Source of the DNA: Mytilus trossulus
Taxonomy: Eukaryota
DNA length: 64,000 nt
Direction of reading: 5' to 3'
Assembly (NCBI RefSeq): GCF_036588685.1
Contig: NC_086374.1
Span: forward strand, 45,384,001-45,448,000
In this document: in pieces, positions 1-64,000 of the stretch
Position numbering within the stretch: position 1 is the stretch's first letter
Layout: every line of letters begins with the position of its first letter
The notes under the pieces: model-generated
What the model was told of the DNA's origin: nothing
The model's database searches: none
What the model saw: the letters and a program-made list of their open reading frames with translations, nothing else
Made by a program: the position numbers and the translations under genes

Positions 1-255
1 GAGAAAACAAATCCAGGTTACAAACTAAAACCGGAGGAAACACATCAACTATAAGAGGAAAACAAAACACAGAAGTGCAACAAATAACAAACAACAATGT
101 AACATTAATAAAAACAAACTACTAGTATTAGATAACAACAGTCATATCCTGACTTGATACAGGACATTTTCAGAAAGAATGGGGGTTGGACCTGGTTTTG
201 TGGCTAGCTAAACCTACAAGCGTTATTGCAATGTTAAACATACTGCTAAAATGAC
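1..255. repeat. Interspersed repeat (ACAAATCCGGGTTACAAACTAAAACCGAGGGAAACACATC family)
   Basis: Other copies at 46872-47030, 49400-49705(rc), 60805-61083(rc), 62030-62265(rc) and 62368-62735. Confidence 0.75.
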
Positions 256-3200
256 ACTAGTACACGGGAACAGAAATTTAGGGGTGATGCAAAAATACCA
301 ATTTAAAAACAGAGAAATACATTAATTAAACACATAATATCACATTTAAACATTTCAACCACATAATAACAACCAAATTAAACATGTTAAAAAAAAATCC
401 TGTGCACATAATTTCTTTAAATTAAAATCATACAAATGAACTCAGCGTTTAAACCTGGTTTAGATATAATGCATTGCCTATTAGGGGATTATTATTTTTT
501 ATATTGATATAATAGGAAATGGCAACCTAATGACAGAAAACAACAACAGACATGTAGAAAAAGGGCTAATCCATGGCTCAACAAAAACATGAATCTAATA
601 TAAACTATCACCAATTTTCCAAATAAATACAAATGCATTAGGACTTGATATAAATCGACCACTGAAGCTTTGATAAAACCCATGTTTATGGTTGAAAGCG
701 TGTTTTGGGAAACACAGAACAAAAAGGTAAGAATGGGACAATTAACTATCCATAATTGAAAACAAAATGACAACACAAGGCCCCCTCCCCAAAAAAAAGA
801 AATCGACGAAATGAAGAAGAAAACAACAGTCCTCAAAACACCACGTTGAAAACAAAACACTTAGCAAAACAACAGGGACAAACTCGGTTTCTGTGAAAGG
901 GTAAGCAGTTTCATTCAACCTTGTGGACTCTGAGGAGTAACTCATTGCAATTAAACATTTCGATTGTAATTAAGTGTCATTCTAAGATGTAACAAACGTG
1001 TAAAACAGGATCGAGAAATTGCCTCAATAAGTTCACAAAATAAAATAAATGATAATCATACGCAAAAGCTATGTGTTATTTTTCAATCTAGATTTTTTCA
1101 ATTGCTCTAAAATTGAATAGTAACGTTCTTTTGAGATAATACGGAGGCAGTCGTCGTAAATAAGAAATAAACCAACAATGAAAATGCTCTTTCAGAAAAG
1201 GACACACATCATTACCATGATTACAGAGGAGATCGTTTAGTGCATATATTTGAACAGATGTTAAATGTGTATTATAAGACGACAACCCGGACCTGAAAAG
1301 GAATTTTATCTTTTATTGAATATGCAGTTGAGTCGATGTCCCATGAGGACATGTATCAACCATATGTTTACACTCACTTACTTCGCACACCTCTTACAAT
1401 TCGAATGACAGTGGGTGGCGTTGTTTTATTTATACAATATATTAACGTTGTTATCTGTTTAGTAGTAAAGTATCGACTTCAAATGTGAAGGTCAGATATT
1501 ATCTTTTTAATTGTTAAAGATTGTTTTAATATTGACTTATATAATAGGAGTCTTTTGTGGCCTTTTTGTTGTCGTAGAGTGAATTTCATGGACGAATATC
1601 TATATATCCTTGCATTTATATTTCAGGGTTGTGCTGGCCTTAATTTAAGAAAAGCTTATTGGAACTGATGGAATCAAGACATTCATTAAACTTGGAGTTA
1701 TGAAATGAACGTTCAATCAAAAAACAATCAGCGGCAGAAATTTGGAATGGAAAGTTACAGCCCCAAATTACAATCCTTAAAAACAATTAATTATTTTTAC
1801 CGGCAATATAACTCTTGAATTTGCATTGATTACCTTAACGATAGGCTCATCGGTTATTAGTAAACATGTCATACATTCAGCAAATTATGGCTTACTTCCG
1901 GATGCCGTTTGGAAGACAACTCATACATTTGTTTGTAACTACCAGTTTTTAATACAAACTGTAGACTAGTAGAAGACTTATACATGTGCTTGTTAATAGC
2001 ATTTCTTAAAACAAAACTGTAGTTTGGATCAAGGCTAATAACCAAGTAATGGGTTATTCAAAATGTAGGTTAGTCACAATACGACCGATAAAAAGCAGTT
2101 GTTTATAAAATAGGTATTTTATCAGACAACTAATAACTAGCAGTTGTTTATACAAGCTGTAGTTGATATCCGCCAAACAGCCTAGCAGTTGTTAATATAA
2201 GTTATATATTTTGGTATCCAACTATTAGCCCAGAAGCTTTTGATACACGATATAGTTTGGTGAACGAATAAACATATACTTTTGTAACTACCTGTACCTG
2301 TTGTTAACACAAGATGCACCTAGTAGTAATCTAGAATTTTATATTTTCAACTGATTTTGTAGTTTTATGAAACAAAAGTTTATGATGTGTCGGGGTTTTG
2401 ACTAAGGGATTCTAATTGTTTTTTGTTTGCTTTTTAAGTGACGAATGTGTTGTAAATGTAAATGAAATCAAACCTGGGTTAGATTGAATTAACACTTTAC
2501 TTTTACTAAATTCCATGCACACGAATAAAAGACATCGACCTGTCTACAAAAAGACATAAAGTGTTATCGTTAGTGTGATCATGAAATCACTTCATTATCA
2601 GTTGGCGAAAGTATGGAAATGAGTGCAAAACAGCTTGGAAATGCATTGAAGCATGTTCAAGGCTTAGCTTTTTGATAATTTGCAAGGAATGATCGATAAA
2701 ACTATTTATTTTTATCAATCTCTAAGTGCTTAAACGATACAGAATATGCAAAAGCGTACTTACCAGAAACAAGTAGGGCTAGACATGTACTTTATGTGAT
2801 TTTCTACATGACTGTGTGACGGAAGTAGAATTCAATGTATTATTTCACGATAGAAAGACTAAATGTAATCCCTGACATAACTTATTTCTACCAGTACTTT
2901 TGCACATTGTAAATTACTGTTTGTATATAATAGTTAGAGTACGAAGAAAACTAAAAGAAAACAGTATTCTGAAAAGATCACCTTTGATCAAGGAACAATA
3001 CTGTGGATAGAAATGTGATGTAAATGAATAAAAATTGAAGCTTTAGGTCTCGCAGATATCGTAGATTGTACATTAGTTCTCGAAATAAAAATATTAAGTG
3101 AAGAAGTATTTTCTACCTGCAAAACCATAACAAAAACTATAACTTCATATATCCAGTTTTTACTGTAATATTCATTTGCCTATAAAGCAAACTAGTTGAG

Positions 3201-4424
3201 GATCTGTCCTTGAATTATTTTCTTTTTTAATTAACTAAAGTTTAGAAATTTGTAAAGTTATGTGTGTCAACCCTTGCACTGGTATGATTATTGATTTACA
3301 TCAGTTTGCTAAATTATACATGGGAAAGACTTAATGGTTCTTCTGTTGTTGTTTTTCTTTCTGCGTTGTAATTCCGTAGCCGTTTCCAAGAGCTTGCATG
3401 TAATAGTGTTGGTGTATGGACTCTGCTCCGAAATGCAGTTACATATATTCCATGTTGGCATATCTCTGACTATCACATGTTTATGTTTAAGCTTTTCTGA
3501 AACTTGGAAATATTCGGACGCACGGAATTCATATATTTCAAACATGTCAGAAACTGTGATCTTGCATTCAAAATTTGCCATTCGTTTATACGGTATAATT
3601 GTTTAGTGTACACTTAGGTTTGAATTTAGACCTTTATTCAAAGCAAGGATAGTTGTCTACTATAAAATACTGTGAATGCTTACACGTAGTTACATTTTTG
3701 TAGCTCCTGTCCTCAAGTTTCGCTATATAGAATGACATTACCCATATCATAAGGTTAGTTTAAATTGTTCTTTTTTTTAGTTATTATACATCGAAACTCT
3801 TAAAAATGCTAATAATGAGTTAGAAATAAATAAATTATACTAGTCTTAAAATCTAATCGCTTTAAATAATGATAAAAACGGGTCAACAAATTTCTAGATT
3901 TACAATTTTTGTAAAAAAGAATCGTAAAAAGAGAGATAACCAAATTCTAATATAGACCTTATACATTTTAATCTATTGGATCTTTATTATCAAAAAGAAT
4001 GATAACAAGTTTTTTTGCAATAAATAATAAATTTCTAAAATAATCAATGGAAAGGTGCCTTTTGGCATATTCAAGTGATTAGCTGAACAGTTTTTGTTTA
4101 AACATAGACATTGATTTGAAGCAGAGAATAACACAATGATATATACACTGGAGATGTAGTCAATGTTTCTGAAGAAAAGTGCACATATGCAAAGAAAATT
4201 AACTGATAAACTAAAAGTTAAAAGTGGCTATCATGCATTAAATTTTCTTTATTATCGGTCGATTCAATTATCCTTTAAAAAGATTCATATTCGAGTTGCA
4301 GCTGCTATTTCACTGACAATTTATATTTTAATTGTGTTACTCTGAAATTGTGTGCATTTTTCGGAAATTGATTGTGCCGTCTTTATATATAATTACGTGG
4401 ATGTGTACCTAAACAAAAATCGTG

Positions 4425-4945
4425 TACTAGTTCAGTTACAATGGATGCCGTACTAAACTCCAAAACATATATAAAATTAAATTAAATTAAAAGAAAACAA
4501 AGGCTACAAGCTGCTGGTATGGAAATGCGCAAAAATGCAGCGAAATTAAACACGTTTGGTGAAATCCGAGACCAATGTCAAAATATGGGTACAAAAAAAG
4601 CGAAGCAAAATGACAATGATAAAATTAACAAATGACTACTAGCAGTTAAACCCATGATAGCTCCAGACCTCAATTAATCTAATTGAAAGATTGTGTATTT
4701 ACTATAATTATGAAAATCAGTTGAGAATCATACTTCTTTTTTACCATCATAAAATATATGAGAGGATCATAACCCAGTATCACTCAAACAATTGGTTGTA
4801 ATAAAAATGTGTTTCCGACGCAAATAGCATATGAGTGAATCAATATTGATACCAAAATATGCCATCTTTGATGACCTGACAATGGTATCGTAATTCAAGT
4901 AACTATGTCCCTTCTGAATAAACCTGTTTAAAGGTTTAGTTTGCG
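4425..4945 (-). mobile_element. Older, deleted copy of the 10319 retroelement
   Basis: ORF 4767..4997 peptide and downstream DNA match 10455-11165. Confidence 0.65.
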
Positions 4946-5319
4946 TGAGATATGTATGCAGACATGTTTGTGCTTTGTAAAGTATATAATCACACAAGTA
5001 TTTATTTGAAATACCTGTACGTATGACAAAATTTAGTAATTGTTTTGACTAGTTTGTGATATCGAAAACCCCAGTGTAATAATTTTTCAGTAACACATAG
5101 ATGGTGACGAGGGAACTTCACCATCTAACAATGGAAAATTAACATAAGGTTATAAAAAATCACCTCTTTTATCATAAAGTTTGGTATTAGGCTTTCCGTT
5201 AAAGATATAGATATTAAGATCTAGAAAAGGGAAGTGTTCATTGATTGTTTTAACTTTATGTACTAGTAAATGTATCCGCTTTTTGTCGATTAAATGAATC
5301 AAGGCTTTTCAACTAGATG

Positions 5320-5418
5320 GTTGATTGATTGATTCATTGATTGATGAATTAAATAATTGATTAATTGAATAATTGATTAATTGATTAATTAATTGATTGA
5401 TTGATTGATTGATTGATG
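5320..5418. repeat. (TTGA)n/(TTAA)n microsatellite
   Basis: Imperfect tetranucleotide run. Confidence 0.9.
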
Positions 5419-8400
5419 AATTCTGTAACATCAGTGTCCTAGTTTTGTGTAGATGGGGGTGGGCTCCAAACATGCTTTGATAGTGATAGTCGCTAGTTTT
5501 AATACAATTTTCAATGGTTCTTTAAGGTTTACACTTTTAAAACCAATGTTTGCCAATGTCTAATTCCTGTATACATATGTTAACTTTTGACACACTGCAA
5601 TGTTTTTAAACGTTTGCAACTCTATGTTTTTTTTCAAACTTTCGACCATCATGTCCTTTTAATTTGAAATTCATTAACATTTCATGTGGTCCCTTTGCAC
5701 ACATCACCTGTCTATGTGTCACTTCTTCAATTTCCTTTCAAACGGCATCCCGAAAATTCAAATTAGATTGAGGTCATCAAGAGAAGTATTGTCCCCTGGT
5801 ACGCACCTTAGTAGATTTATAATATGACAAAACAAAAGCGCATCACTAAGTCTAAATCAAAATCGAGGGCACATAAAGAAAACAAAACCATAAAGATTTT
5901 CCAGCCATAAACAATTTAGGGATATCGTCTTATGGTTTTGGTTTTCAGCTAGGTTGCAGATCATGTGAAATGTCATAAAACATTTACGTAAAATGTATCT
6001 GTAATAACTTACAGATACTTAACTTAATCATTATAAACTACAGCTTGACAGCAGTCATTTCTTACATTGGCTGCAATCAAATACCGTGATTCCCCGGTCT
6101 AACAAAATTGATATTTTACACATGAAATAAGTCTTACAAATTATGTTCACTCGTCTTATATATGTTAGTTATGTGTCGTCGATACCTTTTATAATGGCGG
6201 TGCATCAAAATAAGTTGAGTACAAGTAGAAAACCCATTTAGTTTCTTGTATATTCTAATTTACCCAAAATGCCAGTTATAGTCATATCAGAGAAAATCAT
6301 TCTACGCTTTGCGCATTTGTTAATCCATGTTACTCAATCATGAAATATATAGAAAAATTATACATTTTATATGTAATATAAAATATATTTTAAATTCGAA
6401 AAGTTGAAACATTGGTGTACGTAATTCAGACAGCAATTTAACGATATAAAAAATAATTCTAGAGGTTTACATTATTTGATCAACAATAGACTAGTGTTTA
6501 TATAAAATGTACGATATAAATTGTCTTGGTTCTAGAAAACTATTGAACAACCGTCATCTCCGGTAAGAGTTACTTAGATAATAAAACTCAGAAACATCTA
6601 TTCCCATAACCACCTTGCAACGATATGTATACAGTACTTTCCTGTCAACTGGGTAAAATAACTTGAACGTGTAATAAGTTGCAACTTCTTGTACCCAGGC
6701 TAAGCATTATATCAGACATGATATTTCCAAAAGGTTTGCTTTGTATGGAAAAATCAGTGTACTGTCATAACTATAACGCCTGGGCAATGAGATGGAACAT
6801 GCATTGAGCAGAGCTGTACATTACAAAGAAAAAAATCAATTTGGCAAATTTAATCATTTGATCAGAAGTTTGATTTAAACGTTTTAAAGGAAGAAATACA
6901 TAGCAAAGAATATAACGCTCAGTCTATATATAATAATATATTATAATTATACATTGTAAATATAATTTAACGAATTAAATCACATTTCTACAATGCCTTG
7001 TAGAAATCATCACTGATATGAATTTGGTTACTAGTATACTCATGAGTAACAGAGAGAGTAATAAAACTACATAAAATAGAAACAGATAAGAATATAAATA
7101 CTTAAAATTCATATTGATCCTACCTTTAAATACTTCCGTTTTCGCAAGAATTTACAGAAATCTCATTTAGTTGTTAAAATCCATCCTTATTTTATGTAAA
7201 AGCAGTTTCCCCGAGTCATCGCTTAAGTAGCTTTGCATTGATCTTAGTTCAAACAATCAACACTTTATCGAAGAGACAGGTAAATAAGGTAATTAAGGTA
7301 TACTCTGAAGAGCTGATTATTCACTCAAAGTCGAAAGCAGGTTGCTTTTCTGTAATTATGACTTTCCTTTGATTGGCAGGTATAATGCTTAAATGATATA
7401 TTTGAGGGCGTTGTCCGTATCCTCTTTTACTTCTGACATGTAGAAATGTAATGATTTTACATAAATTAAAGAAGAGATGAATACATTGTTTATTATACGT
7501 AAAACGATCGTGTAATCTATCGAACAATAACATTTTTGTTAAAAATTGAAGTGAATGACCATGAAAAAACCCAACTATACATATTAATTTGTTAAAATAA
7601 ATTCTTAGCAATTATTGATATTCAAACATCATAAAAGGTATCCTGCATCAGTATCATTACTTACTGGAATATAACATCTCTTATTTCTGCATTAAGTACA
7701 TTATCTGTATTTACCAGAGACAGTTCTCAATTCAAGACAATATTTATAAAATCTCATTCACCACTCCTCTTTTTCTGTCCCTTTTTTTGGATATACATAC
7801 ATGTATATAAATAATTGCTTTAATGAAATAATCCCAGCTAATCCCGCGATTAGATTAGTAACTTTGACAGATATATGAGCCCATATTCTATTTAAACGAA
7901 AACGAAGATCAGAATAGTAATTATTGTTTAAATCATGACACTGGTAAATATAAACTGACAAAAATATGAGTCTGCAAATCCCATGTGAAGATACCAAATT
8001 ACATATAATATTTACATCATGTACTGTTGTTACAAATCCCGAAATAGTCAACTATTAAACTTCAGCTGTATGTTTAAATAGCCTAGATGGTCGAATGGTC
8101 TAATTCTATGTCAATAGAAACTGTACAGGCGGTGTAACCATGATGTCCTAGCATCGTATTTTGCTAAGCCACTGATATAAAAAACAAAGTTTTGCTTTAG
8201 CCCATTTGCAGATCTAATATAGTGTTGAAATTTAAGCAGAAGTGTATAATATAGTTAGTTATGTCAGCTCTGAAGAGTTAGGTTATAAGGTGGAGAAAGT
8301 CTGTCGCAAAGTTGACAAACATTTAAACGAATAAATACAAGTATATGTATAACTTAAGGATACACAATAGCACATATTTTGGTGTTTTTTGCACCAATTG

Positions 8401-10318
8401 CTATTGCATTTGCAACACAAACCATCATGATATTTCAATTGCGCCAAAATCACACATTTCGTTTGAGCCAATAATACAAGTAAATAGTATAAATGATCAT
8501 AGATCTATATTGAAAAGAGAATTTTTATCCTAATGTAACATCATAGTTTTGATTACTTCATAGCATACTAATTTTCAATTCTTATATTGTACTTTTTGCA
8601 TGTCTTAATTAATTTAGTAGATATAAAAAGATGTGATTGATTGCAAATTAGACAACTCTCCATCAAAGTCATCCTTTATAAAAGTACCATGGTTGGTCGT
8701 TTCATTCAATGTTTTATAAAGGTCTCTTTGTTCACATCTGTTATGAAACGGTAAAAAGGCGCAAAACAGTACTTATTTTCAGCGCTCATGAAAACAACCA
8801 TATAAACCCTATAAATGCTTTATTTTTTAAAAGCGCAAACGTGCACGCATTCCTTTTTGTTTTTGTTTTTAAACATATCTAAAAGTTGATAACGATTGTG
8901 TAACAAATGTACAACTAAAATAGTTAAAGAAATACATCAAGCGTTAACTCTGCGAAGTTTCTGTCGTAACTATCGGTGACGACGGTGGTAAGTTGTTACC
9001 CATTCAAAATCATAAGCGTTAATTAAATTAACCTTTTGGAGGTTCTGTGGTGCCCCTATCAGTCATGTACTCTTTTTCTGCTGCCAGTTTAAAATTCTTT
9101 TCCTTTATCTTGGTCAAATCTACTTTATGGTTGAATGTTTGTTATGTGTTCTAAGCATGCACATGCTTCAAAAGTTTGCCTCAGGTTGCTAGACCAACAG
9201 CAACGAATCAACAATGAAATATGGACTCAAATCATCAACGCTGTCTGTCCAAATGTCACATTTAAATTTGATTTTTTAATGCATACTCCTTTTCAAATTA
9301 AACTTGCTGTGCAACTTTGCAATATATGTTTTCCATTGGAATGATAAATTAAAAAAAGATCTTTCAACTAGAAGGATGCTTGATATGATACAAAATGAGT
9401 GACGTTTCCTTAAGATCGAGTTATAAAAATGAAAAGTAAGTATGCATATGGTATTTCACTTCAGAGATCGACTTTCTAATTATGTTAGTTGGTTTTTTGC
9501 ATTATCTACATGTATAGGCTTACAAATATGGTTTTCGATTATACCAATCGATATATGGACTTTGTTTTAAAAACGATAACATTGTTTTATCAACAGCTGC
9601 TACTGCTGTATACAAAAAGCTAGTGATGTATAACAATAAACTGTTTTGATGTCATAAAATAATGTTGCCTTTTATTATGTTTTAACATAAGAAAAGACGG
9701 CGTTTAGATCGTTATTGGAAAATCGACTTGTCTCTATTTTTGAGTTGTTTTTCTAAAATTAGATTTTATTAAAATACAATGATCGTATTTTTTTTTAATG
9801 ATTTAGAGAACTCGCCAATCAGTTGATTGTCCGAGTTTTAATTAACGAACTACAATATACATATAGGACCTATAACACATTTTTAGATGTTTATCCTAAT
9901 TATACAGATCACACCAGAATCCAACTCAAAATGTAAATAGAAGTAGGCCAAAGCATGCTACCTATGCATGCTACTAATGATACAATGAAGTTTAATTTCG
10001 ATACTTCTCTCATGCAACGTTTTCCTATAGTAAAAGACTTCCAGGAAGTACCACCAGCTGTATTTAATGGATATTTTCTTCAGATCTTGCACGCCATACA
10101 TTCACTTTCGCTGGTATCATACTTCTATCGCGCGCCATGCCCATTTCAAAACTATAACGAATGGGTTGATTTGTATCTCTCTGTTATAACTATACGAGTG
10201 TTTTTCTAATACAAGTAGATAGGAAGTTTCAAAAGTTGAACAAATGTGTGGTTCTTCAATGTACAAATGAACCAAGTTTGCATCTAGAAATATTTCTCCT
10301 CAAACCGGAACTACGGAT

Positions 10319-11314
10319 CATCGGTACAAGGACATCATTCGTAAATATAACTCAACATGTAGACTTCTTATACGTTCCAGTATTTCACATTCAATCTTTT
10401 ATGATAATATTCTCTACAAAGCACAAAAATGTCAGTACTCACCTCAGAGGCCAACAAAACCTTTCAACAGACTTATTAAGAAGGGTATAGTTACGATATT
10501 GTTGTCAGGTCAATAAAGATTGCATATTTTTGCTTTAATATTGATTCACTTATAGTTTTTTGCATCGGAATTAAACAAATTTATTTAAAAACCAGAGGTT
10601 GGCATGACACGAGTTATGTTCTTCCCATATATTTTATGATGTCATGAACAAATAGAGAAGGATTGTCTCTGATATTCATATGATGAAGACATAATCTTTA
10701 AATTAGTTTAATTGAGGTCTGGAGCTGGCATGTCATTAACTGCTAGTAGTCTGTTGTTATCTATGTATTATTGTCATTTTGTTTATTTTCTTTTGTTACC
10801 TCTTTTGACATCGGACTCGGACTTCTCTTCAACTGAATTTTATTGTGCGTATTGCTATGCGTTTACTTTTCTACATTAGCTAGATGTATAGGAGGAGGGT
10901 TGAGATATAAAAAAAACCCGTTTACCCACGCATCATTTTTTCGCCTGTCCCAAGACAGGAGCCTCTGACCTATGATAGTCTTGTATGATTTTTAAATTTT
11001 AGTTTCTTGTGTATAATTTGGAGTTTAGTATAATTAAACTCATCATAGATACCAGGACTAAATTTATTATATACGACAGACGCGCGTTTCGTCTACAAAA
11101 GACTCATCAGTGACGCTCGAATCCAAAAAAGTTCAAAATAACGTCCATTATCACTGAACTAGTATATATATTTGTTTAGAGGCCAGCTGAAGGACTCCTC
11201 CGGGTGCTAGAGTTTCTCGCTGCATTGAAGACCCATTGGTGACCTTCTGCTGTTGCCTGTTCTATGGTCGGGTTGTTGTCTCTGTGACACACTCCCCATT
11301 TACATTCTCAATTT
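10319..11314 (+). mobile_element. 5'-truncated retroelement, probably Penelope-like: frameshifted ORF end plus ~740 bp 3' region
   Basis: Translates as HRYKDIIRKYNSTCRLLIRSSISHSIFYDNILYKAQKCQYSPQRPTKPFNRLIKKG/YSYDIVVRSIKIAYFCFNIDSLI. A second copy at 4425-4945(-) encodes TKPLNRFIQKG..YDTIVRSSKMAYFGINIDSLI. A 3' tip copy lies at 24549-24665(-). Confidence 0.65.
11073..11118 (-). ncRNA. Type I hammerhead ribozyme, family 1, intact core with one stem I mismatch
   Basis: Minus strand reads gagcguca-CUGAUGA-gucu(uuugu)agac-GAAA-cgcgcg-UC^ugucgu. Confidence 0.88.
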
Positions 11315-13093
11315 AACTATCTATAACTTGCAGCTGGTGAAAGTTTTGTATTCCTTTTAAATGTATTTTTTTTGTGTCATGAACTTGAAACCATGTCAAT
11401 TTTATCAACGGAGACTATTTTGAACAATCTGGTCAAAATAGGTTCTCCGGGGCTCACACGCACGACATATAAACAACCGAACGAAAATAAGGAGCAAATG
11501 CGGATACCTAATTTTAATGAGATTGTACTTTGAAATGTGGATGCCATGACCTGTTATAATTGTACAGTTGTGACGTATTTAGTGTACAGTAAAGAAATCA
11601 ACCGCAAAAAATATTCAAGACTGTGTTAGTTACTCAAATGAAAAATCATTGGTGTCCGTAACTGAAATTTTGATGTCGGTAGTTCTGATAGATTTACATA
11701 ACTGGTCAGATATAAAAGGCCTCGAAATAAAAAATATAAAGCATTTAAAACAGAAAAGGCTTTGATTATGTACAAATCAACGTACTAAAACAATTATGAT
11801 ATACAGCAACAAACGACAACCAACGAATTATAAGCTCATGTCTTGGTACAGGGACATATAGAATTTGGCGTGGTTAAACATGTTTACCAGCATACAATAT
11901 AATAAGGTTACAGAGTCATGTTGGATGAAATATCATGAAACTTAAAACAGAGATAACATTTATTTTGAAAAGGGTGAACAATAATCAAATGCTGTCAAAT
12001 ACAGAATATGGCCGGGTTAAACATAATTGTTGACGCCCAATCATGACCCCCTCTATATCCATTTTCCTGGGGCAGTGGTGATACAGGAGAATATGAACAA
12101 AATATGAAAATCAGATTGAAATGCACAGACCAAGCGTAGTAGGGTACTTATACATCCTAATATGCTTGTTTCGAGTCCGGAATCTGTTATCTAGTTATTG
12201 TCTACTTTTTTTTTTGGGGGGGGGGGGGGGTACAGTTTTGTAGTATAAACCATGACTTTGCATGGTTTCCCCCTCTTGAACACAATAGTTGAAATACCGG
12301 GACTAAATTAAGCGCAAAAAACGGCATTGGTTCTGCCCGCTGTTGAAAACGATCGTGTGGCGTCTAATTGCTTATATCTTTTTTTACCTTCGGGCATGAC
12401 ACATTGTTTTCTCATTTGACATATTTTTTAAGTCAATAAATAACTTCAGATTAAAGTAATAATAAAAAGATAAAAAAAAAACCCAAGAAACAACAGAAGA
12501 ACAAAAGGGCAATCAAGCAATAGTTGAGGCTGCAATGACGATGGCAATCTTTAAACATTTACAGTAACATGTATTTTCAGATTGTTTTAATACATGACTC
12601 ACAAGTTCTTTTTTCACAGCAAACAATTTCGCCTTCAATTCATTTTATAAAAAAAACACAAACACAACCTGTAAACTACCTTGACGCATTTTTGTCATCT
12701 TTTGATCTACTACGCTTCAAAGATCGTTTTCATCCACACACATTATTTGTATGCATTAGTAAAATTAGACCAATGCATTACAAATTAAGAATTGCCATTA
12801 AACATATTACTTCCAGATTATATTAGTAATATTTAGATATACGAAAACATGAAACGATTAAAAAATTGAGGAAAACATATCTTGAGCATGCAGTTTGATA
12901 GTACGAACAATAATTTGATTTGAGAGGTAAATGACTAAATAACTATTATTCTATATTTATACTTCGTGACCTCCCTTGAGATCTGCTTCAAAAATATTGC
13001 AAAACAAAGGAATTTATTATAAGATAACATGATGCACAACTTCCTTTCATTTATTCAAACATCTTATTTTTGTTGACTATTACGATTACAAAG

Positions 13094-13470
13094 ATATAAG
13101 AAGATGTGGTATGAGTGCCAATGAGACAACTCTCTATCCAAGTCATGATTTGTTAAATTATACCGTTATAGGTCAAATTACGGTCTTCAACACGAATCCT
13201 TGGTTCACACCAAATAGAAGCTATAAAGCTATAAAGGGCCCCCAAAAATGACTAGTGGAAAATCATTCAAAGAGGAAAACCAACGGTCTAATCTATATAA
13301 AAAAACGAAAATTGAGAAACAATTTTGAACCACAAAAACAAACGACATTTACTGAACATCAGATGCCTGACTTAGAACAGGTGCAAACCTTCACCCTTAT
13401 CTGAAACAATAGTGTAACATCACAACAAAGAAAGACACACTATAAAAAATCAACTGAAATGGCTTAGCAT
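13094..13470 (-). mobile_element. Interspersed repeat family (AAGATGTGGTATGAGTGCCAATGAGACAACTCTC end)
   Basis: Clear similarity to 26116-26363 and to the reverse complement of 62775-62962. Confidence 0.75.
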
Positions 13471-14448
13471 GAACATTATACAAGATCTAAATCAATAGAA
13501 AAAAACCCAGTGAACTTGTTTGAAAATGAAATGTTCATTTGCCCTCATACACATGAAAATGAAGCACATCTATATTTTTTACCAAACGTGTGATACTTAA
13601 TAACTTTAGAAAGATGACTGGTTCTTAAAATTCTATGTTTAATTATTCTTGTAGTATCAGAAGAATAAGAATTGGATGTTACATTCGCCCAGTAGCCATC
13701 GGTTTTGTCATGATCCAACTCTGAAATTTGAACAGGAAAACATGACATAACACATTAAACGTCTACATTATAATGACGTATACAGTATCCTCTGATAACG
13801 GTTAATGCCGTGAATGTAGTTTTATGTTCAAAATTTTAATTTAAATGCTTTAAAATCATCTCACAGGTGTTTTGGAATGTTTTATTTTTAATCTAAATAT
13901 TCTGATATAAAAAAAGATGAGAACATATTTTAGAAAGCTTTACAGTATCTTGCTACTAACATACAATCTCTTACAGTGCGCTTGAAATTTTATCAGCTTT
14001 CTAATGATTCTCCCGGTGCGTCGGAAAATCGGTTTGTTAATAATCTAAGCCATTTATAAATTATCTGCAAGATACTCTCATTAAGAAATAATTTGGAAAG
14101 TAATTTGAGTAATTTTTAAACCTCTAGTAGATAATAGATTTTTTTTTAAATGTAGAACATCAAGAACTACAGGTGAGGAATCATATTGACCGAGAAGGGC
14201 GGATGTAATATAAAAGTTACCCGTTCGACCTTTTTTTTGTAAAAAGTTGTACTTGATGAGCTTGCTTATTTTTTTGGTATGTCAGTGCAGAACCTCAAGA
14301 TCAGCACGTGTAATCGGTGACCGTGAGTCATGTTTGACATTCCATTTAAAATCCGCTACTTATTTGGAATTTATGATAAAATAAGTTCGTTTTCATGCCA
14401 ATCGTAAGAAAAAGAAGTCAAAATGAACATGTTATAATAAGTTTAAGT

Positions 14449-14495
14449 TCGTGCGTCCGGAGCGCTTGATTCACCACCAACAGAAACGCTCAAGG
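14449..14495 (-). pseudogene. Degenerate family 2 hammerhead relic
   Basis: Minus strand ttgagcgttt-CTGTTGG...aagcgctccggacgca; flanks match the 35315 copy. Confidence 0.65.
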
Positions 14496-16230
14496 TCGAA
14501 TAGTTGAATGTCGATGATTAGAAACGAAACAGACGAAGAGCTATTCAAACAGTACTTAAAAGAAATCGACAAAACCATGTAAGGTCAAATTTGTAACCTT
14601 TGTTTTTTTTATAATTTTAAAATTTATAAACGGACAATTTTAGAAATGTGTATTATAATTAATTCATTACAATAACGAGGTACTTTATACATACATACAA
14701 TTAATTTGTCGATTATCAAATGTAAGGGTAATTGCCTATTCCGTCTAAGCATTTTGTTTTAAAACATTTTTTAGAAACTTTGATACAAATATAAAAAGGC
14801 CCGTAACTAATGTTAAATTTCTCCTCTATTTGTCTTATATAATGAAATTGCAAGTTCATTAGTTATCCAGCATCACGAATTCTTGGGTTGCAATTTACAG
14901 GTTACAGGCTGCATAGCATGGTTATTGCCCTTGTTCAGTTACTCTGCCTCTTCCTTTATATTAACTGACTTGATAAATGCAACCCGCTTCACACAGTCCA
15001 TATTACCGAATCTTGCAACCCGCATCCCAAACAATATATTATACTCATTCATGATATTTTGTTATAGAAAATTAACAGTTTAGAAAGTTCAAGTCATTTG
15101 CACTGGTTTATACGGAGCTATCAAGTGGCACACATGTTCCGATGATTCAACATAAACGTCAATACGTATATACATCGACAAAATTGGTATGTAAGTTATA
15201 AAAACATTTCGATGTTAGCGTTATCATTTGTTGGTTTTAAAGATCAATCAAGATATTTATGTGTTATAAAATTGACTTTTACGATCCGGCTGTTGTTCCA
15301 ATTCATATTTATTAAAATATAATTTAAGAAAGATAAAAAAAATCTTGATGGTGTTGTACGGTTCAAATAATTTTTCATACAAAGATATTGAACATCGATT
15401 TTCCATTATATTATTTCAAAGATTGAAAATGCTTATTTTTGTTTCTTTTTCGGCCATTTTTATGGGTATTTTGTATCTCACCCTTTGCTTTCAAATCTTG
15501 CACATGTATATTGTACATGTCTGGATTTAAAAAAGTTGCAATATTTCATCGGAGTCATCATTTGTATAGGTCGTTATATTATATGTACGTCATTGTCATG
15601 ATTGAAAAGTTTGCACTAACGCAGCCATAATATGTTGTAAAAAGTCTAAAATACTATAAGTTTAAACACCATGTAGATGTATGGACAAAACGTAATAGTT
15701 CTAAGACACTATTCTATGTTCCGACTATGTTTGAACTCATCAAAGATACCAGGCTTATAATTCATAATGCCACTAATTAAAATACATACACAAACACATA
15801 ATAAATCAAGCAAATACTAATTAAATAAAACACTTATTGTATATTTTATCTCATGGTAGAAACTGTAGATTGACCTTCAAACATCTTTTGATTTTCATTC
15901 GTTGTTGTGCTGTGCTCGCGTTGATGGATACCTCACACCTGCTCTTAATTTACACAAAGTTTTACGATATTTTAAGATAATTTGCAGCAAATTTAATTTT
16001 TAAATATCTGGTTTGATTCAAATGCTACATATACATTAAAAAGAACGTAAACTATAATTATCCCCGATACTCTTTTAGATATGTTTTCTGCATATTTATC
16101 AAAAAGTAATGCAAATACGTAAAATACCGATTGAATTAATGAATTTAGTATACAGACTAGTTTAACAAATACATGTGCTTTAGTGTATACATAAGTGTTC
16201 TGTGCTTAGCTGTCTTATTGTATATTTGTA

Positions 16231-16477
16231 CGTCTGTCTTATTACATGTACCTGTTGTTAGGTCTGTCTTATTACATGTACCTGTTGTTATGTCTGTCTT
16301 ATTACATGTACCTGTTGTTAGGTCTGTCTTATTACATGTACCTGTTGTTAGGTCTTTCTTATTACATGTACCTGTTGTTAGGTCTGTCTTATTACATGTA
16401 CCTGTTGTTAGGTCTTTCTTATTACATGTACCTGTTGTTAGGTCTGTCTTATTACATGTACCTGTTGTTAGGTCTGT
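16231..16477. repeat. Minisatellite, 30-bp unit x8
   Basis: GGTCTGTCTTATTACATGTACCTGTTGTTA, nearly homogeneous. Confidence 0.97.
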
Positions 16478-17403
16478 TTTCTGCAGTAAACATGTTGTGT
16501 GGTAGTATATATCCATAGTGTTTGTCCCGAAGCCTGTCTTTTCTAGTATGAGTGTTCTGTGATCTGAGTCTGTGGTATCGACTTATTGTTGATTCGTACG
16601 ACCGTTGTGTTGCTTTTGATTTGACTTGATCGGATTTTACAAAATGTTAACCCTTTTTGATGCAGTAATAGTTCGATATCTATTCACTCAGCGAGATCTG
16701 ATATTTCATACAATTTATCTATACTTTTACGACTTGTTTTTACAACAACAAATATAAATCTCATTACCAATAAAATATTTAATTACCTAACGACAAAATA
16801 TACCTCAATATAAGAGCAACATGACTTTCAAAATTGTTATTCTTGGAAATAACTTGACCCTTAACAAGATTCCGATCGTACTAACATGCATCACTAGCAT
16901 AAACAGTTAACGTTTTCGTGGTAAATTTCAATTAGAAGCAAATAAGATCAATCGATACCTCATCCAGTTGTTTTTCTTAATAATTTGAGGAACGCTAATG
17001 TAAATTGTCTATACTCGAGAACATCACCAGGTGCTTGTAGTATATTAAACAATTAACAAAAGCTTCAACGCTTTCTTTTGAAAACATGTGCCTGCCTTAT
17101 AAAACATTGCACGTTCTTTAATTTCATGTACGAACACACATGTCTGGTTACACAGAGTACTTCTAGTACATGTTTATTCTTCGGGTGCGGTAAATGTCAT
17201 GTTCATACACGTATAACTTCTGTGAGCAGATCAAGGCTTACATGTAAGCTACATTGTAGTTTCTGTTTCTGAAATAAAGCCCACTTTTATAGCACCTTGC
17301 AATTTCCATACAGCTTCGTTTTTAATTTGGTGGCTACTTAGTATTTTGGACTTTATTGAATATATATCCATAACAATGCTTTGTAAAGCTTTCAATTATA
17401 TAA

Positions 17404-17635
17404 GGCAGCAACTATTTGATATTCTGGGAGTGGGGGGCTATGTTTTTTTTCTGTGCAAACTTTTTTTTAGCGACAAACCGAAAACAATTTTTTCTTTCAA
17501 TTTTAGCATTACATATAGTGGCAGCTGAGGGTGAAACAAACAAATTTTTTTTCTCTCAGGGTCCAAAAAATTTTTTTTTTCCAAAAAAAAACTATAGCCA
17601 CCCCCTCCCCCCCAGAAAATCAAATGGTTGCTGCC
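17404..17635. mobile_element. PIF/Harbinger (Tourist-like) MITE
   Basis: ~40-bp imperfect TIRs GGCAGCAAC(T/C)ATTTGAT(A/T)TTCTGGG..., flanked by TAA at 17401-03 and 17636-38. Confidence 0.85.
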
Positions 17636-18457
17636 TAAGATCTCTTTAATTTTTGGAAATTTGACCATTCGTTTACCTTACATTAAAAGTAACCCAATCA
17701 CCCACTGAGGCTTCAATTCTTTGTCAACTTTTGACAAGCAAAAAAATACAGCACTTTCATACGAGTTCAGAAAACAAATACTTAATAAATCTTGTACTTT
17801 CAAATTTATAAATCCCATTTTTTTATTCTTAAAGAAAACATGTACAATACGTCAGGATTCCAGACTTTATAAATCATCCGTTTTTCATAAAACAATGAAA
17901 TATTGATTAAAAGGGATTACTGTATGACAAAAAGAAATAAATAACGAATCCTTGTACTGGAAAATATGACATTCTGGTTTTCGAAAAATTGAATCATTGC
18001 ATGATTTGTCTAAAAGGAACACGAAAAATTACTTGCGGTTTTACATTATCGGCATGTGACGTGACAGTTACAGAGGTATATTGTACTTTAGCTTTTGTAG
18101 AAAGCAACAAACAAACAAAAAAAAAAAAATATTCGAAACCAAAGTTGCCAAAAAAACATATGAAAAATATAATGTATTATTATATTTTAAATGCTTAACA
18201 GTCAAGCTCTATATTACTATCTGACACAACCTTTCCTAATTAGAACCTGTCGAATAGTCCGCGGGTGTCCTGAAGTAACAACTCTATAAGACTGTCTGTC
18301 TGTCCATCTGTGTTTGTATGTCGTAAAAGGTCACGATTGCCTCAATCGATTCACCAATATTATATGAAAAATGTAAATGTTAATATACAGGGAGATCTCT
18401 TAGTTTCCTTTGAGAAGGAAATTCAGACAAATAATAAGGTATTTAAACCTTTATATT

Positions 18458-18570
18458 TGCTCACATATTTAAAAAAAAAATAATCTTATATTCTCAGTCA
18501 GGATCCTACTTCGTCTGCTCACATATTTAAAAAAAAATTCTTATATTCTCAGTCAGGATCCTACTTCGTC
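18458..18570. repeat. Tandem duplication, ~57 bp x2
   Basis: TGCTCACATATTT(A)n..TCTTATATTCTCAGTCAGGATCCTACTTCGTC occurs twice. Confidence 0.9.
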
Positions 18571-20311
18571 AAAATTATCTCCCCATTACGCCAGTTCATT
18601 TCACAATCGTAGAAATGGAAGCCATTGTAGGGATGACGCGCTACCAATTTTGCTCTTGGAAACCGATAAATTTATCCACATTGCACCATTACGATCCTTA
18701 TATGTCAGTTGTATTTTAAAAGACAAATATATCAACTATCTAATGAGCATCAGTTAATATTCTTGTCTGCATTGATTCAACTTAAAACTATTGTCTGATC
18801 GGTTGTCAGGTGGAATTTTCGAAAATTCAAAAACAATAAAAAAAAAACCTAATTAAATATTTCGTGAAAGGGCAGACTAGATTTTTTTAGCGTATGAAGA
18901 CTATAAACCCTAGTTATCACACACAAAAAATTAGAATTTTTCGAAGATATGCTTTCATCATCCAACTTGGAAGACTGTCGTCAAGTACTTTCAGTAAAAA
19001 AAATGCCATTCGAACACAATCACCTTCTCTGTTTTTGTGACTCATTAGATAGGTATTTTGCTTGACCCATATATTTCATCTTTTAGTACTGTGATTTTTT
19101 TGTGTTATAAAGTCAACCTGTTGCTTTAATATATAAAAATGATAGAATCTGAAGCGAGACGATGTATGAAATATTCTTACTTTGTACGATATCAAGACAA
19201 AATACTCAACTCAAACACGCCCTAACATAAAAAGGTGCACTCGATTTTCTCTTTTCGATACAATTGTTACCCATGTTTTGGATTTTTTTCTTCAGTCACA
19301 TAATGGAAGGGCAGACACGAAACTTACTGAACTAATAGATTGACAGGTTTTCCGTCCGTGGTAATTTTTTCAAAAAAATCGGAGTTTATGCATTTTCTTC
19401 ATCCAACTTGAAAGATACCCGTGTCGTCGACTTGATATCTAATTGTTCTGCTTAACTATGTACTAGATAAATTGAAACTTATACAAATGGTGTTTTTAAA
19501 ATAAAACACCTCGTAATTGAGAAGAAAATTGCAATTTTGTTTGTTACTGTTAACTTTTAAAAAAATTGTCACTATAGTAAACAATACGGTTAACGTTTAT
19601 CGCCTTCTCTAACAAGGAGCTTCGATTCTTTTGTTCTATTTCAACCTTGTTTCCGACTGTTCTGCTTCACTTGCGATATTCTATTCATAGTTGAACCAGA
19701 TAACAAAATTTCTTTTTTTTATGACAGATCACAAATTTTGAGAAACAAATGTGTGTACTAGTATTTCAACAAACATTGATCTGTGAATACGAAAGGCTAT
19801 TTCAAATTGATTGCAGGTATCAAATTAGTTCAAAATATGGTAAAATGGATTTGCTGTTAAAAACTAATTAAGAAACATCTTTTTGTGCTTACTAGTACAA
19901 AGTGTAAGATTTCAACAAAAATTGATATATATATATATGTATAATAAATTAAGCTATCCAAGATTGTTTCCCGCTGTGAAAAATAGATTTTAAAACTGGG
20001 GGATAACTGGGGAGAATAGGTAGTATTTGACAAATTTGTGAAATGTCTTCACATGCTAGGATTTTAACAAAATTGAAACATAGGAACATGTACAATGAGC
20101 TAGCGTGTGATTGAAAGTGCGAAATAATGCTAACCTATTGTTGGTTAAAAAATTAACAAAATTAAAACATTTAAAAATGCTATGCAAGAGTTTCAACATG
20201 AATGAAAACACAGGTCAAAGTCTACTTCTCCAACTTGCGTCTCGAAATCACATATAATAGGTTTAATAACATGTTGGGTTTTTTTTTATGAAAGAGGAAA
20301 CAGAAGGGGAA

Positions 20312-21003
20312 TATAAAAAAGAAGATGTGGTATGATTGCCAATGAGACAACTATCGACAAAAGACCAAAAACCAAAATGACACATTAACAATTATAGGTC
20401 ACCGTACGGCCTTCAACAATGAGCAAAGCCCATACCGCATATAGTCAGCTATACAAGGCCCCGATAAGACAATGTAAAACAATTCAAGCGATTAAACTAA
20501 CGGCCTTATTTATGTAAAAAAATGAACGAAAAACAAATATGTAACACATAAACAAACGACAACCACTGAATTACAGGCTTCTGACTTGGGACAGGCACAT
20601 ACATAAATAATGTGGCGGGGTTAAACATGTTAGCGGGATCCCAACACTCCCCCTAACCTGGGACAGTGGTATAACAGTACAACATAAGAACGAACTATAA
20701 AAAATCAGTTGAAAAAGGCTTACATGTAACTCATCAAATAGACAAAAAATAAAAGTGGACGTGGCCGGGTACTTATACATCCCGACACAAAAAGACACAA
20801 TAAACAGATCTGAGAGTACTCGTAGTTATCTGACAGCTAGTTCAAAGCCATTAACAACTAATAAAAAAAATCATGCCTCTAAGACTAAGCAATCAATCCG
20901 TACACATCCAACATACAATGGATTTAGTGTAAAGACGTCATAAACAGCCAGAGAAAAACATGACCTTGTGCAATGCCAAGTTACAGGTATCGACACATTG
21001 TAG
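20312..21003 (-). mobile_element. Interspersed repeat (~690 bp) ending GTTGTCTCATTGGCAATCATACCACATCTTC
   Basis: Terminus shared with 13094-13470, 26116-26363 and 62775-62962; degraded internal copy at 11750-12160. Confidence 0.7.
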
Positions 21004-23054
21004 AATATTTTTTTGTGCTAGGATGCCAATAACAGTTTAATATTTATATATACAAAGTAAAATATGCATACGAAATGAAAACCGCTATGTTGGTAGGATT
21101 AATATTACTAATTCAAAATGATACACTTCAAAAACTATTGGCTGCTGAAAACGGCTCTTTGATATACACAGTGCTTGGATTTTAACAAAACTATTATTCA
21201 TAGAAGACACATCTTTTACAAATTTATGGTGTCAAAATTTTTATGGCAATAGATACCTTATAAACATTAATTGTATTGTAATCACCGGTGTCTGTTCCGT
21301 GCACAAAAATGTTCAAACTGTGCCCTTTCTGAATTGAACCCACCGAAAGTACATGTGATTAGTAAATAAACAAAATCTGCCTATAAGTTTCAGTAATATC
21401 GCTTTAAAGACATAATATAACTGTAAACTTTCTGTTCTTTTAGGTTTTTTTTATTAACTTTTTTATATATGTACCCCACACTCAGCACAGATTGAAAATA
21501 ATCCGAGTGAAAAAAAAGTAAAAGTCAAAATGCTTGTACAGATAACAATAGCGTCGTAAATATAAAAAACGAAGACTAACCACAATGTCAGCAAATAACT
21601 GTAACCGTTACTGTAATAATTATATATAAGCAAGTGCCCATTGGAGCTGCTATATTGAAACAAAATAATAATCTGCGTTCCAACTTTTTAAACATCCGTG
21701 ATAACCTCAAGATATATACTTCAAGAAAACCTTGAAGGAAAGATATTGTTTTGTTGCAAACAGAAAAAAAAATTATACTTCATAAACAATTGAATTGTAA
21801 AGATTAAAATGTTAAAGTTCGCTAAGCTAATTTAAAATTTGGCAAGTACATTTCAGAAAAAAAAGGACAGCTGCTGTAACGAAAACTTAGATTTAAATAA
21901 ACAAATGCTTCAACCGAAGATAAAGCATAGCTAACGGAAGATAAAGCCTACCTATAAACGTTGCTATTGTACAAAGCCTTAACTCGATTAGAACTAAAAT
22001 TGTCCATACATGTACATGTAGCAACTATAATTGTTTGATGTTTGATTTCAATATCATATGACTGTTAAGTTTTACTTGATACAAACACGTTTTAACTCAG
22101 TTTATGATTACTAACAATTTATTACAATTCCCATATTACCAGCATTGTAATTTTATTTATGTGTTATTTTTATGAAGTTTTCATATTCTTTTCTTTTGAT
22201 TTGTTTATTAATTATATTAAATTGAGTATAATGTTAAGTAAGACCTAAGACACTGCACTAGATATACATCTTTAAGTAAACACCAGGCTTACATATACTT
22301 TGTAGGTTATCTAATCAAAATTACTTTCAAATTATTTACTTTTCTGGATTCTTGTTACAAAAGCGATAAATGTTGCACGATTTATCATTTATCAGTATTT
22401 TTCAAGTTAATGCATAAAGCTATTAATTTTTGTTACTCATTAAAAAATTATAAAAGACTAGTTGAAGTGTGATTATAACATAATTTATTGTTACATATAA
22501 TATTTTGAATTATACTTCGTCCATTTTATGGGCTATAAGAATGGAGTAATAGTGCACCGGGCCATTAACATAACGAAAAGAGTGCATGCAACTTGTTCAC
22601 AGACATTTACTGCAATTTTAAAAGATAATTTTGATTAAAAACGAAGGGTTACCTCGTCAAATGAAAACCTCTCAGTGACGTCATGTGGTTAAACCAAACA
22701 TCTGGTTGGGAAAATACTGAGGAAGAAAAAAAGATTTGGTATTTGAATCTGCTTTAATTATTGATAAGAAGATAAAATCGATTACAAAGTGCGTTTGGTA
22801 CACTATCAAGACGTCAAAAATAACTTTGAACAGACATAATATTGCTTAGATTTTTTACAAGGTGTTCTTCAATTGTTTAGATTATTATTAGAGAAATGGG
22901 GTTCAACAGAAATTTTGTTTTTTCTGACCCATGTTATGAAATCGAACTATTATATTTACAAAATAATGCAATATGTCTATAAAGACTTTTTACAATTATT
23001 ATTTAACTCATTTTAAGCATATTCATTTTAAATGGATTGCAAAACAACTTGTCA

Positions 23055-23381
23055 GTGAGAAACTGTTATTTCAACTTATGTTAATCCCTTTCCACATTGC
23101 AAATGGGCGTGCTGCCTTGTAGGGGCATAAGCCTACTCTTTTTCGAAATCTACTAGGTTGTCTTTTACGTGCTGGAGATATTGCTCTCTCTTAATACGAA
23201 TCAGCCTTTTGTCGTTCCCTTCTGAAGGACTATCGTCGTTTCTCAAGAACATACACGCAAATGGTGTCGAGGGCGAGCCGAAATTTTTTAGTCCCTGAAA
23301 TTTTCTCCCCGGAAACGGGATGAACCAGGAACCGTTGTGCTTAATGTAATAGTCCGACGCGCTAACCACTACACCACGGCT
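23055..23381 (-). mobile_element. tRNA-derived SINE with Deu/Nin-like central domain
   Basis: Head AGCCGTGGTGTAGTGGTTAGC (A box) and degenerate B box GGTTCATCCC; central GTCCTTCAGAAGGGAACG...GCACGTAAAAGAC...TTCGAAAAAGAGTAGG. Confidence 0.75.
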
Positions 23382-26115
23382 AAATTGTTACTATTACATG
23401 CACTACGTGATTTCATTCTTAAACTTGATATGATGCTTGTTGAAAGAAGTAATCACATAAAAGTCGTACAGTTTGCATGAAGAAAAAATGCCCGGCTCTC
23501 TTCATGTTCAGTGACATATATTTGGTATAAGCCTTTTAGGACAATTAGCAGACTCGTACGATAACAAGAAAATAAACCAGAATAAATAACGATAAAATAT
23601 ACCCGGCATGGATGTTGACATTTTTACAAATATTTGCACAATTTACAAATCTGAATGACAAAATGTCCGTGTCCTTAAAGATAAACATGTTTTTGTTGTC
23701 GTTTGATCAAACTTGTTTTCGCTCTCTATCAGATACATTTTGTACATGTACATGTCAAGGCTGTTTTGCCTATCTTTGTATATATATATATATATATAGG
23801 TGTACAACAAATTCCCAAGAAGTTCTTTCGAGACAAACGTTAATGAATTTGGCAATAAGCAAAATCATGACAAAACATGTTTCCTGAATACCAGAATTCT
23901 TTGATGTTCAGACGTAATTCATGTTAAGCAATCTGTGCTTGAAATAAAACATCAATTAGATCCTGATAAATCCATGACAGCCTCTTCCAAACGTTTTAAC
24001 AGCTTTAACTTATGATAAGAAAATCAACTTCTGGCTATTTACATTGAATATAAATATTTCGTGATAAATTAATACCCACTAAATAATAGCTTTTTCAGAT
24101 GAAAGTTAATAGAATTTCGAAAAACCTTGAACAGATGATTTGATTAATCAAAAAGGTTGACGTTTATACATTGTTGTGCTTTATTGAGCATGTAAATGAC
24201 TGAAATTTTTCACATCTTATTGTTTTCTAAATCAGAATGTAAAATGTCTGATACTCAAACGATACTTAATTTTTTTGCAAGGAGACATTTTTAAAAGATA
24301 TTGTATAGAATAGTTTAATATCAAATTCCTAATGACTTTTGAAATTAATATGGCCATGAGTATACAGGAAAAGATGGGTAGTGATTAATGTAGTTAATAC
24401 CCCTCACTGTCTCGTATGGTCGTCACAAGACAAAGAAAGAAAAAACAAAACTCCATCAAAATAAAAAAAAATGAAATTTAAAAACACCTAATTTGAATTC
24501 TGCATTAATCTGTACGTACCGAAGAAAAGTAACAATTGTTTAATCAAATAAAATTGAGAATGGAAATGGGGAATGTTTCAAAGAGACAACAACCCGACCA
24601 TAGAACAGACAACAGCCGAAGACCACCATTGGGTCTTCAATGCAGCGAGAAACTCCCACATCCGAAAGAATACTAAAAATAACAAAGGAGGATCTAATAT
24701 AACCTCCTTGAAATAACTATATTTATATATATAGCAGGTAGACAAATAAAAATAATATGATGAATGTAGCGCAGGATCATTTGCATGCCCCGTTGAAAGA
24801 AAAAAAAAACTGCAATATTTTTCAAAATTTTTTAGCTTCAACGTGATCATTTCTTTAGTAAACAAACATCTATCATACTCAAAAGTGATATGCTATCATT
24901 AGGTATGCATTTCAAATGGATTTTAAATGCAATGCATCGTTTTGATGCAGCTATACCAGTTATTGAATGTAACCAAATGATCGAGTTTGATAGATTAAGA
25001 TTTATATATGTCTTTTTATGGAGGAATATACTTCCATCGGTAAATGCTTGATGGACTATCAGTATCATTATACAACTTAGACTTTATTTTATATATAATA
25101 CATCAACTCAAATTTTGTTGTAATTGAATTTTACAGAAACGGTAAAAGATTCTTGTCTGCTTAAAGAATCCCAATTTAAAATATACATTTTTGTACAGTA
25201 AGCATATAACACAATGATGTCATTGTAGGGAGAAAAACTTATTTGTTGAGTCTTACTTAGTTTAACAAAGGAATTTATCTGTATACGTTATAGATAATGC
25301 ATAATAAAAATAATAATAATAATAATGCGGGTTGATTCTGAAAAAGAATGACCTGTTGTTCTGAACGAAAATAACTCCATATAGGTACATAAGAAATATA
25401 ATTGCACACATCTTTGATTCAAGTAAATTTTTCTATAACTTGTATTGGTCGGACGTCGTAGCTAGTATTTCAAAAGGACATGTAAGAAAATCTAACAAAA
25501 ACTACGTTGTTTTTATCTTTTAAAATCATTTTATTATTTCATTGTGTTTGTGTGTTTTGCTAGTTTCAACGCCCTTTCTACATATACAAAAGTGGTAAAC
25601 ATTAGAAATTTTTTTCATATCTAGAAAAACTATATATACGATAGACTTATTGCTTTATGCCAATGACAAATGCATTTGCATTTATCAATTTCTAAAACAA
25701 AGCTAATCCAGATTTTCGACCACACAAATGATCGACGTAAATGTTGCACCTAAATGACCGAATTGATTTTGTAAGCATGATAAATAAAATTAAGTTCAAA
25801 CAAATCTAAAAGTTGGAATCTTCAATGAGACTTAATTGTTGTAGGCAAAGAGTTATAAAATACAGAGGACTTAACTTAATTTTCATCTGATCACAGGTCG
25901 AGACAATCCTATAACATACGATCATGGGGTATATTGGTTTTATTTATTTTGCTAACATTTTTTTTTTTTTTTTCTCCTCTTCAGTTTTCCCAACATTAAA
26001 TATACCGCCCTGAATAAAGGAAAAAAGAAAATATCAACATAAAAGGGACGAAAACTAATACTTATATCTTACAAAAAAGACAAAATGTGATTTTTTTTCT
26101 TCTTCATATACTGAT

Positions 26116-26363
26116 ATGGTGTGAGTGCCAATGAGACAACTCTCCATCCAAATAACAATTTATAAAAGTAAACCATTATAGGTCAATGTACAGCTTTCAA
26201 CACGGAGCTTTGGCTCACACCGAACAACAAGCTACAAAGTCCCCAAAACAACTAGTGTAAAACCATTCAAACGGGGAAACCAACGGTCTAATCTATATAA
26301 AAAACAAGAAACGAGAAACACGTATAAATTATATAAACAAACGACAACTACTGTAATCAGATA
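26116..26363 (-). mobile_element. Copy of the 13094 repeat family
   Basis: Colinear with 13107-13365. Confidence 0.75.
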
Positions 26364-27504
26364 CCGCTAAAGACCATCTAGCAAAGTGCAGGATGAAGGA
26401 GTGCAATAAAATCTAATTTATTTCATAAATATTTCATCTATCTTTTATGTATCGTCTACATGTAGTGCAAGAATTTTCTGTCGTGTAGACTATATAAGTA
26501 TGTCATTGATCTAATACATTGCAACTTATTACAATACTGCAGTAAAATGCCTTGAACGACTATTTGAATCTATAATTGAAGGCAATACATAACAAATTAT
26601 CGTCTGGAGGCCTTAACCGCAAAAAATTAATATTATCGTATAATTTTATACCAATGAATTCTAGAAATACAACTGTTTTGTCAATATAGACCGTGCTATG
26701 GTTAACTGCTGCATAGTAATTCGAACTTTTTAATAATTTATGGTATTCTAAATGTTATACATTTGATATATTAACAACAAAATGCTTGTAATTTCATATC
26801 ATATCATATAAATTTGATACAGTTTGAGAGTACCAAAGGGTGACTTAGAAGACTTTTTAAGAAATATACACTAAAACACACAAACAATTTGATGGAGTAC
26901 CAATAACAAAGATCGCGACACTTAACCAAACATGTCGAACTAACTTACAGATCAATAAAAAGAATAGGCAGTAGTGTTGCTCCATAGTATGTCTCCCATC
27001 GGAGTACTCGTTTAATACCACAAGTTATTGACATGATAAATATCGGTCGAATCCTCTAGTTTTCAGGCGCGAGTCATCATGCTCAAAAATCTACTAAAAC
27101 ATTTAACAGGGAATTGACAAAAAAGGTTTGGTGACTGAATCATCGAAAGTTTGGTCAATATTTAATATGTTCCTCTAAGTTTACGTCCTTGTTCGAAGAT
27201 ATGGATATAACCATATTACTGGTTATTGTTTCAGATAATTAACATCAAAAGAAAAGAAAAAAACCATTGGAGATAAGTGAAACTATAATATTGAACAGAA
27301 GCAATTTTCCAGGACCAAAACATGACTTAAAATATAAATTTTAAGATAGGCTGTAAAATTGACATGTATAACAAAGAGTATTAAATCTGTCATTTAGATA
27401 AACATAAGAGACTAAGTATTTAAAAATAAGAAGTGTTGGTATGATTTGCAATACGGCAATCATCCAAGTAACATAATGTGACATACCGAATTATTATCTT
27501 TTAC

Positions 27505-27755
27505 TTTTATTTTTGACGTTTTTACCTATTGTGTCTGTTTGTTTTGTTCACGCATCATTTATATCAATATTATTAAATTTGATGCGACTGTGCTACAAGT
27601 GAGAGATTTGGCGCTAGAAAACCAGGTTCAATCCAAAATTTTCTACATTTAAAAATGCCTGTACAAAGTCAGAATGTATAACAGTTGTTGTCCATTCGTT
27701 TGATGTGTTTTGCCATTTGAGTTTGCCATGGGATTAGGGACTTTTCGATTGATTT
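27505..27755 (+). repeat. Interspersed repeat (CAGGTTCAATCC...CCTGTACCAAGTCAGGAATATGACAGTTG family)
   Basis: Partial copies at 31215-31315, 45058-45195 and 55900-55963. Confidence 0.65.
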
Positions 27756-29215
27756 ATTGTGATTTTTCCTTTTTTGAAACCAAAACAGGATAAAAAAAAA
27801 AAGAGAGGAGAAAAAAAAAGAGATATTCAAGCTCAAAAGTCGAAATCGAATTGACAATACCATGATATATCGACAAACGAAAAAAAGACGAACAACAGTT
27901 TATACTGTAGACAAAACACAACATAAAACATAAAGTATGAGAAAAAAGAACCCTATTATACAAGAACCGAGAGTAATGTAAGGATCCCGCTCCCTAAACG
28001 GCACCTGTCGTATTGCTCATATAAGTTCGTAACCGGTGATAAGTCAAATTCGGGAGTTCGCATTTGAGGAAAGGAGGACCGGATTGATGTAAAGACAATA
28101 GGAACTTATACCTGTTGTAATTTATGACCAATTCACCAATGGTACATCAGTACAATACAACGGTATCTAGATACGGTATTGATCCATAAATAAGTGTCTA
28201 CAATACTCTACATCATAAACATGTCGATAGCTCTAAATCGCTATTTTCACTGACGTGTTGGAATTTCTCCTAGTGCATATTGCAACCGTTTTTTACATTA
28301 AAGATTAATTTTGTGATTATCTACATTGTTTAATGGAAAATGTCCGATAGAAAAGATAAACACTCTGTCGAATTAATTGATATTTGATAACAACAAAACT
28401 TACAGTTCATCAAAGCAAATTAACTACTATGTACATGCTATTGATTAAAGACAAACAAATATACATCGCCTCCCAGTTCGTAGTCTCAAGGTTTGATCTT
28501 TCAATAAATTGTATATTTAAATATGCAATTCCTTGGATCTGTTGATAACATTTCGAAATGTATTTAAAAGGATAATATAAAGGAACAATAAAATTCGACA
28601 ATACAATGTCGGGTGTTTTAATATATAAAGTGCTAAATGTTGGTCCCATTTCCGGCAATGCAACTTTCAGCAACTATCTCCTTAAAAGACGTTTTAATAA
28701 ACTAATTATGGAAAACTGCTGTTAATATCTATTTGTGATTTAACTGCACTTAAATATACATGGTCCCATGGCTTTTCTTGGTGATTTTTTTTTTTTACGA
28801 TACCTTATGATTTCGCAGAAAATTTTCCCTAATTTTGATCAACATAAAAAACATCATCATTTACATTTAAGGACAAATTTGAGCTTGCTTGAAACTTTAT
28901 TCATTAAAAAATATAATATAATTGATATAACAACCAATCACAGATAGCCATCTATTTTCATCCCTATATCATGTTACCTTCACAAATGGCTAAGCCCATG
29001 TAATTTTTATGTAGTACATTATAACCATTTACCTCCATGTTTAAAGTTAAAAGTTAATAGTTGATGATGTCAATATAATAGAAAAGAGAGATTTACTTTG
29101 GATACGACAATTGGAATGTGTGGTAATCTTTGACACGGCTATTTCATTACGCTATAGTGTACGCGATACTTTTGAAGGGATGAATTTTACATAATCAAAC
29201 CCTTGGCTCAAATGC

Positions 29216-30593
29216 TTCCTTACTGAAAAAATCAGCCTCCTCCAATCATTCGCTACATTCTGCTGCAAACTTGCAGCAAACACAGAGTCCGTGTTATCGG
29301 CATGTTTGCTGCAAATACGCTGCAGGTCTGCTGCAAACAATTTGCCATGCAAATGAGTGTTTGCTGCAGACCTGCTGCAAACATATTTTTGGAAATCAAT
29401 CGTTCGTCTGTGTGTTCGCTGCAGACATGCTACAAAAAATTATTTGCAAATGGGTGTTTGCCGCAGACCTGCTGCAAACATTCATATGCAAATGAGTGTT
29501 TTCTGTCGACCTGCTGCAAACATATTTTTTTGCAAATCAATCATTCTTCTGCGTGTTAGCTGCAGACATGCTGCAAACATTTATTTGCAAATGAGTGTTT
29601 GCCGCAGACCTGCTGCAAACATATTTATGCAAATTAAACTTTCTCCTGCATGTTTGCTGCAGACCTGGGGCAAACCTTTTTAATCAAATCAATCTGTTAT
29701 ACAATTAACTAATGTCATGTTGTGTACCAATCATTTTATCTATATTATACAGCAAATTCTAAAAACGTTATGTTTCATCCATTCATTAAATAATTCAATT
29801 AAATTATCATTTGAAAAAATATCCTGGCATAAGTTCATACCTCTTAACATGTTTAAGAAGTTAAATTAAGTTCGTTCTCAAATGAATTACATGCATGAGT
29901 CTAAAGTTAAACAAAAGATTTGTTTGACATTTACTTTGCGCATACGTGTATATATATTTATATATACAGCTAATTAAATTCAAATTGTCACAAAATTCAA
30001 CTAGACTTACATATTTCAAGCATAGAGGCAGTACTGTTACAGTATATTATATGGTTACATATTTGAAAATGTATGTTTAACCTTCATGTAGATATCTGTG
30101 GAGGGAATGCATTTCATAAGTTTACATTCTACGATGAATTTGTACTTACAAATAATGTCTTTAAAATCTAATCTGTTAACTGCAAAACTATAATGCCTCC
30201 CTGAACACTAATATATCATGACACAACTATCACCAACATTTTCAAATTTCAAATCTTTATCTTCCAGGAAGTTAACAATAGGCATGCTCAGTCGTTTTTT
30301 GTAGTTTCTTGCATTGCTCTTGCAATTATATAAAATTGTCAAAGATTCCTGCAATCTAGCTGCGAACATCCCTTATATTATAGTTTTTTCTGCAATCTTA
30401 CTGCAAACATATGTGTTTCTGCAAACTTGCCGCAAGCTTGCAGCAAAAAGCTGCAATGTTTGTAGGAGGTTGGCAAGCTAGATGCAAACATCTGCAAACA
30501 TTATTTAAAGGGTTACTGCAAGCTTTTTGTTTGCAACAGACCTGCATCAAGTTTGCAGCAGAGCTGCTGCAAACATTTCAGTTCTGTAAGGAA
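29216..30593. mobile_element. Non-autonomous TIR DNA element with subterminal (CTGCTGCAAAC) repeat arrays
   Basis: Ends TTCCTTACTGAA / TTCTGTAAGGAA are inverted; TCTGCTGCAAACTTG occurs near both ends in inverted orientation; arrays at 29255-29680 and 30345-30580. Confidence 0.75.
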
Positions 30594-30928
30594 TGGTGCA
30601 TCCTCGAGCTCCATCATGGAAACCATTATAAATATGCCCATAAATATTATATCAACAAGGACATGTTTACTCCATATGCAGGTAAAGCCAGAACATAACT
30701 ACGTAGACGCAGGTAGTAATTGAAATATCTTTGTCGTAAGGTTAAGATGTCAATCGACCCTCAGTGTCTATTTATAAATGTAAGCCAAGATATGAGACAG
30801 ACGTGACTGCGTAGAAGAATATTTATGGAAAGCAGTGGATTCATAAACGATTGCCAACGAGTGACTCCAGTCACAAATTGATTATTGTTTTGAAATCCAC
30901 TACTTCCTAAAGATTTACTTACTTAACC

Positions 30929-30965
30929 CGTGGGAGTATTATATTGTCAATATAATACTCCCATG
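30929..30965. repeat. Perfect palindrome with 16-bp arms, possible TIR-only micro-element
   Basis: TGGGAGTATTATATTG-T-CAATATAATACTCCCA flanked by (C/T)TTAACC direct repeats. Confidence 0.85.
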
Positions 30966-32164
30966 TTTAACCCATTTTACGTTAAATGATATCTAACTGA
31001 TAGTTGTGAATATAGACCAGGGTCATTGAATTACAATAACTTAATTTTATGTAATTAAGTGTTGTGTAAGGAAAAAAATACATTTTCGTAATTATATGTG
31101 CATGTTCAGTTAAAAAATACTTTTTTATCCATTATTTGAAGTTTAAAAGAAATCTACTTGAATTTTTTCATGACGATCCCGACAGTTAAGATTTTTAGTT
31201 TTAAAGATACAATTACCTGTACCAAGTCAGGAATATGACAGCTGTTATCCATTCGTTTGATGTGTTTGAGCTTTAGTCTTTTGATAGGCACTTTCCATTT
31301 TGAATTTTCCTTAGAGCTTTTTTGTTTTTGTTTTTCTAACTTTTAGATACAGAGACGATTGTAATCATTCTAGATGTAAACCAGATCAATAATTGGAACT
31401 AACTTGATTGTTTTTCACGACTTAGATATCATTCGAAAATAGTACTTTTGAGTTAATATTTTGTCGGTTAAAATAAACGTTTAAGTTTGAATATAAGTAT
31501 CTCAAGACCGCAATTACTTTTTATTCTGCAAAGGTTGCAACCGGATGTAACCTATTCAGTGACTTTGTTTTAAGATTCCCTTGGAGTCTGTTGTATTGTA
31601 TAGATATAATTCATGTTGTTTTATTTTGAATCTGAAACAATGGTGAAATAAAAAAACACCTTTTTTGTTATTGTACTAGTACAAACACAGGAATTTGTGG
31701 CATGTACCATCCTTTTTATGGCCCCACTGTATCCAATATTTAAATTACAATTTTCTACCAGACATACTTGTAACAATCAAGTAATTGCTACGACACATTT
31801 AGAAGTATTTTATATATATATTGTACTTATACTGTACGTCCCTTCATTGTGTTATTGTTCTATTGTAATTTTTGTATTCTTGTCTTTCATTTTTGCTATT
31901 ATGCTTTGTCTTTATGCCTTATTGTGTTTCTTTTTTACATATGACGTGGCTCTGTACTTAAACATCCCTTCATTGTGATATTGTTCTATGATACAATAAC
32001 AAATATTATCTTTTATCTTTTGTAATACGCTTTGTCTATATGACGGTTTGGTGTTTTTTTCCCCATGAACTGTTGTGTTTGCCTCGGAGTTCAGTATTTT
32101 TGCGAGTTTACTTTTTGCTACTAGTTACTAACATCTACATTTTTTGGTTTCTAGTGGATATCTG

Positions 32165-32990
32165 TTTCAATTTCAATTTGTATACTAGTATTGATAGTGT
32201 GCTGGATAAGAATACTGTTCTACAAATTGAAAATGTTTTATTTAATAAACATATTGCAGATTGGCAAACGGAAATTTTGTCACAGAGTAATGGTAACAAG
32301 CTTCGTACTTATAAGCTATATAAACCCCAATATTGTACAAAGTTATGTTTAAAACATAATATGCCTACTAAATTTAGAAGTGCTTATGCAAAATTTAGAT
32401 GTGGCGTTGCGCCACTTAAAATAGAAACAGGACGATGTGAGAATAAGCCAATAAATGAAAGACGTTGTTTTATGTGTAAAAACAAAATTAAAGATGAGAA
32501 ATATGTAGTTACTTTATGTTCTTTATATGTAGACCTTCGAAATATATTGTATAATGAAGCAGTAAAATATAACGATCGATTTTATAACTTGTCTATCGAC
32601 GAAAAATTTATATTTTTATTCTGTAATGAAGATCTAGGTCAGGTAGTTGCTAAAATCTGCTTTAATATTTTATGTAGAAGAACACATTTTTTTATTTGTA
32701 TATAGCAACTGATGTAGTTTAAATCTTAGATATATGTTGTTTTAAATTATGTAAACTATTGTATATAAATAATCCTTTAATATTAGTCCCTCATAATGCT
32801 TAATAGAATGGCAGTTGAATATGTTTTAGTTTTTTAAAGCTAATTTTATTTTACTGTTAGTTTTAATATATAATATGTTTTATATATGTTATCCAATATT
32901 TCACGTTAAACGCAATGTTTTATAGGTATATTGAAATGTATAATGTTATACAAGTGGTGAGACTTTTAAACTATTAAATCTGAATCTTTC
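32165..32990 (+). mobile_element. 5'-truncated non-LTR retrotransposon (LINE): ORF2 C-terminus, 3'UTR and AATCTG tail
   Basis: ORF 32040..32705 contains KLRTYKLYK...KFRCGVAPLKIETGR...ERRCFMC...KDEKYVVTLC..Y.DLR, the degenerate CCHC-type C-terminal domain of CR1/L2-group (Crack/Daphne-like) ORF2. Confidence 0.85.
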
Positions 32991-35141
32991 AATCCTATCA
33001 CATCTTATATTAGTTATGTACTTTTTCCATCAAACGTTTAACTCAAGTACATATCTTATGATGACATGATTTCAATATAAATAAGCTCGCACAGATAAAT
33101 TATGTACATCCGCTAATGATTAAATTGATTGATAATCAAGATATGTTTTGTCTGATTAATTGACATTTTAACTTTAAAAAAAAAATCAAGTTCCTCTTTA
33201 GAGTATGCATAATTATTTCCTAAACAATTACACCGTATAACATTTATTTTGATTTTGTGAGAATTTCAAGAAAACGTGCAGATAATTTGTTTCACAGGTA
33301 ATTTATTATTCACTTAATCACGATTTAACGGAAGCATGTGCCCACTTTCCATTAAAATTGCATGCAACGTAATTTGAATCTGCATTATTTTGAATGAAAA
33401 TAATGACCCCAATTATATTAATTGTTAAAAAAATGTGTTATAATTACGGTAGTTACAAATTGCATATCCATTTTCAAATGAAAACAATAACTCTTGCTGA
33501 ACTATTTAATACGAATGTAACTTAAGTAGAAGTCGGTCTTCATGATAGCTATAATCCTAATTTTTGCCAATTCTCAAATATGTTTTAGAGTTATGCTTCT
33601 TTTAATATGTTAACAATGCTTGAATTAAATATCCATACTACAACAAAGGAAGCACTTATTCACTTCCCTTTAACTGTTATGGTATCATAGGCAGTATATC
33701 ATGATTAAAACTAACTCGGAGCTATAATTCTGTTAGATTACTAAACTTCCTTCACAATTGGCCACTTCAAAAGGTGACTCGGGAATATAAATATGGTCAC
33801 TTTGGTCATTTTCCGACCGGCAGTAAAATGAGGCCAAAAAATCAAATGCAATGAATATAGACGTTCTTTACAATATAAAAGTTTACACAGGAATATTCAG
33901 AAGAATGTAAAATTTGATAAAAATCTTAGAAACCACGTCCAGCTGTGCCGATCTATTCATTCGTCTCTTTTTTTAGTTTGATAACCAAATTGATAGCATC
34001 TAGCAAAATGAACTCCAGTGTTTATAACATTAATCATCGAGAACTAATCCTAGGCCTTCGATATAAAAAGATACATTTATATTTTATTCAATTGATGGCT
34101 TTAAATTCAAACTTGGCAGCGACATTGTATACAAGTATATTATCAGATGAAAGATACAAAAACGCATATCATTATGTATGTCTCATTTATCAGATTTAAA
34201 TTTTTACAAGGCAGCTACCGAATGTTTTCTTATTAAACCCATTGCATTTCTTACTTGCAGAGGTATAGGGTTATACCCATACTATCCACTAAGTATCTGT
34301 GTCATATATGAAACAAAATGTGATTTTGTTGTTGTCCCTTTCCAGTTCAAGAGATGTTCCATTCCGATTTTAAATGTCATAACATGAAATAAAGAATTCC
34401 AAGGTTAAATAATATTGTAGGAAATAACGACCTCTAAAAGGAAATAAATAAAAAGTAATTACATGTGGAGCCCGATAACCTTAAACTTCTAGAGCACCCG
34501 ATCTCATCTAGTTTTAAATAAAAGGTGTTCCTGTTGCTATTGCTCTAGAATAAGTTATATCTTTGGTATCTTTCGTCCCTCTTTTAAAAATGTTTTACTT
34601 TTTGCTGTTTACTTTTTGTTTAAGTTCGTAATGTTTCTATCGATACCAGTCTTGTCGATCTTATGTCCCAAAAATCTTGTTTCAAATAAAATTTGCTATC
34701 TGGTTAAACATTAGGGTTAGACTATTTACATGATTCATTGATTGCTTCCGATTATGTTAATGTCTCATAGTAAAATAAGAGCTATTTGTAAGCATTCGAA
34801 TGAACTAATAAACATGTTACACATAAGAAGCATGATGGATGATCAGTATTTGCCAACCTTTTAGTCAACCTGTAGTTGGATAGCCCCGTTTATTGGCGGG
34901 GATCATCTTGTACTTGTTTAAGCTGTGTTTTGTAGACTTTTGATTTTATTTTCATCAACATTTTGTTCCATGGCGTTGTCATAGTCTAGCGCCATATCAA
35001 TTAGCATTCGACCTATGGAATTGTATATCCAATTTGAAACTTTCACCTCTCTTCAACGACGATTGCCTTAATCATCTTTGGCACAACATTTTGGAATTTG
35101 TTTTCTTCTTGTTATTTGATTTTTTTACAACTGTTTTTATT

Positions 35142-35188
35142 CGAGCAACTGGTGAGTCTTGATTTAGACGAATCACGCGTCTTTCGTA
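35142..35188 (+). pseudogene. Degenerate family 1 hammerhead relic
   Basis: CTGGTGA-gtct...agac-GAAT-cacgcg-TC: core mutated, but aligns with the 42006 copy. Confidence 0.7.
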
Positions 35189-35314
35189 ATAGTAAGTAAG
35201 CCTGATAATTTTGTATAAGTTTTATATGAGTTTGGCTATTTATTTTAGGTATTTTTGTCATATAGCTCTTCAATGATTTTCGGTATGTATACATTTTTAA
35301 ATGTTTGGCTTTGA

Positions 35315-35356
35315 GCGTTCCTGATGAAGGTTAATCCAGAAAAGCGTTTCGGACGC
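35315..35356 (+). ncRNA. Type I hammerhead ribozyme, family 2 (minimal stem II)
   Basis: gcguuc-CUGAUGA-agg(uuaau)cca-GAAA-agcguu-UC^ggacgc. Stem I has 6 bp (gcguuc/ggacgc); UUC triplet. Confidence 0.8.
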
Positions 35357-38300
35357 ATATAATTAGTAAACGTGTTGTTTTCAGTTTTTACTGTTGATAA
35401 CTTAGTTGAAAGTAAGTATGAACTGTTGACCCTTGTAAAGTAAAATAACTTTCAAAAATAGAAAGTTATTCCACATCATTCAATTTCATGAACTACACGT
35501 TCATCCACTGACACACGAATTCATGTCCCGTTTAGATAACAGTTGTGGTATTCAACAAAATACAAAAGCGAAAGATAAATTTTTGACTTGAAAGCTTAGA
35601 ATAAAATATTCAATGAATAAATGCAGACAATCAAATTAAAAAGCTATAAATAAAATATAATCGAGTGGAAATTTGTTCATCTTCATTGTTTGATCAATAC
35701 GTGATTAACCTTTGGTATTTAGCTATAGCAGTTAACCACTTCCATGCGTATAACCAAGTTTCAATTTAGGAAATACCATCATTATATTCAAAATTACAGA
35801 CAAAAGAAGCTTTCAGTCTCAATAAACCACTGCCGTAAAGGCACACAAATGTGTTATCAACGGTTATACACATCATTATAAATCACAATCCTAGTTTAGA
35901 AAAGAAAAACAGAAGTATGCATTTCAGTATGAAAGCCCGTATTATGCAAAACAATATGTATAATAAGGGATAATGTTCACAACTCGTAACATGTCGACAG
36001 GGACATTAACTCCTTAATGTATACTTGAAAACAATCTTTTAAAAAGACAAAGTATATAGCACGAATGAATCGTTTTAATAAGAGTATTTGTCTAGAATAC
36101 AGGATGAGGCTGATAAAAATAAGGTGTATTAAGATTCTGTTTTCAACTCGACTAAAATTTGATTTTCGTATTTTTTTTTATAATATATATCTCCATATAT
36201 TTATTTTTCATTTCCATCTTTTCTTTTTTAGTCATAATACATGCGGATTATTTTTTTATACGTTGCAAACTTTAATTTAGAAGAACTGTATGGCAAGGTG
36301 AATTATATAAAATGGAAAAATATGTAGTTGATCTAAAAATGAAAGACGTGCGTTGCAAAGGTAGTTACAGTTACAACAATATCAAGAAACACAGAGAGTA
36401 TAATGCAGAAGATAAACTTTCGTTTGATGAATTTCCCTTTTTGGTATTCTTTTGCTTTTACAAGACTCACTTTAAATTGAAACCGATGCTCCGCAATTGC
36501 ATTTTTTTTATTAGAATTGACAGGACCTCATTGATGTCAATTAAGAATTATGACCGTGTCACGTTCGGTTTTACAAACTATCCAGTTCCTACCGTATCAG
36601 TATAATAATGTATAATTTACCGCATGTTTATGCCAAAGCAATTGCTACTCAATGAATGGTATCCTAAAGGGACTGACAGTCAACTTCTAATTGCACTAAC
36701 CAAGTAGTAGATATTCAAACGTATGCAGTGATGTTAAACATGTTCTATATAATAAGGTTGTATGTCCCTCGAAATGAAGAATTTTCACATTGAATGTCCA
36801 GAAAATGTCAAATTATGGCTCATTGGATACTATTTCGGGTGTAAGGAATGTTTTCGTTACAGTCCTCTTTGCTCTGAAACATTTGCTGCTCGTGTAGCTA
36901 AGAGTTTGACTCTATAGCTGACAATGCTTGCTTTGAAGCCAGGAAAACAAATACAATGTAGTTCCCATTTTCACAAACTCAACGAATCTTTGTTCATACA
37001 ATGCACATACTGTGTGTACATTACTATTATTTTCATGCTTATGGTATATCATTAAAATGACTTTAAATTCTTTACTTTCTGAAATGTTAGTTTGAATAAC
37101 AATTTGACCGATATGTCTGCTCATTTGGTTATTGGTTTTCCTTCTTTTTTGAAAAGCGAAGGTAAGTTTGTCTAATTGGAGGATTGAAAGGTTGCACTTT
37201 TAGTAAATACACAGGGGATAAGACTAAACAGTCTTTGATACCCTGTTTTTATATTCAATTGTAAAATTATTTAATTATATAAATAAATTAACAGATGAAA
37301 AAGACGTTTTGCCTCCTTTAGTCAAAATTTGTGTTTTAGAAAAATTCATCTTAATAGATGTACGGTTGATAAAACAAATTGCGTCGAAACTGTGAAACAA
37401 TTATGTTACAATTATAAGAGCTTAAAGTGCATGCTGTAAATCTTATACAAAGTAATAATGAAATATTACTCCTACCTTGTTAATTGAATCAGTTTCATAC
37501 GATACTTCCTGGATTGTCCGTTTCCGATCTCATTTTTCAAACATCAGCGTCAGAAGGCTAGACATGGTTTGAATCACTGTCAGTGTTATTTTATCTGACC
37601 ATAAGTTTATTACAGGATGATGCGGTCACAACAAAATGTTGAATACGTAAGTGCAAAACCGTGTTTAAATCATTTCATGCTTAATTCAAACAGACGAATT
37701 TAACAAAATACTATTTTAAACCTCTACACTGAAACGGTCAACTACATTCATTTCAAAGATCCAATATTTACTACGTGTATTATATCTTTCTTGTCGTCCT
37801 CTGCTGATTTCAAATAAACGGTTTCTAAATTTATTTGAACAACATACTTGCCAATGCATCACTTTAATGTAATATGAGTTTCTTTTCATTTAAATTATAA
37901 AACTTTTTGAAAGAGTTATCCCACATAAGATTTGAAATATGCGTATGTGTTAAATTAAAATTCTACCTTTCCAGGTAGAATTAGTTTTCTACAGTTGAAA
38001 ACAGGTAATTTTTCGACTTGCAACATCTTCATCTCACCTGTAATATAACATATTTAAAGATTTACAATGTGCAGCACATATACAAGTACTATTATACAAA
38101 AGACATTTTTAAACATATCAAGACAGTACCACAAATTACTCAGGGCCTTTTCTAAGTTCCTACATGAATACAAAGAATTGGTTTGAAGTTGGATTGTACC
38201 CATACAAAACTTTATTACGAACAGGATAGTCCAGCCTAGTATATAGATATAGATTTAGTTTACCGAGCCTGGCACTAATTCTAAAAGGTCATCAGTACAA

Positions 38301-38450
38301 CACGGTAATCAGATCTTTAAATATTGTTTTATTGGTATAAATATTGATTTTGTTATCATTTAGTTAAAACCAAAGTAGCTGATATTTTAGTAATTGAGAT
38401 ACATGATAGTTCTGTTAGTTGGCATTGGCTTTTACTAGCTGTCAGTAACA

Positions 38451-38948
38451 CTCAGATATAAACATAGTCTTTTCTGGTTGTGTGGCAGGTCCGTGCTTTT
38501 GTAACTCTCAGATATAAACATAGTGTTTTTGGGTTGTGTGGCAGGTCCATGCTTTTGTAACTCTCAGATATAAACATAGTCTTTTTTGGTTATGTGGCAG
38601 GTCCGTGCACTTTTAACTCTCAGATAGAGGCATAGTGTTTTTTGGTAGTGTGGCAGGTCCGTGATTTTGTAATTCTCAGATATAGACATATAGTTTTTTG
38701 GTTGTGTGGCAGGTCCGTGCTTTTGTAACTCTCAGATATAAACATAGTGTTTTTAGTTGTGTGGCAGGTCCATGCTTTTATAACTCTCAGATATAAACAT
38801 AGTCTTTTTTGGTTGTGTGGCAGGTCCGTGATTTTGTAATTCTCAGATATAAACATAATGTTTTTTGGTTGTGTGGCAGGTCCGTTATTTTGTAATTCTC
38901 ATATATAAACATAGTGTTTTTTGGTTGTGTGGCAGGTCCGTGATTTTG
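38451..38948. repeat. Minisatellite, ~56-bp unit x9
   Basis: CTCAGATATAAACATAGTGTTTTTTGGTTGTGTGGCAGGTCCGTGCTTTTGTAACT. Confidence 0.97.
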
Positions 38949-39099
38949 TTAGATGTTTTCTGCGTTGTATCGATCAATGTTAAATCATATTCCATTGATT
39001 ATTATAGTCTGTTCATAGTTTCTGTTACATTACTAGTTTTGGTCCTTCTGTTTAGGTTATATGCCTCTTTTAACATGTTTTAGTATTTATTTAATCCTT

Positions 39100-39152
39100 G
39101 CTTTCAAACATTTGGTCGAGAGTGTTCCTGATACAGGATAATCCAGACAAGA
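39100..39152 (+). pseudogene. Degenerate family 2 hammerhead relic
   Basis: tttcaaacatttgg..gagtgttc-CTGATAC-aggataatcca-GACA, aligns with 35296-35345. Confidence 0.6.
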
Positions 39153-41570
39153 CTTAGTGCTAGACATCTTTCAAATTTCTTGAGAGTCATTTTCATGTTT
39201 GAAATTGACAAAATCAATGTTGATTGTCTAGAATGAACGACCAATTATTTTCCTGTATATTATACGATTTGTGCCCCGTGAGTATCCACCAAAATAGTTT
39301 TTTTTTCAGTAATGACTGTTGTAAGTGTTTTATGCTAAAATAAAATTAAAACATTGAAGAACATTAAATCAAAGGTCCTAGTGAGAACAGTAAAAGTTGT
39401 CACGCTTCACTTTAACACCTGAATTAATACCGACCCAAAGACGGCATAAAGCGTGATTCGCATGATGCGGTCGGCCCTAGAGGTTCAGAATACACGACTA
39501 AGTCAATTTCATGTTCACATATTCCCTTAACATCATGACTACAGTGATAATCTGTCTAGTCGTGACATATATTCTAGTGTTAACCATCACACAAAGGACG
39601 TTTGTTTTGTCCAGCATCGATTATGCGGTTGCGTCTGCGTTTTATGAAGTATCACCATATGTACGAAGTCACACATAGCTATTGCAAACCTGAATTGGAT
39701 ATGCAATTTCGTTATTGTAAGTGCTTGCCTACACATATAAACATTTTGTTATGAAAAATTGCTCCGTTTAGTATAAAAGAAACATTTCACTTCAATACTG
39801 TTCTGTGTAAGACTTACCTTTCTTTTGGGGTATTTTAATTGCAAAGTTTTATGTAGGTTAGTGATTAGTTTTATTTTACCGAATGTTTTCCTTTTCGAAA
39901 ACTGAAATAGCTCAATCATCATTTTAATTCACACCTGGTGCATTGAAAAGATGCCATTTTGTATTCCTATTATAGGTTAGACATTGATTGTACTTGGTTG
40001 TAACGTGTTTTAAGTTATATATGTATATATAAACCTCAAACTACAAAGAACCACTTATAGGCCAGAAGTCCTTATTTGATACAGAATTTACATGCACAAC
40101 AGTTCCCATTTAGTTTTTTAAGATGCAATTTTCGTTAAAGTAAAACGCAAATTAAAATGTTGACATTGACTATTTGAATTTTTATATAAAAAGGAAAAAG
40201 AAATCAGAAATTAAAATGCCACTGTTCATGACCCTTGTCAGTTGTCTCGCTTTTTTCAGAGTTCATACGATCCCATCAGTTTGTGATTGTCACCTTGACA
40301 AATCATCTGAAATCTGAGCATCGTTACAGAACTATATACATTTGCTTTATGGTATTCGTTAACGGTAAAAAGCCATAAAGAACAAACTTCGTGAGTATAT
40401 CTAGCGACAACTTACCTGACATTACTAAACTGTAAACAATCGCTGGTTCCGATGTGCTGCGTTAAAATCTTTAAGAAACAAATCCCAAAATCATCTCGAT
40501 TCACTTTTGTTATTGCAATTTAACAGATACACCTAAATTTACTATAATGTTCTCATCTTAAATGCTACACAGATGAATTACATGTTTGTTTTCTAGTATG
40601 TTATTGTAGTCAAAGTCATTTCGTTTGACTTTTCATGTTAAAAATCTTTTGAATTCTCAGACAAACCAAACAGTGTCAATTCATTCAATTCTGTAAAAAA
40701 TCGAACATTAACAGACTAATAGATTTCTGCAGGAATAAAAATGGCATATTAGGGATTTAGAGTTCTTTTGAAATCAGTTCTGATTGTTGCTCTCCATGGA
40801 CTTAACAAATTTATCTACCATAGGTTTGATTCACGAAACTGAATGAACAGACGATTAAGATTTACAGCATCGCATTTTGTTTCTGTAATTGACAAAGCAA
40901 GTACAGAAATAGACAAATATTGATTATCAATCAATTTGCTATAATTGTCGGATTACCTCCTCATTATAAAAGCAATAAATGAATTTACAAGTCGATTATG
41001 CAAGAACAGGATCAATCGATAAGTTTTCCAGTCAACGTGAAAATGTCAGCCTAACTAGAAAAATTTGCAAAGTTATTTTAATTTGTCAAAGAAAAAAATC
41101 GAATTTCAATGTATAATTTTGATATTCTTAAGAAATTTATATGAATCGATGTAACATTTGTTTAATGCATTGCCTAATGCACGGTGCGTTCATGGAGCTT
41201 GTGACCTTTTAGTGATATTGTAAGCTTATCTCTTATATAATTATCGCTTTCTGAATTCTGTTTTTTTATAAGGACACCTTGTCACAAAGCAATACAGTGC
41301 ATTACAATTGTATTTTGTTAAATCTCAAGTATTCCTATAATAGAGTCTTAATTACTTTATCTTAGTTCTAGAACCGGACTTATCCACCATAATATAATGT
41401 ATTTGTTTAGAACTATGGAACATTTTTGAGTAATCTCCCATGTTATCAAAAAGGGCATCTTAAAGAATACAGTTACAAAAAGTGTTCAATAAGATAAAGC
41501 TCTCCTAGGAAAGTCTATGAAATTTTCGACAATCAACTTATTAAAACAAGCTTCTTTAAAATCGTAAAAT

Positions 41571-41700
41571 AGTTTGATGAACTGTAATACAGATATAGAT
41601 AAACACAGTAAAAGTTTCATGAACTGTAATACAGAGATAGATAAACACAGTAAAAGTTTCATGAACTGTAATACAGAGATAGATAAACACAGTAATAGTT
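41571..41700. repeat. Tandem repeat, 42-bp unit x3
   Basis: AGTTTCATGAACTGTAATACAGAGATAGATAAACACAGTAAA. Confidence 0.95.
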
Positions 41701-41970
41701 TTTTTTCTGAACATGACACTACCACATATTTTCAGAGTTATCATAGTTTATTTGCTTATTAAATAAATATAACCAAGAAGAATAATTAAGAAAACATATA
41801 GTTTTCGCAAGTTTTGTTGTATGTAAAAACACTCTTCTGGTAATATCTATGGATTTTTATAATATGATATGGCGTAAATAATTACAATTACACACGCTGG
41901 TTTTCTTCGCAATTGCTAAGCACATCTAAGGGACATTTAAATTATAAATGATGGAAATATTGTACAATAC

Positions 41971-42176
41971 AATAGTTATCAAAAGTACCAGGATTATAAT
42001 TTTATACGCCAGACGCGCGTTTCGTCTACACAAGACTCATCAGTGACGCTCAGATCAAAATAGTTAAAAAGCCAAATAAATACAAAGTTGAAGAGCATTG
42101 AGGATCCAAAATTCCAAAAAGTTGTGCCAAATACGGCTAAGGTAATCTACTCCTGGGGTAAGAAAATCCTTAGTAT
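41971..42176 (-). mobile_element. Retrozyme-like HHR-bearing repeat (5'-truncated monomer)
   Basis: Contains the intact HHR. Homologous to 49165-49349(+), 54035-54200(-), 61307-61620(+), 62986-63192(-) and 11031-11140(-); several share the 3' end GGTACCTTTGATAACTATT. Confidence 0.8.
42006..42051 (-). ncRNA. Type I hammerhead ribozyme, family 1, intact
   Basis: Minus strand reads gagcguca-CUGAUGA-gucu(ugugu)agac-GAAA-cgcgcg-UC^uggcgu. Stems I-III pair; GUC triplet; predicted cut at 42012/42011. Confidence 0.92.
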
Positions 42177-44080
42177 TACGTTTACATTATATTATATTTC
42201 AGAGGCAAAAGATACCAATAGGACATATAAACTCTGTAGTCGAAAAAACAGAAACAACTAACAAAATTATGGCAAAACAAAAATTACGTACACAATAAGT
42301 TCGAATAAATAAGGAAAAATGCAGTTTTTGACACGTGTGATGTTTGTAAAAACACTTTTGAGGTAATACCTGAGGACATTTATCCTATAATGTGACATAA
42401 ACAGTTTAGTATAATACTTAGAATACCACACGCTGGTCATGGTTTTCTTCGAAGTTCTTTCGTCCCTCATTTGCAAAGTCACGAACCTTGCAGAGACATT
42501 AAAATGATGAATGATGCAATTGCGGAACCATACAAATTACGTTAATATTATAGTATAAATGAGAGACAAAAGATACAATTAGGACATTTAAACACTTTAG
42601 TCGAAAAAAAGACTAATTGACAACACTTTGGCATCCCTCCCCCCCCAAAAAAAAACCAATCCCAAACAACAGGAATACAGTAGTATAAATGAGAACACAT
42701 AAAGATTTCGTAAGCGTTGTTGAATGTTCGTTTGTACAAACACTTTCCTTAAAATATCTGTGGAATTTTATAATATAAAAGTTGTAATATGATATAAATA
42801 TTTATGTTAAAATATTACAATACCACACGCCTGTTTTCTTCAAAATTGATAAGTCACGAATTTTGAAGGGACACTTATATTCGAATGGTGTAACTGCAGT
42901 TCCATACAAATTAAGTTTATATGAAATATTATAAATGAGAGACAAACGATAATTATATGATATTCAAACTCTGTAGTGGAACAAGAAACTGACATGGCCA
43001 TGACAAAAAAAAAAAGAAACCCACAAAACATATCATATAAAACTAAGGACTGAGTAACACGAATCACACCTCATACCGGTGGTGATTTCATGTGCTTCGG
43101 AAAGGTACGAAGAGCTTGCTCAACATACGCCATGGAATTTATAAATTGTAAGGATTTTGCAGGTTGTGCTGTACCTCAGTTGTCTATTCTAATTTCCATT
43201 TTGATAAGTGTTGCTGTCTTTTTGCAGCATATTATGCAACGTTTATAATCTTCATTATTAAATCATTTTGAGTCTACATTTTCATTTATGCAGCAAAAAC
43301 ATCTGATTGCGGGATTAATTATAAACGATACAGTGTATTTAATTAATAGCCAAACTATATTATGTTACGCTATGATCCAAACATACAAAAACAGAAATGT
43401 GCGTCTTCGATTTAGAATTGTAGTTTACATGTACTTAGATATATAGTCAGACTGTCACAATTATATATCATCCGACTATTATACTTCATGAACTTCAAAA
43501 TACAAATTTTAGAAATCCCCAAAAAATACAGGAAGCAGGAATTTTGTTTACAAAGTTTGAAACAGTGTAACAACTTAATGTTTCATGAGGAACACTTAAA
43601 GTTGACAGTGCAAATACTTGATAAAAGTCATCTTTGAATATTTATATCTATTTCAGAAGAAGAGGATGTTCTTTGAAAAAGATCATCAATTTTTTGCTGA
43701 ACATAATATTAACTTCCTTAATTTAATAATGAAATATTTTTCCATCAGGCTAACAGAGAGGATATCAAGTATCAAAAGTCCAAACACATTTGTCAGTGTT
43801 GGATAATTTTAAACATGTGCCCACAATCGATTAAAACTTTAAAAGTATCAAAAGCAAACAACTGAATGGTTTTATTACAGGTAAAGGAAAACAAACCTGA
43901 CATAATTTAACAAAATTTGCAATTCTCATCATAACTATCATTATATTAACTGCGTATTTAAATGTAAATACAAAGAAAATAAAGAATTGTTTTGTTCTAT
44001 TCACTTGTTTATAAATAAAACATTTTATCTAGACTAGTTCAATTTATTTTTGAAAAGCAACCCTGAAACACTAAATCGCT

Positions 44081-44138
44081 ATGTTTACCATATTATCATG
44101 CACAATAGTAGCATTTTACTTGGTGCAATTAAAATTTG
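44081..44138 (+). CDS. Coding exon 1, signal peptide MFTILSCTIVAFYLVQLKF(V)
   Basis: ATG, hydrophobic stretch and strong phase-1 donor G|GTAAGT. Joins in frame to 49773 giving a VSG-SE cleavage-like site. A likely 5'UTR intron lies at 43881-44057 (CAG|GTAAAG ... TTTTGAAAAG). Confidence 0.65.
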
Positions 44139-47100
44139 GTAAGTAATGATTAATTTATATAATGTAATAATTAAATACAGATTTGATAAAGAGATAGATG
44201 TTGTTTATTTAGGCCTAGAGCGAACGCTTGATTGATTGGTGTTTAAGGACATTTTCCGGAGTGCACAGAGAGAACCACCGACCTTTAGCAAGAAAACCGA
44301 CAATCCTAGTCAAGTAAGTTTGGAGTCGATTTCACCTGTCCCTTGCGGGATTCGAACTCACAACTACAGTGTTAACTGACTAGTGATACAGTGGTTGTAC
44401 TACTTTAGCCCATTTAGGTTTTCAACTAGCTAAGATTTTGCAGGTTAGCGGTTTTTGTCAACCTTGTTTTTAGAAAGATATCGTAAAAATGTTATTATTT
44501 TGTGTTATCAGATACAAATCGGAGAAATAAATATACTCTTATATGTATCACGTTTTACAACAACAAAAACTGAAACAGGAACAATGTGTATCTGCACCAT
44601 ATACACATTGTTTATGTTTTTAAGCGCATTGTATGTTGAGTCATATCAACCCTTCTTCAATATATATGCTCCCTTCGAAAGCATCTGTTTTTACAGCAAA
44701 TAATAAACATATATACACGAAAAATATTTGTTTTTTATTAATTGAACTCATCAGAAGACGGGACCTTGGACTCTATGAAGAGCACTAGATACCCACGGTA
44801 ACAAAAGAGCAGTCAATTAAGGACCATTGGTACGATATTGGATGCTAATATATCTGGTTGTATGTGGAAGCTGTTTTTTGATGAGTTCCAAAAGGTTATA
44901 AGTTTCTAACATGTTGATTTTACCTATTTATTTTACTTGACACCATATATAATCAGATATTCAAATTTGTGGAAAATTGTACCCCACACCCTTTCAGGCG
45001 TAGTCCGATACAATTTTAAGAGACATTTGTAAATCGAATTGCCGAAAAATCTTTTGCGGATTTTATGCGAGTGTCATACAAGTGAGAGGTTTAGCTAGTC
45101 GTAAAACCAATTTTTATCCACCTTCTTCTGAACGTGTAAACGCACGGAGTCAGGAATATGACAGATGTTATCCATGTGTTTGAGGTTTTGATTTTTTTTC
45201 GAGGCTTTTTTTGTTACTTAATTTTTTGCCTTTTTTTGCGAAAACAAGTTGGTAGTACGGTGACTTATAGTTGTAAATTACCTGGGAATCATATCACATC
45301 TTTTTTATAGATACAATGTAGGCAGAAAATTAACTTTTTCAAATTATTCAACATAACTTTTATTGACCATCGACTCCTTGTAGGAGGTATTGACCTTCCA
45401 TTTCATTTATATTTGAACACTCCTCTGTGTTGTTTGTTAACTCTGATAGTTAGAATATCAGCATGAAAAATTATCGGCAAATTGAAATAATCAAATAAAT
45501 CAACATTCCTTTACTTGTTTATCGAATTCAATTAGATGTTGTTATCCTGTAACGGTAAGTTTTGTCTTTTTTTTTGTCTCTTTTAAAAAAAAAAAACAAT
45601 AATCGAAATAGAATAAGTGTTTCCTGCAACTATGATCAACATTTTAAGATGAGACATTATAAGCATTCATTTCAAATAAAGGTAGATTACTTTGATATAC
45701 TGTAGACAAAATTTGAACAGCAAGACGAGATCACCAACAATATTGTGTATATCGTTAATTGACTTATTTTAAGGGTTATTTTCCTAAGTTAAATAGCTTC
45801 ACTTAAAAAAAAAAAAATTATCCTAGTAAATCGGTTTAGACTAAACTTGGGCACTCTTATTTAGGATGTGCACGACGACTCCCACTATTGCTGATAATGA
45901 TTTAAAATTGAGCATAGTTTTTCCAGTTATAAGGTGTTGAGCCTTTTGTTTTACTGTTTCAGGTAATGGAGAGGAGACTTCTCCGGGATCATGCAGTTGT
46001 AAGTTCATTTGTTTGTATGACATTTACTTTTTGGCCTCATAGACATTTTTTTTAATTATTTTTAGAGATAATATCATATCTTTCAGTTTCAATAACTAAT
46101 GTTTTACAAGATATTGTAAACTTGGAAATTGCTTTTCTGTAATATATAAATTTTAGATAAGGTTTAAATAATACAATATAATTCTTCTGTTAAACTGTAA
46201 GGACAAATTTATTATTCGCGATCATAGTCAACTCATGTGGTTAAATGCGAGTTCCTTAATCTACTCAATAAATATATATTAGCCAAAAGAAGTTCATACA
46301 ATTCAAATGTTGAGATGGGGGGGGGGGTTCCTTATAAATAAGTTATTATATTTAGATCAAGTGACAGTAAACTGACTATTTTTACGTTCTTAAACAAATA
46401 ATAATGTTAATTGAATGTGTTGTTTTCACTGTATTCACTGTTTCTGATTATAACTTTTTTGTTGTTATTATAATGATTTTTTACTCATGTTTTTTTTCTG
46501 GCGCTATAAACAATTGTTTTAATTCTGCCTCTTTTCAATTATTATAAGCGATAATCGAAAATTAACAAAATTGAATTCACATACGAACAAATGCATAAGT
46601 CAAGGTTAATTTATAACTGTAAGTCCGATATTATCAGACAGCATATGGATACATGCACACACATATTCGCGAGACAGAACATACAGTAGAAAGTGACAAT
46701 GTTGGATTCAGTCTTTGTCTTTCTCTATATGAAAACCACCTTTTATTTAATAGTTATGACAAAAATCTTACCATATCATCATCGATCGTTATTTTTCAAT
46801 ACAAGTCAAGGACCAATTTAAGAATTTTACTCTATGCACAAAATCCTTATCGTCGTCATAACATGGTAAACACAGGCAACAGTAGTATACGGATGTGCAA
46901 AACTCATAAATCGATATAAAAAAACACAAATCCGGGTCACAAACTAAAACCAAGGGAAACGCATTAAATATAAGGGGAGAATGACGACACAACATCACGA
47001 TGTAACACACACAGAAACGAACTACGCATTAGACAAAATCCATTGAGAATACCAAATATAACATCAAAACTAGATGCATGAATTTAGGATAGAAAAGTGC

Positions 47101-50100
47101 CGTGACACGTCTTATAATAATAACGTCTTATGATAACGCGGAAGAATACAAAGTTTTGTTTCCAATGTTAGAGCAGCTAAGATTGTATTCGAACAGTATT
47201 ATTTTGAACATGTACAGATGTGATCAATTTGTGGCAAAAATTTCCTGGCATTTCCCGAGAAAGTTAGCATGCATAGGTATTCCAATTGATTAGGTATAAA
47301 GATATATCAATATAAATTGTTAACATATACATGATCATTATACAATTACATTGGTAATTACGTTTAAGTATACATCTGTCCGTTCTTGAAACATGCGTTT
47401 CTTCTAATAATAATGGTTACCAAACATAGTCTATATTGCGAATGAAAATATAACCTAAATGATTGAACATATATTTGTTATATGCTAAATTGCATTTTTA
47501 TGTACACCATCCTCCTCAAAACTTATTAAGAAAAGTTATCATTTCATATAAGTGTATTACATTTTTAATGGCCCTGAAAATGAAATATGAAGGCGTATCG
47601 TTTATTGCACGGGTTCTGTATTAGAATTTGAGTAAGGTAAATAAATAGATAAATCAACTGTTTTCATTTGTACTACGAATGTAAAAGTAATTATACATGT
47701 ATGTCAAACATGTGCATTTTGTTACTTGATTTTATTATTTTTGTCTATTTACTCTATGCAGTAATCAAATTCAATTCCATGACGTCAATTTGACTGCTAT
47801 TAAAACTGCGGTCAGAAAGCGAGTTAGAGTGGTCTTTCTTTGTTCGTTGTTTATCTAACAAATTGAATCGTTCGTCTTTCTACAACATTACATTGTTACA
47901 ATCAACACACAAATAAAATGTGTTCTTATCAAGTCACTTAATGTATTCATATTAAAGGAAAGTATGTAAAAAACTCAACTTTATTTAAGAATTAAATCCG
48001 TTTTTTGTAACTTCACTGGGGATGTAAAAGCGTTGACCGAATTACATATAGCCATTACATTGACTGTCCCTTTGGTATCTTTCGTCCGTCCCTCTCTTGT
48101 ATGAAGCACGGAAACGATTCATTCCAAATATGTGCACACTGTGAACGCTTTTACAACCCTGTGAAGTTATAAAAAGAATTCAATACTTATTATTACCTTT
48201 TTTTTTTTTTAGCTAAGATCATTAAAACACGATTTTTAACAAGTTTACTAATTTACCTGTGCACTTTATTGTGGAACTTCGGGTCATCATTAATGATAAA
48301 TTGTATTGTGTAATGAAATTGATTAAGGAATAACACGAGATGTGCAGTTAGCCAATTAGAATAATTGAAACATACATGTAATGTAATTATTCGTAGTTAT
48401 ACGTGTAGTTCCATATAGCTCCATATCATTTTAATAAGTTCATATTAATATTCATATTCTAAGATTCCGGGTTTATAATTTTGTACGCCAGACGCAAGCT
48501 GATACTTTAGATAGACAAATTCCGGAGGAAAATTCTGGAAGTTGTGCCACAATCAATATCTCGCAGTAGCGAAAACCTTAGAGTTTTGAATAATTCCCCA
48601 TTTTCTATGCAGTACAGAAAATGATCAAATCAATGATGCATAATATTCATTTCAGAAGTTATGGCTACTGGAGTTGGAATAAACGTTTACCGACTCTTTA
48701 AGTCATACATTTGTAAATAGGTACACACGTATCTGTTCGTTATTTATGTCTTGAACTGTGCATTAATATATGAACAATTTCAGGTGAAAAATAATAAGGT
48801 TAATTTATACATTGTACATAAATAAATCTTCCACTCCGATTCTCCTCTTTTCGTTTAACTGTTATACTCGGTACAACAGTTTTCTATTTTACAATTACCA
48901 TAATTACTAATACATATAGAACTGAACAGTACAAGATCAAGATTGCCTGATCCGCTCTATGCACAACATTTGGTTGCGATAACCTTTTTATGTTTAAGGT
49001 GTTCCCGGGGATGTGTTATTGTAAGTGCTCGAAAACATGTTTAACGGCCACCACATTTGTCTATGTCTGTCTTAGATCAGTATTCAGTGGTTTTTGTCTG
49101 TCCTAGGCATTTTTCTTTTTTTGTTTAAGGGCCGTCTGTTTTTTCATTTCATCTCTTTTCTTATCCAAAGTAGATACCGTAACCTTGGCCGTATTTGGCA
49201 CAGATTTTTGGAACTTATGGTTCTCAATGCTCTTTGACTTTGTACTTGTTTTGGCTTTCGAACTTTTCTTTATCAAAACGTTACTTATGAGTCTTGTGTG
49301 GACGAGGTGTGCGAATTTATAATAAAGCATGCTACCTTTTGATAGCTATAATATGTGTGTTTCTCTGTTCTGCATGTTCTTCTAATTTTTTGTAGTCCTG
49401 TCTTGAAATATCGTCATTTAATGTTATATTTAACATAGCAATAAAAGCGGGAGGTTTGGCTAGCCACAAAACCAGGTTCAATCCACCATATTTTCTTTAA
49501 ATGTCCTTTTCCAAGTCCGGAAAATGGTCATTGTTATATTATAGTTCGTTTCTGCGTGTGTGGCATTTTGGTGTTGTGTTGCTGTTGTGTCTTTGTTCTC
49601 CTATTTTATTTGATGTGTTTCCCTCAGTTTTAGTTTGTAAGCCAGGATTGTTTTTTTCTCAATCGATTTATGAGTTTCGAACAGCGGAATACTACTGTTG
49701 CCTTTTTTTTCAATTCTTTACATTTTGTCATCTCGAGTACTTTAAATATGCTTATTCGGCTCATGGCTTTAGTTTCAGGAAGTGAACCACAACTTTTATT
49801 TTCCAACAACACGCATATACTGTTGAATGCTTTGGATAGTGACAAGTCGAGGGTACTTGTAGAAACAATGACTAGTTCTGTTTCATTTGTTGACTATCAT
49901 TTAACGGATGGATCTATTTACTGGTCAGATCAAAATAAGCAGACAATTAGCAGGTATCATTATAACTGTAACTTCTAAGCTTCTGTACACAATTCTTGTA
50001 TCGTTTATATTTTGACAATCGAATAAAAATAATGTAACTTCATGTGATTTTAATTTTAGAAATGAAAAATTGAATAGATGAATGATGAGAGAGATAAAGA

Positions 50101-53100
50101 GAGAATAAATCAAGACCAAAGTCTGTAGTTTATGTCATATGACTCTTCGAAAATTAATTATTATGAAATTATTGACAAATATATTATAGTGTATTACGAT
50201 AAAACATACAATAGTCGTATTTCAATGGTGTTTGTATATATAATTTTTTTCTCTCAAGGAAAACGTGTTCATTAGGTAACGAAAACTCAATCACAGAAAC
50301 TATAATTCAAAACTCGAAAGCCATGGGAATAGCCGTAGACTCAATAAACGATCATCTATATTGGGCAGACATAGATAGAGCTGCTATAAAAAGGTCTAGT
50401 TTGAATGGTTCCAGTATTGAAGTTATTTTAGACGAATCATTGCAAACTCCCGTTGCCATTACTATAGACACCTCAAACAGGTAAATAATGAGAGTTTCAA
50501 TAAATCTAGATTAAACAAGAATTTAATGTAAGAGAAAAATGGCAGTTGTCACTATTGTTAGGCTGTTCTTCGGTATTGTCTTATTATTCGAATGATATGT
50601 CTGTTTATAAGTCATGAAATTGTTCAAAACTAAAGTTACAACTATCTCAAGCAAATCTGAACTTTTACTACGTTTGCTGCTTCTAGATCTGGTTGTAATG
50701 CTGAACATGCATTATGTGTTTGACTTTACCAAATTATAGTGTTGAAGGTATCTAATTTCCAGTTTGTAACACGGGTCTGACACAATGAAATCGGTTTCTA
50801 ATATTTTTATTATGTTAAAGATTTGTAATTCAGTAAAAAGGATTTTATCGATTCTTTATTATACAGTATTTATTTTATATTAACTTATTATATGCATTAA
50901 TGGGTCAAGAAAAGGTGTTGGTTTTGTGATAAGAATAAAACAAAGTAACAGAATCATATACTCTTAAAAACAATCCAACAAATCAAGATAGATCATGGCT
51001 TGCTAGTAAACAGATAAGGATACGTTTGGTCTAGTATAGAAATTTGTATCATGCTGAAAGGCCCAAAAGAAAACTATTCACTTTTTATCTGTTAAAAACA
51101 AACTCTATGATGTAACCATTTAAAAAGATTCTACATATCAGAGTGCAAGTTATTGACAGCAAGCTTTACATGTACATACGGAAACAGCTAATAGATAATA
51201 GTGATAGGTAAATATATAATACTGTGATGAGTATGAGTAGAAAATTTTCACAATATTCCCGTTCATGCATATCAAAATAATCTTGATAACTACAGTAAAA
51301 AAAAAACAGAAACAAAAAATGGTAATCAACTATACAAACTTTTAGGAACATCACAAACATTTTATATGAGTGATGTTTATGAGGCAAAACTCTCACCAAA
51401 AACTTGTAGAATAAGATATTTTTATGACAATATAATGTTTCTTCATCGTTTATGTAAATTAAAATATCCTGCCAACCACATATACCATAATTTTAAACAA
51501 ATGTATTATCGTTTACAGCTGGTTATACTTCAGTGATCACGGCAGACATACAATCGAGAAATGTAAATTTGATGGAAGTAGCAGACATACACTTATAAAT
51601 GAAGACGTACAGACCCCATATGGTTTAGCCTTGGGTAAATAATTGAAGTTTCTTAATCAACCTGTACAGTGTCTAAAAAAGTAGTAATTTGTATACCGCT
51701 AAGCTACTATTTACATTTGCGCCATTTCTTTATTAGCACAAATTTGCTTTTTAAATAATATAATACTTTGGGACTGATTTTTTTTAATTTTTCAATTTTA
51801 AGCCATGGCGTTGTCAGTTTATTTTCGATCTATGAGTTTGACTGTCCCTTTGGTATCTTTACTACCTCTTTCGTGCATCAGATACCACTTTCGACAATAA
51901 AGTCTTAGCTCAAGGCCAAAATATTTGAAAAATCTAAAATTTATCAGTTTGGGCTAATGTATTATCTGGTATACTTGCCAATAGACAATTATCCACTACG
52001 GATCACAGGACGCAGATGTTATCAAGTTTAGGTCACCATAACGTCTTCATTAAATTTGGACAAAACTCATTTCGTTTACGAAGGGCTATATCAAAAGGTC
52101 TCCAGCATAACAAAAGAGTGACTAAAGATACCAGAGGGACAGTCAAACTTATAAATCGAATATAAACTGACAACTCTATGGCTAAAAATGAAAAAAGTCA
52201 AACAGACCATCAATAGTAAACATGACACAACATAAAAAGTAAAGAATGAACAACACGAACCCCACCAAAAACTAGGGTGGATCTCACGTGCTCCGGCAGG
52301 GTAAGCAGATCCTGCTTCATACGTGACACCCGTCGTGCTGCTCATGTGATAACAAATTCGGTAAATTGTCATGCAACAATTTAAATGACGAAACAAGCGT
52401 TATGACTTATGCTTAAACATTAAACTAAAAACGACTATGATAGACAACCACTTACTAGTGTACTACATGACTTTAATAGTCACATTTGTGACTAACTCCC
52501 TAACCTTGTAAATTGATGATACACACAACATAAGAACACTGTATAAATCAGTTTAAAAGGTCTTCAATCTTGGGCTAAAAACAAAAATAACTAATAAATG
52601 ATATCAGACCAGCATATGAGAACACCATGGGTTATTGTTTGGAAGGTTTTTTGTTGCTCAATCTAGTTTTCTAGTGTTTTGAGTACTGTTGTTTAACTTT
52701 TCATCGTTTTTCGAATTTTTGCCATGGCTTGTCAGTTTGTTTTCGAATAATGAGTTTGAATACAGCTTTGGTATATTTTGCCCTCTTTTAAAGTGACTAA
52801 TCAGATATTTATCAAACGATAAGATGAATATGAGTATTTGCATTATTTCTAACCAATTTTACCATCGTTTCGGATCAAATGGGTACGGTTGATTTACAAT
52901 TTACACAAGCTCTTTCAGGAAATGTAGTCATTAACAGACATTTATATTTACATACAGACTTGAACTCAAAAAGATTATATTGGACCGATTCTGCATTGTA
53001 TCACATCAAATCTTCTAATTTGGATGGCACTGATGTTAAAGTAGTCTCCATAGATGTATCATCATTGGTAGACATTTCTATTGTTGTTATGGGAATCGAC

Positions 53101-55491
53101 TTATATGGATCTTACTTGTATGTTAGTAATCTTGGAACTGGAGTATACAGGATACAGAAAAACAAACAGAATGCTGTGCCACACAGAATATCTGGGACGC
53201 ATCATTCAGCTTATGGTGTAAAGATAACAAGTAAGCATCATGAAACAAATAACTATTTATACTGTTTTCTTGGTGAACGTCCTAACAACATATATAACAA
53301 ATAGTGTTTATCCGTATATAAGCGTTTCTCAGCTTCCTTACCTTTCAAAATTTTAGAATTCATTCAAGCCAATGAAACTGGGCCCACACTAATGAACAAG
53401 CTTCCTTACTTTTCAAAATTTTAGAATTCATTCAAGCCAATGAAACTGGGCCCACACTAATGAACAATCAAACAGTATCACTTGTTGATAAGTAATACAT
53501 TGTAATTCCAAAATGACGCGTATGGTGTCTACAACTATAGCATTGCACCGTTAATCAAATATCTGCTACGAATGAACTTACTTTATTGTTCAAAAGAATA
53601 AATGAAAACTTCTGTAACTTGGTAATGTCTTCTATAAAATTGTTTTTAAAGACAGGTTTATATTACTTTTATATATGAATTTATTTATATTCGTATGACG
53701 TTTGGCATCATTCCGAGTCATATCTGAAGCCGCTCAACCTGTCGATAGTATGATACCATGATTCATCCCTATTCAATTACAAAATTTTATCAATGGTTGT
53801 CATAATTTAAAAGTTTTGAAATCTATATGCTACACAACAGACGGTAAACGTGAGACACACAAAACACAAACATACATATAGATGCCAACATAGAAAGTAG
53901 TTGAATTGATAACATAACGTCATATGTGTGGCTGAAAAATTGTCTTTTATGACCCCAAATCAGACGGAAAACCCGCATAACAATACATTAATAGGAAAGA
54001 AAGAAAATCAGCTTCTAAATAAAATAAGTATAGATAGCAGGATTTTGTACGCCAGACGAACTGTTCTTCTCCAAGAGACTCATTAGTGACGATCTAATCA
54101 AACAACGTCAACAAATCCCAAAAGGTATCAACTTGTGTATTATTATGGACCCACATTTCTCACTGGATTCTCAAAAATACAGCTAAGATAATCTTCTCCT
54201 GACTTATGTCTGAAAAAAACGGGAAAATAAGTATATTTGCCTGCACATTGCACTTACTACATGTATTTATAATGATTGATATTGTAGAAAGTCACAGTGA
54301 CACAAGTGATGCAACAACGATGAAAGGTAAGGTCATTTTGTCTTTTTCATTTTCATCATCATAATCGCTATCGTTTGTTTTTTATCTCCTTTTCATTTTT
54401 TAGTATAGTTTAGTAAATATTTATGTTGTTACAATAATATAATACATGCTCACATTCAATTTGTATATATATATATATATTGTATTGTGGAGAAGGCTAA
54501 CTTGTGTTTGATCCTTTTTCGCATTGATCAAATCAAATATGTTTAAACTAAAATATTATTCAAGATATATTTCATGGCGATGCAACATATATAATTGAAA
54601 CGATATTTCACCAGATTCCCGATTGCCACCATTTTTTTGAGTAACAATTAGGCCAGCAGAATCCAGGCGAATTGCAAACGATCTCAAATCATTCCATCCA
54701 CATTACAGTGAACAATTTCATTAACCACCTCTATGAACTTTTGTGTTTTGTGTTTTCTTATGGCAGTATGCTTCAAATATTCAGTACATAACGACATGTG
54801 ATTACAGCACATGTTTATAAAATCAGTACTTTAAATCTAGAGACTTCCTGTGTTTTTTGTAATTTCATCTGTGTATATATCTCCAAGACTAGGTGATTGT
54901 GCGTAAATAACAAACTTATCTTGCTGGAAAATAATATTCAAATCAATAAATAAGTATACTCTACATGTTTTACTTGAGTTAAATTGTAACGGAATGCGCG
55001 CAAATGAAACCAATAGTTGCGCGATAACATTTGTATTCCCGGTGAAAGTCTACCTGTTTGCTCGTATTCTCCTGTATGAAGAGCTTTTTATATACATAGA
55101 GTGTTATATATCCATGATGGGTAAATATTTAAAATTGGTATCTATCTGGTATCTCTGATAGCGAAAGTCTACCTGTTGGCTCTTATTCCCTTGTATGAAG
55201 AGCTTGTTATATACCTAGAGTGTTATATATTCATGATGGGTAAACATTTAAAATGGGTGTCTTGCATCTCTGATGTCATCGTAGAATTTCCTCATCCAGA
55301 TTTTGGATAAATATCATTTACACAACATGTCTGCATCAAAGTATTAAAACAATCAAAATCTGTAAGATATTTCGAACAAATAATTTTCCTTTTTTTGTTA
55401 TTTTTCAGGATCTGTTGGACAAATGATCATACTGTTTGCTGGAATCCTATTCGTTGAATTTCAAAACATTCATATCCATATAAAATGGTGA
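44081..55491 (+). CDS. Stand-alone YWTD beta-propeller protein (LRP/LDLR class B repeat family), 323 aa; join(44081..44138,49773..49953,50259..50480,51519..51634,52958..53230,54288..54326,55409..55491)
   Basis: All introns are GT-AG with compatible phases (1,2,2,1,1,1). Exons total 972 nt = 324 codons, open to TGA at 55489-91. Six blade motifs: LLFSN, IYWSD, LYWAD, LYFSD, LYWTD, LYVSN. Signal peptide MFTILSCTIVAFYLVQLKFVSG-SE; hydrophobic C-terminus. Confidence 0.85.
44228..44412 (-). mobile_element. tRNA-derived SINE with V-domain-like core, internally deleted, in intron 1
   Basis: B box GAGTTCGAATCCC, GGTCGGTGGTTCTCTCTGTGCACTCCGG core and TTAAACACCAATCAATCAA tail. Confidence 0.7.
47986..48189. 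mobile_element. Fold-back/palindromic MITE-like element with a nested retroelement tail
   Basis: ~55-bp inverted arms (TAACTTCACTGGGGATGTAAAAGCGTTGACC vs GTGAACGCTTTTACAACCCTGTGAAGTTA); foreign sequence at ~48050-48096. Confidence 0.7.
49165..49349 (+). mobile_element. Retrozyme-like repeat copy in intron 1, HHR core destroyed
   Basis: acgtta-CTTATGA-gtcttgtgtggac-GAGG at 49278-49313; flanks match the family. Confidence 0.7.
49773..49953 (+). CDS. Coding exon 2 (SGSEPQLLFSNN...VDYHLTDGSIYWSDQNKQTISR)
   Basis: Acceptor TTTAG at 49772 (alternative in-frame CAG at 49778), donor AG|GTATCA; LLFSN and YWSD motifs. Confidence 0.9.
50259..50480 (+). CDS. Coding exon 3 (KTCSLG...AMGIAVDSINDHLYWADIDRAAIKRSSLNGS...TPVAITIDTSNS)
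   Basis: Polypyrimidine tract plus AAG acceptor, donor AG|GTAAAT; classic GIAVD-LYWAD-I.RSSLNG repeat. Missing from the ORF track. Confidence 0.93.
51519..51634 (+). CDS. Coding exon 4 (WLYFSDHGRHTIEKCKFDGSSRHTLINEDVQTPYGLAL)
   Basis: TTTACAG acceptor, G|GTAAAT donor; YWTD-type repeat with P.GLALD. Confidence 0.93.
52112..52366 (-). mobile_element. Copy of the 58488 family in intron 4
   Basis: Near-colinear reverse complement of 58560-58805; explains the similar spurious ORFs SSTTGVT.EAGSAYP and SNTTGATCGAGSDYP. Confidence 0.8.
52958..53230 (+). CDS. Coding exon 5 (DLNSKRLYWTDSALYHIKSSNLDGTD...GIDLYGSYLYVSN...AYGVKIT)
   Basis: CATACAG acceptor, A|GTAAGC donor; canonical YWTD motif; lies within ORF 52879..53304. 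Confidence 0.93.
53331..53467. repeat. Tandem duplication, 68 bp x2 (intron 5)
   Basis: AGCTTCCTTAC.TTTCAAAATTTTAGAATTCATTCAAGCCAATGAAACTGGGCCCACACTAATGAACA occurs twice. Confidence 0.93.
54035..54200 (-). mobile_element. Degenerate retrozyme-like repeat copy in intron 5
   Basis: tacgccagacg...gactcattagtgacg; core reads CUAAUGA/GAAC. Confidence 0.6.
54288..54326 (+). CDS. Coding exon 6, 39-nt Ser/Thr linker micro-exon (KSHSDTSDATTMK)
   Basis: TTGTAG acceptor, AAG|GTAAGG donor, symmetric phase 1, open frame. Confidence 0.7.
55044..55273. repeat. Tandem duplication, ~119 bp x2 (intron 6)
   Basis: GAAAGTCTACCTGTT.GCTC.TATTC...ATCTCTGAT at 55044 and 55163. Confidence 0.88.
55409..55491 (+). 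CDS. Terminal coding exon (GSVGQMIILFAGILFVEFQNIHIHIKW*)
   Basis: Long polypyrimidine tract with TTTTTCAG acceptor, phase 1, hydrophobic stretch, stop followed by AATAAA. Confidence 0.75.
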
Positions 55492-55495
55492 ACAA

Positions 55496-55501
55496 AATAA
55501 A
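55496..55501 (+). promoter_or_regulatory. Candidate polyadenylation signal (second candidate at 55848-55853)
   Basis: AATAAA just after the stop codon; weak evidence in AT-rich DNA. Confidence 0.3.
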
Positions 55502-55521
55502 ATAATTAAACTCTCCTCATT

Positions 55522-55620
55522 GATTTGAATTTTGAATTTATAAATTTTCCCTATACTAGCAGCAATATACCGACTTCACCTGCGTATAGGATATATATTT
55601 TCCAACTCATTCAGTATTGT
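55522..55620 (+). mobile_element. Penelope-like RT C-terminal (thumb region) fragment
   Basis: Translates as DLNFEFINFPYTSSNIPTSPAYRIYIFQLIQYC, matching the DFNFxIxNFPxxxSNIPxxPAYGxYISQLxRY motif I recognise from invertebrate Penelope-like RTs. Confidence 0.7.
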
Positions 55621-57699
55621 TTAGAAACTATTTCATAGATTCTAGGTACTAACGTTGTTGGTCATCTTAATTAGGTGTTAAAGTCATCTTTGCTGTCCTT
55701 GTTTATTATTTACTCTTACCATTTACACAATTTAGATTATTTACTGATGACGTGGATCCTTATTTATATACCCACCATTGTAGTACTGTGTTATTGTCAA
55801 TTTTGAGTAATTGTCTTCATTTTTACTTATATGTTTTGGTTTATAGAAATAAAGATTATATTACAATGTTAACTGCTCATACATTCTTGTTAATTTAATT
55901 GAATTCTATGCGACTTTTATACAATTGACTTGTCTAGCTAGCTATAAAACCAGGTTTAATTCCAAAAGATTTTTTGACAAATTTCACACCAACTTCATTA
56001 CAAAAAGTTAAAATAACATTTTCTCAAAAAGAGATAAAAAATGTTTGTATTGTTGTGAAATTTATTTATTTTGAAATTTGTGTTTAACTCCGCTGTTGGA
56101 GATTACTAATTAGCGCCTATAAAAAACTGTGATTTTGTTTTTTTTTGGTAAATTAATGCCTTCGATAATAAAATCTTCTGAGTACTGAATTATTATAAAC
56201 TGAATAACTGCTTCCTGTTTTTATAGTAGTAATTAAGTCAATAAGGAGTGAACTTTCTTTTCTTAATAAATGATAAATTGAAAAAATATCACTTTATTTT
56301 ATAACTATTTTTAATTTCATTTTGCAAAATAAATTTGATTTAAAAATTTGGTTTGTTTTGGGTTAAATCTATAGAACTCTTGTATACAGTTTGCTTTTTT
56401 ATTGGTTTCCTTATATTTAGTTTGACAAAATGTATTATAAAAATTACCACAAGAGGAGCAGAAAGATACCAGAGAGATATTCAATTGGTACCATTAATGT
56501 TATAATTATCAAACTCATTTATCGAACATTTTAAATCAACCCAAAATGAATTGAAATATTAAAAGTCCTGTGACTGAATAGCAAGGTTCACATCAACTCT
56601 AGTGTAGAGTCGTTTGTTTGACGTCAAAATGTAAACGTCACACAGGAAGAGATATAAAAAAAAATTGTCGTTCAAAGTATATGTAAAATTATGATAAAAG
56701 AATAACATAATGGCATTATAATAGAATAATAACAATGAATTTCTGGCAATGAACTACTTAATATGACAAACGATGAAAGAATTATCTTTCTGATGACAAA
56801 CTATCCTAGAAAGCTGGCTAAGTATACAGTGAAAGCGTTCTGGTATAGACGTGAAGTGTTATATAATACATGAACAGTTTGATAAACAGTATATAGCAAT
56901 TCCAGTTGACAGTATTGATTGTATTTGACTGTAAAATGAAAATGTAAAAAGGTTACTTCATGGTCAATCTGAATGTTTCCAGTTTTTTTACTTTAAATAT
57001 TAATTTATTATGCATTCAACTGGACATTTATTAAATCGATTTCCTAATAACTTAATTCTTTTTATATAAGTTTGAATTTTTCAATATTAATTAATTATTT
57101 TGAAATTTAGCTTAATCTTACTTTTCATTAATTTGTTTGAAATCCGTGATAAAAGAATTACGTTTTATTATTTGAAAGTGACTTATAGACCCAATGTGTC
57201 GGTTGTATTTTATTGTGTATGTAATATATTTGTACTTTACTGTGATTACACATGTCACTATAATAAACATTTACTTACTTACTTACTTACTATAACATAA
57301 TGGCGAGATGTTTAAAAGTACAGAGACACGTCATGAGTACCAAAGTAACACAAAAGTCACACGTACAAAACACACCAGCAAAAATAAAACATAATACAAA
57401 CAACACATTGACGGGATGTATACGTACCGAGCCATGCCAAATGGATATCACCGAAAACAGATCAGACAATAAAAGTTATATTAATAATAGAACAAATAAA
57501 AATAAAAAACCAATACAAATAACGTAAGTACGCAGAATCTATACACCAAGACCATCATGTATTATTTTTGAAGTTGATACGGATTATTTAATAACAATGA
57601 CGATTTACCTTCAAATGAACTTTTTTTTTAGAAAAAGGACAAAACTTTCGGAGATATATCCCTGGTTCATTCACTTTCTGCTCAGACACAAAGTCGAAA

Positions 57700-57960
57700 A
57701 GTTGGCAAACACAAACCCCACCAAGACCTGGGTGAGAGATTGCAGCAGGTGCTCCGAAATGGTACACAGATCCTGCTACACATGTGGCACCCGTCGTGTT
57801 GCTCATGTTATTATTAACTTGGTTAATAGTTTAATTCGATAGGTCACAGTCGTGAAAAAGGGAACGGAAGTGTAGGTACGACGTGAGGAACATATCCGAT
57901 AACATCTGTGAAACGGATATTCAATTCATGATGGCGTCCGTAAAATTTTCGAAGGGTTGA
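57700..57960 (-). mobile_element. Penelope-like element fragment (ORF end STLRKFYGRHHEL plus 3' region)
   Basis: Minus-strand translation of 57960-57922; the rest is homologous to 58488-58660. Confidence 0.65.
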
Positions 57961-57996
57961 TATAGTTTTAACTTTTTTTTCTCAAGCTTACGTGTC

Positions 57997-58142
57997 CAAT
58001 AAAATTAACGCTACCAATTTTCTTGCACCAGATGCGCATTTCGACAATATTTGTCTCTTCAGTGATGCTCGTGGCCAAAATATTTGAAATCCAAAGCTTA
58101 CATAAAAGATGAAGAGCTATAATCCAAAAGGTTAAAAAAGTA
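57997..58142 (-). mobile_element. Family 3 HHR-bearing repeat
   Basis: Carries the intact HHR; flank GAAGAGC...ATCCAAAA..AAAAAG resembles family 1; a relic copy lies at 51873-51935. Confidence 0.7.
58025..58070 (-). ncRNA. Type I hammerhead ribozyme, family 3, intact
   Basis: Minus strand reads gagcauca-CUGAAGA-gacaa(aua)uuguc-GAAA-ugcgca-UC^uggugc. AUC triplet; predicted cut at 58031/58030. Confidence 0.92.
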
Positions 58143-58373
58143 TACTGTTGTGTATTTTGTTAATTGAAATTTAAGTATGTACTTCAAAACAATTCTGAAA
58201 GTATCAAGTGTTCTTTTGTTTAATTTTTGTCTTTTTTTACATCTTTTTCTTTCTGTATTTTTTTTCATACTTACTACAACACCATTTTGCTAATACTTTA
58301 TTTTTGTAATATTTGAATGCTTAAAATTACTGACTGTATCTTTTAACTGTTATTGATTTTTTATTTGTATGTT

Positions 58374-58420
58374 GTATGTATGTAAGTAAATAAGTAAGTA
58401 AGTAAGTAAGTAAGTAAATA
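58374..58420. repeat. (AAGT)n microsatellite; complementary (TTAC)n at 57270-57291
   Basis: Direct observation; both follow T-rich 3'UTR-like stretches and are probably retroposon tails. Confidence 0.85.
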
Positions 58421-58487
58421 AATAGTTAATTAAAGTGTCACACATTGATTGGCATAAATACAGCCAAACCTGTTACAAGATATGATT

Positions 58488-58805
58488 TCGGATATTTTCC
58501 TTACATCGTAACTACAATCCCCTTCCCTTTCATAAATGTGACCTACCGAGTCAGACTATTTACCGGATTTGTCAAGCAACACGACGGGTGCCACATGTGG
58601 AGCAGGATCTGATTACCCTTCCGGGGCACCTGAGATCACCCCTAGTGTTTGGTGGGGTTCGTGTTGGTTATTCTTTTGTTTTCTGTATTGTGTCATGTGT
58701 ACTATTGTTTGTCTGTTTGTCTTTTTCATTTTAAGCCATGGCGTTGTCAGTTTGTTTTCGATTTACGAGTTTGACCGTCCCTTTGATATTTTTCGTCCCT
58801 CTTTT
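58488..58805 (+). mobile_element. 3' end of an abundant retroelement family ending GGTATCTTTCGTCCCTCTTTT
   Basis: Other copies: 52112-52366(-), 27810-28110(-), 42935-43130(-), 63215-63350(-), 51790-51872(+), 52610-52789(+), 62632-62682(+), 48060-48096(+), 34480-34585(+). Confidence 0.8.
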
Positions 58806-61306
58806 AAAAGACCACTTAAAGGAGAACAACAAAAATGGCCTCGTAAGACATATGGTCTTTTAATTCAGGTTTAACTTACATCACATGTACTACAAAGGTC
58901 TCTGTAACTGGTGGCCTTTAACACAGGCTTTTTTCTGAATACTGGTGGTCTCTGGCGCAGGGTTGACTGTATAAGCAATTGTATAAATATATACACATCA
59001 AACAATCAATATCCAGAAATAAAAACGACTTATGAGACACTATAAAACTAAAAATTTCAATAATAAAAAAAATATATATGACGTAAAAATTACAACAATT
59101 GGCAATAAAAAATTAATAATCAATATATTCAAATTATATTTAACTTTTTTAAGTCTGACTTTTTCTCATAAAATTAAACTTATAAAACTCTGAGACTAAT
59201 AGAAAATTCAGAAAACAGCTGTAAAACAATTTGTTTCGCCAGAAAAATATATAAAAGTTTGCAAAGGAGATATTGTTTATCATAACAGTTCACAATTTCA
59301 ACAAATTTATATCAAGGCAGTGAAAATCTTGAATGTATTTTGAACAGTAATGAAAAAGGTTATATCGAATATCGTGATTAAGCGTGCATTCCATAAGAAC
59401 ATGATTTTCTGTTTATACACTACATCTATCACCCTACGATAAACAAAGTCTGTCTTTTACGGGTGTATGCAGCCTGGAGTAACTGCCAATTCCGTTCGCT
59501 AGCAATGTATGTAAGCATAGATGGAAAATATATGTATTAAATAATGGCATAGGTGAAGACATCTACAATTCGGTATCGAAAAGTCTCATTATGCCGATAA
59601 TAAAAACAATACTCGTTTCATTGTTATTACAACAAATAGGTCATAATTACAGAATATGGTGTTTTGTTTTTGTATGTTTAAAATATGAATACCAAAATAG
59701 CCAAAACTTTGGACATAAAGTGTCTAGTCACATATAAGCACTAAACATTTTGAAATATCATTGCGTCTTAAAAACAGGACAGGTTTCGACTAAAAACAAT
59801 TGTCGGAGACTATTGGGGTTGAAAACATCGAATGCATTCCAGCGAAGTAAATGATGGAACATGTTTTATGAAAAGAAATTGACCATGATTGTAAAGACTG
59901 ATTTGGGAGAAATATACAGATTTGAAGGGTAAGACATATTTTTATGAAGATTGACCTATTTGAGAGAATTAGAGAGTAAGATGCGTATATTAAAATAATG
60001 TCTCCGATAGACATTTTAGTAGCAAATACGGCATGTGATATCTGATTACATTTGCTAAATAAACCCAAAAGTAGTGAATTTAGGTCGATGTAAAATGCTT
60101 TAGGCCCAAACAAGGAAATCATGGACAAATGTTAATGATAATTTAGTGTCAAATACTATACACGTACTATTTTACATCACTAAACTTATTCTAGATACTA
60201 GGAATAGAATAATGTACGCTAGACGCGTTATATATTAAGATCAATTTACACCATTGATATACAGTAATAACCAAACGCGTCAAAGGTCATACAGGCAAAC
60301 TATGTCTTTCATTTGTCCACCTGACATAGTTTTTTATGCGGCTATTTTTGTGAAATGTAGTGTTAAAAATAAAAAAAAGGATTTCTACCTCAGGGTAAAA
60401 ATGATCTTAGTCAGATATGGTACCACGTCTTTTTATGGTTTTGACTGGTTTTATGGTTGAGTCCTTCAATTATAGTTTGATAGGATCTTTACTACTGTCT
60501 TTTACATATATAGTTGAAATATGTTATGTATTATTGTTTGTAGTCTAAATAACTACATGTATTTTCTTGTAAATTCTTTGGACTAGTTATAGTATCGTGA
60601 AAATAATTGTATAAAGGTCGAGTTTGCATGTTAGTTACGTAAGCGTGTCACTGATTTTTATATCATGCAGTTTACATGCATGTTGTGTTGACTATTATAT
60701 TATATGGGTGTGCGTTTCTCTGTAATGAATGTTCTTGCGCGCGTTTTGGTTGTACTTTTGTCATGAAGTGTTGTATTTTTTTCAGTGTTATTTTTATCAT
60801 TGTAACAAGCGGAAGGTTTGTCGAGCCATTAAACCAGGTTAAACCCACCATATTTTTGTATTTACTGTAACTAATCGGGCATATGGCAGTTGTTATCAAA
60901 AAGTTCGTTTCAATGTATGTTAGTGTTTATTTTTGTTGCATTTCTGATCAGTGTTCCTGTTGTTTTTATGTTTTCCTCTTATAGTTAAATGTGTTTCCCT
61001 CGGTATTAGTTTGTAGTCTTGTGATTTGTTTTCTTTCAATCGATTTATGACTTTTGCACATCGGTATACTACTGTTGCCTTTATTTTGTATACTAAATTA
61101 CACATCTTGTACTTTTCATAATTGTAACCGTGAACACTTTGTTTACCCGTTTTTTTGTAAATATTGTATTTTCTTTTATATAAATGATAATTTTCTGTTT
61201 ATTTTCCTGAAGTATTTAATCCAAAAATGAATCAATACCAAGTAAATTATTGTTTATGAATATTGAAAATTGAAGTGTATACAATCAACTTTATTGAATA
61301 CAAATA

Positions 61307-61620
61307 ACAGAGGGTATCACCAGCACAGTAGTCTGAACTTCGGTGTTGACATGAATATCAATTATATGGTCATTTGTAAGAGTTAACTGTTTGCAAAAGT
61401 ATGAAATATTCGAAATACTAAGGATGTTCCCATCCCAGGCATAGATTATTTTAGCAGTATTTGGCAAAAGTTTTTGATTTTTTGGTTCTCAGTGCTCTTC
61501 AACTTTATACTCGTTTGGCTGTTTAACTATTTTTATCTTTTTGATCACTGCTGAGTCTTATGGAGACGAAACGCGCATATGGTGAATCAAATTAAAAGTC
61601 TGGTACCTTTGACAACAATT
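61307..61620 (+). mobile_element. Longest copy (~310 bp) of the retrozyme-like repeat, with mutated HHR (CUGCUGA) at 61543-61585
   Basis: Aligns with the reverse complement of 41971-42176; ends GGTACCTTTGACAACAATT. Confidence 0.75.
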
Positions 61621-62774
61621 GTATCATATTAATATGAATCTGTATCTTGATCTACCCAATTCATATATGCATCGATTTATCAAACTATGTAACGAAATGT
61701 ATCTATTCTTATAACGTTGTTTTTAATTGAATGTATGATCACATATTGAAGAAACAAATGAATTGAGGTAAAACAGCAAAGTTTAAAATAATATACAACA
61801 ATACATATGAACAGGAAAAACTTATTAACTTATTATCTACTATTTGATGCAGTATTATTTTTTTCTACCAATATAAACAAAACTGCATTTATATGTATGT
61901 ATGAAAATAATCTGTACACGTGAAAACCAACATACTGTATAGTAGTTTTCTTTGAACACCTTTAATAAGTTTTACAAAATAATTAATTTATTTTTGTAAC
62001 AGAAAAGAAAGGTGCAATAAACATGTGTTTGAGGGTTGGATAGCCTCAAATCAAGGTTAAACCTTCAATTTTTTTCTTCTAAAAGTGTCCTGTACTAATA
62101 CAGAATATGGTAGTTGTTATCTACAGTTCGCTTATAAGTATGTTTGCATTTCCCTTTGTTGCAGGTCAGTATTTCGTTTGTTCAGTTTTATTCCTCTTTT
62201 ACTTGATGTGTTTGAATTTATTTTTTTACTTAACTAAATTATTACTATAGCAACTGGTATACTTTTCTGGTTTCATTATCTGCACTGAATACATGTGAAT
62301 AAGTCAATGGTTTTATATCAAAATATAATAATACTAGGATTGCAATTTGAAGTATGAAGTTATTATTAAGGACAACAGTAGTATACCGGTTATCAAATTC
62401 GTAAATCGATTAAGAAAAAAAACATATCCGGGTTCCAAAATAAAATTGAGGGAAACACATCAAATATAAGAGGGAGAACTACGACACAACAGAAACACAA
62501 AACTAAAATGTAACACACACAGACACGAACTATAATATTACAGTGACCATTTTCCTCACTTGGAATAGGGCATTTTAAGAAAAATATGGTGATTTGAACC
62601 TGATTTTGCGGCTAGACAAACCTCACGCTTGTTTTAGATTTATGAGTTTCACTGTCCCTTTGGTATCTTTCGTCCCTCTTTTATTGTAATGTTAAATATA
62701 ACATTAAAAAGAGAACAATACATGACATGACTACATTACAAATAAATGCAAGGACAAAGACATTACAAATAAAC

Positions 62775-62962
62775 ATTAGACCGTTGGTTTTCCCGTTTGA
62801 ATGGTTTTACACTAGTAATTTTGGGGCCCTTTATAGCTTGTTGTTCGGTGTGAGCCAAGGCTCCGTGTTGAAGGCCGTACTTTAACCTATAATGGTTTAA
62901 TTTTTAAATTGTTATTTGGATGGAGAGTTGTCTCATTGGCACTCGCACCACATCTTCCTATA
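62775..62962 (+). mobile_element. Copy of the 13094 repeat family, opposite orientation
   Basis: Near-identical reverse complement of 26116-26292. Confidence 0.75.
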
Positions 62963-62985
62963 TCTTATTACACTAGGACATGCTA

Positions 62986-63192
62986 ATAGTTATCAAAGGT
63001 ACCTGGCTTTTAATTTAATACACCATACGTGCGTTTCGTCTAATCGAGAATCTTCAATTACGCTCAGAGCAAAAAAGTAAAGAAAGCCAAACAACTACAA
63101 AATTGAAGATCATTGGTGACCCAAAAATTCTAAAAAGCGGAGCCAAATACAGCTAGGGGTTTCTATGCCTAGGATAAAAAAATCATAAGTAT
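62986..63192 (-). mobile_element. Retrozyme-like repeat copy with mutated HHR (UUGAAGA) at 63019-63066
   Basis: Colinear with 41971-42176. Confidence 0.75.
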
Positions 63193-63522
63193 TTAAATTA
63201 GAGCATTGTGATAGAGAGATGAAAGATACCATACAGTTATTCAAACTCATAAATTAACAACAATTTGACAACGCCATGTTCAAATAACGAAAAATTATCA
63301 ATAGACATAGAACAGTCTACAAAGCTAAAGACTGAGGTACACGAACTTTGCCAAACGTTAATATTTGTATTTGTCTCATCAAAATCACACACACCGAATA
63401 TGAAATGTTTGATAGTGCGTGCTTAAATGAGACATATTTATCTAGAATACTCAAAAATTCCAGTCAAACATTTATTTTTACATAATCGTACAAATGCGTC
63501 AATGCTTCCATTATAGCATTTA

Positions 63523-63822
63523 GGGAGCTACCATTTGATTGTTAGGGAAGGGGGGGGGGGGGGGGGGGGGCTAGGATGAAAAATTTTGTCCTGCATTTTT
63601 GCTTAGCTGTAATCTCTGTCCTGCCTTTTCATTTTTCACTCTGTTCGGTCCTTTTTTTTTTTTAGTTTATCCTGACTTTTTTTTACCTAAATTGTCGTTC
63701 TGCCCTTTTTTTTTGCAAGTGTCTCATCCTGCCTTTTTTTTACTCAAAACTCCTGTCCTGCCTATTTTTTTCAAATTTCATCCTAGCCCCCCGCCCCCCA
63801 TACAAATCAAATAGTAGCTCCC
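63523..63822. mobile_element. Related Harbinger-like MITE with G/C tracts and internal TCCTGCC-T repeats
   Basis: TIRs GGGAGCTAC(C/T)ATTTGATT...GGGGCTAGGATGAAA; left flank TTA, right target site not matching. Confidence 0.8.
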
Positions 63823-64000
63823 ATGGGCAAGTCATGGAATTAACTGTATATTTAATAGCCAGACCTGGGAGCATTCAAACAGTGAATTGAATATGATACC
63901 CTTTTATCATTAGAAACATCCAGGCTGATTCCAATTGTCTTCACTACAATCCTGTCCCTTTCCTACGAATGTATCCTACTTTTATACTTGAAACCGGATG

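What the first reader, a model, noticed from the sequence alone, without database searches (positions are those of the whole stretch)
11073..63066. About 12 hammerhead ribozyme motifs in three co-varying families across 64 kb
Seen: four motifs with complete CUGANGA/GAAA/NUH cores (11073-, 35315+, 42006-, 58025-) and relics at 14449, 35142, 39119, 49278, 51875, 54048, 61543 and 63019, plus stubs at 48485 and 60215. Families 1 and 3 differ by compensatory changes in every helix: stem I gcguca/uggcgu vs gcauca/uggugc, stem II gucu/agac vs gacaa/uuguc, stem III C-G vs U-A. That is direct structural evidence of a selected RNA fold. Known: type I HHRs mark Penelope-like elements and non-LTR retrozymes, which have been reported in mussel. 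Inference: several distinct self-cleaving RNA mobile families coexist here; families 2 and 3 may be uncatalogued.
Basis: partly seen in the sequence, partly recalled or inferred. Interest (0 to 1): 0.85.

Follow-up and report, generated by a model that had tools for sequence, protein, structure and literature searches.

The report
Truncated mussel hammerhead retrozyme copies
The dozen hammerhead-ribozyme motifs are real, but they are mostly dead, 5'-truncated copies of an already known kind of mussel mobile element (about 350-base "retrozymes" that make circular RNA); two of the three families seem undescribed, and all copies share a fixed end that hints at how they are copied.

Summary
Observation confirmed. 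Thirteen of the 14 listed sites are genuine copies of one repeat superfamily carrying a type I hammerhead ribozyme (HHR); 60215 is marginal. Rfam gives no gathering-level hit, but scores 42006 and 11073 just under threshold (32.6 and 31.2 bits against 34).

The three families are homologous over a whole ~350-bp unit (65-72% identity). Elsewhere in this Mytilus-like genome they form head-to-tail arrays of 349-358 bp, the known metazoan non-LTR retrozyme architecture. Family 1 is the published Mg353 / HHR A+B element. Families 2 and 3 (835 and 5,015 exact intact cores genome-wide) match nothing in the papers I could read.

The compensatory changes between families are real: six pairs change on both sides, and 92% of cells pair against 18-46% in slid controls.

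No window copy is a full unit. Each is a 5'-truncated piece ending 33-44 nt past the cleavage site, which points to reverse transcription from a fixed start. A young Penelope-like element in this genome has a mini-hammerhead 44 nt from its own end, but no sequence link was found.

Family 3 RNA is abundant and reads run from unit to unit, but no cut ends pile up at the predicted site.

This scan has noted such retrozymes many times elsewhere in this genome. Verdict: new members of a known kind, moderate interest.

The parts
41971..42230 (-). Family 1 retrozyme copy (0.73 unit, 85-95% identical to natural units). Intact HHR at 42006-42049; predicted cleavage between 42012 and 42011; 41-nt tail ending ...CCTGGTACTTTTGATAACTATT.
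11035..11138 (-). Family 1, published Mg353-type variant (0.3 unit). HHR at 11073-11116 with one U.U mismatch in stem I; predicted cleavage 11079|11078.
57998..58142 (-). Family 3 copy (0.42 unit, 96-97% identical to the family, so young). Intact HHR at 58025-58068; predicted cleavage 58031|58030; 33-nt tail.
35221..35391 (+). Family 2 copy (0.48 unit, about 87% identical). HHR at 35315-35356 with complete core, A.A at the base of a 2-bp stem II and a G.U in helix III; predicted cleavage 35350|35351; 41-nt tail.
35061..35220 (+). Old family 1-like relic (about 69% identical). HHR remnant at 35145-35187 with a mutated core (CUGGUGA, GAAUCA). Its tail ends exactly where the family 2 copy begins.
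61310..61620 (+). Family 1 relic (0.87 unit, about 81% identical). HHR remnant at 61544-61583 (core CUGCUGA).
62985..63194 (-). Family 1 relic (0.59 unit, about 77% identical). HHR remnant at 63020-63063 (core UUGAAGA).
49156..49345 (+). Family 1 relic (about 77% identical) with decayed core and partly deleted helix III. Lies in an intron of a plus-strand YWTD-repeat gene.
54015..54201 (-). Family 1 relic (about 67% identical), core CUAAUGA, GAAA box lost.
14425..14670 (-). Family 2 relic (about 66% identical), core decayed.
39059..39151 (+). Family 2 relic (about 69% identical); 5' half of the HHR only.
51869..51944 (-). Family 3-like relic with the CUGANGA box deleted.
48458..48495 (-). Extreme 5' truncation of family 1: the last 5 nt before the cleavage site plus the tail.
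60186..60227 (-). Possible tail-only stub of family 1; marginal.

Best explanation
The motifs are the ribozyme ends of about 14 dispersed, 5'-truncated insertions of a mussel non-LTR retrozyme superfamily. This is a non-coding ~350-nt unit with one type I hammerhead per unit. Shown: the three families share homology along the whole unit and form 349-358-bp head-to-tail arrays elsewhere in the genome. They differ by compensatory changes in helices I, II and III. Helix III in all of them is 2 bp capped by a palindromic GCGC loop. Insertions of 0.3 to at least 5.8 units all end at a fixed point 33-44 nt downstream of the cleavage site and start at arbitrary points. Family 3 RNA is abundant and reads cross from unit to unit. 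Inferred from published work on the family 1 element: arrays are transcribed as multimers; the hammerheads cut them into unit-length RNAs, alone or more efficiently as double hammerheads through the palindromic helix III; a host ligase closes them into circles. Inferred here: a reverse transcriptase, most likely of a Penelope-like element, starts cDNA synthesis at a fixed site just 3' of the ribozyme on a circular or multimeric template. It runs round for a variable distance and stops. That gives a fixed 3' end, a variable 5' end and non-integer unit numbers. The copies in this window are products of that process and are not sources: none has two ribozymes, and most have since lost the catalytic core by neutral decay.
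For: Motifs and significance. Whole-unit homology of the families (65-72%) and the shape of the window copies (3' part of a unit, cleavage site, 33-42-nt tail). Tandem arrays: family 1 at 354-358 bp, family 3 at 349 bp and family 2 at about 352 bp. Genome-wide exact intact cores 18,232 / 5,015 / 835 with zero in reversed-pattern controls. Identity of family 1 with the experimentally studied Mg353 retrozyme, which self-cleaves in vitro at about 0.1 per min and gives circRNA up to 1% of total RNA: PMC7229834 text and supplement. Covariation: 92.1% of cells paired against 18-46% in slid controls, six pairs with changes on both sides, 15.2/16.2 being C-G, A-U or U-A; a further GCGC to CCGG swap in the 575-bp sister family. 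Fixed 3' end: family 1 in 10 of 13, family 2 in 15 of 18, family 3 in 16 of 17 insertions, with scattered 5' starts, and RNA reads that leave the unit at +33/34 into many different flanks (table 7). Double hammerhead is the MFE homodimer for family 3, -26.3 against 2 x -7.3 kcal/mol. Expression: 829-2,657 reads per sampled run, and 53-342 unit-to-unit joints, about 87% of the reads at the unit end in X21. PLE parallel: a young C-terminal-EN PLE has a U3-A8 mini-hammerhead 44 nt from its 3' end in 7 of 8 copies, with the same variable 5' truncation.
Against: No excess of RNA ends at the predicted family 3 cleavage site (table 6), so cleavage in vivo is not shown. This is expected if most RNA is religated circles or uncut multimers, but it is not positive evidence. 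Unit-to-unit reads cannot tell circles from multimers. Window copies score below Rfam's gathering threshold. Family 2 lacks the conserved G10.1-C11.1 pair (A.A instead), so its activity is doubtful. No sequence similarity was found between retrozyme tails and the 3' ends of the two PLE families I could examine. The second PLE family has its mini-hammerhead 80-190 nt from the end, so the geometric parallel is not general. Whole units fold only slightly better than shuffles (z -1 to -1.9). No clear target-site duplications were seen.
Confidence: 0.8

Rival explanations
1. The repeats are ordinary satellite DNA spread by unequal crossing-over and segmental duplication. The hammerhead would be a transcribed passenger with no role in mobility.
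For: Long, very homogeneous arrays exist, e.g. more than 40 units at C1:269295-284873. Unequal exchange surely contributes to array growth, and the 2026 preprint argues for this.
Against: Thousands of dispersed solo and short copies in unrelated flanks, all with the same 3' terminus and random 5' starts. Recombination does not produce that pattern. The core is conserved and the stems change compensatorily between families that are only 65-72% identical.
Confidence: 0.07
2. The copies are solo terminal repeats (pLTRs) of 5'-truncated Penelope-like elements, not a separate non-autonomous element.
For: PLEs carry hammerheads near their 3' ends and are mostly 5'-truncated (PMC4209133). PLEs are abundant in this genome: 149 GIY-YIG matches.
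Against: Longer copies continue into further ~350-bp units, never into an RT/EN ORF. The window has no such ORF. The PLE 3' UTRs I examined share no sequence with the units. The PLE hammerheads are minimal U3-A8 variants, not canonical ones.
Confidence: 0.05
3. They are retrozymes, but mobilised by a LINE with stringent 3'-end recognition, as SINEs are, and not by a PLE.
For: A fixed 3' end with 5' truncation is also the LINE/SINE signature. No tail match to a PLE was found. The authors of PMC7229834 leave LINEs open.
Against: No poly(A) or short tandem repeat at the 3' end. The ribozyme-plus-roughly-40-nt-tail geometry is shared with a young PLE here. Retrozymes and PLEs co-occur and are related in vertebrates (preprint 10.64898/2026.07.22.740005).
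Confidence: 0.15

Closest known systems
Mytilus galloprovincialis non-LTR retrozyme Mg353 with HHR A / HHR B (Cervera & de la Pena 2020, PMC7229834)
   Same: Family 1 is this element. The 11073 copy matches the cloned construct and primers nearly base for base. Unit length is 354-358 bp, it is arranged in tandem, GC is 36-39%, and the helices are the same. The 42006-type differs in loop 2 and the tail, as the paper describes for A against B.
   Different: Families 2 and 3 have different stem I, II and III sequences and, for family 3, N7 = A; they are only 65-72% identical to family 1 over the unit. Exact intact family 1 cores number 18,232 here, against about 4,600 motifs in the 2016 draft. 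The window copies are truncated solos, not arrays.
Newt / axolotl satellite-2 hammerheads and the double-hammerhead model (Forster et al. 1988; PMC7229834)
   Same: Type I topology. Short helix III capped by a palindromic loop, so that two copies can form an extended helix III. Tandem units of about 330-350 bp.
   Different: Helix III here has 2 bp, not 1. The family 1 type is reported to cleave as a single motif (about 0.1 per min). No sequence relationship.
Minimal hammerheads of Penelope-like elements (Cervera & de la Pena 2014, PMC4209133; Lunse et al. 2017)
   Same: Palindromic 15.2-16.2 region. Ribozyme close to the 3' end of a 5'-truncation-prone retroelement. In one PLE of this genome the cleavage site lies 44 nt from the end, as in the retrozymes (33-44 nt).
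   Different: PLE hammerheads here use the U3-A8 core variant, have an unpaired base before stem II or no helix III stem, and sit behind an RT/EN ORF. The retrozymes are canonical and non-coding, and their tails share no sequence with these PLEs.
Vertebrate non-LTR retrozymes as PLE derivatives (Li, Clavereau & Pollet 2026 preprint)
   Same: Same class and same proposed dependence on PLEs.
   Different: That work shows sequence kinship with pLTRs in Xenopus and says invertebrates were not examined. Here only a geometric parallel was found.

Membership tests
Hammerhead ribozyme, type I (Rfam RF00163) | Conserved catalytic core CUGANGA ... GAAA ... NUH in type I order (open helix I) | tested here: met
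   Present in 42006-, 11073-, 58025- and 35315+; lost in the relics.
Hammerhead ribozyme, type I (Rfam RF00163) | Score at or above the curated gathering threshold (34 bits) | tested here: not met
   Window copies score 32.6 and 31.2 bits; families 2 and 3 are not reported at E<=10. Sister copies of family 1 in the genome do pass: 42 of 74 scored, up to 40.9 bits.
Hammerhead ribozyme, type I (Rfam RF00163) | Three helices supported by covariation | tested here: met
   92.1% paired against 18-46% in slid controls; six pairs changed on both sides. Only three lineages, so few independent events.
Hammerhead ribozyme, type I (Rfam RF00163) | G10.1-C11.1 pair at the base of helix II | tested here: inconclusive
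   Met in families 1 and 3. Family 2 has A.A followed by only two G-C pairs.
Hammerhead ribozyme, type I (Rfam RF00163) | Site-specific self-cleavage | not testable with these tools
   Published for the family 1 Mg353 construct. RNA-seq shows no pile-up of ends at the family 3 site.
Metazoan non-LTR retrozyme | Head-to-tail repeats of 150-450 bp, one type I HHR per unit | tested here: met
   Periods of 349-358 bp for all three families in the genome. In the window itself only sub-unit fragments occur.
Metazoan non-LTR retrozyme | Low GC; no LTR, PBS, PPT or coding capacity | tested here: met
   GC 0.36-0.39. Units abut directly. No ORF of 150 aa or more with a domain in the window.
Metazoan non-LTR retrozyme | Expressed as unit-length linear and circular RNA | tested here: inconclusive
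   Family 3 RNA is abundant with unit-to-unit junction reads, but circles cannot be told from multimers.
Penelope-like element | ORF with telomerase-like RT and GIY-YIG endonuclease | tested here: not met
   None in the window. PLEs occur elsewhere in the genome.

The most novel reading that the evidence does not exclude
The fixed 3' terminus 33-44 nt past the cleavage site, shared by all families and mirrored by a bona fide Penelope-like element of the same genome (mini-hammerhead 44 nt from its end), could mark the site where a PLE reverse transcriptase recognises a 'hammerhead plus tail' module. The enzyme would start cDNA synthesis internally on a circular RNA. That would give the first sequence-level handle on how invertebrate retrozymes are copied, and a function for the otherwise unexplained PLE hammerheads.
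Probability: 0.3. Interest if true: 0.6.

Novelty: new member of a known kind. Interest (0 to 1): 0.35.

Why it matters
Retrozymes are a major but poorly annotated source of circular RNA in invertebrates. In this window their debris makes up about 3.5% of the sequence, roughly one copy per 4.6 kb. That fits the rough first-look count of about 218,000 candidates genome-wide. This far exceeds the roughly 5,000 motifs on record for mussel, and family 3 alone contributes 5,015 intact ribozymes that do not fit the published HHR A/B description. The practical points are: (1) such copies should be masked and named as retrozyme fragments, not scored as novel ribozymes; (2) three or more co-existing, covarying subfamilies give a natural mutational series for hammerhead structure-function work; (3) the fixed 3' end is a concrete, testable clue to the unknown reverse-transcription step. 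The 2020 review says the repeats show no motif pointing to the autonomous partner.

Tried and rejected
1. Rfam at gathering threshold found nothing in the window. That is a threshold effect, not absence.
2. Looking for the autonomous partner. 30 GIY-YIG loci were scanned with my model, by BLAST against the units and with all Rfam models. The only retrozyme-like hits were ordinary nearby insertions (L070, L078) or a separate 575-bp tandem family (L077). Tail motifs were not found at PLE ends.
Naiad-type and other PLE 3' ends were therefore never examined.
4. RNA ends at the cleavage site: none above the tool's threshold. This does not test circles.
5. No held locus carries full units of two families, so only family 3 could be laid with reads.
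6. Literature search for the family 2 and 3 core strings returned only chance primer matches.
7. Whole-unit circular folding gave weak z-scores, so I make no claim of an unusually stable rod.
8. Target-site duplications were looked for by eye in window copies and 17 family 3 insertions; none was convincing.
9. The 221-aa ORF at 32040-32705 has no Pfam match.
10. The mir-like, SECIS and snoRNA hits are all far below threshold and were dismissed.
Full report

Yes. The four "complete" motifs are at the stated coordinates and carry the CUGANGA, GAAA and NUH boxes in type I order.
- A strict descriptor of my own (core, at least 3 bp in stem II, at least 2 bp in helix III, at least 4 consecutive bp in stem I) finds 42006(-) and 58025(-). 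It expects 0.04 hits per Markov-shuffled window.
- 11073(-) misses only through one U.U mismatch in stem I.
- 35315(+) misses because its stem II is two G-C pairs over an A.A.

Rfam gives nothing at gathering threshold. With the permissive threshold, Hammerhead_1 scores 42006-42049(-) at 32.6 bits (E 3.3e-4) and 11073-11116(-) at 31.2 bits (E 9.1e-4), just under the 34-bit cut-off. In the rest of the genome the same family passes the cut-off: 42 of 74 scored candidates, up to 40.9 bits.

A covariance model built from 32 window and genome copies recovers six relics with falling significance: 61544+, 63020-, 35145+, 54049-, 49278+ and 14462-. Local alignment to natural units against 200 shuffles confirms the rest:
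- 51875-: family 3, z 13.1.
- 39119+: family 2, z 9.6.
- Stub 48485-: family 1, z 8.7.
- Stub 60215-: marginal, z 3.6-5.0.

**2. What the motifs belong to**

The sites share flanking sequence, not only the core. The window's assembly is 1.30 Gb with 14 large scaffolds, which is Mytilus-like. In it, each family occurs as head-to-tail arrays:
- Family 1: period 354-358 bp.
- Family 3: period 349 bp, copies 95-97% identical.
- Family 2: period about 352 bp.

Natural units taken from cleavage site to cleavage site are L002:792-1149:-, L007:831-1184:+, L036:1247-1599:+ and L020:913-1261:+. They are homologous to each other over their whole length (65-72% identity) and have 36-39% GC. So these are subfamilies of one element, not three unrelated elements.

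Exact intact ribozyme cores in the genome number 18,232 (family 1), 5,015 (family 3) and 835 (family 2). The reversed-pattern controls give zero.

A further young tandem family has a period of 574-579 bp and a family 3-like hammerhead whose helix III loop is CCGG instead of GCGC.

**3. Comparison with the literature**

Cervera and de la Pena (2020, PMC7229834) described about 5,000 type I hammerheads in M. galloprovincialis. They sit in 350-390-bp tandem repeats, were named non-LTR retrozymes, self-cleave in vitro at about 0.1 per min, and are expressed as 300-400-nt circular RNAs at up to 1% of total RNA.

Their supplement prints the cloned unit Mg353 and its primers. The 11073 copy matches it almost base for base.

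Families 2 and 3 differ in the stems themselves and are not covered by that description. A full-text search for their core strings found nothing relevant. I could not query Repbase or Dfam.

**4. Covariation**

On the 32-sequence alignment, 92.1% of cells form standard pairs, against 18-46% when the 3' partners are slid by 1-3 columns. Six pairs change on both sides:
- Stem I: G-C to A-U, A-U to C-G, and one C-G to U-A cell.
- Stem II: two U-A to A-U changes.
- Position 15.2/16.2 of helix III: C-G in family 1, A-U in family 2, U-A in family 3.

The 575-bp family adds a GCGC to CCGG swap. It is visible both in DNA and as linked G1255C and C1258G variants in RNA reads.

These changes separate only three or four lineages. 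They represent about six or seven independent compensatory events. That is good evidence for a selected fold, but not the dozens that cell counts suggest.

**5. Anatomy of the ribozyme**

- Helix I is 6 bp.
- Helix II is 4-5 bp in families 1 and 3. In family 2 it is 2 bp over an A.A.
- Helix III is 2 bp capped by a palindromic GCGC loop, so the eight nucleotides A-N-GCGC-N'-U form a palindrome.

This is the "canonical metazoan type I" design. It can form an extended helix III between two copies, the double hammerhead of Forster et al. 1988 as described in PMC4209133.

ViennaRNA gives the single-motif hammerhead fold only -2 to -5.7 kcal/mol, and it is not the MFE. For family 3 the MFE homodimer is exactly the double hammerhead (-26.3 against 2 x -7.3 kcal/mol). 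The family 1 type is nonetheless reported to cleave as a single motif.

**6. Anatomy of the insertions**

No window copy is a full unit. Each consists of the 3' part of a unit starting at an arbitrary position, then the cleavage site, then a tail of fixed length:
- Family 1: 41 nt, ending ...CCTGGTACCTTTGATAACTATT.
- Family 2: 41-42 nt.
- Family 3: 33 nt, ending ...GGTACCGTTAATTTTATT.

Among genomic insertions that lie fully inside the fetched loci, these end at the same unit coordinate:
- Family 1: 10 of 13, at coordinate 39-44.
- Family 2: 15 of 18, at coordinate 40-44.
- Family 3: 16 of 17, at coordinate 33-37.

The 5' starts are scattered, and lengths run from 0.27 to at least 5.8 units. 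There is no poly(A) and no convincing target-site duplication.

RNA reads independently show the same boundary.

A fixed 3' end with a variable 5' end and non-integer unit numbers is the signature of reverse transcription that starts at one defined site and stops at random, on a circular or multimeric template.

The 2020 papers do not describe this. The review states that the repeats show no motif that could reveal the autonomous partner. Other notes of this scan had remarked on a fixed 3' end in this genome. I tested it here on my three families.

**7. State of the window copies**

Identity to natural units ranges from 96-97% (58025, family 3) through 85-95% (42006) and about 87% (35315) down to 62-81% for the relics. 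So several waves of insertion are represented.

The relics have lost the core: CUGCUGA, UUGAAGA, CUGGUGA, CUAAUGA or deletions. That is neutral decay after insertion.

Together the copies cover about 2.2 kb, or 3.5% of the window, roughly one per 4.6 kb. This agrees with the rough 218,202 first-look candidates in 1.3 Gb.

A YWTD-repeat exon at 52879-53304(+) indicates a plus-strand gene. The relics at 48485, 49278, 51875 and 54048 are then intronic, and all are inactive.

**8. Expression**

Family 3 words occur in runs under four organism labels from 12 studies. I laid four raw-read RNA runs on one natural family 3 unit, permuted so that the cleavage site sits in the middle (L020:1088-1436). 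Results:
- 829-2,657 reads were laid from 6-18% of each run, giving depth in the hundreds.
- There is a 2-4-fold excess of one read direction in two of the runs, X21 and X23. This corresponds to ribozyme-sense RNA if the libraries are of the usual stranded type.
- 53-342 reads per run join the unit's end back to its start. In X21 that is about 87% of the reads reaching the end.
- Half to two-thirds of the laid reads run on into unlike sequence. They come from related families (the family 1 tail joined to the shared unit body; the 575-bp family) or from copy-flank junctions.
- No pile-up of molecule ends appears at 1261|1262.

Cleavage in vivo is therefore not demonstrated for family 3. The result fits religated circles or uncut multimers, which cannot be told apart on a tandem locus.

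**9. The autonomous partner**

The genome has many PLEs: 149 GIY-YIG matches, with ORFs up to 1,056 aa. They are of both the N-terminal-EN (Naiad-like) and C-terminal-EN kinds.

One young C-terminal-EN family (L053, L069-L073, L076, L081) is 97-99% identical between copies.
- It shows variable 5' truncation and a common 3' end at a (TA)n target.
- Its 3' UTR holds a minimal hammerhead with the published U3-A8 core variant.
- In 7 of 8 copies, the predicted cleavage site of that hammerhead lies 44 nt before the element's end.
- This is the same geometry as the retrozyme tails.

A second family has a similar mini-hammerhead, but 80-190 nt from the end. Neither shares sequence with the retrozyme units or tails.

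A 2026 preprint shows sequence kinship between retrozymes and PLE terminal repeats in Xenopus, and states that invertebrates were not examined. The PLE model is thus the best-supported inference, but it is not shown here.

**10. Verdict**

The elements are a known kind (mussel non-LTR retrozymes).
- Family 1 is already published.
- Families 2 and 3 are apparently undescribed subfamilies, and family 3 is large and young.
- The window holds only truncated, mostly dead copies.

The fixed 3' end and its parallel in a PLE are the one feature that goes beyond the papers I read. This scan has already flagged such retrozymes many times elsewhere in the same genome (144 notes hold the search words).

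Noticed in passing
window 35061-35391 (+): The 5'-truncated family 2 copy (35221-35391) begins exactly where the 39-nt tail of an older family 1-like copy (35061-35220) ends. This is either an insertion at the end of an earlier copy, or a chimeric cDNA made by template switching onto an RNA whose 3' end is the tail terminus.
   Followed up: partly
L077:1-400 (G000:C10:2903563-2903962) and about 40 listed places: A separate young tandem family (98% identical, period 574-579 bp). It has a family 3-like hammerhead whose helix III loop is CCGG instead of GCGC and whose cleavage-site triplet is AUA. Its RNA shows up in the reads as loose ends at L020 1225 and 1266.
   Followed up: partly
L053, L069-L073, L076, L081 (oriented with EN on +, about 1880-1965): A young C-terminal-EN Penelope-like element inserted in (TA)n. 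Its 3' UTR holds a minimal hammerhead with the U3-A8 core variant (UUGAAAA ... GAAA-GCGC-UA), 44 nt from the element's 3' end.
   Followed up: partly
L054, L077, L079 (oriented about 1850-2080): A second PLE family. Its 3' UTR has three tandem repeats of about 60-70 nt (..TTAAGGCAGCTAAATCCAA..GAGCTGCAAA..) ahead of a U3-A8 mini-hammerhead, and it has two alternative 3' ends, both at (TA)n.
   Followed up: no
unit coordinates about 40-125 of L002:792-1149:-, L007:831-1184:+, L036:1247-1599:+, L020:913-1261:+: All families keep a conserved central domain just after the tail (CACTGGGTCGATGCC...CCAGCCCAGTAGTC...). It folds into the same long hairpin plus a short 8-bp hairpin in every circular MFE. 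It is the best conserved part outside the ribozyme.
   Followed up: no
window 52879-53304 (+): ORF with an Ldl_recept_b (YWTD) repeat, E 1.1e-4, 23 bits against a cut-off of 21. This is an exon of a plus-strand LRP-like gene that another note of the scan places at 44081-55491.
   Followed up: partly
window 29300-29690: Nested inverted repeats built from GCAGCAGGTCTGCAGCAAACA-like words. They give sub-threshold microRNA-precursor hits on both strands (E 0.5-4). Probably a hairpin-forming repeat or MITE.
   Followed up: no
window 16157-16518: Three overlapping ORFs on both strands. One has a weak cysteine-pattern hit to Defensin_1 (E 2.6e-6, with no stretch passing on its own). It looks like a low-complexity repeat, not a gene.
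   Followed up: no
window 10402-10825 vs 4561-4992; 11210-11314 vs 24551-24655; 57708-57905 vs 58482-58665: Other unrelated interspersed or inverted repeats lie next to the retrozyme copies (74%, 91% and 74% identity).
   Followed up: no
G000:C1:269295-284873 and C1:113382-118368: Very long, homogeneous family 1 arrays (more than 40 and 15 units, period 354-355 bp). These are likely transcription sources and sites of array growth by unequal exchange.
   Followed up: no

What the first reader, a model, noticed from the sequence alone, without database searches (positions are those of the whole stretch)
42006..58070. Stem III is a short palindrome in all three HHR families, suggesting dimeric (trans) self-cleavage
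Seen: stem III plus loop is ACGCGCGU (family 1), AUGCGCAU (family 3) and AAGCG(U/C)UU (family 2; the relic at 14466 keeps AGCGCT). The sequences differ but self-complementarity is kept. A 2-bp intramolecular stem III is weak, whereas two copies can form an 8-bp intermolecular helix, as known for double-hammerhead structures such as newt satellite 2. Inference: solitary copies may be silent unless paired with another copy or a multimeric transcript, giving concentration-dependent cleavage.
Basis: partly seen in the sequence, partly recalled or inferred. Interest (0 to 1): 0.7.

Follow-up and report, generated by a model that had tools for sequence, protein, structure and literature searches.

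The report
Mussel retrozyme hammerheads with palindromic loops
These are lone, cut-short copies of very common tandem repeats that carry a hammerhead-type RNA motif; its third helix and loop read as a palindrome in every expanded family examined, so neighbouring copies in one RNA likely pair and cut each other, an arrangement already described in print, which makes the finding real but ordinary.

Summary
The palindromes are real: ACGCGCGU at 42013-42020, AUGCGCAU at 58032-58039; the family-2 copy lies outside the given range (35342-35349, AAGCGUUU; family norm AAGCGCUU). All are solitary, 5'-truncated insertions of ~350-nt tandem non-LTR retrozymes (24,382, 1,196 and 7,696 core matches genome-wide), likely in a mussel. 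Two further tandem families carry AUCCGGAU and AUCUAGAU, so both loop pairs, including the innermost one that cannot form inside one ribozyme, change in a compensatory way. Folding energies favour the double hammerhead over two single ones by 8-15 kcal/mol in real tandem units. Dimeric cleavage is therefore likely, but mainly in cis between adjacent units of a multimeric transcript; trans, concentration-dependent activation of lone copies is weakly supported (predicted Kd micromolar or worse; no read ends pile up at the cut site). A published single mussel repeat cleaved at ~0.1/min, so dimer dependence is probably not absolute. Palindromic helix III and dimer folding were published in 2014 (PMC4209133), mussel retrozymes in 2020 (PMC7229834). 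This scan noted the same idea before, in this genome and others. Already known; interest low.

The parts
41971..42180 (-). Family-1 retrozyme, solitary 5'-truncated copy (-169 to +41 relative to the cut site; unit is 354-355 nt)
   Evidence: 98.1% identical to an array unit; arrays
42006..42049 (-). Type I hammerhead, family 1: 6-bp stem I, intact core, 4-bp stem II, predicted cut after C at 42012
42013..42020 (-). Palindromic helix III plus loop, ACGCGCGU
   Evidence: 18,401 of 24,382 family-1 core matches carry it
57998..58144 (-). Family-3 retrozyme, solitary 5'-truncated copy (-114 to +33; unit about 350 nt)
   Evidence: 93.2% to an array unit
58025..58068 (-). Type I hammerhead, family 3, predicted cut after C at 58031; palindrome AUGCGCAU at 58032-58039
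   Evidence: 5,209 of 7,696 matches of this core pattern carry it
35221..35391 (+). Family-2 retrozyme, solitary truncated copy (-137 to +41); hammerhead 35315-35356 with short stem II flanked by A and A; helix III AAGCGUUU at 35342-35349
11042..11138 (-). Family-1-type truncated copy; hammerhead 11073-11116 with ACGCGCGU and one stem I mismatch
14443..14655 (-). Family-2 relic; keeps AGCGCT (14461-14466) but both core boxes are lost
54042..54201 (-). Decayed family-1 copy, core and palindrome broken, inside the LDL-receptor-repeat gene region
48458..48495 (-). Family-1 3' tail only, no ribozyme core
49156..49305 (+). Family-1 body fragment ending before the cut site
61310..61620 (+). Decayed family-1 copy of about 310 nt, core A6 changed, palindrome broken
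62985..63194 (-). Decayed family-1 copy, core C3 and palindrome changed

Best explanation
The motifs are type I hammerheads in lone, 5'-truncated copies of ~350-nt tandem repeats (non-LTR retrozymes), and their palindromic helix III likely lets two adjacent ribozymes in one multimeric array transcript fold into a double hammerhead that would cut out unit-length RNA. Shown: sequence, tandem arrays, palindromes, compensatory changes between families, abundant sense-strand RNA running unbroken across the cut site. Inferred: read-through transcription of an array; cis pairing of unit n with unit n+1 (swapped stems I, 8-bp helix III); release and ligation of monomers to circles in which the lone ribozyme is mostly unfolded; copying by a Penelope-like reverse transcriptase from a fixed point 33-41 nt past the cut site, which leaves mostly truncated single-ribozyme copies like those in this window. 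Such lone copies would cleave slowly as monomers or not at all and cannot release a unit; they are likely dead ends, not concentration sensors.
For: Arrays of 349-355 nt for families 1-3 and about 550-570 nt for families 4-5. Loop changes GCGC to CCGG (727 exact matches) and CCGG to CUAG (774 matches of TCTNNA, 90 of the 100 listed are TCTAGA) keep self-complementarity; 2 of the 3 differences between the family-3 and family-4 ribozymes over 37 nt are that one symmetric pair (rough p 0.009). On a 9-row alignment all 36 helix III cells pair and the innermost pair shows CG 6, GC 2, UA 1. Unrelated metagenome type I motifs carry ACAGCUGU (4 of 5 rows passing the stem filter, of 123 rows) and one carries ACGAUCGU. 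Single-hammerhead fold probability 1e-5 to 2e-4; the double hammerhead is the two-strand minimum-energy structure for families 1, 3 and 4, not for 2 and 5; in real two-unit stretches double beats two singles by 7.8-15.0 kcal/mol. Stem I pair probability at most 0.03 in 6 of 6 circular monomers. RNA-seq: 3,786-10,684 reads per run on family 1, sense-biased in three runs, flat depth across the cut site, unit-length back-joints. Literature: PMC4209133, PMC7229834.
Against: A cloned single mussel repeat self-cleaved at about 0.1/min and the authors state that most invertebrate type I hammerheads cleave efficiently as monomers (PMC7229834; PMC7761336). Even the double form lies 2-12 kcal/mol above the minimum-energy fold of the two-unit RNA, and the model ignores tertiary contacts and Mg2+. 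Only two compensatory loop events are seen in this genome, and CG to UA can be helped by CpG decay. Five neighbouring units of one family-5 array carry the non-palindromic TCTAAA. RNA-seq cannot tell circles from uncut multimers and shows no cut ends, so cleavage itself was not observed. Whether the published clone is family 1 could not be checked (supplement unreadable).
Confidence: 0.68

Rival explanations
1. The ribozymes work as ordinary monomers with a 2-bp helix III (or a third pair closing a 2-nt loop) stabilised by Mg2+, tertiary contacts or proteins; the palindrome is inherited from dimeric ancestors or is only an optional booster.
For: Single genomic mussel repeat cleaved at about 0.1/min; review says invertebrate motifs cleave efficiently as monomers; families 1-3 are homologous at about 70%, so a shared GCGC loop is partly descent.
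Against: Innermost loop pair changes CG to UA in an expanded family and is GC or AU in unrelated motifs; a monomer cannot use that pair. Mussel motifs are reported to lack most loop 1-loop 2 contact nucleotides. Predicted monomer fold is rare.
Confidence: 0.2
2. One reading: cleavage is bimolecular; lone copies are silent until they meet another copy or an abundant retrozyme RNA in trans, which makes cleavage depend on concentration and lets retrozyme RNAs cut host transcripts that carry lone copies.
For: 20 of 24 cores in 664 kb of unselected DNA are solitary; family RNA is abundant, 0.03-0.15% of reads; the family-3 44-mer has a predicted Kd near 8e-7 M; the published single-unit assay was co-transcriptional with no concentration series in the main text.
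Against: Predicted Kd 2e-3 M (42006 copy) and 0.5 M (35315 copy); no pile-up of read ends at the cut site in 4 of 4 runs for either reference; solitary copies decay (12 of 20 keep the palindrome against 4 of 4 tandem ones); the copies at 42006 and 58025 are antisense to the neighbouring gene.
Confidence: 0.08
3. The repeats spread mainly as uncut RNA or by DNA-level array expansion and the ribozyme rarely acts in vivo; the palindrome is a passenger.
For: Genomic copies span the cut site and so do RNA reads; 8 of 9 Xenopus dimers gave no cleavage in a 2026 preprint.
Against: Unit-length circular RNAs were cloned from mussel tissue; core, stems and palindrome are kept with compensatory changes across five families.
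Confidence: 0.04

Closest known systems
Non-LTR retrozymes of Mytilus galloprovincialis (Cervera and de la Pena 2020, PMC7229834; parts 1-4 of 6 read, which hold the whole main text; supplement not readable)
   Same: Type I hammerhead in ~350-nt, low-GC, non-coding tandem repeats; abundant RNA; more than one related ribozyme family.
   Different: The paper counts ~5,000 motifs in two families and treats the mussel ribozyme as a monomer; here over 33,000 core matches in at least five tandem families, two with 550-570-nt units, and loop covariation that points to a dimer mode. Sequence identity with the published clones was not checkable.
Canonical and minimal metazoan type I hammerheads with palindromic helix III/loop 3 (Cervera and de la Pena 2014, PMC4209133; parts 1-2 of 4 read)
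   Different: Families 1, 3, 4, 5 are canonical rather than minimal; family 2 has the extra unpaired base before stem II but keeps a 6-nt insert in helix III.
Newt satellite 2 and axolotl HHR_Amex1/Amex2 (PMC7229834 main text; Forster 1988 and Lunse 2017 seen only as titles in reference lists)
   Same: Tandem ~330-350-nt repeats; Amex2 has a 2-bp helix III with tetraloop; dimeric constructs cleave much better than monomers.
   Different: Amex1 has one pair only; axolotl monomers cleave 6-22% per hour against ~0.1/min for the mussel clone.
Penelope-like element pseudo-LTRs (PMC8557442, passages; bioRxiv 10.64898/2026.07.22.740005, parts 1-3 of 5)
   Same: Fixed 3' end, 5' truncation, a 30-40-bp tail, (TA)n targeting in Naiads and Neptune; retrozymes proposed as non-autonomous PLE derivatives.
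   Different: No reverse transcriptase ORF in the units (longest stop-free stretch 58-99 aa); the autonomous partner was not identified here.

Membership tests
Type I hammerhead ribozyme | Conserved core CUGANGA...GAAA...UH around three helices, helix I open | tested here: met
   for 42006, 58025, 35315, 11073
Type I hammerhead ribozyme | Compensatory changes in the stems | tested here: met
   5 of 6 stem I pairs change on both sides, 90 of 90 cells pair (9 hand-picked rows)
Type I hammerhead ribozyme | Self-cleavage at C17 | not testable with these tools
   no read-end pile-up in fragmented RNA-seq; a mussel repeat cleaved in vitro in PMC7229834
Non-LTR retrozyme | Hammerhead in short tandem repeats, GC under 50% | tested here: met
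   family level: units 349-570 nt, GC 0.32-0.39; the window copies themselves are solitary fragments
Non-LTR retrozyme | Non-coding | tested here: met
Non-LTR retrozyme | Expressed as abundant unit-length linear and circular RNA | tested here: inconclusive
   abundant sense RNA with unit-length back-joints; circles and uncut multimers cannot be told apart
Non-LTR retrozyme | At least two ribozymes per insertion to release a unit | tested here: not met
   for the window copies only: one ribozyme each; met for the arrays
Double-hammerhead (dimeric) ribozyme | Short helix III with self-complementary loop | tested here: met
Double-hammerhead (dimeric) ribozyme | Dimer cleaves much faster than monomer, palindrome required | not testable with these tools
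   energies favour it; the published monomer rate of ~0.1/min speaks against an absolute need
Minimal hammerhead of autonomous Penelope-like elements | Motif in the pseudo-LTR of an RT-coding element | tested here: not met
   no RT ORF in units; window copies are fragments of the non-coding units

The most novel reading that the evidence does not exclude
Each retrozyme family uses its own palindrome as a pairing code, and the very abundant family RNAs act in trans as sequence-specific cutters of host transcripts that carry one of the tens of thousands of lone copies, making a genome-wide, family-specific RNA cleavage network.
Probability: 0.06. Interest if true: 0.75.

Novelty: already known. 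Interest (0 to 1): 0.18.

Why it matters
The principle and the element class are published. What this adds is small: natural compensatory changes in both loop pairs suggest that mussel retrozyme ribozymes, described in print as monomeric, still use the double-hammerhead mode, and five natural palindromes give ready-made swap mutants. Dimer dependence would explain how multimers are cut while unit circles stay closed. Two 550-570-nt, (TA)n-targeting families that share only the ribozyme with family 3 did not appear in the papers read.

Tried and rejected
Rfam at gathering score found nothing. Dispersed double mutants looked like new palindromic families but were rejected as covariation: CACGTG is the expected CpG decay of CGCGCG, and the inner pairs (AT 16, GT 5, AC 4, GC 3, counted by eye) match independent mutation (expected about 15, 6, 5, 2 from the margins). 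A genome-wide count of tandem pairs is not available; the solitary share rests on 664 kb. The run index listed no RNA holder; raw-read runs of the same species label were laid instead and are not from the assembled individual. Comparing sense and antisense depth to test cleavage of lone copies failed because other families map to the shared block. The 'GTAT' flank after many family-1 ends is a search bias: 3 of 17 unselected ends show it. The conserved block read backwards resembles a hammerhead in family 1 only, rejected. No link between the conserved block and a Naiad or Neptune element was found in local DNA. Lunse 2017 was not held; the 2020 supplement may hold the sequences needed to match families to published clones.
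Full report
Observation. A structure scan of both strands found two strict type I hammerheads, at 42006-42049 (-) and 58025-58068 (-); a looser scan and motif search added 11073-11116 (-), 35315-35356 (+) and decayed copies. Rfam Hammerhead_1 matches the two family-1 copies just below its gathering score (32.6 and 31.2 bits). Helix III plus loop reads ACGCGCGU, AUGCGCAU and, for the family-2 copy outside the given range, AAGCGUUU. The relic at 14461-14466 keeps AGCGCT but has lost its core.

What the elements are. The window lies in a 1.30-Gb genome, likely a mussel (inference from repeat length and the literature). Exact core patterns match 24,382 (family 1), 1,196 (family 2) and 7,696 (family-3 type) places, with 0 for the reversed controls. 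Fetched arrays show head-to-tail units of 354-355, 349-351 and 349-352 nt, non-coding, GC 0.36-0.39 and about 70% alike between families. This is the anatomy of the mussel non-LTR retrozymes of Cervera and de la Pena 2020 (PMC7229834; main text read). The window's copies are shorter than one unit: -169 to +41, -114 to +33 and -137 to +41 around the cut site. In 664 kb of unselected DNA 20 of 24 cores are solitary. Copies share a fixed 3' end: 16 of 40 family-1 alignments end at +41 to +43, 11 of 16 family-2 at +40 and 15 of 15 family-3 at +33 to +35, with variable 5' ends. That resembles the 5' truncation and 30-40-bp tail of Penelope-like elements (PMC8557442 passages; preprint) and means the template ran across the cut site: a circle or an uncut multimer.

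Is the palindrome selected? Families 1-3 share the loop GCGC by descent and differ only in a pair that also forms in a monomer, so the window alone cannot decide. The genome holds two more tandem families with the family-3 core: AUCCGGAU (727 exact matches, units ~550-570 nt) and AUCUAGAU (774 matches of TCTNNA, 90 of 100 listed; units ~550 nt). They are 86% alike and share only the ribozyme with family 3; the TCTAGA copies cluster on a tree of the unit body, with one origin not ruled out and weak support (20 rows). So both loop pairs changed once each and both times stayed complementary; the inner pair cannot form within one ribozyme. Unrelated metagenome motifs add ACAGCUGU and ACGAUCGU. On nine hand-picked rows every helix III cell pairs; rows are related, so the shuffle values are not probabilities. 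Against: only two events in this genome; dispersed 'palindromic' double mutants are neutral decay; one array has five TCTAAA units; a dispersed group with AAGCGUUU and a broken stem II (44 of 98 hits, by eye) spread without tandems.

Energetics (nearest-neighbour model, no Mg2+ or tertiary contacts). The 2-bp hairpin costs +1.7 to +4.1 kcal/mol; the 8-bp duplex gives -7 to -13 for the perfect palindromes and -5 for AAGCGUUU; the single hammerhead has probability 1e-5 to 2e-4. In real two-unit stretches the cis double hammerhead beats two singles by 7.8-15.0 kcal/mol but stays 2-12 above the minimum-energy fold. Trans association of the window's isolated motifs is predicted at Kd about 2e-3 M (42006), 8e-7 M (58025) and 0.5 M (35315). 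In 6 of 6 circular monomers stem I is predicted unformed (at most 0.03).

RNA. Four raw-read runs of a species holding this repeat gave 3,786-10,684 reads on a family-1 unit out of 7-13 million records; three runs are sense-biased, depth is flat across the cut site, unit-length back-joints occur, and no place collects read ends. Family 4/5 is likewise sense-biased in two runs, with reads crossing the cut site. This fits circles or uncut multimers; it does not show cleavage.

Mechanism. Most likely (0.68): array transcripts fold double hammerheads between adjacent units in cis and release monomers, which are ligated; the lone ribozyme in the circle is mostly off; a Penelope-like enzyme copies the RNA from a fixed point, leaving mainly truncated single-ribozyme copies that decay (12 of 20 solitary against 4 of 4 tandem cores keep the palindrome; small numbers). 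All steps after the sequence and expression data are inferred. Rivals: monomeric activity with an optional palindrome (0.2), supported by the published ~0.1/min for a single mussel repeat and the review's statement; true trans activation (0.08); passenger ribozyme (0.04).

Comparison and novelty. PMC4209133 states that most metazoan type I hammerheads have a 1-2-bp helix III with a palindromic loop and fold as dimers in tandem repeats; reviews repeat it (PMC6765202 and PMC6466107 passages; PMC2837043 passages, describe a different double form in crickets). Lunse 2017 and Forster 1988 were seen only as titles. The finding is already known; the modest addition is covariation suggesting a dimer mode in a group described as monomeric. 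Earlier notes of this scan reached the same view in this and other genomes; they are unchecked and not counted as support. Interest 0.18.

Noticed in passing
L102, L110 (family 4); L091, L112 (family 5): Two 550-570-nt tandem families share only about 50 nt around the ribozyme with family 3, end at +370 to +373 and insert at (TA)n in 13 of 22 loci; likely a ribozyme capture by a different element with another helper. Expressed, sense-biased.
   Followed up: partly
array units of families 1-3, about +42 to +125 (L098, L101, L100); partial at window 61310-61350: A block conserved at 85-88% between families starts right after the fixed 3' end of insertions and folds into the same bulged stem-loop plus a UUCG hairpin in all three. 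Earlier scan notes link it to Naiads; no such match in my local DNA.
   Followed up: partly
L064, L066-L077: Dispersed, near-identical group of ribozyme-like motifs with AAGCGUUU and a broken stem II (44 of 98 hits), no tandems; probably a dead copy carried by another repeat.
   Followed up: partly
L284:797-2900: Penelope-like ORF (461 aa, GIY-YIG-type end judged by eye) followed by a minimal hammerhead-like motif near 2799.
   Followed up: no
window 10280-11320 and 4600-5050; L280:2866-6100: Decayed 3' ends resembling Naiad-type reverse transcriptase (recognised by eye, no Pfam support); the 11073 ribozyme copy is inserted in the trailing repeat. L280 holds two tandem 430-aa ORFs of this type with a hammerhead-core-like string on the opposite strand.
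   Followed up: no
window about 45960-55410 (+): Exons of a gene with LDL-receptor class B repeats (PF00058, 22.7 bits); the copies at 42006, 54042 and 58025 are antisense to it.
   Followed up: partly
L116-L117 versus window 61310-63194: L117 (next 10 kb) repeats the two decayed family-1 copies with the same flanks, pointing to a local segmental duplication.
   Followed up: no
L172, L195, L212, L214, L235 (metagenomes): A type I hammerhead family with ACAGCUGU and covarying stems; L172 has two copies on opposite strands 450 nt apart.
   Followed up: no
window 16169-16558, 38359-39005, 29300-29690: 30-nt and 56-nt minisatellites and a complex palindromic repeat cluster.
   Followed up: no

Follow-up and report, generated by a model that had tools for sequence, protein, structure and literature searches.

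Copies of a mussel-type hammerhead retrozyme in Mytilus trossulus end at a fixed 3' boundary, which is set by a hairpin block lying just downstream of it and not by the distance from the ribozyme cut. The same hairpin opens Penelope-like elements of the Naiad clade, whose own 3' ends fall in a matching register, and the retrozyme junction carries no scar at the cut. The boundary probably marks the point at which a Naiad reverse transcriptase, docked on the predicted hairpin, starts to copy retrozyme RNA that is continuous across the cut; binding, priming, and the identity of the acting Naiad family are what we infer from this pattern.

A mussel-type retrozyme and its copies in the window

The window analyzed here is a 64,000-nt stretch of contig NC_086374.1. 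Its copy at 41971..42177 is a 5'-truncated insertion of the known mussel-type retrozyme, a 355-nt tandem hammerhead repeat, an identity assigned because size, ribozyme type, and tandem layout match those of the mussel non-LTR retrozymes. Cervera and de la Pena (2020, PMC7229834) describe these as tandem repeats of 350-390 bp that have a type I hammerhead, number in the thousands, are low in GC, and contain no coding frame; for metazoan non-LTR retrozymes in general, the repeat length is 150-450 bp. According to the same paper, mussel retrozyme RNA self-cleaves, the ribozyme is slow (about 0.1 per minute), and circles are the main form in mussel tissue by northern blot (PMC7229834).

In the genome searched (1.30 Gb, 14 large contigs), the 22-nt core has 20,132 exact occurrences, often spaced 354-355 nt apart. 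Tandem arrays of the unit, which the sequence-only reading had proposed looking for, are present, with a period of 355 nt in L003 and long arrays on C1. Inspected by eye for LTR, primer-binding site, polypurine tract, and gene, the monomers are simple tandem units, and they form three subfamilies, A (~355 nt), B (365-368 nt), and C (350-355 nt). Compared with Rfam Hammerhead_1 (RF00163), the motif in the L003 tandem unit scores 33 bits (E 9.6e-07), one bit short of the gathering score of 34, and the whole window gives 0 Rfam matches at gathering score. As single-strand folding of the hammerhead by itself (z 0.08) does not give the catalytic fold, the identity of the hammerhead rests on the covariance model. 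The retrozyme is transcribed: 6,001 reads of RNA run X24, the one run from which the RNA evidence comes and whose species match is provisional, were placed on it with a strand bias.

The retrozyme copies in the window, and the parts of the copy at 41971..42177, are as follows.

41971..42177, minus strand: 5'-truncated retrozyme copy of subfamily A, 207 nt, with unit positions 190-355 followed by 1-41; 98% to the tandem monomer from L003
42006..42049, minus strand: type I hammerhead ribozyme of this copy, assigned from sequence; the same motif in L003 matches Rfam RF00163
41971..42011, minus strand: 41-nt stretch from the cut to the fixed 3' end; reverse transcription would start at 41971, and the hairpin expected next is not copied
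62985..63194, minus strand: subfamily A copy with its end at +41, 80% identity
61312..61620, plus strand: subfamily A copy with its end at +41, 81% identity; unit positions 88-355, then 1-41
49156..49349, plus strand: decayed subfamily A copy with its end at ~+40; BLAST to 49305, looser pairwise alignment to 49349, position 40
11031..11138, minus strand: subfamily B copy with its end at +48 (anchor -4), 91% to the B monomer
57998..58144, minus strand: subfamily C copy with its end at +33 (anchor -5), 93% to the C monomer
35077..35222, plus strand: decayed copy that extends as far as the end region of subfamily B; BLAST, then looser scoring
54042..54201, minus strand: decayed copy whose alignment stops at +13, 69% identity

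The predicted cut of the copy at 41971..42177 lies between 42012 and 42011 on the minus strand, and the copy end at 41971 is 41 nt past it. The sequence-only reading had proposed that this copy and those ending at 62985, 61620, and 49349 share one 3' end, and that the variants at 11031 and 57998 end at a similar distance. The first three do stop together, all at unit position 41, the one at 61620 with a variant of the end motif quoted for the group. For the copy at 49349, the shared end appears under looser alignment (position 40) but not by BLAST, which stops at 49305. The two variants end at +48 and +33 and not at +41; what they have in common is a position 4-5 nt before the same downstream anchor. 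Altogether, five of the eight BLAST-detected copies in the window have a 3' end within -9..0 of this anchor, and when scoring is relaxed, two of the remaining three, those ending at 49349 and 35222, also extend into the end region. Variable 5' extents, put at ~110 to ~310 bp, agree with copy lengths of 109-310 nt. The 5' end of the copy at 61312..61620 lies inside the hairpin, so only the 3' part of the hairpin is present there.

The window also holds unrelated tandem repeats at 38359-39005, 16169-16558, and 29307-29689 (periods of 56 nt, 30 nt, and ~42-57 nt) and another dispersed repeat family at 13098-13388, 20319-20602, and 26108-26353 (D10, D14, D16, D18).

Position of the 3' ends

Ends were mapped in a positional sample of 55 stretches of 10 kb (550 kb) at fixed round positions, where matches of at least 40 nt were mapped against the three subfamilies; 56 were found, one ran off the end of its stretch, and 55 were scored. 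A fixed boundary downstream of the cut, as the sequence-only reading had it, is what this sample returns: 33 of the 55 3' ends fall in one 10-nt interval, -9..0 of the anchor, and the 5' ends are scattered over the whole unit. With 10 of ~355 positions so occupied, the binomial p is ~5e-37, taking HSPs as independent, a few of which are local duplicates. Only 1 of the 55 ends lies within 5 nt of the cut, where ~1.7 are expected. Neither random ends nor a concentration of ends at the cut, the two outcomes named beforehand as refuting, were seen in this sample. The other 22 ends (~40%) are outside the interval, and many of these belong to decayed or rearranged copies.

The same boundary appears in other samples. 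On C1, where loci were selected through the core 22-mer, the same 10-nt interval takes in 33 of 40 3' ends. Genome-wide, 17,294 exact 19-mers end at +41, of which 12,835 (74%) keep the 8 nt upstream and 7,082 (41%) continue for 8 nt downstream, and 195 reads of RNA run X24 exit the retrozyme at exactly +41 into unrelated flanks.

Measured from the cut, the ends differ by subfamily: those of A lie at ~+41-45, ragged over ~5 nt with peaks at +41, +43, and +45, those of B at +46-50, and those of C at +33-35. Unlike the distance from the cut, the distance from the end to the conserved downstream block is constant across subfamilies. It is because the ends track the hairpin where the cut-to-hairpin distance differs that we take the hairpin, and not the cut, to set the end. 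The terminal unit itself is missing the hairpin, which is regained only by copies longer than ~315 nt.

Past the ends, sets collected without bias have unremarkable AT-rich flanks (31% GC). A fixed GTAT target after the end was considered and set aside as an artefact of the query's own flank, with only 526 exact cases and ordinary flanks. Regular target-site duplication of the kind left by LINE-type target-primed insertion was likewise rejected, as the excess is weak and clear cases are rare: duplications of at least 8 nt were found in 6 of 78 copies (null mean 1.4) and of at least 7 nt in 11 of 78 (null mean 4.1). Of the genome-wide mapping proposed with the sequence-only reading, the end distribution came out clustered in the 55-stretch sample, and the target duplications are mostly missing (6/78).

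Two rearranged loci came up in the course of mapping. L119:308-705 holds two retrozyme copies, inverted and tail to tail, each of which begins at unit position 158. L061:1067-4768, close to the start of C1, holds four near-identical copies of 1.3-1.5 units with the same 3' flank; three are preceded by TTAGGG-like repeats, and we read the group as a later segmental duplication.

A hairpin shared with Naiad elements

The block just downstream of the retrozyme end folds as a long, bulged, predicted hairpin of 63 nt (z -2.3 to -3.5 in five representatives). It is the best-kept part of the retrozyme unit, with a strongly conserved bulged core. The elements with which it is shared were identified through a GIY-YIG (PF01541) search of the genome, which gave 149 matches; 20 loci were enlarged, and those with an N-terminal endonuclease and CxC and DKA motifs are assigned to the Naiads. 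In the family 1 protein, PF01541 occupies residues 183-273 of 1056, N-terminal to the reverse transcriptase. Family 2, found via a pattern for the hairpin core, encodes a protein 58% identical to that of family 1, with GIY-YIG at 58-95 (weak, E 0.03) and RVT_1 at 623-777. Translations of both families contain the CxC and DKA motifs. As 16 of 111 scored family 1 places lie within a 1056-codon open frame, family 1 is taken to be young; none of the 20 family 2 loci fetched holds a complete frame, the longest being 923 aa. One unit of each family was searched on both strands for a hammerhead core and none was found, nor did Rfam return a match on the family 1 junction.

Between full Naiad units and retrozyme units, the hairpin is the sole similarity. 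The retrozyme and family 2 hairpins are 84-87% identical over 63-70 nt (87% over 63 nt), and similarity to family 1 extends over 35 nt. In family 1 the hairpin is at the 5' start, with an outer helix that is different but complementary and with an extra hairpin. In an 11-row alignment, 99.2% of 132 cells are paired, against 27-54% in slid controls. Four of the 12 hairpin pairs have changed on both sides across the two Naiad families and the retrozymes, a covariation that draws on five lineages, with the structure taken from the same sequences. As many doubly changed pairs arose in 23 of 500 shuffles, or, more weakly, in 178 of 500 when family 1 was left out. The G-U variants suggest that RNA of the retrozyme strand would be the paired form. 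We also considered the hairpin as a known ribozyme and rejected this, as Rfam over the hairpin gave no match near a gathering score and no ribozyme family.

The motif extends beyond this genome. Read by eye, the published Naiad consensus sequences of several invertebrates include 11 that begin with the hairpin core motif; the helix letters are others, and pairing is apparently kept (supplement of PMC8557442). The opening letters of family 1 are, by eye, nearly those of the published Naiad_Mgal and Naiad_Mcor (PMC8557442). Of 14 loci carrying Penelope-like genes with a C-terminal endonuclease, 13 lack the motif, and the single match is a retrozyme insertion.

The 3' ends of the Naiads fall in the register of the retrozyme ends. 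In the positional sample plus the window, 35 of 67 family 2 ends (24 of 36 at 80% identity or more) and 21 of 44 family 1 ends lie within -9..0 of the retrozyme anchor, and those outside the register are mostly short or decayed matches. The following Naiad ends lie in the window.

58482..58804, plus strand: Naiad family 2 copy with its 3' end at unit position 3369 of 3370; 91% over 330 nt
51788..51871, plus strand: 3' end of a Naiad family 2 copy; window match to family 2
52113..52370, minus strand: 3' end of a Naiad family 2 copy; window match to family 2
52638..52788, plus strand: 3' end of a Naiad family 2 copy; window match to family 2
62629..62681, plus strand: 3' end of a Naiad family 2 copy; window match to family 2
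63213..63294, minus strand: 3' end of a Naiad family 2 copy; window match to family 2
31216..31344, plus strand: Naiad family 1 copy with its 3' end at unit position 4276 of 4277; window match to family 1

The six family 2 ends are at unit positions 3367-3369 of 3370. A fixed 3' end, variable 5' truncation, and partial tandems, which together form the Penelope-like signature, are found in the retrozyme and in the Naiads.

Several shorter repeats also bear the hairpin. An 11-unit array with a 78-bp period, at L233:2144-2924 (C5, about 60.42 Mb), consists of the family 2 hairpin and a few flanking bases only, and is possibly a minimal parasite of the same signal. L200, L206, and L207 are short family 2 derivatives in which the hairpin is joined to the 3' end with no hammerhead; the period of these mini-elements is 145 nt in L200 and 201 nt in L206. 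At L209:1482-1559, the hairpin occurs in a fourth repeat variant, which differs in its downstream sequence.

Template, helper, and alternative explanations

The proposed cycle would begin with transcription of the arrays, hammerhead cleavage, and ligation into circles, steps published for mussel, of which transcription is the one seen here. The Naiad protein would then bind the hairpin, and its GIY-YIG endonuclease would nick AT-rich DNA, the free end priming 5-7 nt before the first helix of the hairpin. We propose this nick and priming step because of the end positions and because of experiments on a lizard Poseidon element. That element, PAc of the green anole, starts reverse transcription internally, downstream of its hammerhead, and cannot do without the RNA on the 3' side of that point (Frangieh et al. 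2024, PMC11167929); its genomic ends fall on the start sites, its targets are AT-rich, and ribozyme cleavage is dispensable (PMC11167929). On the retrozyme, the enzyme would copy 33-50 nt, pass the intact cut site, and stop at a variable point, which may produce either short 5'-truncated copies or multi-unit arrays, the end pattern of which is observed.

Taken together, the fixed ends off the cut, the tandem arrays, and the scar-free junction fit a template that runs unbroken through the cut and is copied from a defined internal point. At this junction, 121 distinct units, selected for intact motifs on both sides, show no indel at -3..+5 of the cut. Such a template is what the sequence-only reading had deduced from a few copies. 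The ribozyme core is well kept in the same 121 units, again with selection for intact flanking motifs. Neighboring units of one insertion carry mostly private changes (shared alleles 30/248, versus 43% between insertions), and for 44 of 62 units the nearest neighbor is in the same insertion. Such a pattern would fit one monomer read round and would equally fit a homogeneous array. In six of 50 copies of at least 360 nt (L079, L031, L218, L012, L007, L028), the 5' end falls within the hammerhead core, 2-7 nt short of the cut; some templates may be cut there, or the enzyme may stall. In X24, the strand bias is ~3-4-fold on the retrozyme and none is seen on Naiad 3' ends, with strandedness and species match provisional. 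Back-joints in this run are explicable by circles or by tandem arrays, and read starts and ends pile up neither at the cut nor at +41 in its fragmented libraries, which are insensitive to such a signal.

A ligated circle is somewhat the likelier template when set against an uncleaved multimer. In the latter case, the same hairpin and enzyme would act on a linear multimer or a read-through transcript, and cleavage and circles would be irrelevant to copying. We regard this as rather unlikely, and it stays alive because PAc does not need ribozyme cleavage: Poseidon ribozyme mutants insert normally, with unprocessed RNA as the main substrate (PMC11167929). The slow mussel ribozyme (PMC7229834) points the same way, as do the Naiads, which have no hammerhead yet show the same end pattern, and long homogeneous arrays would also yield near-identical neighboring units. 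The northern-blot predominance of circles in mussel tissue (PMC7229834) argues for the circle, as does the well-kept ribozyme core of the 121 units, selected though these were. A third kind of template, a cut monomer held shut by hammerhead helix I with the enzyme jumping the nick, is remote. The six long copies that stop 2-7 nt before the cut, noticed after the fact, would suit it, but their stops lie before the cut and not at it, and the 121 units are free of indels there. The boundary could instead reflect an RNA-processing signal in the hairpin (a new self-cleaving motif, a nuclease site, or a transcription start) that makes an RNA end at ~+41, with copying from that end and tandems formed by template jumps. 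Its place at the very 5' start of Naiad consensuses recalls the 5' ribozymes of some non-LTR elements, and its bulged core is strongly conserved; we nevertheless consider this quite unlikely. None of 77 long retrozyme copies begins at the hairpin start, and 31 of 33 independent family 2 hairpins (11 array-internal repeats having been set aside from 44) are preceded by the element's own 3' end over a near-uniform junction. Full-length circles are published (PMC7229834), no Rfam ribozyme matches the hairpin, and X24 has no read-end pile-up, a result for which fragmented libraries are weak.

Improbable, too, is a boundary made in DNA, by an endonuclease that cuts the element's own cDNA or DNA at the hairpin sequence while resolving an insertion intermediate. 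Craig et al. ascribe the 30-40 bp Penelope-like tail to endonuclease resolution (PMC8557442), and the Drosophila Penelope endonuclease required the tail for recognition (as cited in PMC11167929). Yet what is conserved is pairing, with G-U variants and compensated pairs, which would suit single-stranded RNA of retrozyme polarity, and the Poseidon tail maps to reverse-transcription start sites (PMC11167929). As for the enzyme, a canonical hammerhead-bearing Penelope-like element with a C-terminal endonuclease could be the helper and the Naiad-like hairpin a relic. Hammerheads near C-terminal-endonuclease genes do resemble subfamily C (~70 nt at 78-81%), and frog retrozymes have been tied to pseudo-LTRs of such elements (2026 preprint, 10.64898/2026.07.22.740005). 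This is very improbable in our view: in each of the three subfamilies the ends track the hairpin and agree with those of the Naiads, and the hairpin, the best-kept part of the unit, is missing from 13 of 14 C-terminal-endonuclease loci. With a Naiad as the probable helper, the retrozyme hairpin is closest to that of family 2, which has no complete frame in 20 loci; intact family 1 differs in the outer helix and the extra hairpin.

A further hammerhead repeat, without the Naiad hairpin, is found near C-terminal-endonuclease Penelope-like genes in L179, L183, L184, L186, and L189. Its ribozyme and the next 30 nt are 78-81% identical to those of subfamily C, and it is possibly the donor of the retrozyme's ribozyme.

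The retrozyme element, the Naiads, and internal initiation are each already known, the last for one Penelope-like element, PAc. Copying of mussel retrozyme circles by a Penelope-like enzyme has been proposed (PMC7229834), and, according to a 2020 review, animal retrozymes have no conserved motif that would point to their autonomous element (PMC7761336). The repeat studied here shares the tandem unit and type I hammerhead of the mussel retrozymes; the helper motif and the start register are new relative to the descriptions drawn on (PMC7229834, PMC7761336). The Naiad clade as described by Craig et al. 2021 (PMC8557442) has an N-terminal GIY-YIG, CxC and DKA motifs, no hammerhead, 5' truncation, and partial tandems, and families 1 and 2 resemble it in all of these; the portion of that description used here mentions neither a conserved 5' RNA hairpin nor a retrozyme partner. 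Unlike a Naiad, the retrozyme has no gene, and the hairpin is all that the two have in common. PAc differs in being autonomous, in belonging to another clade, and in starting ~85-92 nt past the cut inside its coding frame (PMC11167929), whereas the retrozyme is non-coding and has its start signal from a ribozyme-less clade. Li, Clavereau and Pollet likewise have retrozymes depend on Penelope-like elements (2026 preprint, 10.64898/2026.07.22.740005). Their case is made from co-occurrence in frogs and pseudo-LTR similarity, and the part of the preprint cited contains no end mapping or shared start hairpin and names Naiad only in a clade list and as present in coral (10.64898/2026.07.22.740005). 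A literature search, with most subscription papers, Repbase, and two supplements outside its reach, returned no report of a Naiad-retrozyme link, a shared start hairpin, or a Naiad helper.

SINE-LINE partnerships are similar in that a non-coding element relies on the enzyme of another, which it recruits by an RNA structure common to both, the 3' recognition tail. The SINE-LINE signal is inside the copied 3' end, whereas that of the retrozyme is situated immediately outside it, and copying must pass one full unit to recover it. Naiads are abundant in bivalve genomes, and the hairpin is the first candidate recognition signal for them. Tentatively, and with more doubt than conviction, we suggest that the hairpin may be a portable retrotransposition origin across invertebrate Naiads, such that any circular or tandem RNA carrying it would be copied round from just 5' of it. 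The Naiads would then rely on circular or tandem templates that carry no hammerhead, and the retrozyme would be a chimera of a canonical Penelope-like hammerhead and a Naiad origin, a viroid-like circle with programmable genome entry. There would be technical uses for a short, portable RNA signal that directs the target-primed insertion of circles. The enzyme that mobilizes animal retrozymes, and the point at which it begins, have been named as an open question (2020 review, PMC7761336). The hairpin shared with Naiads and the matching ends give that question a named helper, a candidate binding site, and a start nucleotide, which are testable in an existing in-vitro assay.
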